Shown here in pieces: positions 1 to 64,000 of a stretch of 64,000 bases of DNA. How positions within the stretch are numbered: position 1 is the stretch's first letter; each line of letters opens with the position of its first letter. Source of the DNA: Mytilus trossulus (Eukaryota); assembly GCF_036588685.1 (NCBI RefSeq), contig NC_086386.1, forward strand, positions 18,042,001-18,106,000. The letters are read 5' to 3'. The notes below the pieces were generated by a model, which saw nothing but the letters and a program-made list of their open reading frames with translations, had not been told where the DNA came from and did no database searches. Both the position numbers and the translations under genes were made by a program.

Positions 1-170
1 TCTTAACCTAAGTCATTGTATGCATATTAGCCCAGCGGAACAGTACATAACTAGTAAGAGTTATTTGTCTTTGAGCACTTCGTATGAATATCTTGCATAA
101 ACAATATTGTATAAATCATATATATTTTTTTATCAATAAAGTGAAGTTTTAATGCTTGACTTGCAACACG

Positions 171-3100
171 TCACTTCATTTGCATCACTCCTTTCACAAC
201 TAAAGGACCTTGGTCATAAAACAAAAGTGCAGACCACACTGCAAAGTCTAACTGTATTCCAGATTTTGTATAATGTCTAAAATTTTCAGCTAGATCTTCT
301 GCCTTTTGGTGTTCCATGGGCCATTTCAGTACCATTGGGGGATCGAGAACATTCATAAACCAGCATATTTCTATACACTTGTCCATATATTTATTCACAT
401 TAAAATTGTCTTGATATTTTTGAAGGCTCGGACGTAGTTCAGTCGTTTTGAAATCCTAAAATAACCATAAACATTTTAATCATTTTTGATAATTTTATTT
501 CTATCAATATGTTATCAACCATGCTTTAAAAAACAGCTGCATATTTGTTAACCTGCGTTACAAGAAATTTTGAATTGAATTTTGAGACAACCTGCAGCAT
601 ACATTGTGTGTCAATCTTTCGCTTATAGTTATTCTGTCTTGCTTATATAGTTCCCTGTTCCAATCCATTTGTTGTTTTGAGTCAACGGATACTATTTCTA
701 ACTTTCCTATCTTTCTGTAAAAATAACACCATCATCTTTGCACCGTAATATCATCAACAAATTTTTATCATCTACCAATTACTTGATTGCATGTGTAGTC
801 AATAATACATGACATATACATTCCTAAAATATGTAATACAGTTTTGATTGATTGATTGATTGCTTAAAGTCCAGTGGCAAATAGTTCATGCAAGTTCAGG
901 GCGAAGACAGTTTTGAATGATTATCTGCTCTTGAAAATAATTTAGCTTGAGGTAGGAATCTTAATGGTTATTTCTTGAAATGAATTTAATATCGATATAT
1001 AAAACATAAATGTGTCACGAGCGCCGGTAAGCTTTGCGGCACCTATGTTATATACATTACCTGAATCAGAGCCTGGATGCTTAATTTCGCTGTCTCTTTG
1101 ACACAAGTTTTAGCATACCGCTGAAACTTGCTATTGTGTATCACACTCGGATTTGTAACCTTAAAATAAAAAAATCGAACAGATTTGCACACAATGAATT
1201 ACTTCAATTCTATTGGATCTAGATTTAGTATGTATATTCTACATTTCTGACATCTGCTTGCATTTATACAACATCTTATATACTGTTACCAAAATGCAGA
1301 TCAATGTTCATGCATTTGTCAGAAGAAAGTGGTAAATCTAAAGAACAGGACAGACACAAATAATTTAACACATTGCCGAATACTTTCAACTCATTAAAAA
1401 ATACTATTTTCATCTATTAAAGAAACAAGAAACATCACATGATTGATCTTACTGCTCTTGGCGTATTCCCTTAGTACCTCAACCAACACGCAAGTTGAAA
1501 AAAAAGTCGCTACGAAATATATCCTTTTGATTCAGTTAGACCTTCATATTCTATGAATTATTTTTTTTATTAAAACTTCATTTATATACTCCGTACTCAA
1601 CAACATAATGTGTTGTAATGTTTGGCAATAAAACTGTATGTACAGTCTCAGTAAATTCATTGTAGTTTTTCAAGTGAATTGTTGAGGTGATTTTTTTTAC
1701 TATAATGTCTTTGTTTATGCATGGATGTTTAAAATAAACAATCGTACTTTTTCTTTTGTACTGCTTACTGGATCTAACATCGTCTGTTCCAATTGTAGTG
1801 CGATATTGTCTACCAGAGCTGGAACTCGTTTTACTGTATATACGTAAATATTCTAAAACAATATATAAAGTCATTAATAAAAGCTAGGAAAAAAACAACA
1901 TCATAAAAACACGTAACTAGTCTTATATCTTCAGTTCTAGTACTGAATAGCAATAAAACTTCAAACCTTCAAAAGTAAAACATTTTGGAAAAATTCAATG
2001 TCATATTCTTAACTTTTTTTCAATCGATGTAATTCTTCGAGAATTTTCTATTCTTATCGAAAGAAGGTCATATGTTGAACGTAAATTTGACCGTAAATTT
2101 ACCAGATAATGAAGGCGCTCGAGACCAAAAGTATGGGAAGCCATAAAACGTTGATAATCATGGCATTGACTTCCATTTATACATAAAAAGATACTGTTTT
2201 TGTTTTAGTACAATTGCATGAAATACAAAAAATTAAAAGCAACCTAAGATATATATTTTAAGTAATGCTAGTACCTAGGCACTAGATATGGAGCGTCAAT
2301 AGCACATTTGGACTGACAATTCACTTGCAATTGAAAAAAAAAAGCCGACACATAAATTCTTACAAATACACTTTAGTAAAAATTAATAATAATAGTAATA
2401 ATAACTACCCTTAGAACATCATCTAGATAAACAATGATTTCTCTTTCTATATTTTGCTTCTGTCCTTCAAGCCTGGCAATTGCATCAAAAGCGTCTGTCC
2501 ACTCGTTGTCGTACAGTGCAGAGAATTGTTCCGCTACCTTTGTAGGTCTGTTGGTATCAGATATGTCAGTTATCATTGGATTCTGATTATGGATTGAATA
2601 ACTGGCTTCTTGACCTCTTCTGGATGAAAGCAATTAGATATTTATCTCAAACTATAATGTTTTAAACACGACATGGAAACCATCTTAGGTAATGTTCATC
2701 AAACTTGAGAACTAGTTGCATTTGTCATACTGTTATAATATTGCTTATCTTTTTTACTAGTCAATTTAAACAATTAAGACCATTTGGATAACGAGTTGGT
2801 TCATTGCCATTGGCACTAATACCACATCTTCTTATATCTAAGAATGTAAAAAGTACACCCATTCATACCTTTCGGTTATTTCTGTAGTGTTGTGTTGATG
2901 CAGAAGTCTGCTGTTGACCAAATCTTGACCATGCGGTCTATCATCTGCTGTATAATTATCCATAAGCTTGTAAGAGGGGTTCAGTCTGAGAATAAATTCA
3001 ATACTTGTATAAAGAACAAACAGGTTTGATCCTCGAAAATCAACATCGGAAAAAAACACTCTTCTTTTAATAAATATATAATTAGATTTCAGCAGTTTTT

Positions 3101-6100
3101 TTAAGGCAGTTTCAATTTAGATTTGAAATACTTGTAAATCATTTGAAAACTTAACTATCATTTCTTTTCTCAAGATTGAAAATGTTTTCGTTTATTTCTT
3201 TCCGATCAAATATAATACTATTTTCATACTACCTAAATAAAAGACAAGGTTCATGTACTTACAATGAATACGTAACCTCTTTCAACTTCGGTTGCTTTTC
3301 CTTATCATTTGAATCTTTACTTTCCGATGTTGGTAGAACCTGCAAAATCCGTTTTGAAAGTAACATGCATTTCTTTTAGGCTCATAACATATAATAACCT
3401 TCGTTATATCCTAGCATTTTGTTTTATTTCGTAACTCTCGATATGTTTCTAAATCATACTATACAACAAAAGAAACACATAATTTATAGTCTGAGATAAT
3501 CATAGTATTTAATGTATGTAATGGAAAGTATCCGGGGTTAGACTTAATAGAGCAGTTTGCATTCAATGGAAGAGCCTGTTATCCAGTAGTTGTTGGTTCT
3601 TTGCCACATGTCATAACTGTTTTTTGTTTATTTCACCAATTGATTGACTTTTTGATTGTCGGAGCCTTATATAGCATATTCAACGGCAATATGTATGTTG
3701 TTTTTTGCAGGTCGTGTTGTGACCTGTGGTTGTTTTCATCTTTCTTGTCCTGTGGTGCATTGGTTAATAAATGTGGCGTCTACAATCGCTACATCTGCTT
3801 ATTCTAATCAGCGGGGTGAGGAAAATCCGACCACATTTAGTACAGAATATCTTTTCTCTATGTTGATGTAATACATTAATGTAGAACGACTGAAAGGGAA
3901 AAGGAGCGGGTCTGCTGAATGTCTGCATATAGCAATTTAGTGTCTCAATACCAAATCACAATACACATTGACAAGCAACATGCGTTTGATTGGAAACATC
4001 ATACCTGTATAGTGTTATGAAATACATACTACTTTCCATAGCAAAAACTAGCGAAATCCGAATAAAACATTGTAATCTACAAACGAACCTTTTTCTTATA
4101 GAATGATTCAATTATCTGGTAATCAGAAATAGCTTCACTGGCTTTGTTTTTCATGTCTGTGAACTTTCCCTTTTCTGCAAGTTTGATAAGATCTCGTAAG
4201 CCTTTCACCTTTGAAATATAAAACAGTATTGTAACAATTAATGTAAAGGACCGTGAGTTTCTAGAGGTTGAATTGATTGATGTTTTTTCGTCATTCAAAA
4301 GATGTCATAGGCTTGGATTTGTAAGATCGCTTGAAGAGATTGAACTTTTTATATACCTTCAAATACCGAGATGAGCGCCATTAATGTTTTGTCTATTAAA
4401 AGAATGTGTACCAAATTAAAATCAGCTATTTCTTTTGTTGTATATGAACATGTTTAAAATCTATTTTTGTAATTGTCAGTTACTTTGAACTTTTGATTTT
4501 TCAGAACTTCTAAGAGCTAAGTATATTTTCTTTTGCATTCTGTTTGGAAAACATTATATATCTATTCGAGCTGACTTTATTTTTTAAACTCAAGTAAAAC
4601 TGTGAAGATACCGCGTTTTATTTATTTTGTTTCTGGACATTTTTATTTTTTTTGGAATTTCATTTTAAAATAAGATACATTTCTTGTCTAAAAGATAACA
4701 GGATTTTTGCTTCTGAATGTTTTTGAGAAGTAAATGGGAAAAACTAGCATTCTTCGTCAAGAGATCAATTGTCAGAGGCTCAATGACTTTGTACTTAGAC
4801 GACGAAAGTATTCAAAATATACATTTATTCACCAACGATGGAATAGCATTTACTGTATTTTGATCAGGTTAATTTCGGACGTATGTTGTTTAAACTAAAA
4901 CATCTGATATACACAACAATTTTGTTCTGCGCTTTGCTTAATGGTAACATCTTTACAATTTGTTTCATACTTTGTTAGTTGCTTGTAAGTTTTGCTTGAG
5001 CATGCTTAAGATAATTAATCTCACATTTAATTCATCGATGAGTGGAACATTATTTATGATGTCGTCGATAGCAGAAGACGCCCTTTTAGCATCGCCAGCA
5101 GTCGGGTGTGCAACCGGTTTTTGAACATCGTGGATAAATCTGTCCAGAACTGAGAAGGAAAACTGTAACTAAAATTGCAAAATAAAAAGTGAATGTTATA
5201 TTAAGGTACAATTTTATTATTAACCATTTTATCAAGTCACAGTGATACATTGAATATTACTACGAACGAAAAGCAATAAACATTATAACATGTCGAAAAT
5301 GTAAAACGAACATCACCATGTGTCGTCAAAGTAAAAATGTTATATTGAAAAATCAACACAAAGCTGCTACTAAGACAATCATAACTGGAACAGGGAAATA
5401 AAAGTCGGCTCAATTATAAAAAAAAAAAGGATACTTAAACACCGAGCTCCAAGAAAAAAATCAACCGGAAAGTCCCTAATCAAATGGCAAAATCAAAATC
5501 TCAAACACACAAAACGAATAGATAATAAAAAGTAAAATCACAAAAATACTGAACTCCGACAAAAATTCAAGAAAGAAAGCTCATCAAATCGCAAAATCAA
5601 AAGCTCAAACACATCAAACGAATGGTATACAAAAGTCACCTTCTGGACTTGATATCTATGATCATGCCTGCCCCTTATTGATATAGGGTTAGAAATCAAC
5701 AGCTAATTATCCCGTAGAATTAGTTACAGCACGCTTAACAGTTTTTATACAACTGAAGAACGTAATTCTGATCGCTTTTGTCAATAACTTATAATTTAAT
5801 TTACAATGAGATCGGCTACTCCTTATGTAGTTGGGCAAACATCACCACTCAAACCTCAACTACTTCTACTCAAGTACCATTACTTATCATAGATACCGTG
5901 AATACAGTTTGCTGGGTATGCTAAGGATCTAAATGTTTATTGAATATTCGTTAGTTTAAACATATTTTCTTGTTCAAAATGACAAAAGGATCAGACACAA
6001 GTTTTACAACTTAGTAACGTCTTCTCCAAAACAAATACAAAAAATACACATTAATTAATGAACATATGAAATATTTCTTACTAACAAATAATTTAAGAAT

Positions 6101-6411
6101 AAAGACATGAAAACAAAAGGAAACTTTTTGAAGCGAATCAATGGATTTTAATCGAGTGCATCCTTTTACAGTATAAATACGACACAAACACACCGAATAG
6201 TTAGTGGAATTACCTATACCTATAACAAAGAAGGACAATGTATGACGAACATTAGAATTTTAAGTGTATCAAAAACTGATGTTGTACTATATTATTTCAT
6301 TCTAGAAGGTGAAAAGGTTGCAAATTTTTCAACTTGGAAAACACCCAAACAAATATTGATTATGAAATACAGAATAAAATGATTATTTACATTTCGACTT
6401 ACTTTTGACAT
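171..6411 (-). CDS. G1: MIEAP/SPATA18-like C-terminal domain protein, N-terminal class A, ~386 aa, 9 coding exons
   Basis: Hand-spliced GT-AG exons: 6411-6403 (MSK, tentative), 5162-5025, 4208-4089, 3339-3263, 2985-2869, 2619-2409, 1852-1748, 1159-1061, 455-171. These join into one open frame of 1161 nt. Motifs NPMITDISDTNRPTKVAEQFSALYDNEWTDAF, CIEICWFMNVLDPPMVLKW and VWSALLFYDQGPLVVKGV match my recollection of the MIEAP domain. Confidence 0.85.
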
Positions 6412-6909
6412 TATTGTAATTCCTTCTTTAACTGATACTTAAATACAACCTACGTTTGAAACACAAATGACTTTAATCTAATAGTATCTTTACCAGCTAT
6501 TTAAATACATGTTATCTTTTGATTAATCAATAAAATATAATAATGGATGGTATTTAACAGATTGGCAGTAACAATACAAGTACCAAATATATATAAATAA
6601 CGAACATTCATTTGTGCATAGCAAACTCAAAAGGTGAATTGGTGAATTGTTTTGTTTTGAAACTTGTCTTCATCATTATATTGTTAAACTAAATTACAAA
6701 TTAAGCATGTCTAGATACTAAATGATATTACCTTATATATACTTTGTTGTTAGGATTACATAAATCGCTATTTTTTTAAAAAAATATAGAAATAATTTCG
6801 GGTCCTCAAGACACTTTAATTCGTACTATATTTGGCCCTTATAACTTTTTATTTGAGCGTCACTGATTAGCCTCTAGAAGACGAAACGCGCACCAGGCTT
6901 ACACAATAT

Positions 6910-7202
6910 TTAGTTTAAACATATTTATTTATAGTGGATTGGGAAACAAGTTTTTGCAACTTATATTAATCCCTTTCCACTTTGCGGGTGCGAGTGCTGC
7001 CTTGTAGCGGCATTAGCCTACTCTTTTTCGAAATCTACAAGGGTGTCTTTAACGTGCAATAGATGTGGCTCTCTCTTAACACGGGTCAGCCATTTATCGT
7101 CCCTTTCCGACGGACTATCATCGTTTCCTCAAGACCATACTCGCAGATGGTGTCAAGGGAGAGCCGAAAATTGAGTTCCTGAAATTTCCATCCCAAACGG
7201 GA
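6910..7202 (-). mobile_element. 5'-truncated copy of the same SINE
   Basis: Aligns by eye with 44080-44360. Contains TGCACGTTAAAGACACCCTTGTAGATTTCGAAAAAGAGTAGG on the minus strand, reminiscent of Deu/Nin SINE cores. Confidence 0.65.
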
Positions 7203-8904
7203 ATATTAATCCTGTTGTATACGATGAGATTATAACTGTGATAATACCAGCAGTACATCAATAAAACTTTTGATATCTTGAAAATTTGTATGACACTGTA
7301 TACAACCCAAGATTGAAGTTTTTAACTTCGCAAGAAAGATTTGTATATGAACAATACAGTCCACATATATGGCATCATAATAACAAATTAGGAAGACCAT
7401 CTAGGCAAATTCATTCAATTTGTGTTATGTTATCGCATAACGTTGTAGACCTCCATTATAACATTTGTGTATTACAAAAGAACACCAGATTGTACATAAT
7501 TAGTCAAATATGTTCTTGCGAAACCACCATTAAACAAACTTTTTACAAAACTTCATTTTGCTTTTGGTTGACATATTTGTTTCTTTTTATTGTGATTATT
7601 ACTATAACACAATGTAGACTGCTGTGGCCCTAATTTTGACTTCTTTGCTTATTGTTGCTGTTTGCTTTGTTCGCGTATGGTTGTCAATATGGTGGAACTT
7701 TGTGCGACTGTCGTACTGGTGGGAGGTTTGGCTAGCTATTAAACCAGGTTCAATCCTACCTAATCGACTTAAGAAAATACCTGTACCAAGTAAGGAGTGT
7801 CCCTTTTGTAATCAGTCGCTTGATGTATTTCAGCTTTTAATTTTGCCATTTGATCAGGGACTTGCTGTTATGAATTTTCCTCGGAATGTGGTATTTTTGT
7901 CATTTTACTTTTTTCGATAGTAATTTTGAAATTCTGTCTTCGATGACATATAAAAAAAAATGACAAAAACAAAAATATGGTGATTTCATTTTTTTTTAAA
8001 GAAACACAGCTTGGATATGAATTAACAACTATAAATAGTTGGCACATCTTGAGCATTCACCTCAAACGATAATAAAACCTTTAAGCAGATTTATTAAGAA
8101 TGGATACAGATACGATACTGTCATTAAAGATTGCATATTTTTACATTAGTATTGATTCTTTTAAATGATCTTTGCATCGGATTTAAACATATTTATCATA
8201 AATCTAGTTGTTGGCATGATAAGGGTTATGTTCTTCTCATTTATCTAATGATGCTATAATACTTGACCTCTAATGAGAGGGATGGTTCTCGATACTGGTA
8301 TTCATATGATGAAAACATAATTTTTCAATCAGTTTAATTGAGGTCTAGAGCTGGCATGTCAATAACTGCTAGTAGTCCTTTGTGAATATATGTATCATTA
8401 AAAGTTTGTTTAGTTTCTTTTGTTACCTATTCTGACATCGGACTCGGACTTCTTTTAAACTGAGTTTTACTGTGCGTATTGTTTTGTGTGTTTTCTACAT
8501 TAGCTAGAGACACGAAAAGGGGAAGGTTGAGATCTCAGACAACACCTTTAACCTCGCTGTAGTTTTTAGCCTGAAACCTCTGGCCTTTGTTAGTCTTGTA
8601 GGCTTTTCAATTTTAGTTTTTTTTTTGTTTTTTTTTTATATATATTTCAGAGTTTAGTTTGACGTCCATTATCACCGAACATGTATAGATTTTGTTTATG
8701 GGGCCAGCTGAAGCACGCCTCCTAGTGCGGGTTTTTATCGATTTATTGAAAACCCATTGGTGGCCCTCGGCTGTTATCTGCTTTTTTGTAGGGTTGATAT
8801 CTCTTTGACACATTCCAAATTTCGATTCTTATTTATTTTATATGTTACATCAAAGGATTTTAACTAAATTAAATTGACAGAATTATATTACTCATGTTAT
8901 ATTT

Positions 8905-9090
8905 GTTATTCTCGTGGTGTTTTGTCTGATGCTTGGTCCGTTTCTGTGTGTGTTACGTTTCGGTGTTATGTCGTTGTTCTCCTCTTATATTTAATGCGTT
9001 TCCCTCGGTTTTAGTTTGATACCCCGATTTGGTTTTTTGTCCATGGATTTATGAGTTTTGAACAGCGGTATACTACTGTTGCCTTTATTT
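8905..9090 (+). repeat. Interspersed repeat family 4 (…GCGTTTCCCTCGGTTTT…TTTTGAACAGCGGTATACTACTGTTGCCTTTA)
   Basis: Further copies at ~60176-60340, 17770-17860, 60870-61150 (tandem partial pair) and, reversed, 30533-30670 and 32195-32320. Confidence 0.75.
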
Positions 9091-9647
9091 ATTGCAACAG
9101 AAACTGCTGATTCCAGTGGAGGAGCACTAACATTCAACACGGGCTTATGTTAGGTTTGTTTTGCTCATTCTATAATTATATGTGTGGCGTTTTTTTTTTT
9201 ATTGCAGTTAGTCTCTTGTTTTTGTTTGCTCATGGGTTTGTTTTGACTTGAAGAATTTGCTTACCTACTTGTCTTTGCCTACTTATATTTTGTTTAAATT
9301 AAATGTTGAACTTAAAATCGCTGTTTCTTATGAAGCCATATTTTGTTATAATCGTCTGGATAATTAAAAGGAATAAATCTCACTCCCTTCTGAATTGGTA
9401 CAATTGATTCATGAATAAATATATGATTTTTTTCAATTATTTGTTTAAACTTTTTTTGAGAAAAAAATTAATGTAAAAGTGAATCTCAACAATCGTAGTG
9501 TGGGAAGATAACTATTAAAAAGGTTGCTTATACATCTTCACGTCATTTCAGATCAATCACTGCGCAACGTAATTAACGACAACGGAAGTGAAATATTTAC
9601 GACCTCATTAGTGTATACGAGTTTATTACATGACTAAGCATTCGTAA

Positions 9648-12600
9648 TCATTTCAGCTGCACCACACCTCTAACCATAGTTGGTCCACCCTCATTTAATA
9701 ATAAAGCTGGCCATACACCATGGTCAAAATCAGTCCCAAATTTTGTAAAATATCTAAAGTAATGAAATAATTTGTCTTTAGTTGCATCTGATGGCCAAAC
9801 AAGCACCATAGGAGTCTCCATTACATTGATATTCCATGAAAATTGAGAACAATTGTCAATGAAATTATTCACTTTGTCCAAGCTGAGATATGGTTTGAGC
9901 TGCCGAGAAATCTGCGTTGCTGTAAAGTCCTGTGGTAATACAAAACACGAATGATATCAATAATAACGGAGTCATAAATAAATAAAAAGATTCCTTTCTA
10001 TTTGTTTTCGCAAATATAATCTTGATTATCAAAAAGCTTCCATATTTCTGATTTTTTTTTTTACAAAGTTCATATCAAAAACTATTGGAGATCCGACGAG
10101 AGATAAAGGCAACAAAAACGTAACGATCTGGGGCCGGTTGTTCAACTTGTCGTTAACTTAACGGTAGCGTTAGCCTTAACGTGTCGTTAAAAAGTTTAAC
10201 GTGGCGTTACTTAACGGAAGGTTAAAAAGCTGTTGTTCAAGTTGATTTAACGGTAGCGTTAGCTAACGTGACCGTTAACAAATCTTAACCTGTCGTTAAA
10301 TTTTAACTATGGTTTAGAGGCTATTTTAGTTACCCATAATTCAGATTTTCTGAACTTCCCCCATAAACAAATATGGCCGACTTGTCATCTGCTAGTGCAT
10401 GCAATCAGTCTAATGCTAAGAAAACAAGGGAAAGAAAGCCAAATTTTTCAGAAGCAGAGGTAAATCTTCTCCAAGATGAGGTAGAAAAGAATTATGCAGT
10501 CATTAATGACAAATTTGGAAGTTCTTTGACAAATAAAAGAAAAACTGCAGTCTGGGGAAGAATTTCAGTGATGGTGTCTTCTCTTGGTGTTGCCCATAGG
10601 TCAGCCAAGGAGTGTAAAGATAAATGGGGCAACACCAAGAAAGAGGCAAAGAAGATCTTTTCTGTAAACAAGAGAGACCAGGGGAAAACAGGTGGTGGAC
10701 CACAGGCTAAGCCAGTGAGTGTGGCAGTGCACAGAACCATAGATCTGTGCAAGGACTCTGCTTCCTTCAAGGGCATAGGAGGTGTAGAAAGCTGCATCAT
10801 TGGTTAGCAAAATTTAACGGAGCGTTAGTGCTAACGACAAGTTGAACAACCGGCCCCTGATGTTACTGGCTGAGAAACGTCCCCCATTTTGTGATGAAAA
10901 TACTATGATGGGGTATAGTTTTGGGGATCATATGAAAATTCATTTAAATGTTTTAAGCTAAACTAGCTTTTATTTGATAAATTTTATACTTATGTCTGCT
11001 TCATAGAAAAATACTTTCTTTTTATCCTTATGTTATACTATATGAATACCTCGATCTTATGTGTTCAAATTTATGAAAATAACTTTTTTTCAATTTTGCA
11101 ACATTTAAATCTATGTCAGGCTTACCCTTTCGGAGCACCTGAGATCACCCTTAGTTTTTGGTGTGGTTGGTGTTGTTTATTCTTTAGTTTTCTATGTTGT
11201 GTCATGTGTACTATAGTTTGTCTGTTTGTTTTCTTCAATTTTATCCATGGCTTTGTCAGTTTATTTTTGATTTATGAGTTTGACTGTCCCTCTGGTATCT
11301 TTCGTCCCTCTTTTAGACTGAATGTTTCATCATAATACAGTTCACTTCAATAACTATCTTTTTACAGTTCACATTGTGACAATTCTTCACTTATATGTTT
11401 TTATTCATTCTAGTTTCAATGGTCAAATAGCTATAAACACAAACATAAATGTCTAATACTGCAATATGTACGATCATCATACTATCCTGGAATTTTACCT
11501 TTATTAATAGTGGTAGACTGTAGCGTATTGTATCTCTCACTGCCATCCTCGCATATGGTAAAACTGTTTGGTATTCTCTTTCAGTTGTGTTCACTGTCTT
11601 TGTTGTCTGAAATATACACAAATTAGTTCAAATGCATGACTAGCAGGAATTTGATTCTCAAAACTTGGTATACAATTTCATAAAAATAATTTTGAATGTT
11701 TTTTGTAAAAATCAATAAATGCTCACATGTATATTTCACAAAAATCGAAAGAAAGATCATTGCTGTTTTGCTGTTGGTTTGTTATTTGCGTGCGTAATGT
11801 TTGTTTTCTATTCACCTATAACTGTGTCTGTCATAAAAGTTTATTCTATGTTAAAATAAGTAGACAAAAGTCCAAATGGCGTACCAATTGAAAGTCAACG
11901 TACGGATTTTTACATTGAGCAAGGTAATATGGCATTGCAAGATTTAAAGGACCCGAAATACTATGTAATTATATCCTTATATTGCCAATTTTAGTTTTAG
12001 GTATTGTCTGCACTATGTATGTTGTATAAAATAACGTAAATAAGAAAAATATCCCTATATAAAATTCATACCTCACTGCCAAAGTCAGTCGTTCAAATAT
12101 TCTAACTGACTTTTTTTGTCCTTTTTTACTGAGTAATTGTAGCTGTCCGTCTTTGATTTGATATCTTTATATGTTTTGCTACCTACGTCATGTGTAGAAT
12201 TAATAACATACCAACTACAACTTACAGATGCAGGTGTTCTACTGGACTTCTGCTTGACGATGATTGGTTCTGTGACTATTTTTGTCATGACAGTTGTCAT
12301 TTGTTTTACCTGATTCGTTACCTTAATCTTAAAATAGTCAAATACAAGCTGCAAAAAATAGATATTGTACAGGTGTGATTACATATTATGTTGACACAAT
12401 GTATATAATCTCCAATTTACATAATTTGGGTCGTTTACAAAGTATTTTCAATAGAACATTAAAATTGATAGGAAAATATTTGGACAAAAGTGATTTTCAA
12501 TTTTCTTAAGGTTGACTTGCCTACTATCTTGTTTGTTCCATTTAAATTATTAGATTCAGACATGAAAGATATTTCATAATGTGTATAAGGGAAATGTAAA

Positions 12601-15463
12601 GCAAAAATGGGAACAAAAATTATAGAAAACACAAAACGAGATTTATATATGCATTAACCAGTAGTGGATTTTTTTTATTTCTGGTAAATTTTATTTATTC
12701 ATACTTGAGTTAGTGTTGCTATATCTTTTATTATTTCTTCGTCTTCCTTGTCGTCGATGAATTGTTGTTTTGCTTGGCTGAAGGCTTCTGACCAGTAAAC
12801 GTCGTAAATAACACAAAATTGTTTTGCCATTTGTGTAGGCATAGATTCTTCAATGCATTCTTCCGCAAATTCATTGTCGTATTTCAGGACTTCTTCAGGC
12901 TCAATACTGAAACCAGTTGTGAAAATATTCACACAGTTAATTTCAGTAGATAACATAAGTTTATCGTGCATTTCAGAACTCTAAATTGTATACCATTCTA
13001 GTTTTAAAGTGCTCATTTAGTCTTTTAGTCTTTTAGTTTGTTAAACGACAATGCGATGTGTATATGTATCAGGTTATCGAGTCAAACACAATTAAAGAGG
13101 GATGAAAGATACCAGAGAGACAGTCAAACTCATTAATTGACAATAAACTGACAACGCCATGACTAAAAATGAAAAGGACAAACAGACAAACAATAGTACA
13201 CATAACACAGCATAGAAAACTAAAGAATAAACAACACGACCCCCTCCAAAAACTAGGGATCTCAGGTGCTCCAGAAGGCATGTGGCACCCGTCGTGTGGC
13301 TTATGAGATAACAAATCCGGTAAATGGTCTATTTCGGTAGGTCACATTTATGAAAGGGAAAGGGACTGTAGTTATGATATAAGGAACATATTCGATATCA
13401 TTTGTGTAAGTTGCTAAGACTGTACGGAGTACATAATCTAAATGTAACAAAAAGTGTTTATGTTCTTACCCAAATCGTAATAAAGCAGATTCCTTCCAAA
13501 CATCAAAATTTGCAAGCTCTATACTTGATGGTTTGTTCAACTTGGACTCGACCGTATCTCTCTGGAATATAACATTGGAACATTCACATACCATAAACTA
13601 TTTTATGGCTTATTAAACTTAGTCTAGTTACAATTGTATTATGTTCACAGGTGCGAATCCAGCCATTTATAAAGACGGGATTCCTCACCAAAGATATAGG
13701 GGATTGAACTATATGTCCCGATTCAAATTTATTGATCGTTAAAATAAAAAAAGGGGGTTGCTTAGTCTTTCGTTTTTTATGTTGTGTCATTTGTATTATT
13801 ATTTGTCTGTTTTGGTTTTTTTTCATTATTAGCCATGGCATTGTCAGTTTACTTAAGTTCTTTCAGTTTGACATTCACTCTGGTATCTTTCTTCCCTCTT
13901 TTCCGACCCCTGCACTCCCGTGGATCTGCACTGGTCCACATTAAAAGTAAATTAGTCTAAATATGAGAGGAAAGTTGTAACTGATATACCTTCAGATATT
14001 TACACTCTGCAGCATCTATCTCCACACAGGCAGCCAGTACAGTTTTCTTCACTTGTTTCCATTTTCTGTTCAGCACTAATGTCAGAAATTCAAATACCAG
14101 TTTAACCTGAAAAAAGTATTCCTCAATTAGAATATACTGTATCCAATTTGTTGAATTAAACATTTACATTCGATGAAATATCATTAGATAATAAGCAGAC
14201 TACTTGAATCAAACTAAAAATATCTCTCCTTCCTTCATTTCTTCCTTTCTTTATTCACTCAAAGCAAGAAATACATTTTGTCTTAGATTTTAAAAATCGT
14301 TTTCCCTACACAAAGTAAATCTTTAAGTTAACTTCGTTTTCAAGAAGAATCTGAATTTGCATATGATTTGAACTATTTTCCACTTGTATATCGTATAATT
14401 CCTTATTAAAGAACAAAGTTTACGACACTGTGTAGTCTACATACATCATTTGCTATTTCTTCATTGATACTAATGATGGTCTGTATACTTGAAATGGCTC
14501 CCTCTGTTTCTGTTTTGGTTGGATACATTTTAAATGTTATCTTCGACCTAAGAAGTTTTTTACACTTCCGAAGAAAAGTTTCTAAATTGCTAAATTCATT
14601 CTCTAACTGTAAATAGATAAACTATAATTAAAATTAGCATTCATTTAAATTAGACAACATCTATAAAACAGCCGTTTCAAAGAAGACCAAGCTCAACTGT
14701 TTATATATGTACTCAGTGCTGGGGAATGACTGAGAAATATATCAACAGATTCTCCAGATTCCATAACACATGTCTGAGGAAGGTTATGAAAATATGCTGG
14801 CCAAACAAAATCGCAAACAAGAACTAAATGAGATAACAAACACCAAAGACATAGAGTCTTTATTGATACAAAAGATATGGAGATGGCTTGATCACGTACT
14901 ACGCAAACCATCTAAAAACATGAGCAATTTAACCCTTAGATGTAAACAAGTAGAAAAAAGAAAAAGAGATGGACCAACAAGCGACATGGAGACGTACTAT
15001 AGAAAATGAATTAAAGGAAAGAAGTTAACTGAGGTACAATAGAAAGAAAACCAAACAATAGATATAGAGAAGAGTGGATATACTTGCCCTATCCCTATGT
15101 GCCAAACAGCTTGGCAAGGACTAAATAAGAAAGTAGTGAAAAGTATGTCACTGACAATAATGATGAACATGCAATGTTGAAAGTGATAATGAAAAAGTTT
15201 CGAATCAGTGATGTCTTTGCTATAGAATTAATGAAGTATTACACAATTTTATTTTATTTAATTATGGACAAATTTAATTTTCTTAATATTGAAAGAGAAT
15301 TTATGTTCGGCATCACATGCGACACCTTTTATATCCCAATTCAAGATGATAAGTTAAAAATCAGAATAAAACAACTATGATTTTATAACCGCGGTGTTTT
15401 CATGACTACATGTACCTGTTGAAATATCCTTTCTTCCTCATCTTCTATGGTATCTACTTCCAT
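9648..15463 (-). CDS. G2: MIEAP-like domain protein, class A, ~377 aa, 8 coding exons
   Basis: Exons 15463-15416 (MEVDTIEDEEERIFQQ), 14606-14445, 14106-13990, 13561-13470, 12906-12705, 12348-12226, 11606-11499, 9929-9648. All GT-AG, open frame of 1134 nt. Motifs FCVIYDVYWSEAF, WNINVMETPMVLVW, VWPALLLNEGGPTMVRG. Confidence 0.85.
10131..10856 (+). mobile_element. Non-autonomous (internally deleted) PIF/Harbinger DNA transposon, 726 bp
   Basis: Perfect 25-bp TIRs GGGCCGGTTGTTCAACTTGTCGTTA at 10131-10155 and 10832-10856. 3-bp CTG target duplication at 10128-10130 and 10857-10859. Palindromic TTAACG..CGTTA subterminal repeats and an internal Myb/SANT ORF; no transposase. Confidence 0.9.
10373..10807 (+). 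CDS. Harbinger-associated Myb/SANT-like (trihelix) DNA-binding protein, 144 aa, probably C-terminally truncated
   Basis: RERKPNFSEAEVNLL...KRKTAVWGRIS..VSSLGVAHRSAKECKDKWGN..K...KTGGGP is the typical Myb/SANT-like DNA-binding signature of Harbinger ORF2. It lies between the TIRs and ends at a possible donor (G|GTTAG) about 50 bp from the right end. Confidence 0.85.
   Translation: MADLSSASACNQSNAKKTRERKPNFSEAEVNLLQDEVEKNYAVINDKFGSSLTNKRKTAVWGRISVMVSSLGVAHRSAKECKDKWGNTKKEAKKIFSVNKRDQGKTGGGPQAKPVSVAVHRTIDLCKDSASFKGIGGVESCIIG
11119..11313 (+). repeat. Interspersed repeat family 3 (GGAGCACCTGAGATC…TTTCTATGTTGTGTCATGTGTACTA…CTGGTATCTTTCGTCCCTC)
   Basis: Further copies at ~13095-13300 (reverse), 13760-13900, 32680-32775, 37370-37495, 52165-52372 and 57290-57450. 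This family is the source of several spurious hydrophobic ORFs. Confidence 0.8.
14640..15135 (+). mobile_element. RTE-clade LINE 3' fragment in G2 intron 1
   Basis: The degenerate translation FHNTCLRKVMKICWPNKIAN / WRWLDHVLRKP...LRCKQVEKRKRDGPT resembles the C-terminal part of RTE ORF2 (LRW.GHV.R...GKR.RGRP); frameshifted. Confidence 0.75.
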
Positions 15464-16072
15464 TATGAATTCGTAATTATCTCCCTTTAAATCTAAAGTT
15501 GTTTTGAATTTCATTAAATTTTGTATATATACAATTTAAAAGTAAAGGCCAATTTTAGTATAATTATTTAAATGTGAAACCAATCAACTGTATATTTAAA
15601 CAATGAATTATATAAATCACTTACATGGAACACTTATTTATTTTAATTATATATGTTATTAAATTTCCAACTATAAGAAAAAGAAATAAACATTTGAATG
15701 TACATGTATAACGTATCATTTTACTATTCGACGAAAAACTAATTCTATTCATAGATGTAGAATCTTAATTACTATTTTACGTTAAAAAACAAGTAAATCT
15801 CTATTTTTCTTGTTTATAAATTGGGAGGCTATTTATCGAATTGAAAATGTGAATATTTGAAATGAAATACAAAAATGAATCTTTATATATGTAGCTGTTA
15901 TTTGTTTTAAGGTTATTAGGTAATTTGTTTGAATAAAGCATAGATTGAATCAGGGTTTATATGATCTTATATACTCTAAAATGAAACAAATGTTTTATAA
16001 GTAGCACTTTTACCAGTGAACATATGGATATGTTCCAATTTGTTTTCAATGAGTGAATAATTTTCGAAGGCA
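15464..16072. promoter_or_regulatory. Candidate bidirectional promoter between divergent G2 and G3
   Basis: Only 609 bp separate the two predicted start codons. The stretch is very AT-rich and has no recognisable repeat. Positional inference only. Confidence 0.45.
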
Positions 16073-19000
16073 ATGGACAGACAGAAGGTATGTAAAAACA
16101 TTTTGTAATATTATTATTGACAATAACTATGAATAACAATAATAAATGTAAGCATTACCAGCTTCATCAATTTACACGATTTGATTTGATTTGACTAGTT
16201 ATGGGATGAATATACTAATCAATTGAAGAATAATGATATGAATTTTAAAAAATAAAACTCGAATCATAAAAGATATCACTTAAAAAATTAGGTCACTTCA
16301 TAAAGCAAAACCTTCAGTTTACCGTCAATAACATGGGTTATTAAAAATTTATGTTTCATTGTTTCATTTAATTGTTGATAATGAATCTCTAGGGTTTTCT
16401 ACATGTCATTTTGTTCTTGTTGATAATTTTCATGTAAGCTTTGTCTTTCTGATAACCCTTTTGGTGATTATAAATTTCTAGACGGTTGAAACACATGTGA
16501 AACCATTTATCAATTGTAGTCTTGGATTTAAACATTCCTTCTACTTTTAAAAACATGGGAAATAAGAATGTTTCACTTAATGATTATAATGTGGCATCAA
16601 ACAAATTAGGCCTCTAATGCAGACATGTTCGGTGATTGTGTCCTTTAAGACATTACTCAGCAGCTTGTACTGTCTGGTGTAGTGGACACAAATTTATAGT
16701 CTTGCATATATTTTGTATGAATTTTATACTAAATCAGAGATGAGTAGGTTTGATCAAATTTTTACGACTTAATTACAATTTTCAGATAAATCTAGCTTTT
16801 ATTCGGTTAGAACATTTCTTAGAACAATGTGCGAAACTGAAGAGACCAAATCCGCCAAGTTTGCCAACACCAGAAATGGCGAAAAATATTCGGGACGAAC
16901 TTGTATTTCTTTTAGACAATGTCCAGGAAATTACTTGTGACGATGTAAGTATCGAACAATAAATGATACTAATACGTGTACACAATAAAAACGGTAATAG
17001 AACTACATACTGCACATTTAAAAAATACCGTTACACAAAACCGAGGTTGGTTTTCATCGACCTAATAACAGTTGTTTTATTGACTTCATGGATACAAATG
17101 TTTGATGAAATATCGAAACGACAAACAACTTATGTATAACAGAGTATTATGGCAGATGTGGAAAAATTACTATACAACACGTACCAATAGTTTAAAGTTG
17201 TAGGGAAGTACTTCAATAGACAAACATCATGTAGCATGTCCATTTACCATGATTTTAAATTGGTTTAAAATGTGAAAATGATGAAAATCTACTAAACACA
17301 ACAAAATTTGACATTGTGTAGCATTTTGTAAAAAAAACAAAATACAATAAAATAGATATCAGCCACTGTTGTAGTTAACCATATTTTTGTACTCATATTA
17401 TTTATGTTTCTTCTTTGAATTGTTTCATATCTAATTTACTTTGAAATACTCATTTCAGTTGCCATCTGTACTTGAAGTTGTTACAAACGCCAGAAAGAAC
17501 GATATTCCCGGTATTCATAGATACAGTGATAAGGCACTAGAAGAATTCTTGATAGCAAGAAGTAACTTTATTAGACGGGTATTAATTATCTCTATATTAA
17601 TTAAACACATAGGAAAGGGGGGATATCACTATTTTAAAGTATAAAAAGAATTTCAATATATCAGAATTCTAGCGACGTAGGAGAATGGATTCCAATGTCA
17701 AGTAAGGAATCTGGCATGCTTGCCAATGAGTTTATTTCAAATGACGTGGATGCAATCATATATAATGTGTTTCTCTTGGTTTTAGTTTGTAACCCATAAT
17801 TGTTTTAGTTTGGTGTCGATTTATGAGTTTTGAACACCGGTAATATACTGTTGCCATTATCTATAGGTCACCTGGCATAACTTTTTATATAAAATTGAGA
17901 ATGGAAATGGGGAATGTGTCAAAGAGACAAGAACCCGACCGTAGAAAAAAAACAACAGAAGGTCACAAGAAGGTCTTCAATGTAACGAGAAATTGTCGCA
18001 CCCGGAGGCGTCCTTCAGCTGGCCCCTAAACAAATATATACTAGTTCAGTGATAATGAACGCCATACTAATTTTCAAACTACATCTACAAAATGTTATCG
18101 CAAAAATGAGTTAAATCAAGCTGAATTCAAATTGTTCATATTGTGATGGGTTTTTATTTTTATTTCTTACGCCAAATGAGTAACAGTTATTTCATGTTAA
18201 TTTCAGGCAGATGTAAATACTTTTAACGGATTTGAATTTCCGCCTACTGTGAAACCAACATTCATTAAACCCAAAGAAACTAGTAAAGTAACCGAATGGC
18301 GTCAACAGGGTGAAAGGGAGAGGTATGATTATAAATTTGCATACATTTGTATCATCTGTTTTAATAATATCGATAACAAAATCAATAAATACATATCTTA
18401 TTGCATGTTCCTGAACAAGTTAATTTAGGATATTCCCAAATGGTTGCCTTTTGTCCTCTATTGCATTTGGTATTGTTTGCATATCCATGATGGTAATGTA
18501 AAATTTATTCGTTTTTAGATAACGCTTATCTTTTATTGAAAACGTTCTGTGAATCTTAAGATGTATTTGTGTCGTTAGGTTGAAAGTCATTTCGTACCAT
18601 AAACATTTCGTATCTCTGCCATTTCGTGCCCAACATACCCATTTCATTTCCAACTTTACCGTTCCGTCCCCATGATAAAAAGCATTACCTTCACATGTCA
18701 TTATTTCCTGTCGCATAACTTGCTTGACTGTGTTTCCCGTGTTTGTTTTTACTATATGTCCTTTTATTTAGGTTTTGTTATTCTACTGGTTTAGATTAAA
18801 AAGAGAAGAGTTGAAATCTTTAAAAAGATAACAAGTTGACCAAAGTCTAGTGATTTCATATTTTCATGTGCCTGTCTCAAGTCGAAAATCTCGTCGGAAG
18901 TTATCCGATATCACGTTTTTATTTTTTTCGTTCATTAGAGAATTCAATCTTTAATAATGGCATATATCAATCTTTTCTGTTTAAGTTATTACCCAAACTT

Positions 19001-21360
19001 TTGTTTAGACAAAATACAACTTAAACTTGTTGTTGTTGAGGCCATTGGTGTACTATTGTTGTCGTTCTTGACGTATACTCCACGTCTGATTGTGCTGATA
19101 CAATTAATACAAGTACTTGTTATTAATTGCCTTTTTTAAACATGTTTAGCTCGAACCAGTAGGTTTTTCCTTTTGTAAATCTTCTTTATTATGGACTTTC
19201 CGAACAGATTTTCCTCTAAGTTCAGTATTTTTGTGATTTTACTCTTCACTTATTGAAGATAATAAAACCTACCCTTTGATACCTTACTATACAATTTGTG
19301 TTTTGTTCATTGTTGAAGGCTTAAGGTATCTTTATGGTCATGGACGTTGTTTAAAAATCTTTATGCATTAATCTTATCTAATCAATTTGCAATCCCATCA
19401 TATCTTCTTGATTTTTCATTCATGCAAAATAACCATAAATTGTATAAATTTTTTTCTCTATTCAACCATAAGTTCATCGATTTATTTTGACTTGCAAAGG
19501 ATAGAAACAAGGTTGAACAACAACCCAAACATAACAGACCTCAGCGATATGAACAGACCTACCAAGGTGGCTGAAAAGTTCAACAGTTTATATGATAACC
19601 AATGGACAGATGCATTTGAAGATCTGAGAAAACTTTACAAGCATGAAATAAACGGTCAAGAAAGAGCCATTTCAGAAATGGCCACCATCTTAAAGGTATT
19701 TTATTTATAATTTTTTATCTGTAAGTAAACGTTTCAGAACCACATGAAATATATATTACATACATTTATCAATACATGTCGTTAGAAAAGATTTGCACAA
19801 TAGTAACTTTTCATTTGTCCGATTATTTCTGAAGTCGATTTTTATATTAATATTAAAAATACTCTAATTTTTGTACAGAAGGCATTTGAATATACAGCGG
19901 AAACTGCAGAAAAACAGACTCGTAAAATAGCCATGTCCATGAAAGAATTAATGATTAGTCCAACTGGTGATTCATTTATTAACAACGAACTTGACAGTCA
20001 GGTAAAACTTCTTAATTTCATTTCGTCTTTTTCTTTCTTATTCGATCTTATTGAGTCGTGGGATAGCCATTTAGTTCAATTTAACTAAAACTAGAGGTAT
20101 GTTCACCTATAGTCATTTGTTAAAAAACACACGTTTTCGAAAACAATAAAATTGATTTGTAATCTCAGACTTAATTCATAATGTGATACAAAATTAATAA
20201 ATTCTTTTGAATTTCTTATAATATCTTACCTCAAAGTTTTAACGGAATTGCCTTTTCTGTGTTTTTTTAATGTTGTTTATGAAGAAATTATGACCTTTAT
20301 TCAGATGACTGTAGCTCTTGAATTGTCTTCTCTATTCCAATAATTGTGAAAAAAAATCTTTGGTTTTTGTTTGTTTCACATTTATTAGGTTTATGAATTA
20401 TTAGTATTTGATTTTTAGCATAAACATGTTGATATTGACCCGCTTTGTGAGGTTCGTTTCACAAGATATGCAAAGCAGTGTATAAAAGAAAATGCAGAAT
20501 TGAGCCTGCCAGTATTACATAAGGTATTCGGTTAAATTCTTAAAACATATTTTGTAAATGTTTTCATTGAAATGCATGTTTTACCAAACAGTACTGCCTC
20601 TTGACAAAATTATGGATGATAAAAAGAAATGTGCAAGAAACATGAACCCAACACACATGTACACTCGTTTTCTACTGGAGATGCACGGAAAGAAGAAAAC
20701 CTCTATTTTTTATAAACTTTGTTTTTATTACATTCGCTTTGCGTTGTAAGGTATATAAACATACTAAAGAATTTAGATAGAGATTACAGATAAAAAGTCT
20801 GTATTTGACCATATGTTTTGGACAGAGTGTAATAATGTCATAGGGCGAAGACAATATTCCATTGCCACTGAAAATAAGTAATACAGGCACAGTTAATATA
20901 TATAATCTTAAAGTTAAAAAGGTACTAAAATTAATGTGTTATTCAAAGGTCAAATTGTTTCATTTGTATACCCTATGCGACGTGATAAACAGAAGTTCCA
21001 TATCATTTATTTAATTTAAATCCGATACTTGGAGGGGACATGACATACGGATAATTACATTGTATGTTTTGCTTTTAGAATTTTGAATGGCAATTTCGCC
21101 GCGAGCGAATTAGAGATATTCTTACAATTCCAAGTGTAAAATCCTACAGCCAAAAGTGTTTACAGATAGCGTGGTTTATGAACATTCAAGATCCACCCAT
21201 GACCCTTTTATGGCCAGCTGATGTGAAAAGGGGTGATATAACAGCAACTTTTAGATTTTTTACGAGAAGCGGAACGATCTTACAACATGAGGTGTGGCCG
21301 GCCTTACTGCTGACTAGTGATGGTCCGATGATGACAAAAGGGGTGGCTCAGTTCAAATAA
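16073..21360 (+). CDS. G3: MIEAP-like domain protein, class A, ~371 aa, 8 coding exons (only + strand copy)
   Basis: Exons 16073-16087 (MDRQK, tentative), 16786-16944, 17459-17578, 18207-18322, 19500-19695, 19879-20001, 20419-20523, 21079-21360. All GT-AG, open frame of 1116 nt. Motifs NNPNITDLSDMNRPTKVAEKFNSLYDNQWTDAF, WFMNIQDPPMTLLW, VWPALLLTSDGPMMTKGVA. Confidence 0.88.
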
Positions 21361-23411
21361 AAATGGATTTATTTTTGCTGGTAACATGTCTATTTTCGTC
21401 AGTGATATATGACAGAACAAAAGAAAATACTATACATTCATAGATGAAGTCAGTTACTGTCTTGAAATATGTGACTGTCAGTGGATACAGACAAATCTTA
21501 CTGCTAACAAAGCCCATGTTCTTAACAGAGAAGCAGCACATACCCATTTTTATTTTTTTAGACTTATGCATAACTGTTAACTTATATTGCTTCAATAGGC
21601 CCCCTTTCCTTAAGAATAGGTCATTAGATATTCTCTACATTAAATAATACGCGGTTTCAAAATTGCTAAAAAGGTAGTTTTTAAGCTAATTGTTATTTAA
21701 GTCTGGCAGTAAACGCATCTGTATATCAATACATGTATTAGCTGTTCTCTGCTATTGACTCTTTTTACAAAAAATCGTTCGGGTAAAATCAGTAGCAAGC
21801 CCTGAATATTTTTTTAACTTATAGTTACAAAATGGATGCTGGTTCGTTTTATTCATTAGTAAGAAAAAATATTTATGTGTGCGAGTAAGAAACATGTCTA
21901 TCTGTAGACTGTAGATACGTGATTTAGTTATTGATTTATGTTTTCATTGATCTCTTTTATTTTGCTGTCTCATTTCTCAAATCTTTGAAATCGTTTATCA
22001 CATTAAATTTTCACTCTGCACAATGCATAAGTACAAAGCAGAGTCCAAACTTATATCACATTTGTATGTCTTCATCCGCAATAAACATGCAATAGTTGTC
22101 ACTGGACATTAAAAAGTCATCAATCCTAAGTCCACTGCATAACATCTCTTTCATAGTTTATTAATTGTAAAAAGGGTTTGAGGAAGAATGTAAGAATACG
22201 AACAATGATATAGATGTTTTCATTGAGCCAACATTCATGCAAATGTGTTTGTGATTATTTCATGTCATTATGTCTCTACTTACATTCTACTTTATATTAT
22301 GCTTCTTCCTGACCTTGATATTTCTAACCTATTAAATGGATTTTTCTTCAGTCTGTAAGGATATTTTTTACCATACGGTCCACAAAATACGGTGAAACTG
22401 CTTTCGTTTTGACTAATTTGTTTTTAACTGTTTGAAAACAACTTATTGTTATATCAAATTCATGTTAATAAACGATTATTGGGTGTTTATAGTGAGTGCT
22501 ACACGTAATGAAGCCAATTTGTGACTTCACGTATCCTTTAATCTATTTTGACCGATAGTTCGTTTGAGTAAAGGTAACAATGATAGGTTGATATATTTGA
22601 TTAAAAGAGTGTATATCAATTTGGTAATTCCTAATTTAAAGCAATTCTTAAATGTTTCCTTGTTATTTGTCATCATGAAAATCATTTTGCAACAGATCTA
22701 ATTTGTTGCTTTTCTTGTATTCTTTATGTTTCTGTTTGTTCTAGATCTACTAGTAATGTGAAGTACAATTAACTCCATTGGAGTGTATACCAGCTATCAT
22801 ATGTTATTAGCAGGTAAAGTAATTAGAGCTTGCTTTCAGAAAATGATAGCATTTTTACGGTATTATTTGTAATTGTCAAGCTTTGACTTTTGTTTTGTTG
22901 TTTATCATAACGTAAAAGACAGAGGTTTTTTTTTGTACTGAATTTTTATGTGTCCTTTTCTTTCTTTAATCTAATGATTGAGATTGAAAAGAGAGGAGGT
23001 TGAGATTTTATTGTATCTTCGCATCAAACTTTAATGGATCCTACCGTTTTTTATTTCATTTGGAGAATTTTTTGTTGATTTTACATTTATGATGTCTCAA
23101 ATAAAATTTATTTATGTTTTAGACATGGTACTATTGTAGCTTGATATTATGTTTGGACACATGTCTATTGTTGAGACTATAGGTTAACATCATGATGTTT
23201 TGTCGTGTGTTGCTGACGAACTAATGTATAACACCCTAGCATATTCTTCAATTGATATTTATATCGACCAACATTGTTATTTAAAAATGTTTAAAAGTGA
23301 TTTTAAAAATAATGAAATGCACATCAATGTGAGAAAATATGCAAATTATTTGAAAGAAACATGCATAAATAATATAATTTCAAATTTTTAATGGCAATGC
23401 AATAAATGGAA

Positions 23412-26400
23412 TTAATTCCTAAATTTTGCTACGCCTTTAACCACCATAGGACCATCTTTGTACAACAGAAGTGCTGGCCAAACTTCATGATCAAGGACTG
23501 TTCCTGTTGCAGTGTAGTATCGGAAAATGTCTGTTAAATTTTCCTGTGAAACCATATCTGGCCATAACAGTACCATTGATGGGTCTTGAACATTCATAAG
23601 CCATGTTAATTCTATGCATCTTTCTGTGTATTTTTTCACTGATGATAATTTTGTTATATTTGCTGTAACTTTACTACTTGGAAAGGCGTGGACCATGAAA
23701 TTCTATAAAAGAAGAGTTCATGTTAAACAATTATGTAAATAATCCTTGCAAAAATACCATTTTGGAATCACAATATTTGCTTTGTGAATTACTTTACCAT
23801 TTAAAAAAAAATGATTCCAACAACAACATATGATTGTTAAATAAATATAAGAAGATGTGGTATGTGTGCCAATTAGACTACTCTCCATCCAAATCACAGT
23901 TTATAAAAGTAAACCGTTAATGTCTTTATCATTAAAATTATCTTTTTTTTAAATCCTCTAATAAAATATTTTTTTCTTGCGAAACGCTTAAAATATATAA
24001 ATATATAAAGAGAAAAAAAAAGATTTTTTTGCAGATTTTTCTTCAACTGGTATTAAATGTCTTTGACAATTAAATATAAATATAAATAGTGCATGCATAT
24101 CAAAATGTGCAACATTGCATATTACCTTTTGTAGAGCAGGAACACTTAGATCAGCGGTATCCTTTATACAGATCAATGCATACTGTCCAAGTGTCTTGTC
24201 ATGTCGAAATGGATCGTTTGAATCTGTCTGTAAAACAGTTACACATAATATTAACAACTCAACTGTGGTTTACTTATTCTAAATGAATACAATGTGTTTT
24301 TAAAAATATACAATGCTAGGCATTGATTACTGTACATCAAACAGATTTATGAATGTTTAAATGAACTTCTGTCGCTTTTTTTCGGATTTAATATGCATGT
24401 TTTGTTAGTAGCTATATAACGTTCTATTAATTAAGTAGGAGTCAAACAATAAATACCTGAACCTTAAAGGGAAACAAAGAAAGCATGAAGCAGAAAGAGT
24501 TCGTCAGTAGTTGTCGATTTTTGGTGTGGTTTACCAAGTGTTTCTGGTTTTTTGTTTTTTTCTATAATGATAAGTCAGTTGGTTTAACTGTTTGCATCGT
24601 TTTACGCTATTCATTTTGGTGCCTTTTATAGCTTGCCGTTTGATGTGAGCCTAGGCCGTGTTGAATGCCGTACTTTGTCCTTAACTTGTTTCCTTTTTAT
24701 AGATTGTGACTTCAAATGACAGTTATCTGATTGGCTCTCATACCATGTCTTCTTAAGTCTATGGATATTAAAAACGCTTTCCCTTTTAGAAAGATGGAAA
24801 ACAAAATGAATAGAACTATTGATCTACAAAAAAACATACCTCCTGCTGTCTATCACTACAGGGATCTAGCATCATTTCTCTTGTTTGATGTGCAATTCTC
24901 TCTAGTTGTGTATCCACGTGTTTAGACGAATATTCAAATGTTGCCTAAAACAGAATAAAAGTTTGCCCGGATGTATATGTAGTATATATTCATTTATAGT
25001 TACAACTTCTAATCAGTGTTATTTTAAAATATTGCATGGTAGCAAATTACTTTGATTGTTTTACATTGTGTTTCCAATATAGGGTAAATATTAATGTTCC
25101 TGAGAATTGCATGTGTAGAAAATTGATTCAGATGAAGGAAGTTTAATTATTTATTAGCTCAGCCTGTATAGAATAAGAAACTTAAAGTATATATATTACA
25201 TGCTAGTAGGTAACAAACAAAAGTGATGAAAAAAATCAAAACCGAACCAAAATGGTAGTAGTAGTTTTAATATTCTAAAGCAAAACAATAACCAAGTTGA
25301 TATTTCATATATTAAGATGCCATGTTGTAATAATAAAAGCAATAATTAAGAATAACACGTTCTATAAATGATTCCTCTGCCATTACCGATATAATTCATG
25401 ACAAATTCTTCAAATTTTTTGACAAAAGAAATAAAATTATCATTATAGTAAAACATTGTTTACCTTAAGTATAGTAGCCAAATCAAGAATGCATCTTTTT
25501 TCTGTATGATGTTCTTGTCTGTAGAATTTAGTAAGCTCCTCGCATGCATCAGTCCAAAGATCGTCATATAAATTGCTGAATCTTTCTGCTATCTTACTTG
25601 GTCTATTTATATCACTGAGATCCGTGATGTTTGGGTTGTTGTCATGAAGAGCTTTGCTTGCTTGTTCGCCACGCCTAAAATATTTGACATGTTTTAATAA
25701 TTTAAGGGTATTAGCAGTAACATTAATATTTCAATTGGAAGAATTTGTTTCTTTACGACTCAATTCACGTTGACGTTTATGTAATTAATGCACTTGAAAA
25801 TAATAGTGCAAATTTCAGGTTAAAATTTTTGGTCAAGGTAGTTTTAGATGAAGGTGAAGTCCAAACAACTTAAAACTTAGTATAGATGTTCCCTATGATA
25901 TGATCTTTCCAATTATGCAAAAATTAATTTCACGGTCACCACTTAACATAGAAAATGATAGTAGGAGTGAGCATCCGTGTACTATGGACACGTTCTTGTT
26001 TGTTTTTGAGTTTACTTGAATTTAGTCTTTCGAATTTAAACGAATTTTAATCTCATGACAAGAAATTGTTTTACCGTCTTTTTTATTAAAGGTATTGATA
26101 TTAAGAAAATAGAATTATGAATGTATTAAAAATGATGTTGTTTATGGAAATTAAAAATTTTCCACGTAGAACCCCAATTGATGTTACTAAGGTTTTTTTG
26201 TTTCGGGATTTTCTTCGTATCATGAATATATAAGAAAACACGAATACGCAATTTTATTCTATCTTTTGAAATGGCTATTGTTTATACCGTTTAAATTCTT
26301 CTTGTTGTTCCAGCCTTTCAGATGCAATTACTTCTGGGTCCGGCAAAATGGTTTCCTCTATGTTTGTATCTTCCAATTTATCTAAAGCGAGACGCAGTTG

Positions 26401-28479
26401 TGATCTGAGTTCTTCATCCATAACACCTTGTTGTTTTCCTGCATCATGATTATTTCTATGGGAATGTGAGGCATACACATCTGGAGTCTCCTGTTGTCTT
26501 GTCTGTGTCTCATTGTTATAGTTGTTTCTGTCATTATGTGTTGTATTTACATACTGTACCATTTGTGGCGACATATATCTTGTCTCGTCGGTCAACCTTG
26601 ACGGTGCTTCGTCAATCTTGCCTAACCTAGTGTCAAGTTGATTTTCTTGTTTTACGTTTTGCTGATTGGTCAGTTTTGAATAAGAAGCTTCCTTTTCAAC
26701 TTGCCGCATCTGCATCAAAATTCTTGCAAGGATTTATGCATGTACAGATTTTGTAATTATTATTTTTATGAAATTTGATATTTTTTTTTTAATTTGATAG
26801 CAAATTTCAATCGTAAACTAATGGTTGTTAGAAAGTTCATAAATAAATGATTCGAATAGTTTGAAAAAAATTTAACACTAGATAAACATTTGGCCAAACA
26901 ATAAAGGTAAGATAACCATAATGTAGTTGACTGTTTGAAGATGTCACTTTGTTACTTGATATAAATAAATATTTTTTGGTTTATCTAGATATAGACGGTG
27001 TGTTAAAATATACATACGATATCGGAATACACTCGATTGAATCCCATAAATTCATTATTAGCATCTTTGATGTATCTTGATACCCTACTCCAATCTTCTC
27101 CTTCAGCAACGTTGGTAATTTCACGTAACCATTTGGACTGTACCTGTGAATAATCATGATATTTTCTATATTCATTAGATATATATTATTTAGAAATTCA
27201 TTTGTTCTTTAGGTAATATGTACAAAAAAAAGAAAAACCAAAAAAACTGAATTTTCGAACCAGTTTCATAGTTGTTACATATATGTTCTTATAATAAGAA
27301 ATTCAATGACCTTTTAAGGAAAGTATGGATATGATTATATATCAAGCAAAACTATAAATTGTAAGACACGATTATGTGAATAAATATTTGTAGAAAAAAA
27401 AGCATGGACATTGGTTTTGATAACAGTGAATTTAATAGACAAAATTTACATAGCCATCACAATATTCTCTTTTTTTCATTATAAAGCTCATCATTGTTCC
27501 ATGTTTCGTATATGTTATGAAGCATTGTCCGTTTTATCATGATGAGTTGCAAAAAACAATTATAACTTGTAATTAACTGATCAGTGCTTTTACAAGAAAC
27601 ATCAGAAACATGGATTACTATAATAAAACATACATTTATAAAACCTCTTTGTCTAAAGAATTCGTCAACGTAAGAAATACTCCTTCTAGCAACAATAGCA
27701 TCACTATGTGACGGATGTTCCTCTACATAGGGATCTTCAAATAGGAGATTGCATTTTGTTAAAAAATTGTCAAGTTTTTGAATATCCTGAAATGCCTGCA
27801 AAGATAAGTATAGTTATTTATTTAGTGTCAATTTCAAATACGAAGAATAATAATAAACTTATACATATACACCTTATGCATAGAATATCTTAGCTGTATT
27901 TTGCAAAACTTTTAGGAATTTTGGTCCTCGATGTTCTTCAACTTGGTACTTTGTTTGGCCTGGGGTTTTTTTCAACTTTTTCGGATTCGAGCGTCACTGA
28001 TGAGTCTTTTTCAGACGAAACGGGCGTCAGGCGTATATACCAAATTTAGTCTTGGTATCTATGATAAGTTTATATACATGTAATCTATCAGTGTAAAGTT
28101 GTTTTCGAATCGCTTCATTGGTTGATAGTGTCTGATTTTTTCAATGCTTTAATGACTTCTTGTTTCTGAATTTACCTTGAAGTTCTTTTTTGTTACACTT
28201 ATTTGCAAATAAAAGAGTGGATTCTTCTTTTATATGTATAGGTTTCTTGATAAAATACTTTCATTTCCATTCTTGATCCTCAATCCAAAAAATAAGATAT
28301 TTGAACTTAACTAGTGGGTATTTTACTATTGTAAATTTAAGGTAATAGAATATATATATATTTTAATTTAATTATAATACTTATCTATAAAATATCTATT
28401 GTTATTTACGAAGAAATGTTGTGAACCCAAGGATGGGATTAGAATAAATTTTACATACCTGATGTGTCGGTTCGATCAT
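23412..28479 (-). CDS. G4: MIEAP-like domain protein, class A, ~479 aa, 8 coding exons
   Basis: Exons 28479-28459 (MIEPTHQ), 27795-27634, 27143-27018, 26709-26288 (Q/N/E-rich linker), 25674-25464, 24944-24840, 24227-24126, 23702-23412. All GT-AG, open frame of 1440 nt. Motifs NNPNITDLSDINRPSKIAERFSNLYDDLWTDA, CIELTWLMNVQDPSMVLLW, VWPALLLYKDGPMVVKGVA. Confidence 0.88.
27865..28072 (+). repeat. Interspersed repeat family 5 (GAGCGTCACTGATGAGTC…AGACGAAACGCGCGTC)
   Basis: Further copies at ~6795-6900, 30120-30162 and, reversed, 29385-29555. Confidence 0.7.
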
Positions 28480-29574
28480 TTTGTTAAGTTTTGTGATTTA
28501 CCCGCCATAATTACATAGAGAAAATTGATAGTACTAGACACATTGAATTAAAGAACGAATCTACTGATCTATTCAAGTAGATCAACAGTTATCTATTGTG
28601 GAGAGTTCAAATCAATATTTGTAACAACAGAAAGTTTTAATGGTTGTTGATTTACTATAACAATTCAATCTAAAGAAAACCATAAGTCGACATTTTTGAC
28701 AATGCACATTGTCAAACAGTCTGTATAATGTAGTCTTATATTCCAAATATTTTAATTTATATTTGTATATGTATATTGTATTGCATTTTTAGATTAGTGT
28801 TATAAAACATGTATATTTATATATATATATATAATATGTGTAATGTTCTCATAGATTCAAGACATACATACTACATTTGTCTTCATCGAAAGCTTCTGGG
28901 TTTTTTTTTTTAATGTTTCCCTATAGTTTTACCTGTTTCACCATATTTTTTTATATATAGATTTAATCCTTCAATGAAATAGGTTTTTGTCTGCTTAGAA
29001 TACTCAGTTCTGTGTATTTATATTTATATATACAAGTTGATGTTTGAATACATTGAATGTATTGTTTTTCAAGCTAATGACAGAGGGGAAATTATGTACT
29101 TCTTAAATTAAAAATTAAATAATAACTTTTATAACTATAACAGCTGTGGAACAACTCCCAATTATCAAGACAAGGTTGTTGGTTTTTTTTATCTTCATAA
29201 CACATGGTTGTGAACGTTGTAAAACCATATTCATCATTAATGTTTCCATTTTTCAAATTAGTTTTACACCATTTGACTTTGGTGGATAGTTGTCTCATTG
29301 GCAATCGAATCAAATCTCTTCATTTTGATATTAGAATTTTTGGAGTATTCATTTGAGTTGTCATGTATAATCTAAATAGTTAGATAGTTATCAAAGATAC
29401 CTGGATTATAATTTAGTACGCAAGACGCGCGTTTCGTCTAGACAAGACTCATCAGTGACGCTCATATCAAAATATTTATAAAGCCAAACAAGTACTAAGT
29501 TGAAGAGCAATGAGGATCCAAAATTCCAATTGTGCCAAATACTGCTAAAGTAATCAATGTGAAACACTTTGGTA

Positions 29575-29862
29575 AGCCATGTTTATGTTCCACATACGAT
29601 AGTTGAGGGACATTGTGTTTTCTGGTCTGTTTTGGTCTGTTCGTTCGTCCGTCTGTCCCGCTTTAGGTTAAAGTTTTTGGTCAAGGTTGTTTTTGATGAA
29701 GTTTAAGTCAAATCAAGTTGAAACGTAGTACACATGTTCTCTATGATATGATCTTTCTTATTTTAATGCCATATAAGATTTTTACCCCAATTTTACAGTC
29801 CACTGAACATAGAATACGATAGTGCGAGTGGGGTATCCGGGTATTGGCGACACATTCTTTTG
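29575..29862 (+). repeat. Interspersed repeat with GTCY microsatellite (Helentron/DINE-like non-autonomous element, tentative)
   Basis: A GTCT/GTCC/GTTC run at ~29625-29658 is followed by a ~190-bp core shared with 25815-25998. Confidence 0.5.
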
Positions 29863-31393
29863 GTATCATGTTTTATTCACATGTTATTATCGCGTGTCTT
29901 AAGGGTAGAACTTATGTCTCCGGCATTTAATAAAAATTACGATTTGAAAGAAAATAAATTTGGTCAACTAATTGTCGTGTGAATCTTATATAGATATGTG
30001 TTAATTTTTAATAAAGAAATATGTCAGGATTTGTTGTGGCTGACTCTACATTATGGTTTACATGAAATATCACTGATATAGCCATATTTTGTAAATATAC
30101 TGTTTATGAAAAAAATATCCCGAGCGCCACTGATGATTTTTTTTAGACCAAATGCGCATCTGGTTTTGTTTACTAGCTATATATAGGCTGGTGTCAATTT
30201 ATCTTCTTGGTAAAACTCATGGAAGAGTATGAATATTTCTAGGCAAAAGTAGTTTTCTTATGTTTATATCTCATAAGAAGATACCAATTAAAGGAAAAAG
30301 AAACAAAACTTGAAAAGCTTAAGTTAGAGGCAACAGTAGTTTCCTATATTCAAATATCATTGATCCATCGAAGACACAACTCAAGGTAAAATAAAAATAA
30401 AATCAGCAAAAAAAGCGAGACAAGGTGTTTCAACCGGGTAAGCATACCCTGTTTTAATCAATTGAGAAGACAAGAATCATGATAAAAAAATGATAGAACG
30501 AATTGCATATGGATGATCGTAAAACATATGTAAAATAAAGGCAACAGTAGTATACCGCTGTTCAAAATTCATAAATCGATTGCGATAAAAACAAATCCGG
30601 GTTACAAATTTAAACTGGGTGAAACGCATCAAATATAAGAGAACTACGACACAACAGAAACACAACATGTAACAATTTCTGTCGTTTTTGTCAGACCTCT
30701 GTTATAGCAGTATAGAACCAGCACCACAGTCCTGTAAACGAAGTCCGTATAATGTGAACATGCAAGAGAGTGTCGTTTTAATAGAAATGTAAACATGTAT
30801 ACGATGATTTAAAATTAAACTGATTGATTATAACTGCTTATAAAAGGGAAGTTCACAATTGTAAAGTTTTTTTCACCATGTCTTTTATTTTATAGATTAC
30901 AGTTTGACGTCGAATATCTTACCACCCTTTATGTCCAATTTCTACTTTTCTTGTCCGACAATACATATCACAATTGATACAGCATAAATTGGTATCAGAA
31001 AAAAACAATATATGTATTGTATGTGACGGTTTTGTGAAACAAATCACCAATGAAACCAAGGTTTTAATTTTATACGCCAACAAAATGTTGATGTATGTAG
31101 TGGTAAATAAGTGGAATGACAATCACTATTCGTACTTTAATTCCTTACGATCATGTAAAATGTCTGAACAATAAACGTACAATTATGTCAACATACATGG
31201 TAATGTGGATAAATAAATAAAAAAGTAGTTATGTTTAGAATAAATATCTTTAGGGCAATTTTCATTTATCATGAGTTTCCGTAAATACACAGTAGAGTAT
31301 CCGTGCTTAAAATTTGCTAACAACCCCTGACAGCATTTCTCACTCCATAATTGTCAAAATAGTTTGATAGTAAGTAGATCTATTTCGATCAGT

Positions 31394-34300
31394 TTAATAT
31401 CTCAGTTGTGCAACTCCTTTCACGATAACAGGACCCTGATCGTGTATCAATAGAGCTGGCCATACTTCATGTTCCAGTTTGTTACCAAATTTTGTAAAAT
31501 GTCTGAAACAGTTTAATGATATTTCATTCTCATTTGTGTTCGGCCATAGTAGTCCCATCGGTGGATCCTGTACGTTCATATACCAAGTAACCTCGACACA
31601 TTTTTGAAGGTACTTGGTTACTTTGTCTAGTTTTTGGTATTCATCGATATCATATTGTTGTATTACATGATGTCGAAAGCTTGGCGGGTTGTATCTATCC
31701 TCAAAGTCCTGTAAATAATTTAAGTATGGATTAAATCATATGTTGTTGGTAACTTTAAACACTTAGTTTATAATATTACGCATTCTATGAAAGATAAAGG
31801 AGAAAATCAAATAAAGTATTGAATTATCCTCATTGGTTAGAATTTATGGGTAGTAAACAAGATTGCAAAATATACATTGAATAAAAAGGATCGACTTGGT
31901 ACGCTCTGAAATCAATTAGGTGGATTTAATTTGATTTTTATATAAAGTAGGTGTTCTAAGCTTATTCTCATCCAATCTTTTATTTTGGAATCTTTTACAT
32001 TTATCACTAGACTCAATCTCATTACTATAAATCATCATACATGTTTAAATTTGATGCTTATATATCTTGTCTGCATATTGTGTATTTTAATGTTGTGTTC
32101 ATGTTATTTTGTATTCGGTAAAGAGCTCTCAAGAGCTTATGTTTGTATTTGTATATGTGAACAGAATCAAAATAAAACTTTCGTATTCGTATAAAGGCAA
32201 CAGTAAAATTAAGTAGTATACCGCTGTTAAAATGTCTTATTTAGATAAAGTTACAAACGTATACAAAGTGAGACACATTAACTTAAGAAGAAAACAACAG
32301 AACAACAGAAACACTGAACAGCAACATACAAAAAGCCATACTATTTGATAACAACTGCTATATTCCTAACTTGATGCAGATACAAGACCTAATTTAATAA
32401 ACTTACTTTAATAATGATATTTAGACTTAAATCAGCTGTTTCCTTCACTACTTCTCTAGCATGTCGCTTCAAGGTGTAATCATGGTGTCTCTCTTTTAAC
32501 CGAACCTATAAATGTTATAAATAACCATACTTTGATTCAAATGTTTAACTTCTTTTGATGCGCTATGCATGTATGCTTTTGGAACTTTGTTAAATGATTT
32601 AAAATAAAAACAAATACATACTAATAGTTTTGCTACTTTCAGAATTTAATTTCTCAGGTTAGATATGAGTGACATAATACAGTCTTTAGTTTTCTATATG
32701 GTGTTACGTGTATTTTGTCAGCTTATGTTCGACTGATTATAGAGAATGTCCCTCTGGTATCTTTCTCCTCTCTTTAATAGTGGACAAGTTGTTAAAGGTT
32801 AATTAAGTGAATACAAATAAAAACAGAACGACACAAAAACTTCCAGAAATTAGCATACATATTTTCCTCACATTTCAGTATTTATACTGTCTACACACAT
32901 TAGTTTTTGTTCAGTTGCCGCAATAAAAGTTAATAATAGGGTCAGTAAATATTATTTTGTTGAAAACTAATTACCGTATAAGGTGTATGTCCTGGTGGTA
33001 CAGCCATTGTATCGTGAACTCTTAATGCCATGCTGTCAATCAAATTCCTTGCTTCTTCTCGGGTATATTGAAAAGATTTCTGAATGAGAGACGAAAGCAG
33101 CGGTTTTTACAAATGTATTTCAACACTCATCAACGATTTCATTGTACAATATTTCATGTTATTTAACAAACACATTATGTGTTTTGTTTCTTTCGAAATT
33201 GAATAATTACAGGTATCTTCTTTTCTTCGCCATTGGTTGTGAATTAAAGAAAAGGATCGATCATTTTTTTTTCTGGAAGTTGTTTTTTTTCCACATCATG
33301 TACCGAATAATTGTGTATAAAATCGACAGCACAGTTCAACAAAATAATCTAACCTAACATAAATGTAGCAACACGAAAAATGGCATCTTAAGAAAATCAA
33401 ACAGTCGTCTACTAAAGTGGAATATATATCAATGACACACACAACCCAACGAAACAATTAGCCCCTAGATTTTTTATCTAGTCGTCAGCAAACACATTTT
33501 CAACCCCGCCACGTTATGTACAAATGTATGTGCCTGTCAGAAGCCCGTTTTTCATTGGTTGTCGTTGTTGATGTATATCATATTTGTTTTTCGCTTATTG
33601 TTTCACAATTGTTATTTCGGGGCACTTAATAGCTTACTACATGGCATGTGATTTGCTCATTGTTTAAAGTTATACGGTGAGAAAGATGTATATTTGGAAA
33701 TCATGCCAGATTCTTAACTTTATGCATTTTTTATTACAATACAAATAACAGGAAGGAAAAAACGGCGGTGAATACATTTGGCGGCATGTTAACATGAGAA
33801 ATATATTTTTTTACAAACGCTTTACTTGCCTTTAATATGTCGGCTAAATCAACAATTATCTTCACTTCAGGTACTCCGATTCTATTTCTGCAGACTTGTT
33901 CAAAAGCATCAGCCCATTCAACATCAAACAGTTTTGTAAATAGATCAGCAATTTTGGTTGGGTTGTTTGTTAGCACCTGAGATGGAATATAGGAACGTGT
34001 TGAAATTTCGGGAACCGTTGCAGGAATCCGGAGTTCACTATATCTGTAATAAAATGCACATATTGATATTTTCGAGAAAATTGTAATCACTTCGTCAGAT
34101 TAGAATAAGAATGTACATGTCACTACAGGATACTTTCAATTGTGCTGAGATACATTATGTCACAAATATAACGGGTTACCATTTAATGTCGGAAGTAACC
34201 CAAAAGGTACTAAAAGGGAAGCAGGATCTAACCCTTTGAACCTCCCGCTTTTATTGTTATACGTAGGCGTTGTTTAAGCACTTTTTTGTCATATATTTTT

Positions 34301-36031
34301 AAATACACTTTTTGCATTATTATCTTCTCAATACTCACCTAAGACTATAAAGTAACTGGGGGAAAATAAAGTCACTTTTTAATGCAACTTTGGTATAATG
34401 TCATAAATTCTTACATTGTATAAGGAAATTATTATTCAACTTTACCATATATTAAAACTATAGTAATTTTAAGACGTGTTCAAGTATATTGAAATGAATG
34501 AGATATCAAATGATAATTACTTTGAAAAAAATGCTCAAACGTGCCAATTGGTTCTGTTGAAGAAAAATAGTTTCACTTCAATAAGAGGTACAATCAAACT
34601 TATTTTACCTGCTTTTCATGTCTTTGAACTCTTGTTTTATAAGCGTGTTTCGGTTGACCAGGTCTTGTCCTGTTGGAGGTGGTATTTTAGTGCCAGACCT
34701 TATAACATCTAACGTAAACTCTCTATTTAGAGGGTCATCTGGGTTTCTGTTGATCCTCGTATTCATATGGTTCATACTTCCGGTTCCTTCACCATTTATA
34801 ACGTCATTGTCTGATGGTTTATTTTTCAATGTGAATCCGTCAATATATGCCGGTCGTTTTGGCAGTGGTCGAGGTGATATTTGAAAATTTGCAGATTTGG
34901 ACTTTGAAGAACTGTATAGATATTGTGGTTTACTGTCATGCAATATTCGCTGTAATACAGATAATAACTGTAGAAATGACAGTATAGAATTGTAGAAAAT
35001 CCAGAATAAAGTACATTACCTTTCATTTGTGTTTCATGTATTTTATCTAAGACAGTTTTAATATCTATAGCACTATATTTACTATGAAATATCAGAAAAA
35101 TGAAAATAAATGATGTACAGTGAAACTTAAGCTTTGTATATTTCATACAAATGTAATGTATAAAAATCGAGAAAAGATTATTTCCTTAAGAAATCTTCAA
35201 TTGTTTATCCCATTTTCTGTATCGTTGTTTGCAATATATGCGTTCTTTTCGAATCTTTATAGTCCAGCAACTTTGTTAACTGTTCAAATTCAACAATTTA
35301 AAGTTAAGCCTTTTTACCAATGTATCATAGAAAAAAAACATGCCCATGATTCACAACATACAATTTCTGAATCGTAAGTCATTTTAGATCGTCAACGAAC
35401 TAGAAATTTACCTCATCAAATGCCATTCGTTTGATTTCATTGAATTGATCTACTGCGTCATCTATTCTCATGTCCATAGATGTCCATCGTCCTCTCATTG
35501 CTTCTTGTAACATGATCTTTAGTGATTCTACCTGTATGAATGGTCAAATAGGAAATATTAAAAGGATTTTCACATGAATTTATTGTAAACATACGTCTTT
35601 AAAAAGTTGTATTGTCATTCTATTTTCGAAAGTCAACACAGAAATAAAGTCTATAAGCACATTCGAAACAAAAAAATAAAAATAGAAATAAACACATAAT
35701 AAAAATTTACATTAGATCATCCAGTTCACCATAAGGTAAAATAATAGTTCCATGAATCTTAACCTCCAGATAATTTTACATTTAGATTATTTCATAGATC
35801 TTTTGTTATTTCATCTACAGATCTGAAATTGCTTACACTCATTTTACTTTTTTTTATCCTATTTGTTTCACTTACCCTGTCTTCTGTAACACCAGGCATG
35901 TTTTTGATCAATGCATCAAGTGCAATTAATGCTCTGCCAGCCATAATTTTATCTGGACGAACGGGTCCATACTGTGGGTCCAGAAAGGGGTCAAGGAAAT
36001 CTTCCAGTTCTCGGAATATTGTGACCTCCAT
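31394..36031 (-). CDS. G5: MIEAP-like domain protein, class A, ~449 aa, 7 coding exons, one GC-AG intron
   Basis: Exons 36031-35876, 35531-35412, 34949-34609, 34043-33830 (donor AAG|GCAAGT), 33079-32975, 32505-32407, 31708-31394. Open frame of 1350 nt. Motifs NNPTKIADLFTKLFDVEWADAF, CVEVTWYMNVQDPPMGLLW, VWPALLIHDQGPVIVKGVA. Confidence 0.85.
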
Positions 36032-37076
36032 CTGCCAATTAGATAGTCTGATGATTTTTATTACTAGTAATATCAAATTATCGGTCTACGTCTAAAAAAG
36101 AGCAAACAGACAACACAAAAATCCATCATACACTATACCGTATACGTGTGGCCTACTATACTTTGATATGTTTTATATAATATATATGAATTTATAACAT
36201 AATAATTTACAAATCATTAAAAAAGTAAGGTTCAACCTCATACAAAGTTTACTGTAGATGAATTTGACCATTTTTATGTCCCTTTCTGTCATATAGCACC
36301 TGATGTGTCGAATCTGTTACATATCCCTGGCTTTCTAAAGTTAAGTTTTTTTTATCGTTCCTGGTGAAGTTAAATCCCGGAAACGCGATCTCAATGACTT
36401 ATATTTACTAATTTTGCAATCGGTTTATGCACACTGTCAAATAACAATGAAGCGTCCAGGTTTATAGTATGTTATATAGAAATCAACTTATTTGCAGTTT
36501 AATGAATATGATAGACATGGGCATAACTGTAAGTTGCTTGCTCTACTGTACTGAGTTCCTTCTACATCACAATGAAAATACCAAAAATAAATGCACTCCT
36601 TTCTCAGTTTAATGCTGCACCCTCAAAGACCTTGTTTTATTTCATTTGTATACAAAGTGTAATTGTAATTGCCATTGAAAAAATTAACCTATATTTTGTT
36701 CCAGAAATAACACAAATTTTGTACCTTTGCATAAAAAATACTCACCGTTCATTTGATTATGGATACATATTTTACAAATACATGCCAAATCAAAAACAAA
36801 ATGGTGTGGACTTTCTATTATTAATAAACAATGAAATTAGATATCACCTTTACCAAAGTTACCATTTTGAATAAGTTAGTTCGTTTCGCTACAATACAAG
36901 CGATTAATTTACAATTGAACAATACCAAGATATACGGTTTAGCGTTTCGTTATATTTAAACAATACATTTATAACCAGAAAACCTACATGTATTTAAAAC
37001 CGATATTGTGTCCTTCAAACTTTTGTTTTGTTAATCCAGAAAAATCTAAACTGTTCTGCTATTTCAAAGTTGCATA

Positions 37077-37783
37077 ATACATCAACGTCAACTATCCGCA
37101 TACACTCAGCTTATTGTTTATTTTGTTGGAAAACTTTAAAAAAAAATTGTGTTTGTCAAATTACAATAATAAACTACGTTGCGAAAACTGCATCAATGAC
37201 AAAAGCCAAATATTGAAGAAATAGAATCAGAAACAGAAAGAAACTCGTTTTGTCTGCATAATGACAAGACATAGATCTATATGAAGTTGCATGTTTATAT
37301 TGCTGACATTTAGTCTCTAATCATTGATTGAGCATATTGGCTGTTTTGAAAAGTTTGTTGTCATACTTTCATTCTTTAGTGTTCTATGTTGTGTCAGGTG
37401 TACTTTTGTTTGTCTGTTTGTCTTTTTCATTTTTAGCCAGTTTATTTTCGATTTATAAGTTTGACTCTCCCGCTGGTATCTTTTGTCCCTTTTTAAACAC
37501 TAAATACATGTACTATCGACTGGTAGCATCATTTTATTCATCCCATTATACAAACTGAGAAGACATGTATTGTCTTAAATAAGTAACCAATGAACACATA
37601 ATATACATAATCTACATGTTTTTACTTGTAATAGTATTGCACCCCTAGATGTTGGGCTTTCAAAATCGTCAATAGACATAATACATCAACATCAACTATC
37701 CACACACACTCAGCTTATTGTTTATTTTGTTGAAAACTTTAAAACAATTCGTGTTCGTCAAGTTACAATTATAAACTACGTTG
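37077..37783 (+). repeat. Local ~105-bp direct repeat pair (37077-37181 and 37681-37783)
   Basis: ATACATCAAC.TCAACTATCC.CA.ACACTCAGCTTATTGTTTATTTTGTTG…TAAACTACGTTG occurs twice, about 600 bp apart. Confidence 0.8.
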
Positions 37784-37785
37784 TG

Positions 37786-38052
37786 TAGGAGTCTGTAATT
37801 CAGAGGTTGCCGTTTGTTTATGTGCTACATATTTGTTTTTCGTTCATGTTTATACATAAATAAGACGTTAGTTTTCTCGTTTGAATTGTTTTACATTGTC
37901 TTATCGGGGCCTTTTGTAGCTGACTATGCGGTATGGGCTTTGCTCATTATTGAAGGCCGTACGGTTACCTATAGTTGTTAGTGTTTGTGTCATTTTGGTC
38001 TTTTGTGGATAGTTGTCTCATTGGCAATAATAGCACATCTTCTTTTTTATAT
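37786..38052 (+). repeat. Interspersed repeat family 1 (…GAAGGCCGTACGGTGACCTA…GGATAGTTGTCTCATTGGCAATCATACCACATCTTC)
   Basis: Further copies at ~51745-51953, 59958-60052, 53043-53112, 48700-48960, 24500-24755, 33500-33720 and, reversed, 41265-41440. Confidence 0.8.
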
Positions 38053-38379
38053 AATCTTTATGGCTGCTGTGTCTCTCCAAAGTATAAAAAGCAATAGAAT
38101 GTAACAATACAGTTCAATATTTATACTTTCAAGCAATTTCACAAGGGATGTTAATACTTGAAAGATGTACGTTATAGGTATAATCCCAAATAAGTAATGA
38201 TAAAACGTTAACAACAGTTCCTAAGTCCGACAAAACACCACATAAATGAAGAAAATAGTGATTTCCGGTTCCAAAATTGAGGCAAATTAATACGTAAAAA
38301 ATATTTTCATAATTTTTATCAACTTAACAAGTGATAACACTCTTAGTTAAGTTTAAATGCCTAGTTTGGTAAGAAAGAC

Positions 38380-41030
38380 AGGTTGCTTATCTTATAATTA
38401 TCTGGCAGTAATTTATACAACAACCCGTAAAAGGGAGAATTCACCAACACAGCTGGCTTTTTGCCTCCGCATTTCAAAAGTTCCTGAAACGAGGATGCAA
38501 CGGCAGTCAAAGAATTCTATTTCGGTTTCCAACTGTCATTCATTCTTTTTTCCCACGACCGACAATTCGACAAAGTGTCTTATCCACTGAATGCATGGAC
38601 GAAAAAAGAGCAGCTACACAAGGACCAAACGCATTTGATATGTCACGTACAGGAAGCCTTCAAAAGTCTTGATTTTATTCCATAACCTATCCACAATGTG
38701 TTCTACCTAGTTTTGCGATTGAAGCAATTCTTGATACTAGTACATCTGTGATAGTACTAGCTAAAATTACATTTTACAACACTTCGCATCATCATGCCGA
38801 ACATGGACAAACATTCGTGTGTCTGCTTCTTCATGTTAACAAGGGGTAGATAGGAAGTATCCTTATTGAAATCGCAAAGAATATTTTCACCATGATTACA
38901 TGCACATTTTTATAAGTCTCTTTAGAGGCAAATTTTTCAGCAAGAAACTTGAACAATTTCGTTTCGTAGTCATTTTCACAGAGAAAACTACTTGGTATTC
39001 TTTTTCCAAAACCAACACCTTTCATCTGGCACAAAAACCTTGCCTTTGTCTTGTCACAGCCTTGAAATTATTCATTTAGTGAACATCAAATACAATGTCT
39101 ACTCTTGAATACTTATCGATGCAAGATTATATGTAAGGCAGTATGACATTATTTGCATAATCATCAAATAGTTTTGCCCAACTTTGTGACCTGGAATTAA
39201 TTATTGGTGCCCCACCAACGATTAATGCGTCCGAATTTGGATCAGCAAATAGCAGAATGTTTCAAGTAAACCCATTTGCAGCGATTTAATACCACTTTTT
39301 CAAGAAAAATCATGAGATAAAGACGGAGGAGCAGTTTGGTTTTTATGCATAAAGAAATATTCCAAGTAAAACTCTCTATTATTACAAGGAATCTAAGAAA
39401 CTTCCCAATCACTATTGAGGTTCTTTAGCTTTGTTTTTGACAAAGATGTTTCCAGTTTAACTTTGCGTTCAAAATAGGAAGTTTATTTTGTATTTGGTAA
39501 TAAAAAGCAGGTTCTCCTTCGTTTTGCATTTGCTTCAAAAGATCTTCGTATTGTTTGGACCAATATCTTGGAGTTTATTTACATATTTACCTGTTCAACA
39601 ATTTCCTAAATAGAGTATCTTGTTTTTACAAATCTGACGACTCTTCTAGAAATAAATTTCTAAACTCGTTCATCACTTTACAAGCCTTTAAAGCTGTTTA
39701 AAAACATTTTTTTTTGAGTTTTCGTAGAGTCTTCATTAGGCTTCATCTATTACAGGAAGACCCAACCACAAGATCTTTCAAATTCATCTTCTAGTATACT
39801 GACTCCTGGTCCAGTTTCCATTTGTCTAAATAGGATCTTTGGTTAATCCTAAAGGACCGACATCTCCCTTCACAATTGCATTATTCTGTTTTTTGTGTCT
39901 CATCAATTGTGTTATAAGAAAGAAATTTGCTTGTCTTACGTACAGTAAAATTATCATTTTCAAATTCCATTGCCACCTGTGGGTGATGCTCAGGAAGCAA
40001 AGTCATATCATGGAGATGGGTCAGTAACGATCGAGCATAATTTACACGATCAAGACCTAAAACAATACGCTATCGTGCTTTATATGAACTGTTTGTAAAG
40101 TACGAAATCTCACTCATAAAATGAACATAATATCAAAATTAGAAGAAGTTCTTATTTTATAATTGAACGCTAGGAATGAAACTGTGATCGATATGACTCT
40201 ATTTCTTTACACCAGTCTTTTAAATTAATGAACGTCACAAAGTCATGACATAATTATATATTTCGAAATTAAAAGTTTAAGCCAAATACATGAAGTTGTC
40301 TGATGCGCCTGTCAAGTCCTGGGTACATTTGCACATACATAAAAATAATCTGCTGTTCTTGGTGTTGCAATATTGGCTTCAGTAAAACAACACGTGCATC
40401 CCCTATCACGCAATATATTCTCCAGAGTTTTATAACAAGCCATTTCAATGTGCAATCCACCAAACATGACGATAAACCTATCTTCTCTGTACAAGTCAGG
40501 CCATTCCCGGTGAATTTGCTTAGGAATTTCCAATGGTGGCTGATCTGCAGTTACACTTGATGTTTCTCCGGGATTCACCACATTTTCGCCTTATCCATCG
40601 AATACCTGAGAATTGCCTGGTAGTGCATACAAATCGCTCTTGGTGTCTATGAATAGTTTGCACATGAGCAAAAGTGTTAAACACATGTGTGTCATAACCT
40701 TGAAAAATGTTATTAAACCAATTCATAATAAAATTATCATTAGAAATCCAAAAACACTTAATATATAGTTAATAGTTCAAATGTTTTTGAAAGAATTGTG
40801 TAACATTTTCGCGCATGCACAAATACTGGATATGTCAAATATTAATTTTTAATAAATGTGTGATGTAAGGAAGGTATCCGCCAAACCTAATATTTGTTTT
40901 TTACTAAAAGAAGTTCAAAGAAAAGTTTTCCAGAAAAATCAATATTTTCAAACTGAAGAAAACAGCCATTTTAGAAAATGGCCGAGGCCGTCTTGATTTT
41001 TTTTTTTAATGGCCAGCAGTTATTTCTTAA
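38380..41030 (-). mobile_element. Decayed Academ-type (XPG/FEN1-domain) DNA transposon; boundaries approximate
   Basis: Collinear minus-strand fragments: NPGETSSVTADQP..IPKQI..WPD.Y.EDRFIVMFGGLHIEMA (40581-40312), HEEADTRMFVHV (~38835-38800), TDVLV (~38749) and HAFSG*DT...GRGKK (~38560-38505), broken by stops and frameshifts. The superfamily call rests on recalled motifs. Confidence 0.7.
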
Positions 41031-42009
41031 AAAGTATATAATGATGATGCTTTGTGGTAATGTTCATGCTTGTATCATAATTTGCACAATTCCCTCGATT
41101 TTGCTTGCTTATATCTTCCACTAACTTGACTGGTAAGACGGAGTTAAACCATATCTTGTCCTGATCTAGTGTGTTATGGAGTCGTTGTTTCGCTTGAATC
41201 ATCTTATTTGTACCTAGAGTTTGTTCTGATTCCCAAGGATTAATATAGTTGAAAAAGAGCTATGGTCAGATGATATTAATCGAATCAACTATCCACCAAA
41301 GTTCAAATAAAGTCGGATGTAAACAATTAAAGGCAACCGTACGGTCGTGGATAATGAGAACAACCCATACATTACAGTCGGCTTTTAAAGGCCTCGACAT
41401 GACAAATATGAAATTATTCATTTTAGGAAAAACAAATGCGACAGACATGAATCATGGAGTTAGTGACGTCATTAACTGTCGGAGAAAACCCCGTCATAAT
41501 CAAAATATAGGTATCGACAGAATGAAGTACCGTGAATATACATATCTTTAATATTTTTATAGGGAAAAAAACAAAGAATATGTGATGTTCATCCATGACA
41601 CAACATTAGTACATGGACACTAAACAAATCACACACACACAAAGCAAAGCAAAGGAACGACGCTGTTATTGCTGTTCTTCATCTCAAAGTCATAGTGAGG
41701 CCTCAACACAGGGCAAACAACTCCGATTTATGCTAACAGAGAACACAATTAATATTTATACCAACAAAAACAATATTCAACGATCAGTCGGTTGAAATGG
41801 TAACCTTTAAGAAGAAATTTATTTAAAGTTTAGATTGCCACCGGATCGTATCTACATTTTCGGATATGTAAAAATGAAGATGTGCTATTCCGTTTGAAAT
41901 GAGTTTTCTACTTGTACAGTCAAACTTGTTAACACAATCTGTGTATCTATTTGTCTTGTTTTGTCATATTTGGTTTACTATTTGATAGCGTCTCTAGATA
42001 TGCATGTAA

Positions 42010-42316
42010 AGGTGGAGAGTTGAGATCTCACAAACATGTTTAACCCCGCCGCACTTTTGTGCCTGTCCAAAGTCAGGAGCCTCTGGCCTTTGTTAGTCTT
42101 GTATTATTTTGATTTTAGTTTCTTGTAAACAATTTGGAAATCAGTATGGCGTTCATTATCACTGAACTAGTATGTATTTGTTTAGGGGCAAGCTTAAGGA
42201 CGCCTCCGGGTGCAAGTATTTCTCGCTACATTGAAGACCTGTTGGGGACCTTCTGCTGTTGTTTTTTCTATGGTCGGGTTGTTGTCTCTTTGACACATTC
42301 CCCATTCTTAATTTTA
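42010..42316 (+). repeat. Interspersed repeat family 2 (…GGAGCCTCTGGCCTTTGTTAGTC…CAGCTGAAGGACGCCTCCGGGTGC…GACACATTCCCC)
   Basis: Further copies at ~8525-8835, 49728-49915, 56150-56400 and, reversed, 17890-18075. Confidence 0.8.
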
Positions 42317-43670
42317 TGTATAACACATCATGTGATTTGAAACTCAAAACATGATGTCCCAATCGGTTAATCATAATATATTAACGATATAACACTAAAC
42401 ATATGACAATCTTCAAGTAACTTCCCACGTCGATGTTGTCTTTTTGTTTTTTTGTTAGTGATGACTTTATTGCAGCGTTATAAATCTTTGATTGCTGCAG
42501 ATATTGTAGAGAATAATCTACTGGACCAATATACTGTACCCGTCGAATATAGTCCTTATATATATAGTGTGGACAGTGTGTTACTTGCCAATTTTTAATA
42601 CCCCTTCCAAATTTAATTCTCCATTTTTTTGGCCTAAAATAGCAAGATTGGGGGCGAAATGACACTCTTAAAAAAATTCGGTCATGAATTCTAAAGTTAA
42701 GTAGTGATATGGTCCAGCTGAAAAAGGTTAAAAAATTAGCACTTCGGAAGCTGTCAAAAGATTTCAAGACCCCCTAATCCTAAAATTGTTCATATATCGA
42801 GTTACAGCCGATGAAATTTTCTTTATTTTGATATAATTTGTCCTGAAAGTAGTACAACACACTGTAAAAATATTATTGAGAAAACGCAGGTTGGACAGAA
42901 ATGCACTACGAAATAACTGTGTTCTCGGACAAGATGTGTAATGGGATTTTTAGTAAGATGGTAACGGGAGTTACCCCGACATTACGATTCTGTCATTTTT
43001 ATTCATATATTTTCGGCACTCAGTTTGCAAATGAAGTTTTCCACCGTATCTATGAATGAATTAAAATCACAAAAACAGCAATGTGAACATTCTTTAATGC
43101 ATATTATATATAATAACAAGTACATGGATGACACCACAATAGTTTCACACCATCATTTGAATTTCATTAATATAAACTATCTAAAATATAGCTCAAACAT
43201 ACAATGATTTATCAATAAATATCGTTCAATAAAACACATTGATACTAGTAGCTGCAACAAACAAAGCACTTATAACTGAGGCAAATATTCCAGATCTTGT
43301 AAGAAACATCCCTGCTTTGAGAAACATATCTTAATAATTTTATCTGACATTAGAGTTTTGAGAGGAGTGTTTTCTTTTTATTTGCATTACAACGAGTATA
43401 TCAAATAGTTGTCTAAATATAAAATGCTTCCTAATCAAAGCACATTTGAGACGCTAAGAGGATATTAGTTACAAAATGCCAGTAGTTTTTGATCAATTAT
43501 TTTTGTCTTTTGTTTCTCTATTTGGTGTTTAAGTGAGAGAGAAAAAAAAAGCTTGGTTAAGATAAATCGACGAGTCGACTAAAGCTAATTGTACTAATTA
43601 AGTCTTTAGACTGCATTTTTTTTCGGAACAATGAATCTAGATTGCTTGCTATATATTATAATATAGCAGA

Positions 43671-46600
43671 TTAGTAAGGTCTTGCGCAGCCCCGTTTTAA
43701 CATTAAACCGGCGTCATGTAAATATAAAGCTGGCCATACAGCATGTTTGACAACAGTTCCTTTTTTCTTGTAGTATTTAAAAATTGTTGGATCCATAGCA
43801 TCGTCAGGATCTGGCCACCTTAAAATCATCGATGGATCTTGTACACACATGTACCATATGAGTTCTACACATTTGTCTATATAGGAATTCATAGAAACCA
43901 ATGTTTTATAGTTCAGTTCTAATCTCGAAGCTGTAGATTCCTTGAAATACTGAAAATAAAACAAAATATTGTATTTGAAATAATGAATAGTTTGATCTTG
44001 AAGTTGTGATATATATTTGAAATCTGAAGTAGTTAAATCAAATCCTTGATTTGTATACAAAACAATCTATATAAATAATTTGTTTAAACATATATATTTA
44101 CAGTAGATTGGGAAACAAATTATGACAACTTATATTAATCCCTTTACATTTTTCGGGTGCGAGTGTTGACTTGTAGCGGCATTGGCCTGCTCTTTTTCGA
44201 AATCTTCAAGGATGCAAGAAATATTGCTCTCTCTCAACACGGGCCAGTCACTTATCGTCACCTTCTGACGGATAAGCATCGTTTCCTCAAGACCATACTC
44301 TCAAATGGTGTTGAGGGAGTGCTGAAAATCCAGTTCCTGACATTTTCTCCCCGGAACAGGAACCCTTTCAGGAACCTTTGTGTTTGTAGTCCAATGCGTT
44401 AACCACTACACCACGGCACTCCTAAAACTCGTTGGATGTAGTGTAATAAAATGGTTAGCGCAATATGTGCATTGACAATTTTATAATAAAAAAGGGTTTA
44501 ATCTGATGGGTGAATACTCAATACATCATAGTTACAAAAGACAATTATAGATTGCTAAGCACATATTCCTTTTTTCCATCGAAACTAGAATCTTTACACT
44601 TTTTCTTTGCAATATAATGGATCTCGATTTGCTTTAAATTTTCAGGCGAATTGTCAATAATGTGTTTGTTGTTAACTTGCAACATATAACAAATGATTAT
44701 TACCACAAGTTTTTAATATGAAAATATGAGCTATTTTGCAGTTTTGAATAATGTTAAACCAATACCTGTATAACACTAGGAACAGACAATGTAGAACTTG
44801 CTCGCCTGTATTCCTTGGCTAACCGAGTAGCAACTCCTGATGGTAATTGTAGTGGAGACTTATATCCGTGTATCAATGATCCCTGCAACAAAAACAATTA
44901 TTAAACGATTGTCATATATACGAAGACGGGTCTCTTGTGTGATGCGTTTGTTCAACAACACAAAGATTAACAAAATCATTTTTTTTCCCTCAAAATTTCA
45001 AAAAAAGCTTTTCGATGGATCTTGAAATAACGCAAAATGTAACCAAGATTTTCATGGTAGCAATAACAAATAAATAAACATTAGTGAATTTGTTAATAAC
45101 AATATATACAGTTTTTAATATTTACCTTGTCTAAAGAGTAAATATTCTTTTGTCGGACGTTTGGGTGTTCCATTGTATGAATGAGTTCTATTATTTGGTC
45201 CTCAGCTATTTGTTGGCAGAATGGATATGCATACTAAAATGAAAAAAAAAATGAGATGAACTGTAAATGATACCTGTCTCATTGGGGCTACTTACTTTTG
45301 TAATATTAATATGAATGTTGTGGGGGTATAATTACGATGATGTAAAAAGATCTTCCAATGGAAAAGCTGAAATTTTTGCCTTAATGCCACTTTATGCCTG
45401 GCGTGCAAAATAAATCATGATAAAAAAGAATATTCTAACATAATATAGCATTTTTATGGTTCATGTGACACGAGTTCTATCATCAATAAGTTAAACGAGA
45501 GAAAGATAAATATACTAAAACATACTCTTATAACTCTCATCAACTTATATACAATTTCTTCATCGTGGTAGCCTCTGTCTGCCAAATCCTCGTATGCTGC
45601 CTTCCATTCGTTTTCAAACACAAGAGCAAATTTTTCAGCAATGTTGGTAGAATTGACTGTTTCATTGGCGTACTTGAATGTAGGGAACCCGTCATAGATA
45701 TGCTGATTGGCTAAGGCGCTGACCCTGTAATGTATAAGGCGGAGGTACCAATGAAATACTATTGAACTATTGTCTCAAGCTACGTCTCAAATTATAGATG
45801 CGTCAACTTGAAAGATAGGTGTCTCAAAGGTGTAGATGTGTACTTTTGCATTGGTTTCAGAAATTTAACATGCTTTTTATTTATCACTACTGCGTTAATA
45901 CTGTATATGCATATTTTGATGAATATAAATTGTAAAAGAAAAAGGCAGAATAAAGCCTCCTGACTCAAAGTTTTTCGAAATAACAAATAAACTGTACCTG
46001 CTTGTTAACTCTTGAATTGCATTGTCCCGCTTTGTTAGTTCCAGCCTCATTTCATCATATTCATCCGCAGAAACAAATCCATCCTTTCTTATGTATAATG
46101 GAGATTTCTGAGATCTTGCAGTGACTATCATATTTGGAGACTTTGGTGGTGTTGTTGGAGTTAATCTTCCTATTAGACCTATTTTCACTCTTTCTGGATT
46201 TTGACGGTTTTTCTTTAAATGTTTCTAAAAAAGCAGCAATATTGCAGAATGTTGTCAGTGCGAAACCCTTAACATATATTTTTTTTATTGATTTCTCAAA
46301 TCTACAAGACTAAATCATAATATGGCAAGACTGAATCATGATATTGCAATGTATGTTAAAGTTTGCTTGCAAAACGTTTTAGAAAGAAAAGTAATTATCT
46401 AGCCGCATACATAATTATCATGCAGAACTGTGATCAATAACTGAACTGAGTTGTAAGTGTGCAGTCATTGCACACATTACTAGGGATATATATAAGTATT
46501 GCATATTCATATGGTTGAAAAATAAAGTAAATGTGAAAACAACTGCTGGCGTAGATAAATCGGCTGTGGACTGTGTATTGGCAGGACATTTTTCTTATCA

Positions 46601-47367
46601 CGGAATACTAGTTTTAACTTTTGTGTAGACATTTTGCATTTTGTTCGATTTTGCAATCCATATTCTGTGGATATTTATCATTTTGTTTCAATAAACTTAT
46701 TAACGAAATTATTCGTTTCCTATTTTTTAACACTTACATTGTCCCCCTCAAGTTGAACATACAGTTTTTGTATACGTTGCAGTGATATAAATTCAAGCAT
46801 TGCGTTTCTCCATGCTGATCTTCGGTGTCTCTCGGCTGTTTTCAAAACTTGATACAGTTTGCTGACAGACAGAGTTGGGAACTGCGCTTCGCTGACATAA
46901 ACTTTATCATCATTCTTAACCAGGCTTCGAAACTGCATGAAATAGATGAAAAATAAATAGTTCAAGATGATGTCTGACAATAATAAAAAAAATAACTACA
47001 AAGTTCGTTAAAGTCAAATTCTTCAAGAGATTAGGAAATTCATTGGTATTATCACTTTAATTATTCATGATAGATAGTCAAATATTGTGTTCATGTATAT
47101 CAATGACTAGAAGATTTCTGAAAGCATGGTCATATTTCAATTAATCTATTAAAATTCAATTCAACTAACCTGTTCCGGGTACTTTGTATGGAGGAGGTTC
47201 TCCGTCTTTAGGAGGTCAATGTACTCGTATTTAGCAGCATCTAATACATGTTTAGGATAAAACACTTGCATATCCTGTACAACAGTTTCTATATTCAGTC
47301 TCGGTGAATAGTCGGATGACAAGTTGATATACTTGGCCCTCACCGGTACCAACGCCATTGAATACAT
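43671..47367 (-). CDS. G6: MIEAP-like domain protein, N-terminal class B, ~440 aa, 7 coding exons
   Basis: Exons 47367-47170, 46932-46738, 46224-45998, 45724-45526, 45233-45126, 44882-44766, 43949-43671. All GT-AG, open frame of 1323 nt. Motifs IAEKFALVFENEWKAAY, CVELIWYMCVQDPSMILRW, VWPALYLHDAGLMLKRG. Confidence 0.87.
44080..44422 (-). mobile_element. tRNA-headed SINE (central Deu/Nin-like domain, tentative)
   Basis: The minus strand starts GGAGTGCCGTGGTGTAGTGGTTAACGCATTGGACT (A-box, tRNA-like). The body is shared with copies at 6910-7202, 48340-48410 and 61530-61622. Confidence 0.65.
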
Positions 47368-50197
47368 TTATTGACAGCACACTTTGTGAAGCAATCTCTT
47401 TATAATATACATGCATCAGACACACACTGTAGAATAGTCATTGCTTCATTCGTTGCTGCATTATCCGTTTAAATGAAATTTTGTATTTCTGTTGAATATA
47501 TGTAAATACAAGATATATATATAGATTCAAAGAAAAATGAACTATTAGGCAATCAAATTTGGAAGTTCATTTTAGTAAAACATTTTGAATTGAAAGATTT
47601 AATCGTTTGAGCTTTCGCTACCATTACTTCAGTTGTTTATTTTGATGTTTTCTTTAATGTTTTTAAATTTTTATAGCAAACATATTAAATATAAACTCGT
47701 CGAAATTGGCTTTGCATTTACGATGGTCTAATGCCAGACATTATATTTTTAACGCCATTGTTTGTTTTATTTTGTATTAGTTATTATCCCTTTAAATGCA
47801 GTTTCTGCCTTTTTTTGTTGTTGTAATTTTGCCATGGCGTTGTCAGATTATTTTCACAACGATTTATGAGTTTGAATGTATTTTTGTATTCTTAAGCCTC
47901 TCTTCTAAACATAGATTTCGGAGATGTAAGGGTAAAATGTGTTGCTTACCTTTTATTAATATCTTTAAAATTCAATCAGTCGTAATTCAATCTCCAAAAT
48001 CTAAAATATTTGACTTAAATTAAAATGTCCCATTTATTAGTCATTTAGAAACTACTCAACGATACCAATTTCAAACTGCTATTGACTTTCTTTGTTTGAT
48101 ATAAATACTTTTCAGTCTTCCGTATCATTAAACTAAACATTTTAAATGTGTATAAATAATGAATATAACGAAAGGAAATGTCTCTAAAACAAAGAGACAA
48201 TTATATTAAATGCCCAAAAGAAAGAACATTATATCACAATGACTTTTTTCTTTACACTACATATCTTGCCACTTAATATATATAACTGACCTAGTTATAT
48301 TCTCATATTTTAGTGATATTAAAAAAAAAACAATTATTATTAGTTTAAACATATTTATTTATAGTGGATTGGGAAACAAGTTTTGCAACTTATATCAATC
48401 CCTTTCCACATTATTATTAGACTAAAGTAATTGATATTCCAATATTTGCATCCGTGAATAGTAGTTATTTTTTATCACATATGCAGCTATATACTAAAAT
48501 CAGCTTTCCGATGAACTTTCCATCGATCCCTAGTTGGAACGCTTTTTATATGCTAACGAGATTTGTTTTTCTGTAACAGCCCAGATTTATTTTAATAGTA
48601 AGACCCACATCGAACTAATGTTAATGGAACGTTAATCTACTTTGTTTTATCTACCGTATTACTTGTGGACTGATGAGTTAAGCGGATACATGTAAAAGCC
48701 AGGAACCTGATGTTCAGAGGTTGTCGTTTGATTATGTGGTTCATACGTGTTTCTAATTTCTCGTTTTTTATATAGATTAGACAGTTGGTTTTCCTGTTTG
48801 AATGGTTTACTCTAGTCATTTTGGGGGCCTTTATAAGTTCGGTGTTAGCCACTGCTCCTTGTTGAAGGCTGTACTTTGACTTATGATGGTTTATTGGTTT
48901 GATGGTAATTGTGACTTTGATGGATAGTTGTCTCATGGCATTCATAACACATCTTCTTATAACTTAATAGGATAGATATTGGGTTCAAAGTATATGGTCC
49001 GGACCATTCGTTGTACATGTTTATCTACTATCCGAATTTCATTAATGCTGTTGGCCAGATGTGTTGTTGTAACATGGCATATAAGCATGACAGATAACCA
49101 CTGATATGTTACACACGAAGGGTCCCATCAGTGGATCAGGAACTGCTTATTATTTTGGGAACAGTTGGGTTTTTTTTTAAAAGCTTTTTGTTTGGTCTTA
49201 ACTTTTCTGTATGTTGACTTTTTGACAGTTGCTTGGTAGTTTGCCTTTCCGTCTCTTTCTTTTGGAAATTGTGTTGAGATAAAGCCTTGCTTTTTTTTCG
49301 AAATCTTTTTATTTTGTGACAATGTGAGTATTCAGAGTGCAATCGTATTACTCAATTTTTGAAGAAAAGATATAAAGGAACTAATCTAAAGATTACCGAC
49401 TTTCCTAACTTAGCATAATTATAAACATAATTTGATCTATTGTGCATTTAAAATTTCAATTTTTTTTTTGAAGTATTTGTCATTTTCATTAATGAAAATT
49501 CCAAACTAGCAAACCACTGCTCAACTAAAGACATTCATACAGACGATAACATGCCTATTCCACCAATTAACACAGCCAATTAGTTAAGCTTTAGACTAGA
49601 AATGTAGACTCAATCCCAAAGAAATAGAAAATATAGAGAAAAAAAACCACCAATACAAGTAAAGTAACTCGCTTGGAAAAACATCAATCGCTGTTTTTGC
49701 TAATAATATGAATAAATTGCAATAATTCGGAGTTTAGTATGACGTCCATTATCACCGTACTAGTATACATATTTTTCAAGGGGCCAGCTGAAGGACGCCT
49801 ATGGGTGCGGAAGTTTCTCGCTACATTGAAGACCAACTGGTGGCATTCGGTTGTTGTCTTCTCTATGGCCGGGTTGTTGTCGCTTTGAAACATTACCCAT
49901 TTCCTTTCTCGAATTTAATGTCTTTTAAAAAGGTATTACAGTTTGAACGGGAACAATATAAATTGTTTATGGATAAGTCTAAACTTTCTTTAAGATTATT
50001 TGTATACGATATACGAGAAGGTCTCATTATCAAGATAAAATTGCGGCAATTGGTAAAGGAATAGTGACATCTTAAAAATCAAATTTTACATTAAACTTGT
50101 AGTTATAAAGAAATACATTTATAATGAGTTTTTTTCTTGGATGTACGAGGCAAAAATACAATTGTCAAAGTGAGTTAAAAATGTTTTATTGAAGATG

Positions 50198-53100
50198 TTA
50201 CATGGGAACAGCAAATCCTTTACACAGTACTGGTCCTTTGATATGCATTAACACTGCTGGCCATACAGGAAAGTTCACATTGAATCCCTTTCTGTTGTAG
50301 TATTTATACAATGTGGTATCAAATGTTTCTCCTTGCTGAGGCCATTCTAACGACATAGGTGGTTCTTGGTTTAACATTAACCATATGGTTTCTAGACATC
50401 TCTCAGTAAACGTTGATACTTCTGGTGTTTTCAGATGTACTTTATAGTCAGGCAAACTTTCCAATAGTTCATTGAATTTCTGAAAGAGAAATTATAACGT
50501 AAACGAAATATCAGATTCAAACAGGAGCCAAAAAAAAGGGCTGTCTTACTTATTGCCCTCAAAAAGGTTAATAGAGTAAACCTTATACGGAGACTGGTGG
50601 TGTAAAAACTTACTAGTGTTGGACTAAAGCCTTGCATAATACACTAGCTCCTCTATTGTTTTACTGTAGTTTTATTTCAAGACATATTTGATTTGTATGT
50701 GTGTCGATATTTCTTAAATATATACAATTCGTATGTAAACGTGTGTGAACGTAGAAAATGTGTTTCTTCAGTTCTGATTCCTTTTACAAATAATATATAC
50801 CGAAAACCAGTCCATTAAACAATATACACGGTAGATGTATGGTTCCTTCTAACGACATCTCATACTCCAGTAGTTCATTTATGATTGTACAATTTTACTC
50901 GAAAAAAGATATAACTAAAACCTTAAAAATCATTTTGCAAAATTATGTAAATGTATTTTTATGCAATCTTGATCTAGAAAATAATATATATTTGAATTTA
51001 CTAACATCCAATAGATTAGTAATGGTGACTGTACAATGCCGTTTACGGAATAATCTTGCCAGTCGTTCTGCATCAGTATGAAGGATTTTAATGTCGTTTG
51101 CTGACACCTTTCGTTGTACCTAAAATAATACAATAAAACACAAAACTAAATATCAAATTAACCGAATCTAATACGATTTGTCTTTTTTATGTAGTGTTAA
51201 AAAATAACAATAAAGGGAGCCTATAACACTGTGCGGGACAAATTTGCCATTCCGGTATCGGCAAATCTGACTTTGTCGGTTTACAAGATATCAACATCAA
51301 AAATTTGCCCAGTGATAGATTATTGAAAAATTAAAAACATGCCATATGTCCCAACTTGTCACTCTTGTCACTGCAGCTGATTAAAAGTACATTTCCCATG
51401 GGAAATTTGATAATTCCCATGGGAATATTAGAATTTCCCATGGGAACATTGGAAGTTCCCGTGGGAAAAATTACTTTTCCCATGGGAAGTTTAGAGTTCC
51501 CATAGGAACTTTAAAGTTCCCATGGGAACATAAGTAAATTGTTTGTTCTCATGGGAAGTTCTAAATTTCCCAAGGGAATTTTTCTTCCCAGTCTATTCTA
51601 CCCCTTCTCCCAGTCCGAAGTGAACGTGCACCAGTAGGTCCATATTAGTGATTGCCTTAAGTCAGATCCGAACGAGTTTTATCTTTTTCGGAATTTAATG
51701 CTTATTGAAGATCTCATGCTATTAAATACCGTATGTATACATGTTCATTTTTTTACATAAATAAGGTCGTTAGTTTTTCTCGTTTGAATTGTTTTATATT
51801 GTCTTATCGGGGCCTTCTATAGCGGACTATGCGGTATGGGCTTTGCTCATTGTTGAAAGCCGTACGGTGACCTATTGTTGTTAATGTCTGTGTCATTTTA
51901 GTCTTTTGTGGATAGTTGTCTCATTGGCAATCATACCACATCATCTTTTTTATATGTTGACCAATATCGTTTGAGTCCTTGGATGTAACACCTTATTGGT
52001 ATACATCTAATGTATTGTAATGCTTTTGAAGCAACACTTAACTCATTAAATAAAAGCTTACAAAAGAGGTAAACGCTATAATTATGGAATTGAGCATTCC
52101 AAGTATCCATGCAAATGATCCTGGTTGACATATGATTTGTTTTTACATATATATGTAAAGTAGGATCTGCTTAACCTCTTGGAATAACTGCGATCACCCC
52201 GAAGTTTTGGTGGTGTTCATGTTTCTCAGTTTTTAGATTCCTATGTTGTGTTTTGTGAACTATCAATTGTCTTTTTTGTCGTTTTTTTCTTCTTTTTTAG
52301 CCATGCTGTTGTCAGTTTAGTTAATTTTTTACTTATGAGTTTGAACATCACTTTGCTATCTTTCGTCTCTCTTGTAAAGTGTGCCTCCGTCAGTGATATT
52401 TTAATGTATTTAAAAATCTGACATAAGGATGAATAACATTAAAACTCGAACTTACGTTAGAATGTTGAGTTACACAAGGTTGTATAACCTGATCTGTCAT
52501 CAAGCTGGTAATGTTTTCTACTTGTTCAGCAGCTACGGAATTCACCAATTTATAGCATTTCTGTAAATGGAAAAGACAAATAGTTCCTGTATTACTATGG
52601 TATGATGGAATATTCCTTTATTTGTTACGTTAACTATTCAGGAAAATATGAGTATGATTGATTAGTGTTGCAGAATGTTTTAGTAATTTTTTGGGGTTTC
52701 AGTTTGTAAAGCATTGTCAATTGTATTGATTTATCTTGCATTGAACGGTATAGTAGCTTTTGCTATATCCACACATATTTGCTTCACAACAATTTACATT
52801 CAGGCATATTGCAACGAAGCACACAAACCAAAAACCAAAACACACAAAAAAATGTTGACGTCATAAAATAAAATATCTGACGCCACAATGGAAAAGTGAT
52901 TGTTGTATGCGTCAAAAGTTCAAGCGGCCGGGTAAGCCGTGATCAGCGATAAGGTGTATACTAATAATTGAATTGTAGTATAGGAAATCTTTCTGAACAA
53001 ATACTTGAAATGCTACGTCTATACTAATATACTAATATTCATGTTAATGTTTGTGTCATTTTGGTCTTTTGTGGATAGTTGTCTCATTAGCAATCATACC

Positions 53101-55690
53101 ACATCTTCTGTTTTACATGTACCTTTATTATTTGCATAAGACTGTACAAAGCTACATCTTCTGTAAGTCTATCTTGATGTCTACTTATCAATGTTTCGAC
53201 AGCTAGTTTATATTCATTGTCATATACATTGATGAATCTTTGAGCAATTCATTGTATAGTCTACAGATCCTGGATTATCATCACAAGTACAACTGCTTAG
53301 TCTGTAAAAATATATAAAACAGGTTACAAATACAGTTTTCCGTATAAAAGATTATGAAATATAAATTGTTTAGGCAACTCCTCGAACAGTATAAATTTAT
53401 GCATGAGCAATAATTTAACAAACAACACCAAATCATGAAATAATAATTATGAAATATTCAGATAGTATAATAGGTTACTGGTGTAACAATTTTGGAAAGA
53501 AAATGAAAAAAAAAAATCCATTCTCAATTTTAAATTATAGGTATGAACTTGTAATAACTCGGAAGTCTCTTATATAAAGTTGATCGTGAACGGTTTTATT
53601 GTTTGTGTTTTTACTAGTGTCTATGTATTTTTCTTATTTTGTGTTATACCATTGTCAGATTCAGACTTGTATGTATATATATTCATGTATAATAATGTTT
53701 TTAACAATTATTTTTTTTCAGAAAATATAAAGTTTGAAACATAAAAAAAAATGTTTTTGGCGCTTAAATTTAACTCGACAGATCGATTGGGTTTCCTTCC
53801 TTCCTATCTTATATGTTTAGTAAATTTAAAATACAAATAAAGAGCTTCTCTCACCTAGCCTTTAAATTTTGAAGAATATCTTGGTTTTCTCTATCAAGGT
53901 TTCTTAAGGACATTATTTCGTCTGTCTGAGTCTGTAAGAGATCTCTAAGGTGTTTATTTTGAGCTGTTAACGATTTCTGGTCTTGTGAGTTATAAACTGG
54001 AGCAACTTTCATCACTGGTTTACTTTTGAAGATTCGAGATTCAAATATATCCGGGGCCGGTCGAAGTTTAATTTCTGATTGACTACTTCGATTTGATATT
54101 GATGGTGATGTGGTTGAATCAATTATATTGAATATTGGTTTCTCAGTTGCGACAAAATCCCGTGGTGATTTTCTTGATTTGATATTTGGTTCAGAAAGAA
54201 TACGTCTTGGTGTGCTTGCGGACTCATTCTGTCTTCTGTTGTCTGGCTCCGGTGACTTTGGTACATGAACAGTGTGTGGCGCTCCAAACAAAGGGGGATC
54301 TGCTTCCGGTTTATCTGTTAAAGATGTACTATATGGTGGTTTACTTATTAATGTTAATGAGGATGAAGAACTGTCTGCAGGAGCTGTCTCTGCTCTTGAT
54401 ATTGGAGGTAAAATTCGTGGACTTTCGTAAAACTGAAAGACAATTTTTTCTTAAAATTCATTTGATTTTGATAGTGATGATATAAAGGGTTTATATTCAG
54501 GGATTTATTTTGGTAAGTTTAGATTTTTGCTCATATCTATATATTTAATTCTAATAATCGAAGGCAGAGTAAATGATATCTTTATTTTTATCGACATTTC
54601 ATATGTATTATCTCCTTCGATTTTATTAAAATATATTAATTCGTGATAAATCTTCAGGTGAGGAATTTAAAAATCGCAAAATGTGCATTACTCATTCCAA
54701 TTCAGTAAAAAATGTTGAAGCTGGTACTTACACCTTTAAATTTTTCTAAATCATAATAGTCTTCTTTTAATTTACATAACAACCAATATTCTTTCATAGC
54801 TTCTTCATAACTAGAAGAACTCTTTCTGTCACATATGGCCCGATACAGAGGAGTTGACAATGCCCAGTCTTTGTCTGTTGGTTCTTCTCCTCTATATTTC
54901 TCTGTAATTTCTGTATACTGCAATTGAAAACAAAATTAATGGAAATGTAGTAAAAAAAACTCATCAAAGATACAAGGCTATCAACATTGTACGTCAATCG
55001 TCCGTTTCATCTTTAAAAGAACCTAATGATCAAGTATTGTACAAATTGAAAAAATATTGTGAACCAAACATTCCGAAAAATTGTATTTTAACAAATTAGG
55101 CATATCAAGATGTTCGCTTTCAGTAGAACATAGATTTCTGGGAAAAATAAACTAGCTGTATATATTTTTAATTGTTTTTATTATTATACAGCGAAGAAAA
55201 GTGCACATATTACAAGTTTTACTTCCAATGATTGAAGATACCACAATCCTCTTCTCCAATCTACATTTTTTACAATTTCAATAGATATCACAAAGAGTGG
55301 AAACAATGTATTTTTGTAATACCATTGTGTTAAAGTTGTTGTGCTACGAGTAACATTTTTTTTTTGCAGAAAGATGCAATATTAACTCGTGTATTCATTT
55401 CTGTAAATACCTTACAGGTTAGTTGTAAATAACAGGAACATATTTTGCAAGTTGTATCATAGAACTAATGTTAAACTTTTAGAACTAATTAGAAATACAC
55501 ATCTATAGTTTACGTTACTAATTATAGATACCCTGTTTCTGTATTTTACTTCAAATTCTCGTTCAGTCTGTAGAAAGCTGATGTAATCTCGCTGAACTCT
55601 CGGATCGAAGTTATAGTAAAATAATATTCTGTCAATATTTTGTCTTCTTTTATATCCTGATGGTATTTGATATTTCCCAAGTTGTTCCAT
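50198..55690 (-). pseudogene. G7: MIEAP-like domain gene, class B, frameshifted in exon 4 (pseudogene, null allele or assembly error)
   Basis: Exons 55690-55532, 54917-54732, 54432-53855, 53301-53123, 52560-52456, 51119-51006, 50479-50198 total 1603 nt, which is not a multiple of 3. Exon 4 begins RLSSCTCDDNPG in one frame and continues IAQRFINVYDNEYKLA in another. Read-through hits TGA at 53222-53220. The other exons are open, including CLETIWLMLNQEPPMSLEW and VWPAVLMHIKGPVLCKG. Confidence 0.78.
51393..51578. repeat. Array of nine 12-bp palindromic TTCCCATGGGAA-type units at ~21-bp period
   Basis: Units start at 51393, 51414, 51435, 51456, 51477, 51497, 51517, 51546 and 51567, with non-identical 8-9 bp spacers (one of 17 bp). 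Four units carry a single substitution. Confidence 0.9.
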
Positions 55691-57486
55691 GTTACCACTA
55701 CAAAGGAGAGTAATGTGTCGAATGCTTCCATGCAACTTTCATTCGTACACATATGTGATTCATAATAAAATGAAAACTAGAGATATTAGATGAATACAAA
55801 TTGAAAAGTATGTATTCCTGCATACGGTTGATTCCTATATTTTGCATTGCACAAAGGTTTTGTTTTTGCATTATTTACAAACATACTATTACATATTGTT
55901 TCAAAACTATTGTTATATTACACTACTATTCCAGATAAGAAAGGGAAAGGGATTGGGCGCAATTAGAACAACTGACATCTTTTACATTCTTTATGGTATT
56001 GTCCAAAACTGCACCTGCAATACAGTTGCTGTTTTTGTGTGTTGTCTGTCCTATTTGTTTTTCGTCGTCGCATAAACCAGACCGTTGCTGTTTTCTCTCT
56101 CAAGTTATTAGGGACAAGTAATGGTACTTATCTAACAAAACATAATAAAACCGCCGCATTTTTTGCGCTCTTCTCAAATCAGGAGCCTCTGGCCTTTCTT
56201 CGACTTGTATGGTTCATTTATATGTTTCGGAGTTTAGTGTGACGTCCAATTTTACTGAAATAGTACACACTTTGTTTAAGGGCCAACTGAAGCCGGCCTT
56301 CGGGTGCAGGATTTTCTCGTTGTGTTGAAGACCCATTGATTGCATTATCCTGTTATTTCTCCGTAAGTTGATTTTGACATATTCCACGTCTCCTTTCGTG
56401 ATTTTTAATACAAATTATGAAAATTTCAGATAATTTTATGTGATATGACATCATATAATAGATTTAGTGTTAAGAACGTATCAATATTAAAGTAACTTAC
56501 CTTCAGTTTTCATTTAAAAAAACGAGACCTATTTAAATAACTAGTGTTATATGAAATTGGTCACACGTATAACGTTGATAAAGTGAAACACTTTAACAGT
56601 GAAACTTTATACACTATCATTCACAATAATAACTGTCCAAGCTTAAATCTATTGTCTTATGAAGAATTTGTATAATACAATTTAATTACAAACGAGATTT
56701 AAAATAAGTTTGAAAAGTGTATACCATTTTTCTTATATATGCATTTCACTTTGCATTTCATTTTATATATACTAAGCATTATTTGAATATCTCCATCCGG
56801 TTTAAATAAGACCGTAGCAGTTGTAAAGCATTATTTTTGGTTTAAAAACATTGGGTTATAAATTTACAAACATACATCCTTTTTTGTCCAACGCACAAAC
56901 TAATTTCTTCTTTTTAAGGAGGATCTTAATTTATATCTATTATGATTATCTTTGGTATATAACTGATTACTACTATGAAACTAGTCAAGTTAAAGTTAAA
57001 GTCCACCATTTGAAAGAAGAATAAAGTTTTATGGACGCTATCATTTGATTTGGTAGACAATGGAATTTATGTATCACAGATGATACTGTATAAAGTTGTA
57101 GTCACAATCATGTTTTTTGCGTTGACTGTGACGTATCACCCATTTTTTTAAAAATAAGAACGACAGACAGACAGGTGCCACTAGTAAATTAAGAACTGCT
57201 TAACAGCTTTAGTACATCCCATTTATTTTTAGGTTCATGTTGGTCAGGTTTTAGATTTGTTTTTGTTGCAGGTTGTTAATGCTTTTTGATTGAGCACTTC
57301 AGATAATCCTCAGTTTTCGGTTGGGTTTGCCCCTTTAGTTTTCTATGTTGTGTTAAATGTACTATTGTTTTGTGTTTTTCACCATCGCCTTTGTTAGTTT
57401 ATTTTCAACTTTTGAGTTAGAACGTCCCTTTGATATCTTTCGCCTCTTTTTTACCAGCCAATGTATTTGGACTTGCAATAAACATA

Positions 57487-57914
57487 CACAACTACTTTTG
57501 CATAGGTACTATTTCTGTACTAAAAATCTGTAGCACTGGAAATTTACTTTTAAAATTCAGTACTATTTTGTTACTGTTAAAATTATTGTAAATACTAATA
57601 TTTAGGTACCTGTATTTTACAGTACTTGATTTGTACTGGAAATTTAGGTACTACAGATTTTTGGTTACTACCGTTACATTTTCAGCATTTTGAAAGTTTT
57701 TCTATTTCAAATCTCTTAAAATTATGATTTTTAAACATGGAATATTGTATTATTTCTGTACCAAAATATTTAGTACAAATTAAGTACTGTAAAATACAAA
57801 TACCTAAATATTACAATAATTTCAAAGTAAAGAAATAGTACTAAATATTAAAAGTAAATTTCCAGTACTACATATTTTTAGTAAAGAAATAGTACATATT
57901 CAAAAGTAGCTGTG
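57487..57914. mobile_element. Foldback/MITE-like element, 428 bp, ~160-bp imperfect inverted arms, TA-flanked
   Basis: Left end CACAACTACTTTTG (57487) and right end CAAAAGTAGCTGTG (57914). Arms ~57487-57651 and ~57758-57914 are reverse complements rich in GTAC. TA is present on both sides. A related relic CACAGCTACTTTTG lies at ~62563. Confidence 0.8.
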
Positions 57915-58062
57915 TAACACGATTACAACGAAAGACTATAGTAATTAGAATGGAAACACCAAAGGAAAATAAAATACACTGATAAAGGAAAAACAATAGC
58001 TAATACTAAATTCTGACTTAGATTGAAAGAATGATAACAAAAGGTTTTGTCAAAAATAAAGT

Positions 58063-61000
58063 TTAAACTGGTTGAACGTATCCTTTTTTGATTAACGGTC
58101 CTTTCTCATGAAGGTAAACTGCAGGCCACACTGCATGCTTAACTATTGAACCTTGTTTCTTATAAGGCATATATATTGCCTCATTAAATACGTCATTAGG
58201 TTGAGGCCATCCTAGTGTCATTGGCGGATCCTGTATTGCCAGTAACCATAATACTTCAACTATTGAATTCACAAAAGCTTCTATTTCTGGGGAATGTCGA
58301 TAGTTGTATTTTGGATTACGCAATAAGTCTCCGTCTTTGAATTTCTGCTAGAGAAAATATATGTAAAAATAGTTAATATTTTTTTATTTCATAGCAAACA
58401 AATAAATAAGAAGGTAAATATCATTTCAACAAATTCTCAAATTTAGGACTAAGGCATAAATGTACATGTTACCACTGAATTCAACATAGAGGTATTGAGG
58501 CAAATTATTGTTAGATAGTCATATTACTGCCAAGAGTATGTCTCATACACCACCCATTAACTTTAGTAGTGCTGTTTTATTTGATATTTTGAATTATCAT
58601 GGTATGAAGTACTGGCAGTCGTAGAAAACCTCAGAAAGACTATATATGACTACTAATAGTCATCTGGAAGTGACATTTATGTACATAGGGGAAACATCAA
58701 ACAGACTGCAAAATCTATACGGTAAATTCTTTAAATGAATAGCTCATTTTGCAATAATCAGAACTAATTTATTGATTAATAGTTTGTCGTCATGTTTAAC
58801 AATAAGCAGTATTACATTAAAATTTTCTTTAATGTAAAGAAAGACAAAGACCATTTAAACAAACAAACCAACATTGCTTTGTGTATAATTTTAAAATGTT
58901 TATCTTGATTGTAACAGTTTTACCTGTGTGGCTTGTACAATTGTTTGTGCATGTTCTGCTTTTCTCATTCGCTTCAGCTCTCTCATCAATGAGTCCGGTA
59001 TTCTCTTTCGCTGGTCATACTTAACACTTCGTAAATCTAGGATCTGTAAAATTGAAGCGCAACATTTAAAATTACCTCATATCGTTGTATACTTCGGATT
59101 TCTCATATATGTTCGAACAATGGATCTGGTCATGTGTTGTTGTTTGTCTCTGTTTACTGTTTTTTTTTTTCCCAGAGAACTCAGTTATGTTTTGTTGGTG
59201 TTGTCTGTTGGTCCATAAAGTGTATTTGGCGATTCTAGTTAAAAGTGTTTGTATAACATATATACACAAACATACAAACCGCGAGAAATGGGTCTTCTAA
59301 ACCTTTTTCTATACTAAAAGACAATTTCTGGAGTTGGTCAGTGGCAAATTGACGACAAAATTCATAGCCATTCTGAAACATAGAAACGGGCAATATGATT
59401 AGAATGTGAACCTTATTAACAAATACCAAAATTTATATGTTTCCCTTATAAACCTAAAAGGACGTTTAATTTGATACCAACATGTTTGAAAGGGTTTTTT
59501 TTCTCAAGAAATCCATTCACATTTGCAAGGACTTTAACTTATCAAATGATTTACTTTGTGAATACTGTTCGTGGTAAATAATATCAAATTTGTTCTTTTT
59601 TCATAAAGTATATGACCCGAGGACATAAAATATTAGTAAAACAACTTATATCTTTACCTGTACAATGTTCATAAGTAGTGAGATACCCTCTTCCTCATTA
59701 GATTCCACTTTGTTAGCAGTAAGTGATTTTAGGGCCTTGGACCATTCTACGATGAATATAGAGTTGAATTCTTCAGATATCCGGGTTGGGGTATAGTTAT
59801 CTGTATACAATACACTGGGTCCACCATCTAATTCTCGACTAGCAGTTTTACTCAGCCTACATGAAATATGACAAAATATCATCAATAAATTGTTGATGAT
59901 TACTTGGAAAAATAAATACATGTGTAAATCACAACTAGTATACCACGACCAACACAAGGCCGTACGGTGACCTATAATTGTTAATGTTTGTGTAATTTTG
60001 GTCTTTTATAGATAGTTGTCTCATTGGCAATCATACCACATCTTCTTTTTTATACAATCAATCTTATAATAAGGAATATGCTTATAAGTTCCATACCAAC
60101 AGTGTACCATTCGTGAGTGAAATTGAGAAAAACAAATCCGAAGAAAACTAAAAGTTTCTGAAATAGTAAGATTTTGTCTAATGCTTAGTTTGTTTCTGTG
60201 TGTGTGTTACATTTTAATAGTGTGTCGTCATTCTCCTTTAATATTTAATGCGTTTCCCTCGGTTTTGGTTTGTGACCCGGATTTGTTTTTTCTATCGACT
60301 TATGAGTTTTGAACATCGGTATACTACTGTTGCCTTTATTAGGGCATTTATAAAAAATATATAGTGTGATAATAACAAACCTGTTTCTTAAGTCATCTAT
60401 AACTTTGTTACATTCGTTCACTTCTGTCTGTAGTTTACTAACAATATCATTCTGTAACGATATTCTACTGTTGGATTCCTGGTACATTGGCTGAGGGTAG
60501 TATATTACACCGTTGATTCTTATTGGAGTGTTTGGCACCTCTCTGGTCGATGGTGTTCGTTCTAGGTCTTTACTTCTTGGACTAAAATATTCCGGTCTAG
60601 ATCGAGGGCTTAAAGAATCGGAAACGTCTTGATATGTTTTTTGCTGCGGTCCTTTCTACAGAAAAGAGTGTACGGATTAGCCTCCTTATGCAAATGCATA
60701 ACATGTCTTTCCGTTAATATTGAAATGCTTTTTAAAACATAGAATAGTTGATTTTTTTAACATTGCCATACTAGCGGGAGGTTTGGCTAGCCATATAAAC
60801 CGACCGATTTTTCATTAAAATCTGCTGTACCAAGTTACAAATGGGCAATTTGTTTTAAATAGTTCGTTTTTATATATGTTGGCGATTGTCTTTGTAGCAG
60901 TTTAGTTTTTTTGCTGTTTCGTTGTTTTTTCCTCGCGATCGTGTTTTGTTTGTGACCTGTTTTTTTCTCTCTTAAAGTTAAATCGATGTATCACTTTTGA

Positions 61001-62777
61001 ACAATGTTATACTACTGTTGTGCATATGTTTTTTTCCTTAAAGTTTATGTTTTTCCCTTGCGATCATGTTTTGTTGGTGACCCTTTTTTTTCTCTTAAAA
61101 TTAAATCGATGTATGACTATTGAACAGTATTATACTACTGTTGCGTATATGTACCGTCAATTTTATGTAATGGTCCTTCACATCGTGTAAAAATCTACAC
61201 TCTTCAATAGCTGTGTGTTGTATCTGCATTCTGTACTTAATGTACGATTCATTCAAAAGCCTGTACAATATACTGTCAGGGTAACCAGTGGAGTATTCTG
61301 TAAGATCATTATCTTTACGGAGTCTCCGTCTGTCCACCAGATACTTATACTATAATGCGATAAATAACAAAATTGTATGTCAGCTCAGAACTTCAAAGCA
61401 CATGTTTAAATGTTGGAAATGAGGTTATTTTCATTAACTTTTTAAATCAACTGATAACAGCTTAACTCTTGCATGTTATTTTTTAAAAACTTTGATGATA
61501 CAATAATTACAAAATATCTCTTCAACATTAGGCAGCACTCGCACCTGCAAAGTGGAAAGGGGTTGATATAAGTTGCAATAAATTGTTTCCCAATCCACTA
61601 AAAGTTAATATGTTTAAACTAACAACAAGTGTGTCAATGTAATGTGGTTGCTGAAATGATTACTTGTTAGACATATTTAAGAGGAATAAACATAGTTTTA
61701 TATGACACAAAAGCATTATAACAGGCGAATACAGGTTGGATCATTGTTGTTTTGCCTGATCTGTTTCATCGGTTTTAATAACGTTTTTTCAATACTTAAA
61801 GATTCCGATTGCAATGCATTTTTGCGTATCTATCTGTTTGCATCAATGTGACAAGCGTACATGTTAACCTTAATCGTATAAACTACTCTGTTTAGACTCT
61901 GTATTTTTTTATGCCTTAACAAGAACCTTAAACGTGTTTATTTTGACCTTTTCAACTTTTTACGTTGACTACAACATGTATATTAAGTTATTGCAGAATC
62001 TCATGTCAAGCTTATAAAGTAAATTGACTTAGGAGTAGATAATGTCACAGAATTTCAATCCCAACATGAGTTCCTGCGTATTAGTATAATTAATCACGGA
62101 CAACGAATCCTTGGCAAAATATAATGCCTGGGCAAATTTTATGGATATGTGTCAAAATGTTCATCAGTACAATTTTGAATATTTATTGAATCATAGAAAA
62201 ATAGGGTTGAACAGGGTTTGCACCTAATGGTATGCTAAAAATTAACAATCCATATAAAATCGAATGACTAATGTTTTGTTTTATTTCTTCAAACCTTGAG
62301 AACAACTTTTAAACAATTATAGTCCATATGCTTACAATTCATGTGTCAACAAATAGATGCATGTAACATATTGTAATTGCTCATTTTCATAAGTTTTCAG
62401 AAGATTTTCATCTATTGATATATATATATATATATATATTGTAAAGTTTTATGAATATTCTAAATTAATTAGCATATGTTAAAATACTAAAATAGTACAT
62501 GCAAAATATCAAATCATAAAAATACAAATTGTTCAGTGTCTGAGAAAACTTGTAAGATTTCCACAGCTACTTTTGCTCAAAGGGTGCAATTTGGGTACTG
62601 TTACATTAATCATAATACCATTGTTGGATCTCTAACAGATAGTTCTTGGTCCATCCTCAGAAGATCGTAATACTCTTTAACAGCATTTTCGAACATCCTG
62701 GTATCAACTGGGTAACGTAAAACTTGTTCTATACCTGGTTGAGATCTACAACCATGCGGTATCCGAATTGACGCCAT
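58063..62777 (-). CDS. G8: MIEAP-like domain protein, class B, ~440 aa, 7 coding exons
   Basis: Exons 62777-62619 (MASIRIPHGCRSQPGIEQVLRY..., absent from the ORF track), 61349-61155, 60655-60381, 59856-59658, 59372-59280, 59043-58924, 58344-58063. All GT-AG, open frame of 1323 nt. Motifs ISEEFNSIFIVEWSKAL, VLWLLAIQDPPMTLGW, VWPAVYLHEKGPLIKKGYV. Confidence 0.87.
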
Positions 62778-64000
62778 TGTTAGTATTTAATTAATGCCTG
62801 TATCTATTTAATCTGCCTAAAGATAAAATTGATGGTTATATACTATTTTGAATAGTTAACAGTTTTAGCTATTTTTGTAAAATCCATAGAAAACTACTCT
62901 AAAATAGACTTCTACGTATAATATTTTGACTAAGATTTTGAAGAATTGATTGTTTATAGAAAACACGTTACTCTTATTTAATAGCACTGAAATATTTGAA
63001 TGTGTACATGTTAACAGCAGCATTTATAAATGTAATGTTCTTGGTTACTTATTATCTTATTCGTGAATACTTTCCTACCTTAAATCAAGTTAAATCTATC
63101 TGTTCAAGGCCTATCAATTTTCGTATGAAATGTATTGAACCGGTTAAAAATATAATGACGTGAGTAAAACACATATACAATTAAAATATTTGTATTTAAA
63201 AGTTAAATAAGTAATAAAAAACAAAAATAAAAATAAACGATAATATGTACACGTATTGTTTGACAGAAAAAAATTTAAGATGAGAGGTTGTGATTGTTTC
63301 AAAGTTAAAAAGTAGACGTGTTATTTCATAAGCTTACGCAACTGTATATGATGGTAAATGGTTAGTAGAAAGCATTAGTAAAATAACTCTTTAACAATTT
63401 TACTTGTGTATGAACTTCTTCTTACAGGAATAACCGTAATCTTCTTCTGGTTATGTCCCAGATTCATTTAGTTGTTCACAAGGTTAGACATACTGATTAA
63501 AAGCTTTTTGAAACTCAATATTCATATTGTTTTAACTATTTTATTCAAAATATACATGCAAAACATGTTTTCAAACTTAAATAAGAATCAAAGCAAAAAA
63601 AAATTAGTGTCCGCTGTGATCCAGCTATATTTGTTTGCTAGGTTGACAGTTTTTCTATTTCCGTATTATTTTACCAACTTATGTAAAACATTTCTAAACA
63701 ACCATAAGAATTTTGGATTGTAAAAGTGTATTTTTAAAGTCATGGATATGTTCCACTTGTATCACATGTTTTGGAAATTATTCCAGAACGAGATTTCAAC
63801 GAGACTGAAATGTCTAAATTTGTTTTCAGACATCATTTTTATCAGATACAAAAATGAAATAGAAACAATCTTACTTCATCAATCTTATTATCCATGTTTC
63901 AAATCATTTGGATCCAGCGATTTTCAGGTACAGAAACAGTCAGTCAGATATTTGTTTAACTCATTTTCAATATTTCTTCTTTTTATAAGCTTCCGTTACG

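What the first reader, a model, noticed from the sequence alone, without database searches (positions are those of the whole stretch)
171..62777. Eight-gene tandem array of deeply diverged MIEAP-domain proteins with a modular N-domain/linker/MIEAP design
Seen: eight spliceable genes occupy the whole window. All end in the same four-exon module (terminal exon 279-315 nt; exactly 282 nt in G2, G3, G7 and G8), entered through a phase-2 intron with phase-0 introns inside the module. Introns share no visible similarity beyond TE copies, and the proteins keep only anchor motifs, so the array is old and seven copies have stayed open. Known: vertebrate SPATA18/MIEAP is a single p53-inducible mitochondrial quality-control gene. 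Inference: this is a diversified repertoire with a constant C-terminal effector or membrane-binding domain and variable N-terminal/linker specificity modules, laid out like an innate-immune or organelle-surveillance gene cluster. I know of no functional description of such a cluster.
Basis: partly seen in the sequence, partly recalled or inferred. Interest (0 to 1): 0.9.

Follow-up and report, generated by a model that had tools for sequence, protein, structure and literature searches.

The report
Mussel MIEAP-domain gene cluster

Summary
There are eight genes, seven on the minus strand and G3 on the plus strand. Each ends in a four-exon MIEAP (PF16026) module. Terminal exons are 285/282/282/291/315/279/282/282 nt. 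A phase-2 intron leads into the module and phase-0 introns lie inside it.

- **Transcription:** spliced RNA contigs from four public runs reproduce the G3 and G4 junctions exactly.
- **Selection:** 19 of 21 listed exon differences fall at third codon positions, which points to purifying selection.
- **Breakage:** G7 has a broken frame in its first module exon. The other seven modules are open.
- **Source:** the window lies on a Mytilus trossulus chromosome. The genes are already in RefSeq as "uncharacterized protein" and in UniProt as "MIEAP C-terminal domain-containing protein".

The array is not self-contained. At least 85 MIEAP exon hits occur in this genome, about 66 of them on this chromosome, and the array continues on both sides of the window. 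Regan et al. 2021 reported about 53 MIEAP genes per bivalve against 0.6 in other animals. This scan also noted neighbouring MIEAP arrays on adjacent DNA.

A tree of the terminal exons matches the two N-terminal classes (G1-G5 and G6-G8). That indicates whole-gene tandem duplication, not module shuffling. I found no immune domains and no evidence of diversifying selection. Function is inferred only from vertebrate Mieap. A weak GrpE-like fold resemblance remains a lead.

The parts
171..5168 (-). G1, class A MIEAP-domain gene. Exons: E1 about 5162-5025, E2 4208-4089, E3 2966-2869, M1 2619-2409, M2 1852-1748, M3 1159-1061, M4 455-171. The first coding exon was not found.
   Evidence: M4 and M1 come from tblastn and Pfam. 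M2 was read from the DNA and M3 from the exon-candidate HMM scan. E1-E3 are inferred from ORFs, splice sites and weak similarity to G3. There is no RNA or orthologue support for the N-terminal exons.
9648..15463 (-). G2, class A gene. Exons: E0 15463-15416, E1 14606-14445, E2 14106-13990, E3 13561-13470, M1 12906-12705, M2 12348-12226, M3 11606-11499, M4 9929-9648.
   Evidence: Spliced alignment to P0011 (M. californianus XP_052077007, about 81% identity) with GT..AG introns in phases 0, 0, 2, 0, 0, 0. P0011 passes Pfam MIEAP at 32.4 bits over positions 2-194 of 195.
16073..22585 (+). G3, class A gene and the only one on the plus strand (RefSeq LOC134696575). Exons: E0 16073-16087, E1 16786-16944, E2 17459-17578, E3 18207-18322, M1 19500-19695, M2 19879-20001, M3 20419-20523, M4 21079-21360. 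The 3' UTR runs to about 22585.
   Evidence: Exons match P0152 (M. trossulus XP_063414500.1); the terminal exon is 100% identical. Spliced contigs in 3-4 runs join 19695|19879, 20001|20419 and 20523|21079, and contigs cover the 3' UTR. P0006 scores 56.9 bits on Pfam MIEAP over positions 1-193.
22680..27795 (-). G4, class A gene, sister of G3 and tail-to-tail with it. Exons: E1 about 27795-27670, E2 27143-27033, E3 ending at 26288 (phase 2), M1 25674-25464, M2 24944-24840, M3 24227-24126, M4 23702-23412. The 3' UTR runs down to about 22680. The first coding exon was not found.
   Evidence: Spliced contigs in all four runs join 23702|24126, and three runs join 24227|24840. M4 scores 38.1 bits on Pfam. 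E1-E3 are inferred. G3 and G4 are sisters at 98/91 support.
31394..36085 (-). G5, class A gene. Exons: E1 ending at 35876, E2 35531-35412, E3 34949-34609, M1 34043-33815, M2 33079-32975, M3 32505-32407, M4 31708-31394.
   Evidence: M4 is. M2 was read from the DNA and M3. E1-E3 are inferred from ORFs and splice sites. There is no RNA or orthologue support.
43671..47367 (-). G6, class B gene. Exons: E1 47367-47170, E2 46932-46738, E3 46224-45998, M1 45724-45526, M2 45233-45126, M3 44882-44766, M4 43949-43671.
   Evidence: Spliced alignment to P0008 (M. californianus XP_052076785, about 94% identity) gives phases 0, 0, 2, 0, 0, 0. Pfam MIEAP scores 55.3 bits. In this genome's RefSeq annotation the gene is split into two models, P0165 and P0166.
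50198..55690 (-). G7, class B gene with a broken frame. Exons: E1 55690-55532, E2 54917-54732, E3 about 54255-53855, M1 53301-53123, M2 52560-52456, M3 51119-51006, M4 50479-50198. The M1 frame shifts near 53256-53250, with a stop at 53251-53249, and the conserved NRPTK motif is missing.
   Evidence: M4 gives the best Pfam score of the eight, 54.9 bits. M1 is 179 nt, which does not fit a phase-2 entry with a phase-0 exit, and the two halves read in different frames. E1 and E2 resemble P0017 and G8. No second copy of this stretch exists in the assembly. The break was not checked in reads.
58063..62777 (-). G8, class B gene. Exons: E1 62777-62619, E2 61349-61155, E3 60655-60381, M1 59856-59658, M2 59372-59280, M3 59043-58924, M4 58344-58063.
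   Evidence: Spliced alignment to P0013 (M. coruscus CAC5376515, about 83% identity) gives phases 0, 0, 2, 0, 0, 0. Pfam MIEAP scores 48.7 bits over positions 2-194.

Best explanation
**What it is (shown).** The window is a 64-kb stretch of a much longer tandem array of MIEAP-domain (Pfam PF16026) genes on one chromosome of the mussel Mytilus trossulus. The array belongs to the bivalve-specific expansion of the Mieap/SPATA18 family.

**How it arose (shown).** The eight genes came from old whole-gene duplications in place. They form two subfamilies: G1-G5 (class A) and G6-G8 with their downstream neighbours (class B). G3 and G4 are an inverted sister pair.

**Gene state (shown).** All eight keep one exon-intron plan: N-terminal exons, a phase-2 intron, then four MIEAP exons separated by phase-0 introns. 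At least G3 and G4 are transcribed and correctly spliced. Their MIEAP exons evolve under purifying selection. G7 is broken in this assembly.

**How it works (inferred).** Each protein has a helical N-terminal part, a disordered hydrophilic linker, a long helix, and then a well-folded basic MIEAP domain made of five long helices and a small C-terminal beta sheet. This is the layout of vertebrate Mieap, whose structured C-terminal half binds cardiolipin-type phospholipids and whose N-terminal disordered and coiled-coil half recruits client proteins into condensates. The most likely function is therefore a set of scaffold or adaptor proteins that share one binding domain and differ in partners, tissues or conditions through their N-terminal halves. 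Nothing here tests that function.
For: **Family membership:** Pfam hits on exons and on the full-length orthologues.

**Gene models and phases:**

**Transcription and splicing:** four runs from three coded organisms give contigs without introns. Their joints sit exactly at 19695|19879, 20001|20419, 20523|21079, 23702|24126 and 24227|24840.

**Purifying selection:** 19 of 21 listed exon differences are at codon position 3, and 16 are synonymous.

**Species and annotation:**
- The contig length 81,773,519 equals that recorded for M. trossulus XP_063414500.1, and its exons match.
- Orthologues are named in M. galloprovincialis, M. edulis, M. californianus and M. coruscus.

**Scale of the family:**
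- At least 85 MIEAP exon hits in the genome, about 66 on C14, with neighbours at 17.99-18.03 Mb and 18.12-18.19 Mb.
- 1,392 clusters at 50% identity match the terminal-exon profile.
- Representative proteins come from scallop, clams, oyster and zebra mussel.
- The published orthogroup OG24 has 807 genes, 53.1 per bivalve against 0.6 elsewhere (PMC8382680).

**Duplication history:** in the terminal-exon tree the window genes and neighbours form one clade (98/91), with G1-G5 (98/91) and G6-G8 plus neighbours (98/85) as subclades. Class B N-terminal homology is supported by G6 against G8 at E 2e-4, G8 against P0017 at E 1.6e-5, and G6's N-terminal part against an oyster protein at E 8.8e-12.

**Protein anatomy:**
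- AlphaFold model of a family member has mean pLDDT 91.5.
- In the G3 orthologue model the MIEAP domain scores 80-97 and the N-terminal part and linker 35-60.

**Vertebrate mechanism:** PMC10845071.
Against: The functional part rests only on domain homology at 25-35% identity or less to anything studied.
- The window genes are not orthologues of SPATA18. A closer canonical-type copy sits on another chromosome (C4:72.43 Mb, 102.7 bits) and branches far from them.
- The mussel MIEAP domains are not markedly hydrophobic (GRAVY -0.26 to -0.49), unlike the description of the vertebrate C-terminal half.
- No localisation, lipid-binding or expression-condition data exist for these genes.

The evidence also has gaps.
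- Expression was checked for G3 and G4 only.
- The N-terminal exons of G1, G4, G5 and G7 are inferred without RNA or orthologue support.
- The codon-position count uses only the 40 best-supported of 173 differences that the tool listed.
Confidence: 0.75

Rival explanations
1. The array is a diversified innate-immune or organelle-surveillance repertoire. The MIEAP domain is a constant effector or membrane-binding end, and the N-terminal and linker parts are fast-evolving specificity modules that recognise different targets.
For: - The family is very large, lineage-specific and clustered (PMC8382680).
- The N-terminal parts and E3 linkers are the least conserved regions between orthologues. For example, G3 E3 is about 67% identical against 92% for M4.
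- The same genome has intronless B-box + MIEAP genes on C2 (L001). That is a TRIM-like arrangement in which the C-terminal domain is usually the target-binding part.
Against: - The four orthologues and 37 long family members carry no immune signalling, recognition or death domain.
- The window genes lack the B-box.
- Listed coding differences in the MIEAP exons of G3 and G4 are mainly synonymous.
- One-to-one orthologues of G2, G3, G6 and G8 persist across Mytilus species. Class B architecture is shared with oyster. This looks like long-term retention, not rapid birth and death.
- The domain tree matches the N-terminal classes, so there is no sign of module exchange.
- The only published expression note is enrichment in gills of another mussel (PMC5549309).
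Confidence: 0.12
2. The MIEAP domain is a GrpE-like module of long helices plus a small beta domain. The expanded MIEAP proteins would then act as co-chaperones or exchange factors for the equally expanded bivalve HSP70/HSPA12 family.
For: - GrpE chains are the top Foldseek matches of the high-confidence domain model: 3a6m at E 0.09 and probability 0.51, followed by six further GrpE entries.
- GrpE is the only family whose match spans the helices and the beta part (model residues 27-258; 1dkg Z 6.5, 4ani Z 6.0).
- An HSPA12-like gene lies inside the same array at C14:18,170,974-18,172,029, between two MIEAP genes.
- On C14, 6 MIEAP hits lie within 20 kb of an HSPA12-like hit against 1.07 expected under circular shifts (P about 0.03).
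- Both families are among the most expanded in bivalves (PMC8382680).
Against: - The scores are within noise for helical models. The rmsd is 10-13 Å, TM is 0.24-0.33, and Z is below 8.
- There is no sequence or profile similarity to any solved structure.
- The window itself holds no HSP70-type gene.
- The proximity test is marginal (P 0.03-0.08) and both hit lists are lower bounds.
- No binding prediction or assay was run.
Confidence: 0.08
3. The array is mostly decaying duplicates, meaning pseudogenes or annotation artefacts without function.
For: - G7 has a broken frame and has lost a conserved motif.
- RefSeq splits G6 into two partial models in this genome.
- Introns are full of dispersed repeats.
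Against: - Seven of eight modules are open despite only 25-35% identity between copies.
- Splice sites and phases are conserved.
- G3 and G4 give spliced transcripts in several runs.
- Third-position bias in the listed exon differences.
- Orthologues are conserved across species.
Confidence: 0.03

Closest known systems
Bivalve MIEAP orthogroup expansion (OG24 of Regan et al. 2021, Genome Biol Evol, PMC8382680)
   Same: It is the same family and phenomenon: dozens of MIEAP-domain genes per bivalve against about one in other animals. The window genes' closest relatives are MIEAP-domain proteins of Mytilus, oyster, scallop, clams and zebra mussel.
   Different: The paper reports orthogroup counts and ancestral duplications only. 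It does not describe the chromosome-level concentration, which here is about 66 of 85 or more exon hits on one chromosome. It also does not describe the shared exon-phase plan, the two N-terminal classes or the inverted G3/G4 pair.
Vertebrate Mieap/SPATA18 (p53-inducible; forms mitochondrial condensates that bind cardiolipin; PMC10845071)
   Same: Both have a C-terminal Pfam MIEAP domain preceded by a hydrophilic, partly disordered, helical or coiled-coil N-terminal half.
   Different: The mussel genes are paralogues, not orthologues; a more canonical copy lies on another chromosome. They are shorter (about 370-440 aa) and have unrelated N-terminal sequences. p53 control, mitochondrial location and lipid binding are all untested.
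B-box + MIEAP genes of the same genome (G000:C2:83.75 Mb, L001)
   Same: They carry the same C-terminal MIEAP domain over model positions 2-194.
   Different: They are intronless, about 785 aa long, and have an N-terminal B-box zinc finger in a TRIM-like layout. The window genes have introns and no B-box.
GrpE nucleotide-exchange factor fold (PDB 3a6m, 1dkg, 4ani)
   Same: The overall build is similar: long helices followed by a small C-terminal beta domain. GrpE gives the best, though weak, structural match.
   Different: There is no sequence similarity, the rmsd is 10-13 Å and Z is about 6. This is a resemblance only, and membership is not shown.

Membership tests
MIEAP domain family (Pfam PF16026) | Match to the Pfam model above the gathering score of 27 bits | tested here: met
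   Terminal exons alone score 38.1 (G4), 39.7 (G6), 54.9 (G7) and 41.8 (G8) bits. Seven of the eight terminal exons are over the cut-off in the genome scan. Full-length orthologues score 56.9 (G3), 55.3 (G6), 32.4 (G2) and 48.7 (G8) bits. G2's terminal exon alone was not listed.
MIEAP domain family (Pfam PF16026) | Whole domain present (model positions about 1-195) at the C-terminal end of the protein | tested here: met
   Coverage is 1-193, 3-191, 2-194 and 2-194 of 195, ending within 5 residues of the C-terminus in P0006, P0008, P0011 and P0013. For G1, G4 and G5 it is shown exon by exon only. In G7 the first part of the domain is disrupted.
Mieap/SPATA18 orthologue (the single-copy metazoan gene) | Closest relative of canonical SPATA18 in its genome | tested here: not met
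   The best Pfam match in the genome is on another chromosome (C4:72,426,976-72,427,323, 102.7 bits). In the terminal-exon tree that copy branches away from the window clade.
Mieap/SPATA18 orthologue (the single-copy metazoan gene) | p53-inducible expression, mitochondrial location and cardiolipin binding | not testable with these tools
   These properties are known for the vertebrate protein (PMC10845071). No comparable data exist for the mussel genes.
Bivalve MIEAP expansion | Lineage-specific multi-copy family in bivalves, with the closest relatives in other bivalves | tested here: met
   There are at least 85 exon hits in this genome. Named relatives come from Mytilus species, Magallana/Crassostrea, Argopecten, Mya, Ruditapes, Dreissena and Mercenaria. 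The published counts are in PMC8382680.
TRIM-like or innate-immune receptor repertoire | Presence of a recognised immune or ubiquitin-ligase domain (RING, B-box, TIR, death-fold, NACHT, lectin) | tested here: not met
   MIEAP is the only Pfam family above its cut-off in the four orthologues. No immune-type domain appears in 37 long family members. A B-box occurs only in the intronless copies on C2.
GrpE-like fold | Significant structural superposition on GrpE that includes the beta domain | tested here: inconclusive
   Foldseek gives E 0.09 and probability 0.51. VIA-align gives Z 6.0-6.5 at rmsd 10-13 Å over 132-136 residues. Both are below the tool's stated noise level for helical models.

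The most novel reading that the evidence does not exclude
The MIEAP domain is a GrpE-type partner of Hsp70-class ATPases. Bivalves would then have co-expanded, partly on the same chromosome, a matching set of MIEAP adaptors and HSPA12/HSP70 chaperones. The variable N-terminal halves would direct each pair to different clients or organelles. This would give the widely conserved but structurally uncharacterised Mieap domain a biochemical activity, and it would link the two largest 'stress' gene expansions of bivalves.
Probability: 0.07. Interest if true: 0.75.

Novelty: new member of a known kind. Interest (0 to 1): 0.33.

Why it matters
Bivalves carry tens of MIEAP-domain genes where other animals have one, and no one knows what the extra copies do. 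This window gives a clean, checked example of how the family is built and maintained. It shows one conserved exon-phase plan, two subfamilies made by local whole-gene duplication, real splicing, purifying selection and one decayed copy. These verified gene models give a firm basis for expression, population and biochemical work on stress tolerance in mussels. As a discovery it is modest, because the family expansion is published and the genes are already annotated. The weak GrpE-like fold and the nearby HSPA12 genes are the only hints of something new.

Tried and rejected
**Structure and remote homology**
- **Foldseek against PDB:** neither AlphaFold model gave a match at E <= 0.001.
- **VIA-align against 48,161 chains:** the lists were filled by helical-hairpin matches to the non-MIEAP N-terminal helices, with Z no higher than 9.2, which is uninformative.
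- **Profile search of PDB sequences:** nothing meaningful (best E 0.019, an Smc coiled coil).
- **ESM Atlas:** the MIEAP domain with PF16026 excluded gave only unnamed fungal clusters at 0.85-0.90. The class B N-terminal part gave no usable hit.

**N-terminal domains**
- Pfam finds no family in the N-terminal parts.
- Class A homology between G2 and G3 is not significant by BLAST (E 6.4; tblastn E 0.46). It rests on a shared short motif and on equal E2 exon lengths.

**Other features in the window**
- Rfam at gathering thresholds and ARAGORN found nothing.

I therefore had no orthologous DNA, no formal dN/dS and no synteny comparison. The codon-position count from read laying stands in for these.
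- Complex prediction was not used, because the report does not claim binding.

**Tests with weak or no result**
- Proximity of MIEAP and HSPA12 genes on C14 is only marginal (P 0.03-0.08).
- A search for a second copy of G7's broken exon found only an ~80-bp dispersed repeat.

**Handling of spliced models**
Searches used single exons by reference, or public protein ids.
- Junctions were scored only inside a local script.

Full report
**What the window is**

The window has 31% G+C and no N runs. It is G000:C14:18,042,001-18,106,000 of a 1.30-Gb assembly. Contig C14 is 81,773,519 bases long. That is the contig length recorded for the Mytilus trossulus RefSeq protein XP_063414500.1 (P0152), and the exons of that protein match the window, with the terminal exon 100% identical. 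So the window is a M. trossulus chromosome and gene G3 is RefSeq LOC134696575.

**Checking the observation**

tblastn with four ORFs that resemble MIEAP C-termini found exactly eight terminal exons, seven on the minus strand and one on the plus strand. I extended each frame to its stop and to the first in-frame AG with a pyrimidine tract.

Pfam MIEAP (PF16026) support is as follows:
- The four terminal exons tested directly score 38-55 bits against a cut-off of 27.
- Seven of the eight are over the cut-off in a six-frame scan of the genome.
- A profile of the eight exons, searched against 1.84 billion representative proteins, found 1,392 clusters at E <= 0.001.
- Among these were near-orthologues of four window genes: P0006/P0152 for G3, P0008 for G6, P0011 for G2 and P0013 for G8.
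- These public proteins cover the Pfam model at positions 1-194 of 195, at their C-terminal ends.

**Gene models**

Protein-guided junction finding gave GT..AG introns for G2, G3, G6 and G8. The N-terminal exons are separated by phase-0 introns. A phase-2 intron leads into the first MIEAP exon (M1), and phase-0 introns separate M1, M2, M3 and M4.

For G1, G4, G5 and G7 I located M2 and M3 with an HMM built from 42 family proteins, scanned over all AG...GT phase-0 exon candidates, and by reading the DNA. I located M1 and the preceding phase-2 donors by frame and splice-site logic.

Module exon lengths (M1/M2/M3/M4, in nt):

| Gene | M1 | M2 | M3 | M4 |
|---|---|---|---|---|
| G1 | 211 | 105 | 99 | 285 |
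| G2 | 202 | 123 | 108 | 282 |
| G3 | 196 | 123 | 105 | 282 |
| G4 | 211 | 105 | 102 | 291 |
| G5 | 229 | 105 | 99 | 315 |
| G6 | 199 | 108 | 117 | 279 |
| G7 | 179 | 105 | 114 | 282 |
| G8 | 199 | 93 | 120 | 282 |

G2 and G3 also have a very short first coding exon (48 and 15 nt). I did not find the corresponding exon in G1, G4 or G5.

Searches used single exons by reference, or public protein ids. Junctions were scored only inside a local script.

**RNA evidence**

I laid Logan contigs from four runs, from three coded organisms, on 19400-25399. They lack the introns and join:
- 19695|19879, 20001|20419 and 20523|21079 in G3;
- 23702|24126 and 24227|24840 in G4.

These are the predicted borders. 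The contigs also cover about 1.2 kb and 0.7 kb of 3' UTR. Intron bins have zero depth, apart from one dispersed repeat. This confirms transcription and splicing of G3 and G4 and independently confirms my models for G4's M2 and M3.

**Selection**

As a substitute I classified the 21 differences that read laying listed inside confirmed G3 and G4 exons. Nineteen are at codon position 3 and 16 are synonymous. The caveat is that the tool printed only the 40 best-supported of 173 differences.

Approximate per-exon amino-acid identity to orthologues shows M4 as the most conserved part and E3 and M2 as the least. For G3 the figures are E3 67% and M4 92%. For G8 they are M2 65% and M4 91%.

**Broken copy**

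G7's M1 begins at a good acceptor (53301). It reads RLSS...NPGSVDYT in one frame and IAQRFINVYDNEY in the next, with a stop at 53251-53249. It lacks the NRPTK motif that is nearly invariant in the family, and its 179-nt length does not fit the phases. The assembly has no second copy of this exon. So G7 is a probable pseudogene, at least in this haplotype.

**Divergence and repeats**

Terminal exons are 25-35% identical to G7. A blastn of the window against itself finds only one exon-to-exon match, G3 M1 against G4 M1 at 74% over 131 nt. Everything else is 80-440-bp dispersed or palindromic repeats in introns and spacers.

**Wider context**

The array is not confined to the window.
- The genome scan lists at least 85 MIEAP exon hits, and the tool states this is a lower bound. 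About 66 are on C14.
- Four terminal exons lie just upstream (17.99-18.03 Mb) and four just downstream (18.12-18.19 Mb). Further clusters lie at 21-26, 39-47, 50.8-50.9 and 71 Mb.
- Two intronless B-box + MIEAP genes lie on C2 and another intronless copy on C5.
- The best canonical-type match lies on C4.

A maximum-likelihood tree of 48 terminal exons places all eight window genes in one supported clade (98/91). This clade splits into G1-G5 (98/91) and G6-G8 together with the copies at 18.116, 18.152, 18.164 and 71.10 Mb (98/85). G3 and G4 are sisters (98/91), and the upstream neighbours form a separate clade (99/90). The alignment has only 95 columns, so deeper forks are unresolved.

The split matches the N-terminal classes:
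- G6, G8 and the G7-like P0017 share a detectable N-terminal domain (E 2e-4 and 1.6e-5).
- G6's N-terminal part also matches an oyster protein (E 8.8e-12), so class B predates the mussel-oyster split.
- Class A is supported only by a short motif and by equal E2 lengths (120 nt in G1, G3 and G5).

Because the domain tree and the N-terminal classes agree, the array grew by whole-gene duplication and divergence. It did not grow by recombining N-terminal modules with a constant domain.

**What is already known**

- Regan et al. 2021 list a MIEAP orthogroup of 807 genes, 53.1 per bivalve against 0.6 in other taxa, with duplications in the bivalve ancestor (PMC8382680).
- Gerdol et al. 2017 note over-representation of the Pfam domain among gill-enriched transcripts of another mussel (PMC5549309).
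- RefSeq and UniProt already hold these genes as "uncharacterized protein" or [quoted passage not shown] in five Mytilus species.
- I found no paper on the function, structure or genomic organisation of the expanded copies.
- Other first-stage notes of this scan describe neighbouring MIEAP arrays on adjacent DNA.

**Protein anatomy and likely mechanism**

An AlphaFold model of the G3 orthologue gives pLDDT 80-97 for the MIEAP domain and 35-60 for the N-terminal helices and the E3-coded linker. A model of a 258-residue family member (P0129, from a scallop) has mean pLDDT 91.5. It shows long helices followed by a six-strand beta unit of about 50 residues.

E3-coded linkers are 30-148 aa, 60-74% disorder-promoting residues, with GRAVY about -0.5 to -1.2. 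The MIEAP domains are basic, with pI 8.1-8.8.

This layout parallels vertebrate Mieap. There the structured C-terminal half is proposed to bind cardiolipin-type lipids, and the N-terminal disordered and coiled-coil half to engage client enzymes in condensates (PMC10845071). My best functional inference is therefore a family of scaffold or adaptor proteins with a shared binding domain and paralogue-specific partners. This step is inferred and has not been shown.

**The GrpE lead**

Neither model has a significant structural neighbour in PDB, and VIA-align scores stay at or below the tool's stated noise level. The best Foldseek rows for the domain model are seven GrpE entries, the top one at E 0.09 and probability 0.51. 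GrpE is the only match that spans both the helices and the beta unit (Z 6.0-6.5, rmsd 10-13 Å). This is weak.

After seeing it I found that two other first-stage notes propose the same resemblance and point to an HSPA12 gene in the array. I confirmed an HSPA12-like ORF at C14:18,170,974-18,172,029. On C14, 6 MIEAP hits lie within 20 kb of an HSPA12-like hit against 1.07 expected (P about 0.03; 0.08 at 50 kb). This is suggestive only, and I keep it as the novel case.

**Verdict**

The interpretation as a new, self-contained immune-like cluster is not supported. The window is a representative stretch of a known, annotated, bivalve-wide family expansion whose function remains unknown.

Noticed in passing
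window 10373-10807 (+): A 144-aa single-exon ORF with a Myb/SANT-like DNA-binding domain (PF13873, E 3e-19, 69 bits). It lies inside the last intron of G2, antisense to it. It is probably derived from a transposon.
   Followed up: partly
window 53041-53120; also 37976-38061, 51873-51957, 59956-60059: A dispersed repeat of about 80 bp starts just after the donor of G7's exon M1. More than 40 copies at 91-99% identity lie on nearly every chromosome. ARAGORN and Rfam do not recognise it.
   Followed up: partly
window 23840-23920 (intron between G4 M3 and M4): A short repeat reaches summed contig depths of 3,900-8,700 in all four RNA-type runs, while neighbouring exons reach 10-40. Many contigs end in it, so it is a very abundant element in transcriptome assemblies.
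   Followed up: no
window 11030-11335 (+), 13069-13314 (-), 13732-13944 (+); related DNA at 37368-37498, 52169-52376, 57292-57450: A repeat family in the introns carries an ORF with a cysteine-rich hydrophobic motif (…CCLFFSFLCCVMCTIVCLFV…). Three copies lie inside G2 alone.
   Followed up: no
window 19595 joined to 24946 on opposite strands (run X3): One contig joins G3-type M1 sequence to G4's M2. G3 and G4 M1 are 74% identical in DNA here. The join could be an assembler chimera, or a G4 allele in that organism whose M1 resembles G3's through gene conversion.
   Followed up: no
window 43671-47367 (G6): RefSeq for this genome splits G6 into two partial models. XP_063415881 (296 aa) reads on from M1 into the intron to 45457. 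XP_063415569 (147 aa) starts inside M2. In four other Mytilus species a single protein of 437-440 aa is annotated, and the window's exons are all open.
   Followed up: partly
G000:C2:83,751,880-83,757,506 (L001 2381-4738 and 6718-8007, minus strand): Two adjacent intronless MIEAP genes. One, of 785 aa, has an N-terminal B-box zinc finger (PF00643, E 1.2e-6) in a TRIM-like architecture. A third intronless copy of 665 aa lies on C5 (L002).
   Followed up: partly
G000:C14 as a whole: C14 is 6.3% of the genome. It holds about 66 of the 85 or more MIEAP exon hits, about 41 of 116 HSPA12-like hits, and most of the intronless canonical HSP70 genes (43.76-43.79, 54.19-54.21 and 57.93 Mb).
   Followed up: partly
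window 57485-57916 and 51383-51582: A 442-bp imperfect palindrome (76% self-complementary) lies in the spacer between G7 and G8. A 21/42-bp tandem palindromic array (TTCCCATGGGAAATTTGAAG) lies in a G7 intron.
   Followed up: no

Follow-up and report, generated by a model that had tools for sequence, protein, structure and literature searches.

A predicted four-helix N-terminal domain shared by Mytilus MIEAP proteins and HSPA12-like proteins, with a possible docking role

Two protein families that expanded in the bivalve ancestor bear on this locus: the Mieap orthogroup OG24, with 53 genes per bivalve versus 0.6, and the HSP70 orthogroup OG10, with 68 versus 4.4, according to the orthogroup figures given in PMC8382680. 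The function of HSPA12, an atypical Hsp70, is given as unknown in the relevant part of PMC13580251. In human Mieap (SPATA18), disorder first sets in at residue 92, after ∼91 structured residues, and the description of its layout in PMC10845071 runs from the structured N-terminus through a disordered and coiled-coil region to a C-terminal domain. The mussel proteins analyzed here have in common with Mieap/SPATA18 the order of structured N-terminus, disordered linker and MIEAP domain.

On the structural side, N-terminal four-helix bundles joined to more than one C-terminal partner occur in MLKL_N, HeLo, RPW8 and Rx_N proteins, and the executioners among such bundles have a conserved cationic or hydrophobic first helix that inserts into membranes. 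Up-down four-helix bundles include CheA HPt (1tqg), cytochrome b562, talin R3/R8, TLNRD1, and the FAT-type bundles of p130Cas and GIT1. An invariant His serves as phospho-acceptor in HPt domains and as haem ligand in cytochrome b562, and the talin, FAT-type and p130Cas bundles are binding modules.

We analyzed a 64 000-nucleotide stretch of the Mytilus trossulus genome (contig NC_086386.1, hereafter the window; positions are counted from its first letter). Its GC content is 32%, and it contains eight genes whose products end in a MIEAP domain (Pfam PF16026); the exons of these genes are ∼80–100% identical to annotated Mytilus proteins by tblastn. Five of them, G1–G5, begin with a common domain of ∼92 residues (88–96 amino acids) encoded by two exons (138–162 nt and 117–126 nt):

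5025..5162, minus strand: G1 domain exon 1 (helices 1-2), phase 0-0, 46 aa; leave-one-out HMM, 96% to M. edulis P0009
4089..4208, minus strand: G1 domain exon 2 (helices 3-4), 40 aa; leave-one-out HMM, tblastn
14445..14606, minus strand: G2 domain exon 1, 54 aa; leave-one-out HMM, tblastn
13990..14106, minus strand: G2 domain exon 2, 39 aa; tblastn, not among the peptides quoted in the original prediction
16786..16944, plus strand: G3 domain exon 1, 53 aa; HMM, tblastn, transcript-type contig coverage
17459..17578, plus strand: G3 domain exon 2, 40 aa; HMM, tblastn, contig coverage
27634..27795, minus strand: G4 domain exon 1, 54 aa; HMM, joined to exon 2 in four of four runs
27018..27143, minus strand: G4 domain exon 2, 42 aa; HMM, transcript-type contigs
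35876..36031, minus strand: G5 domain exon 1, 52 aa; HMM, tblastn, nearest relative of the HSPA12-borne copy
35412..35531, minus strand: G5 domain exon 2, 40 aa; HMM, tblastn

The original prediction of two phase-0 exons aligning across five genes was borne out: all 13 peptides quoted for it were found where it had placed them, and all ten exons fit, each preceded by AG, followed by GT and divisible by three in length. Leave-one-out HMMs were run on every stop-free fragment from the six reading frames of the window. Among non-training fragments, the held-out exon 1 ranked first in 5/5 cases (E 0.002–0.27, G4 being marginal) and the held-out exon 2 in 3/4, G3 coming 27th. Each of the five whole domains matched at least one paralogue at a shuffle z ≥ 7. 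The G4 joint between exons 1 and 2 was present at the predicted borders in contigs of all four transcript-type runs (one RNA on record, three presumed RNA), and five of the six variants listed for the G3 domain exons were synonymous. We conclude that the domain exists and that, for G4 at least, it is expressed.

PF16026 lies at the C-terminus of all five host proteins (E 1e-7 to 3e-16), and their last MIEAP exons are placed as follows:

174..479, minus strand: G1 last MIEAP exon; tblastn
9651..9941, minus strand: G2 last MIEAP exon; PF16026 E 6.6e-7, tblastn
21079..21357, plus strand: G3 last MIEAP exon; tblastn
23415..23702, minus strand: G4 last MIEAP exon; tblastn and transcript-type contigs
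31397..31714, minus strand: G5 last MIEAP exon; PF16026 E 5.3e-12, tblastn

Orthologues of G1–G5 score 32–61 bits against a curated PF16026 cut-off of 27, which places them in the MIEAP family. PF16026 is the only Pfam match on the full-length proteins, as it is in precomputed Pfam annotation, and their architecture is bundle, variable linker, MIEAP. Three further observations concern the locus itself. In the G1 allele of the window (174–479, minus strand), the Pro of the MIEAP VWP motif, invariant elsewhere, is replaced by Ser. A Myb/SANT-like reading frame (PF13873, E 3e-19) at 10367–10807 on the plus strand sits inside a G2 intron, opposite to the gene, and we take it to be likely of Harbinger-type transposon origin. 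The public Mytilus models P0001 and P0035 join neighboring genes (G2 with G1 and G5 with G4, respectively) and look like annotation read-throughs, not tandem-domain proteins.

Beyond the cluster, to which the original prediction was confined, the domain was found on HSPA12-like proteins and on the distant MIEAP genes P0047, P0048 and L044. Among 18 further MIEAP proteins, two from transcriptome contigs (P0047 and P0048) carry it, at 23 and 21 bits; the remaining 16 score ≤ 3.9 bits and lack it. PF16026 does not span the mussel domain, and 16 of 18 bivalve MIEAP proteins have coiled coils in its place, whereas G1–G5 have little or no long coiled coil. When two-exon joins were made blindly across 49 loci (69 852 in all), the best was that of coding exons 1 and 2 of a MIEAP gene in L044 (14.5 bits, with the next at 10.4 and the best of 1000 shuffles at 6.9), and the joined domain compares with G1 at z 8–10. 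With its intron in phase 1, L044 shows that not every copy of the domain keeps phase 0. The conserved Pro of the original prediction is invariant in G1–G5 and replaced by Leu in two distant members. In the MIEAP tree, G1–G5 form one clade (98/94) and P0048 falls outside it among bundle-less proteins, which indicates that the domain is old and often lost, or that it has been swapped. It appears confined to molluscs, and viral contigs held no relative.

The other three MIEAP genes of the window, G6–G8, lack the domain. At the N-terminus they have another module, encoded by two exons and of much the same size, whose likeness to the domain goes no further than an "A..E(Y/F)..L" helix pattern:

47173-47358 and 46738-46932, minus strand: G6 N-terminal module exons; no Pfam match
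55532-55690 and 54732-54917, minus strand: G7 N-terminal module exons; no Pfam match
62622-62777 and 61182-61349, minus strand: G8 N-terminal module exons; no Pfam match

Comparison of the G6–G8 exons with the G1–G5 domain gave hhalign probabilities of ≤ 1.6%, at shuffle level, and the two classes were therefore not merged.

A G5-type copy of the domain heads HSPA12-like gene models in two species, P0016 (XP_071124995.1) in M. edulis and P0018/P0030 (XP_063413809/10.1) in M. trossulus, where it precedes the ATPase domain. The join falls at the end of exon 2, and ATPase sequence begins directly after it. These copies match G5 at 76/91 and 69/87 residues, whereas two other Mytilus G5 records are identical at 92/92, which argues for a separate duplicated locus; within the window, tblastn found no HSPA12 sequence. 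The copy is nested in the G5 clade (97/99), and those of the two species are 76% identical to each other, a faster change than in G5. These gene models suggest that both exons were recently copied onto a gene for HSPA12.

Structure prediction gave a common four-helix fold for G1 and G4, in line with the shared helical domain of four to five helices originally proposed. The G4 model has helices at residues 2–20, 30–49, 58–68 and 72–95 (pLDDT 84.8, pTM 0.78), and the G1 model at 3–19, 27–43, 53–64 and 67–92, with pLDDT of 86–95 over residues 1–90 and a disordered linker thereafter. The domain is thus predicted to be an up-down four-helix bundle. Across seven representatives, its conserved columns hold F, L, P, A, V, W and other apolar or small residues, and no polar residue is shared by more than four of the seven. 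Between orthologues (six pairs), identity is 73–95% in the domain, 37–88% in the linker and 58–93% in MIEAP, the domain being at least as conserved as MIEAP in five pairs; between the G1–G5 paralogues (ten pairs), it is 18–31% in the domain versus 32–44% in MIEAP. Bundle and MIEAP trees recover the same orthologue groups. The core is fixed, the surfaces vary from paralogue to paralogue yet are stable within each, and no residue stands out as catalytic; together this suggests a binding module that bears specificity.

The two hairpins encoded by domain exons 1 and 2 (in L044, at L044:1127-1763) may, as a separate matter, descend from an ancient internal duplication visible mainly in distant members. 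With hhalign, three distant members against eight second halves reached 89.8%, falling to 19% without L044, 6% against G1–G5 only and 1.3% with all 14. The 89.8% comparison scored 29, versus a maximum of 14 in 60 shuffles, 6.6 for reversed sequence and ≤ 8.8 for 27 MIEAP windows, and it is only a lead because the subsets were picked after the data were seen.

The original prediction could not assign the domain to a named family, and our searches agree. Pfam searches with 12 domain sequences gave no family common to two members; Pfam, NCBIfam and PDB sequence searches with the 12-member alignment gave nothing below E 0.0096; and the ESM Atlas had no usable match for two members. When 1.84 billion representatives were searched exhaustively with a profile, 13 matches resulted, ten of G1–G5 type and three repeat artefacts (P0025, P0028 and P0029, which were dropped), with nothing resembling another family; the search missed P0047 and P0048, so its reach is short. 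Foldseek gave no match at E ≤ 0.001 in the PDB or in viral models. Fold-space neighbors include talin, FAT-type and p130Cas bundles, and the domain shares its topology with the up-down bundles named above, at 2–16% identity and with no single match standing out. The invariant His of HPt and cytochrome b562 has no counterpart in it, His occurring in at most two of seven representatives per column. The predicted fold is ordinary, and sharing it shows no function.

We favor, at a probability of roughly 45%, the reading that the bundle is a non-catalytic, paralogue-specific docking module, a G5-derived copy of which was joined to an HSPA12 ATPase by exon shuffling, allowing both proteins to find a common partner or to meet one another. 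The near copy at the head of HSPA12 proteins would make the domain a likely docking tag that connects two families which have expanded in bivalves and are poorly understood. Each paralogue's bundle surface would recognize its own partner or site, where the tethered MIEAP or HSPA12 domain would act, the long linker letting MIEAP work nearby. The G5 tag on HSPA12 would co-target the ATPase or pair it with G5, and MIEAP and HSPA12 proteins may belong to one stress or defense pathway, the weakest step of this scheme. Several points tell against docking: the fold is generic; the fusion is seen in the gene models of only two species; a chimera formed by accident and under relaxed selection would explain the faster change of the HSPA12 copy just as well; and the domain is missing from most of the MIEAP proteins compared (16 of 18, and G6–G8). 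A complex prediction for HSPA12 (P0016 20-550) and G5 (P0012), run without alignments, scored 0.01.

Somewhat unlikely, in our assessment, is an origin that the original prediction also raised, in which the domain goes back by vertical descent to the structured N-terminus of SPATA18/Mieap, has diverged from it, and has disappeared or been exchanged in many bivalve paralogues; it would face outward on Mieap condensates and recruit enzymes, as proposed for the human protein. The size of the human N-terminal region and the order of its parts match the mussel proteins, the pLDDT of G1 falls after residue 92 as in the human layout, and the domain recurs on the distant MIEAP genes P0047, P0048 and L044. 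The large profile search speaks against this origin, having returned only G1–G5-type sequences and artefacts, within its short reach. Such an origin is compatible with a docking role, yet it would remove most of the novelty; it would also give a fold and a family to the uncharacterized front end of a p53-target protein.

We consider it improbable that the domain serves as a cap within its own protein, bent back on MIEAP to hold it inactive, with the HSPA12 chimera a neutral by-product of duplication in a fast-turnover family. Bundle and MIEAP domain have indeed stayed paired in each paralogue, as the matching trees indicate, and the HSPA12 copy drifts faster than G5. The full-length G1 model (pTM 0.50), however, predicts a long disordered linker with no sign of a fixed contact, and the reading frame of the chimera is intact in two species.

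The MIEAP domain also occurs in bacteria. Intronless, bivalve-type MIEAP domains are present in Endozoicomonadaceae-type bacteria (L051:486-7984, L001:3418-4887, and L082-L089). The genome of Ca. Endonucleobacter bathymodioli has seven PF16026 matches in four reading frames, of which three form a tandem and encode four, two and one domains; the L001 protein has a signal-peptide-like start. PF16026 was found in 6 of 63 genomes of the bacterial family and in 0 of 14 controls. None of the PF16026-bearing Endozoicomonadaceae-type proteins carries the bundle, and the HSPA12 fusion P0016, used as query, had no match in five of five such genomes. Bacterial L089 was rejected as a bundle carrier, its 11-bit match lying in a coiled-coil stretch. 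Mieap is not mentioned in the portion covered of the main text on the parasite's host-derived apoptosis inhibitors (PMC11521996), and the supplements of that paper contain at least three Mieap mentions, the two listed being host proteins. The bacterial domains are likely host-derived mimics, which hints that the MIEAP family may matter in host–parasite conflict.

A bolder extension of the docking reading, which we hold to be quite improbable, makes the bundle a mobile, self-matching address that pairs MIEAP with a cognate HSPA12; MIEAP proteins would then be the missing HSPA12 cofactors of animals, in a bivalve cell-death or defense pathway that intracellular Endozoicomonadaceae mimic with captured, bundle-less MIEAP domains. 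Comparison of MIEAP with GrpE profiles gave hhalign probabilities of ≤ 0.3%, at shuffle level, from shallow profiles (25 GrpE sequences of one phylum) and a MIEAP model whose beta part is of low confidence. The cofactor role is thus supported by the shared domain only.

Very unlikely is an MLKL-, HeLo- or RPW8-like executioner bundle that oligomerizes in membranes once released and is otherwise under the control of the attached MIEAP or HSPA12 part. The predicted N-terminal four-helix bundle of similar size, the two different C-terminal partners and the fast divergence of paralogues are features such a module would share, and bundle-less MIEAP domains are found in bacteria that parasitize mussels and that, according to PMC11521996, have also acquired apoptosis inhibitors. 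Across 17 domains, however, net charge ranges from −7 to +3 and that of the first helix (first 20 residues) from −6 to +2, and the maximal 19-residue hydropathy is 0.15–0.97, below 1.0 in every case; the first helix has no consistent cationic or hydrophobic character. None of 12 members matched such families in Pfam at E ≤ 1. Among the 50 Foldseek matches listed there is no MLKL, HeLo, RPW8 or death-fold chain, though one may rank lower. The original suggestion of a 4HB-like module stands in the generic four-helix sense, without a specific tie to MLKL or HeLo. Another of its suggestions, a death fold (CARD, DED, DD or PYD), for which a helical N-terminal domain of ∼90 aa on two protein families might speak, is hardly credible, as two confident models show four long antiparallel helices instead of the six short ones of a Greek key and none of 12 members matches a Pfam death-fold profile at E ≤ 1.

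What is new here is an unnamed domain family with an ordinary fold, together with its shuffle onto HSPA12; the host families were already known. The literature searched, with subscription journals and most supplements outside its coverage, describes neither the domain, nor the HSPA12 fusion, nor any N-terminal domain of this type on HSPA12. Since the fold is ordinary and the domain apparently confined to molluscs, its reach is limited. Mieap-like and HSPA12 genes are nevertheless among the largest bivalve expansions, and the molecular job of neither is known; the shared domain, a small soluble module, points to a concrete pair in which it may be approached, G5 and the chimeric HSPA12.

Follow-up and report, generated by a model that had tools for sequence, protein, structure and literature searches.

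A bivalve-wide helical domain at the N-terminus of Mieap-like proteins, likely derived from a doubled exon

The 64,000-nucleotide stretch of Mytilus DNA analysed here (the window) contains eight genes in tandem, G1–G8, that encode proteins with a MIEAP domain (PF16026). According to their N-termini the genes fall into two unbroken blocks, class A (G1–G5, 174-36031) and class B (G6–G8, 43674-62777), as the initial annotation of the sequence had described. The start of G6–G8, which is different from that of G1–G5, is encoded by two phase-0 exons (115–131 amino acids), here called B1 and B2. These exon pairs lie on the minus strand and have AG/GT ends (Table 1), and all six class B peptides quoted in the initial annotation are found where it had placed them, each pair in two phase-0 exons. 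Annotated Mytilus proteins join the same B1 and B2 exons. The B1-B2 splice of G6 is present in public contigs of all four runs and that of G7 in contigs of one of the four (run X4 record 15); the matches listed did not include the G8 join. The introns of G6 appear as CT..AC joints in contigs of three to four of the four runs (presumed to be RNA, though none is recorded as such), and one contig of 1,677 nt covers the G7 exons. The gene models of G6 and G7 are thus confirmed by annotated orthologues and spliced contigs, and that of G8 by annotated orthologues. The G7 core exon 53301-53123 is frameshifted in the window, being 17 nt shorter than in a contig from one relative.

Table 1. Exons of the class B genes and of the class A N-termini used for comparison (positions in the window; A1 and A2, first and second class A exon).
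Feature	Position	Strand	Remarks
G6 exon B1	47358(47367)-47170	-	63(66) aa; start codon, first hairpin unit; phase 0 end; 100% to P0001 1-66
G6 exon B2	46932-46738	-	65 aa; linker helix and second hairpin unit; phase 0-0
G6 remainder	43671..46224	-	linker exon 46224-45998; MIEAP core exons about 45724-45526, 45233-45126, 44881-44766, 43949-43671
G7 exon B1	55690-55532	-	53 aa
G7 exon B2	54917-54732	-	62 aa
G7 remainder	50198..54432	-	long Ser/Pro-rich linker exon 54432-53855; core exons 53301-53123, 52560-52456, about 51119-50976, 50479-50198
G8 exon B1	62777-62619	-	53 aa; 98% to P0002 1-53
G8 exon B2	61349-61155	-	65 aa
G8 remainder	58063..60655	-	linker exon 60655-60381; core exons about 59856-59658, about 59399-59290, 59043-58924, 58344-58063
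G5 class A	35412..36031	-	A1 36031-35876, A2 35531-35412; comparison set; close copy at head of HSPA12A-like proteins
G4 class A	27018..27795	-	A1 27795-27634, A2 27143-27018
G3 class A	16786..17578	+	A1 16786-16944, A2 17459-17578; sole plus-strand gene
G2 class A	13990..14606	-	A1 14606-14445, A2 14106-13990
G1 class A	4089..5168	-	A1 5168-5025, A2 4208-4089

G6–G8 share the C-terminal domain of the bivalve-expanded Mieap-like family, matching PF16026 at 40.7, 55.4 and 41.7 bits, respectively (gathering score, 27 bits). Trees of this core were built from 49 rows (quick version) and 27 rows (finished version), with no vertebrate sequence in either. In the 27-row tree G1–G5 form a clade (100/100) apart from all B genes, which belong to a B-bearing group (91/91), so the division by N-terminus, for which the initial annotation had suggested this test, is also seen in the core.

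The B domain (~115 residues) is also found in oysters, which often carry it as a tandem pair, and in scallops; the entire domain is doubled in eight of the collected proteins. Profiles from the mussel group and from other bivalves match each other with a probability of 95% for B1 and 91% for B2. The domain is therefore bivalve-wide and not local to the Mytilus cluster. The initial annotation had G6–G8 replacing class A, a direction that the records do not bear out: B is common to oysters and scallops, and A was found only in records that are named Mytilus or carry no species label.

Unlike the C-terminal domain, neither the B nor the A exons reach any Pfam cut-off, and a zf-CCCH_DUS3L match was rejected at 16.4 bits (cut-off 30). 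The PDB sequence search gave no match for B at E 1, and none that was convincing for A or for the full-length profile. At E 0.001 Foldseek found no match for the B model in PDB or BFVD, nor for the A model in PDB, and two B regions searched in the ESM Atlas gave no usable match. A suggested likeness between the MIEAP core and GrpE found no support, the Pfam and PDB searches returning no GrpE row. AlphaFold2 models B as all-helical (pLDDT 91, pTM 0.82), with a short and a long predicted helix per exon (H17-25 and H30-49 in B1, H76-83 and H90-117 in B2) and a linker helix between them. Among 48,161 chains the top match of this model was the four-helix bundle of Zuotin, 6cgh (Z 5.0, rmsd 2.9, 72 residues). 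TPR solenoid, MLKL-type and death-fold chains were not prominent in the best 50 VIA rows, which does not amount to their exclusion. Prediction of a two-copy B complex gave no usable answer (score 0.00, run without alignment, the fold being uncertain).

Was B itself built by duplication of one exon, as the initial annotation proposed? With the three sequences of the window alone, hhalign gave B1 against B2 a probability of 1.6%. Deep profiles of the two halves (26 and 27 sequences; P0067, which has B1 only, and the partial P0088 were left out) scored 16.0 bits, with P about 0.002 and a probability of 13–16%, in the predicted register. The score was 16.3 on an independent alignment and 17.3 bits once the mussel-group rows (11 and 10) had been removed, that is, in sequences new to the first reading. 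It was reached by none of 150 column shuffles and none of 150 shuffles that keep the hydrophobic pattern (maximum 12.9), and by none of 84 core windows (maximum 11.2); reversed halves scored 5.9–6.8. The units coincide with symmetrical exons, one per phase-0 exon in all three genes, and the helix pattern of the model is compatible with a two-unit domain.

The motif A-x2-E-[YF]-x2-L, previously assigned to both B exons, occurs in strict form in four of the six in the window; the other two deviate, G7 B1 reading V-Q-R-D-Y-I-S-F and G8 B2 having C for Y/F. It is absent in strict form from 9,450 residues of MIEAP cores. Across the half-profiles, B1 and B2 respectively carry A(-3) in 20/26 and 20/27 sequences, E(0) in 23 and 20, Y/F(+1) in 25 and 21, and L(+4) in 19 and 22. 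Both halves also have a hydrophobic residue at +11 and a short I/L..hL helix upstream of the motif.

This likeness could be convergent. B would then be a genuine old domain with no repeat, in which long helices converged on A-x3-aromatic-x2-L and the intron is coincidental. Such an origin is possible, though the less probable one. It gains from control pairs that equal or exceed B1/B2: A1 against the core helix before QDPP scored 17.8–18.2 (P 0.002), and a profile of the bacterial TPR proteins P0040-P0047, which were kept out of the B family to serve as a control, scored 23.6 against B1 (a pre-selected set). Against A2 the TPR profile scored 15.4. Amphipathic helices can therefore attain this score level. 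Further, the B1/B2 probability is just 13%, and in single sequences the half-HMMs match the opposite half at less than 4 bits. The TPR control, however, was chosen from 1.84 billion proteins by the B profile itself, shuffles keeping the hydrophobic pattern stay at or below 12.9, the Glu preceding the aromatic residue is conserved in both halves, the match recurs in non-mussel sequences, and unit and exon coincide in the window. The hhalign probability of B1/B2 spans only 11–16%, and self-alignment of whole B gave P 0.02. Likeness between B1 and B2 is absent at the DNA level (local scores 18, 22 and 16, versus 18, 19 and 17 for reversed exons), and half-HMMs find no third unit in P0078/P0080, where one had been guessed by eye. 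The match thus beats all nulls in the predicted register, but since one control pair that looks unrelated scored 18, we grade the duplication as likely, short of shown. From these profiles we infer that B probably arose when a single exon was doubled long ago, the signal being borderline. One phase-0 exon would have doubled in tandem before mussels, oysters and scallops split, and the two resulting units would pack against each other.

The initial annotation further suggested that A and B come from one exon unit, with the same motif closing class A. The strict motif is found in none of the ten class A exons; A2 retains no more than an invariant Ala (5/5), followed, by our reading, by [EDQ][FY] in 4/5. 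With the window exons alone, hhalign probabilities were 0.2% for B/A, 0.35% for B2/A2, 0.06% for B1/A1 and 0.35% for B1/A2. Deep profiles gave 12.0 bits for B2/A2 (P 0.018) in motif register, a score that one of 150 shuffles but none of 28 core windows attained, and 0.4% for the whole domains (P 0.16) and P 0.38 for B1/A1. The two classes might nevertheless be one family, descending from a common two-exon (or doubled single-exon) N-terminus that became shorter and diverged in situ to give A in one MIEAP lineage. The identical gene position and the two phase-0 exons of each class would fit, as would the B2/A2 alignment, the placing by MAFFT of Leu and Ala of A2 and B2 in shared columns, and short oyster N-termini such as P0061 that weakly match B (P 0.006) as well as A1 (P 0.03). 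Against it stand the whole-domain and B1/A1 values and the five iterations of the B profile, which gathered no class A N-terminus. The predicted folds also behave differently in searches: up-down four-helix bundles (CheA HPt 1tqg, cytochrome b562, talin and FAT rods) match the class A model at Z 8.9 (rmsd 2.8, 87 residues), a level common among helical bundles, but not the class B model, for which no chain exceeds Z 5.0, and the designed bundle 6egc matches A at Z 6.7 but B at just 2.6. In addition, the A module is mobile, being fused to HSPA12A, which makes replacement plausible. A single family is therefore doubtful and the case for one exon unit weak. Class A is best regarded as either a separate or a strongly diverged four-helix module at the same gene position; from the profiles, it may be that only A2 shares ancestry with B2.

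A further reading, very improbable, takes B as the remnant of a TPR solenoid, with B1 (and A2) as degenerate hairpins of the TPR type. In its favour, the B profile fetched TPR proteins from bacteria (E 2.5e-7 for seven stretches together), the long helix of B1 has the spacing of A, E, aromatic, L, L and closing P of the bacterial 45-residue type (P0040/P0041), and hhalign gave 73% for B1/TPR (pre-selected set) and P 0.005 for A2/TPR, but that very search had picked the TPR set, single stretches scored about 7–14 bits each, and B2 has no match even to a set so chosen (P 0.11).

The bivalve Mieap-like family is orthogroup OG24, which comprises 807 genes (53.1 per bivalve, but 0.6 in other species), and the available text of PMC8382680 gives no description of its N-terminal domains. 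With human Mieap (SPATA18) it shares a layout, namely a hydrophilic N-terminal half, a disordered and coiled-coil middle and a structured C-terminal half, and the N-terminal half of the human protein was proposed to bind client enzymes (PMC10845071, available text). By this analogy, and because a class A pair has been grafted on HSPA12A-like proteins, the B domain is likely a partner-binding module. It would have no catalytic role and, since it precedes a linker of low complexity and then the conserved core, would set the partners of each paralogue, as proposed for the human N-terminal half. On balance we favour the reading of the G6–G8 start as a bivalve-wide domain, predicted to be all-helical, likely a doubled phase-0 exon and likely a partner-binding module. 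Quite unlikely as a whole is a bolder version, in which B is a new pseudo-two-fold fold from a doubled phase-0 exon that also gave rise to the second half of class A, and the two-exon modules are swappable address tags (doubled once more in oysters, grafted on HSPA12A-like chaperones in mussels) that match each of ~50 bivalve Mieap-like paralogues to a partner of its own.

The expansion of Mieap-like genes is one of the largest in bivalves (PMC8382680), yet these genes are annotated by their C-terminal domain only. Newly defined here is one N-terminal domain conserved over three bivalve orders, which has a confident model but no counterpart among solved structures, and which can help to classify the family and to probe the roles of its paralogues. 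Its importance is moderate, its function being putative; if its halves superpose, B would be a clear example of a fold that originated from a single duplicated exon.

A G5-like class A exon pair is also present at the N-terminus of Mytilus HSPA12A-like proteins. Since the pair heads these proteins, the class A module has been shuffled, and the graft ties two stress-related bivalve expansions through exon shuffling.

The N-terminal domain of G6-G8 (class B, exons B1 and B2) is a real, old and undescribed domain of a family already known to be expanded. The eight MIEAP-domain genes of the window (G+C about 31%) have seven to eight exons each, and all eight have annotated orthologues in Mytilus species. 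PF16026 scored above cut-off in the three last exons scanned (G6, G7 and G8) and in full-length orthologues of all eight genes. The six peptides quoted in the initial annotation were located on two exons per gene with AG/GT ends and phase 0, and the genes bearing class A (exons A1 and A2) and class B indeed form contiguous blocks (see the table). The class B exon pair encodes 128 aa in G6 (131 from the upstream Met), 115 in G7 and 118 in G8. The G6 joint is present in contigs of four out of four public runs and the G7 pair adjoins in a single 1,677-nt contig (runs guessed to be RNA), while the G8 join is taken from annotated orthologues. Over its long third exon G7 shows full identity with the M. 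trossulus protein P0004, which marks the window as Mytilus DNA, probably of M. trossulus.

Features of the MIEAP-domain gene cluster (positions in the window)
Feature	Position	Strand	Remark
Class A block, G1-G5	174-36031		G3 on plus strand
Class B block, G6-G8	43674-62777	minus	
G5 A1+A2	35412-36031		
G6 B1-B2 joint	47170 to 46932		
G7 fourth exon	53123-53301		179 nt
A1, example	16786-16944		F..LE.FL.KC..L....P
Core helix before QDPP, example	58344-58240		
Myb/SANT-like ORF	10367-10804	plus	PF13873, 69 bits
ORF fragment	14767-15006	plus	no Pfam match
ORF fragment	40315-40590	minus	no Pfam match
Palindromic repeat-like stretch	57500-57900		between G7 and G8; by eye
Extra Mytilus B paralogues			P0035, P0049, P0007-P0010, P0038, P0060, P0085

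A profile of eight Mytilus-group B N-termini, run against 1.84 billion representative proteins at E 0.001, matched 14, namely 12 B-domain proteins or fragments and two bacterial TPR proteins; the full-length profile recovered 46 MIEAP proteins. Iteration over 80 fetched eukaryotic proteins, with class A proteins and those below 200 aa barred from inclusion, converged on 45 segments, the E-values referring to this small, core-selected set. The segments come from Mytilus, Saccostrea, Pecten, Mizuhopecten, Ylistrum and Argopecten, from Pinctada (first half only) and from records without a species name. Eight proteins (P0057-59, P0062-65 and P0078; two from Saccostrea, six without species name) carry the domain twice. 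In a comparison whose scoring is free of iteration bias, profiles of the mussel group and of other bivalves matched at 95% (B1) and 91% (B2). Because B occurs in mussels, oysters and scallops and its profiles match across these groups, its sequence places it before their split. Class A, in a word-based search with five exons, matched Mytilus-named records and records without species name only, a weak indication of restriction.

We consider B likely, if borderline, to be an ancient duplication of one exon. As proposed initially, the halves align in register (hhalign 16.0 bits, P 0.002, from 26 and 27 non-redundant rows), but the hhalign probability is low, 13-16%. An independent alignment gave 16.3 bits, rows from outside the mussel group (15 and 17) gave 17.3, and mussel-group versus other sets gave 14.0 and 14.9. 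Counting from the Glu, five columns agree between B1 and B2: A(-3) (20/26 and 20/27), E(0) (23/26 and 20/27), Y/F(+1) (25/26 and 21/27), L(+4) (19/26 and 22/27) and a hydrophobic +11. The B1/B2 score was reached by none of 150 column shuffles, 150 shuffles keeping the hydrophobic pattern, or 84 overlapping core windows; reversed halves scored below 7. The AlphaFold2 model (pLDDT 91, pTM 0.82) has a short and a long helix per exon with a linker helix between. Candidate one-unit gene models exist among the fetched proteins: B1 of P0067 stops where the homologous boundary lies, the second block is missing from P0073, and P0087 has a single weak B1-like unit. Against a duplication, besides the low probability, whole-domain self-alignment gave P 0.02, the half-HMMs cross-matched at below 4 bits, and no DNA-level likeness of the B1 and B2 exons was found. 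Also against it, a control pair, A1 versus the core helix before QDPP, reached 17.8-18.2 in three overlapping windows of 28, and B1 scored 23.6 with a TPR profile, although that profile's set had been picked by the B search itself. The A1/core-helix likeness (hhalign P 0.002) could reflect chance, or A1 could have arisen when part of the last exon was copied.

The strict motif A-x2-E-[YF]-x2-L, claimed for both B exons, was found in four of the six and nowhere in 9,450 core residues. It does not end class A (0/10 exons); a looser A-x2-[EDQ]-[FY] is kept in A2 of four of five genes (partly read directly from the sequence). For descent of A and B from one exon unit, the profile comparison gave a probability of 0.4% (P 0.16) over the whole domain, P 0.38 for B1/A1 and 12.0 bits (P 0.018) for B2/A2, the last equalled in 1 of 150 shuffles. 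The A model (pLDDT 87) reaches Z values as high as 8.9 with up-down four-helix bundles, whereas none of 48,161 structure chains exceeded Z 5.0 with the B model; one shared target scored higher with A (Z 6.7) than with B (Z 2.6). These fold comparisons bear on kinship indirectly. A common origin is doubtful and the kinship weak, but shared gene position and phases lend it some plausibility, mainly for the second exon.

Trees were built on C-terminal regions of orthologues, not on the window's own sequences. As anticipated, class A fell on one side of a branch with support 99 (quick tree, 49 rows), and 100/100 in a careful LG+G4 tree of 27 of these rows, pruned of near-duplicates and several long branches. 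In the latter, all B-bearing genes, including those of oyster and scallop, formed one group (91/91) and G7 joined G8 (99/99), with G6 placed without support; a mussel-only B clade was not rejected (p-AU 0.36). The root is uncertain: A may have replaced B, or the two may be sisters. Six oyster-group MIEAP proteins (P0061, P0068, P0069, P0070, P0073 and P0079) lie inside the B clade with short diverged N-termini, which score weakly with both B and A and are possible intermediates.

Apart from one Glu per unit, the residues conserved in B are for the most part core hydrophobics, among which no catalytic pattern stands out. A low-complexity linker of widely varying length (exons of 76, 193 and 92 aa in G6, G7 and G8) separates B from the conserved core. 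In human Mieap, according to the available text of PMC10845071, the C-terminal structured half is proposed to bind lipid and the N-terminal half client enzymes. By analogy, B might tentatively be a partner-binding module, which would determine the partner each paralogue takes. In M. edulis and M. trossulus, annotated HSPA12A-like proteins begin with a copy of G5 A1+A2 (75/92 and 69/92 residues identical), and in these RefSeq models (P0026, P0028 and P0048) the copy ends at the A2 exon boundary; no HSP70 part lies within the window. Because a G5-like exon pair heads such models, the class A module appears portable, apparently by shuffling of exons between the MIEAP-domain and HSPA12A-like families, both of them expanded in bivalves.

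The accessible portions of the literature describe a Mieap-like family expanded in bivalves (PMC8382680) and PF16026 over-representation among gill-biased genes of another mussel (PMC5549309); that of PMC8195603 does not mention Mieap. Our literature searches on the MIEAP domain/PF16026 and on Mytilus Mieap tandem arrays matched no paper, though subscription journals and supplements may describe these domains.

The G7 fourth exon is 17 nt shorter than a contig of run X4, one of the four public runs, and orthologue P0006 imply, so that the reading frame shifts and soon meets a stop; the M. trossulus model P0004 skips round this exon. Either a null allele or an assembly error would account for the deficit. 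Other Mytilus assemblies hold B paralogues absent from the window, namely a sister gene of G7 and additional copies of G8, and the B block is suggested to continue beyond it. The Myb/SANT-like ORF, within a G2 intron on the strand opposite to G2, we take to be a likely Harbinger-type transposon gene; the two ORF fragments resemble mobile-element remnants.
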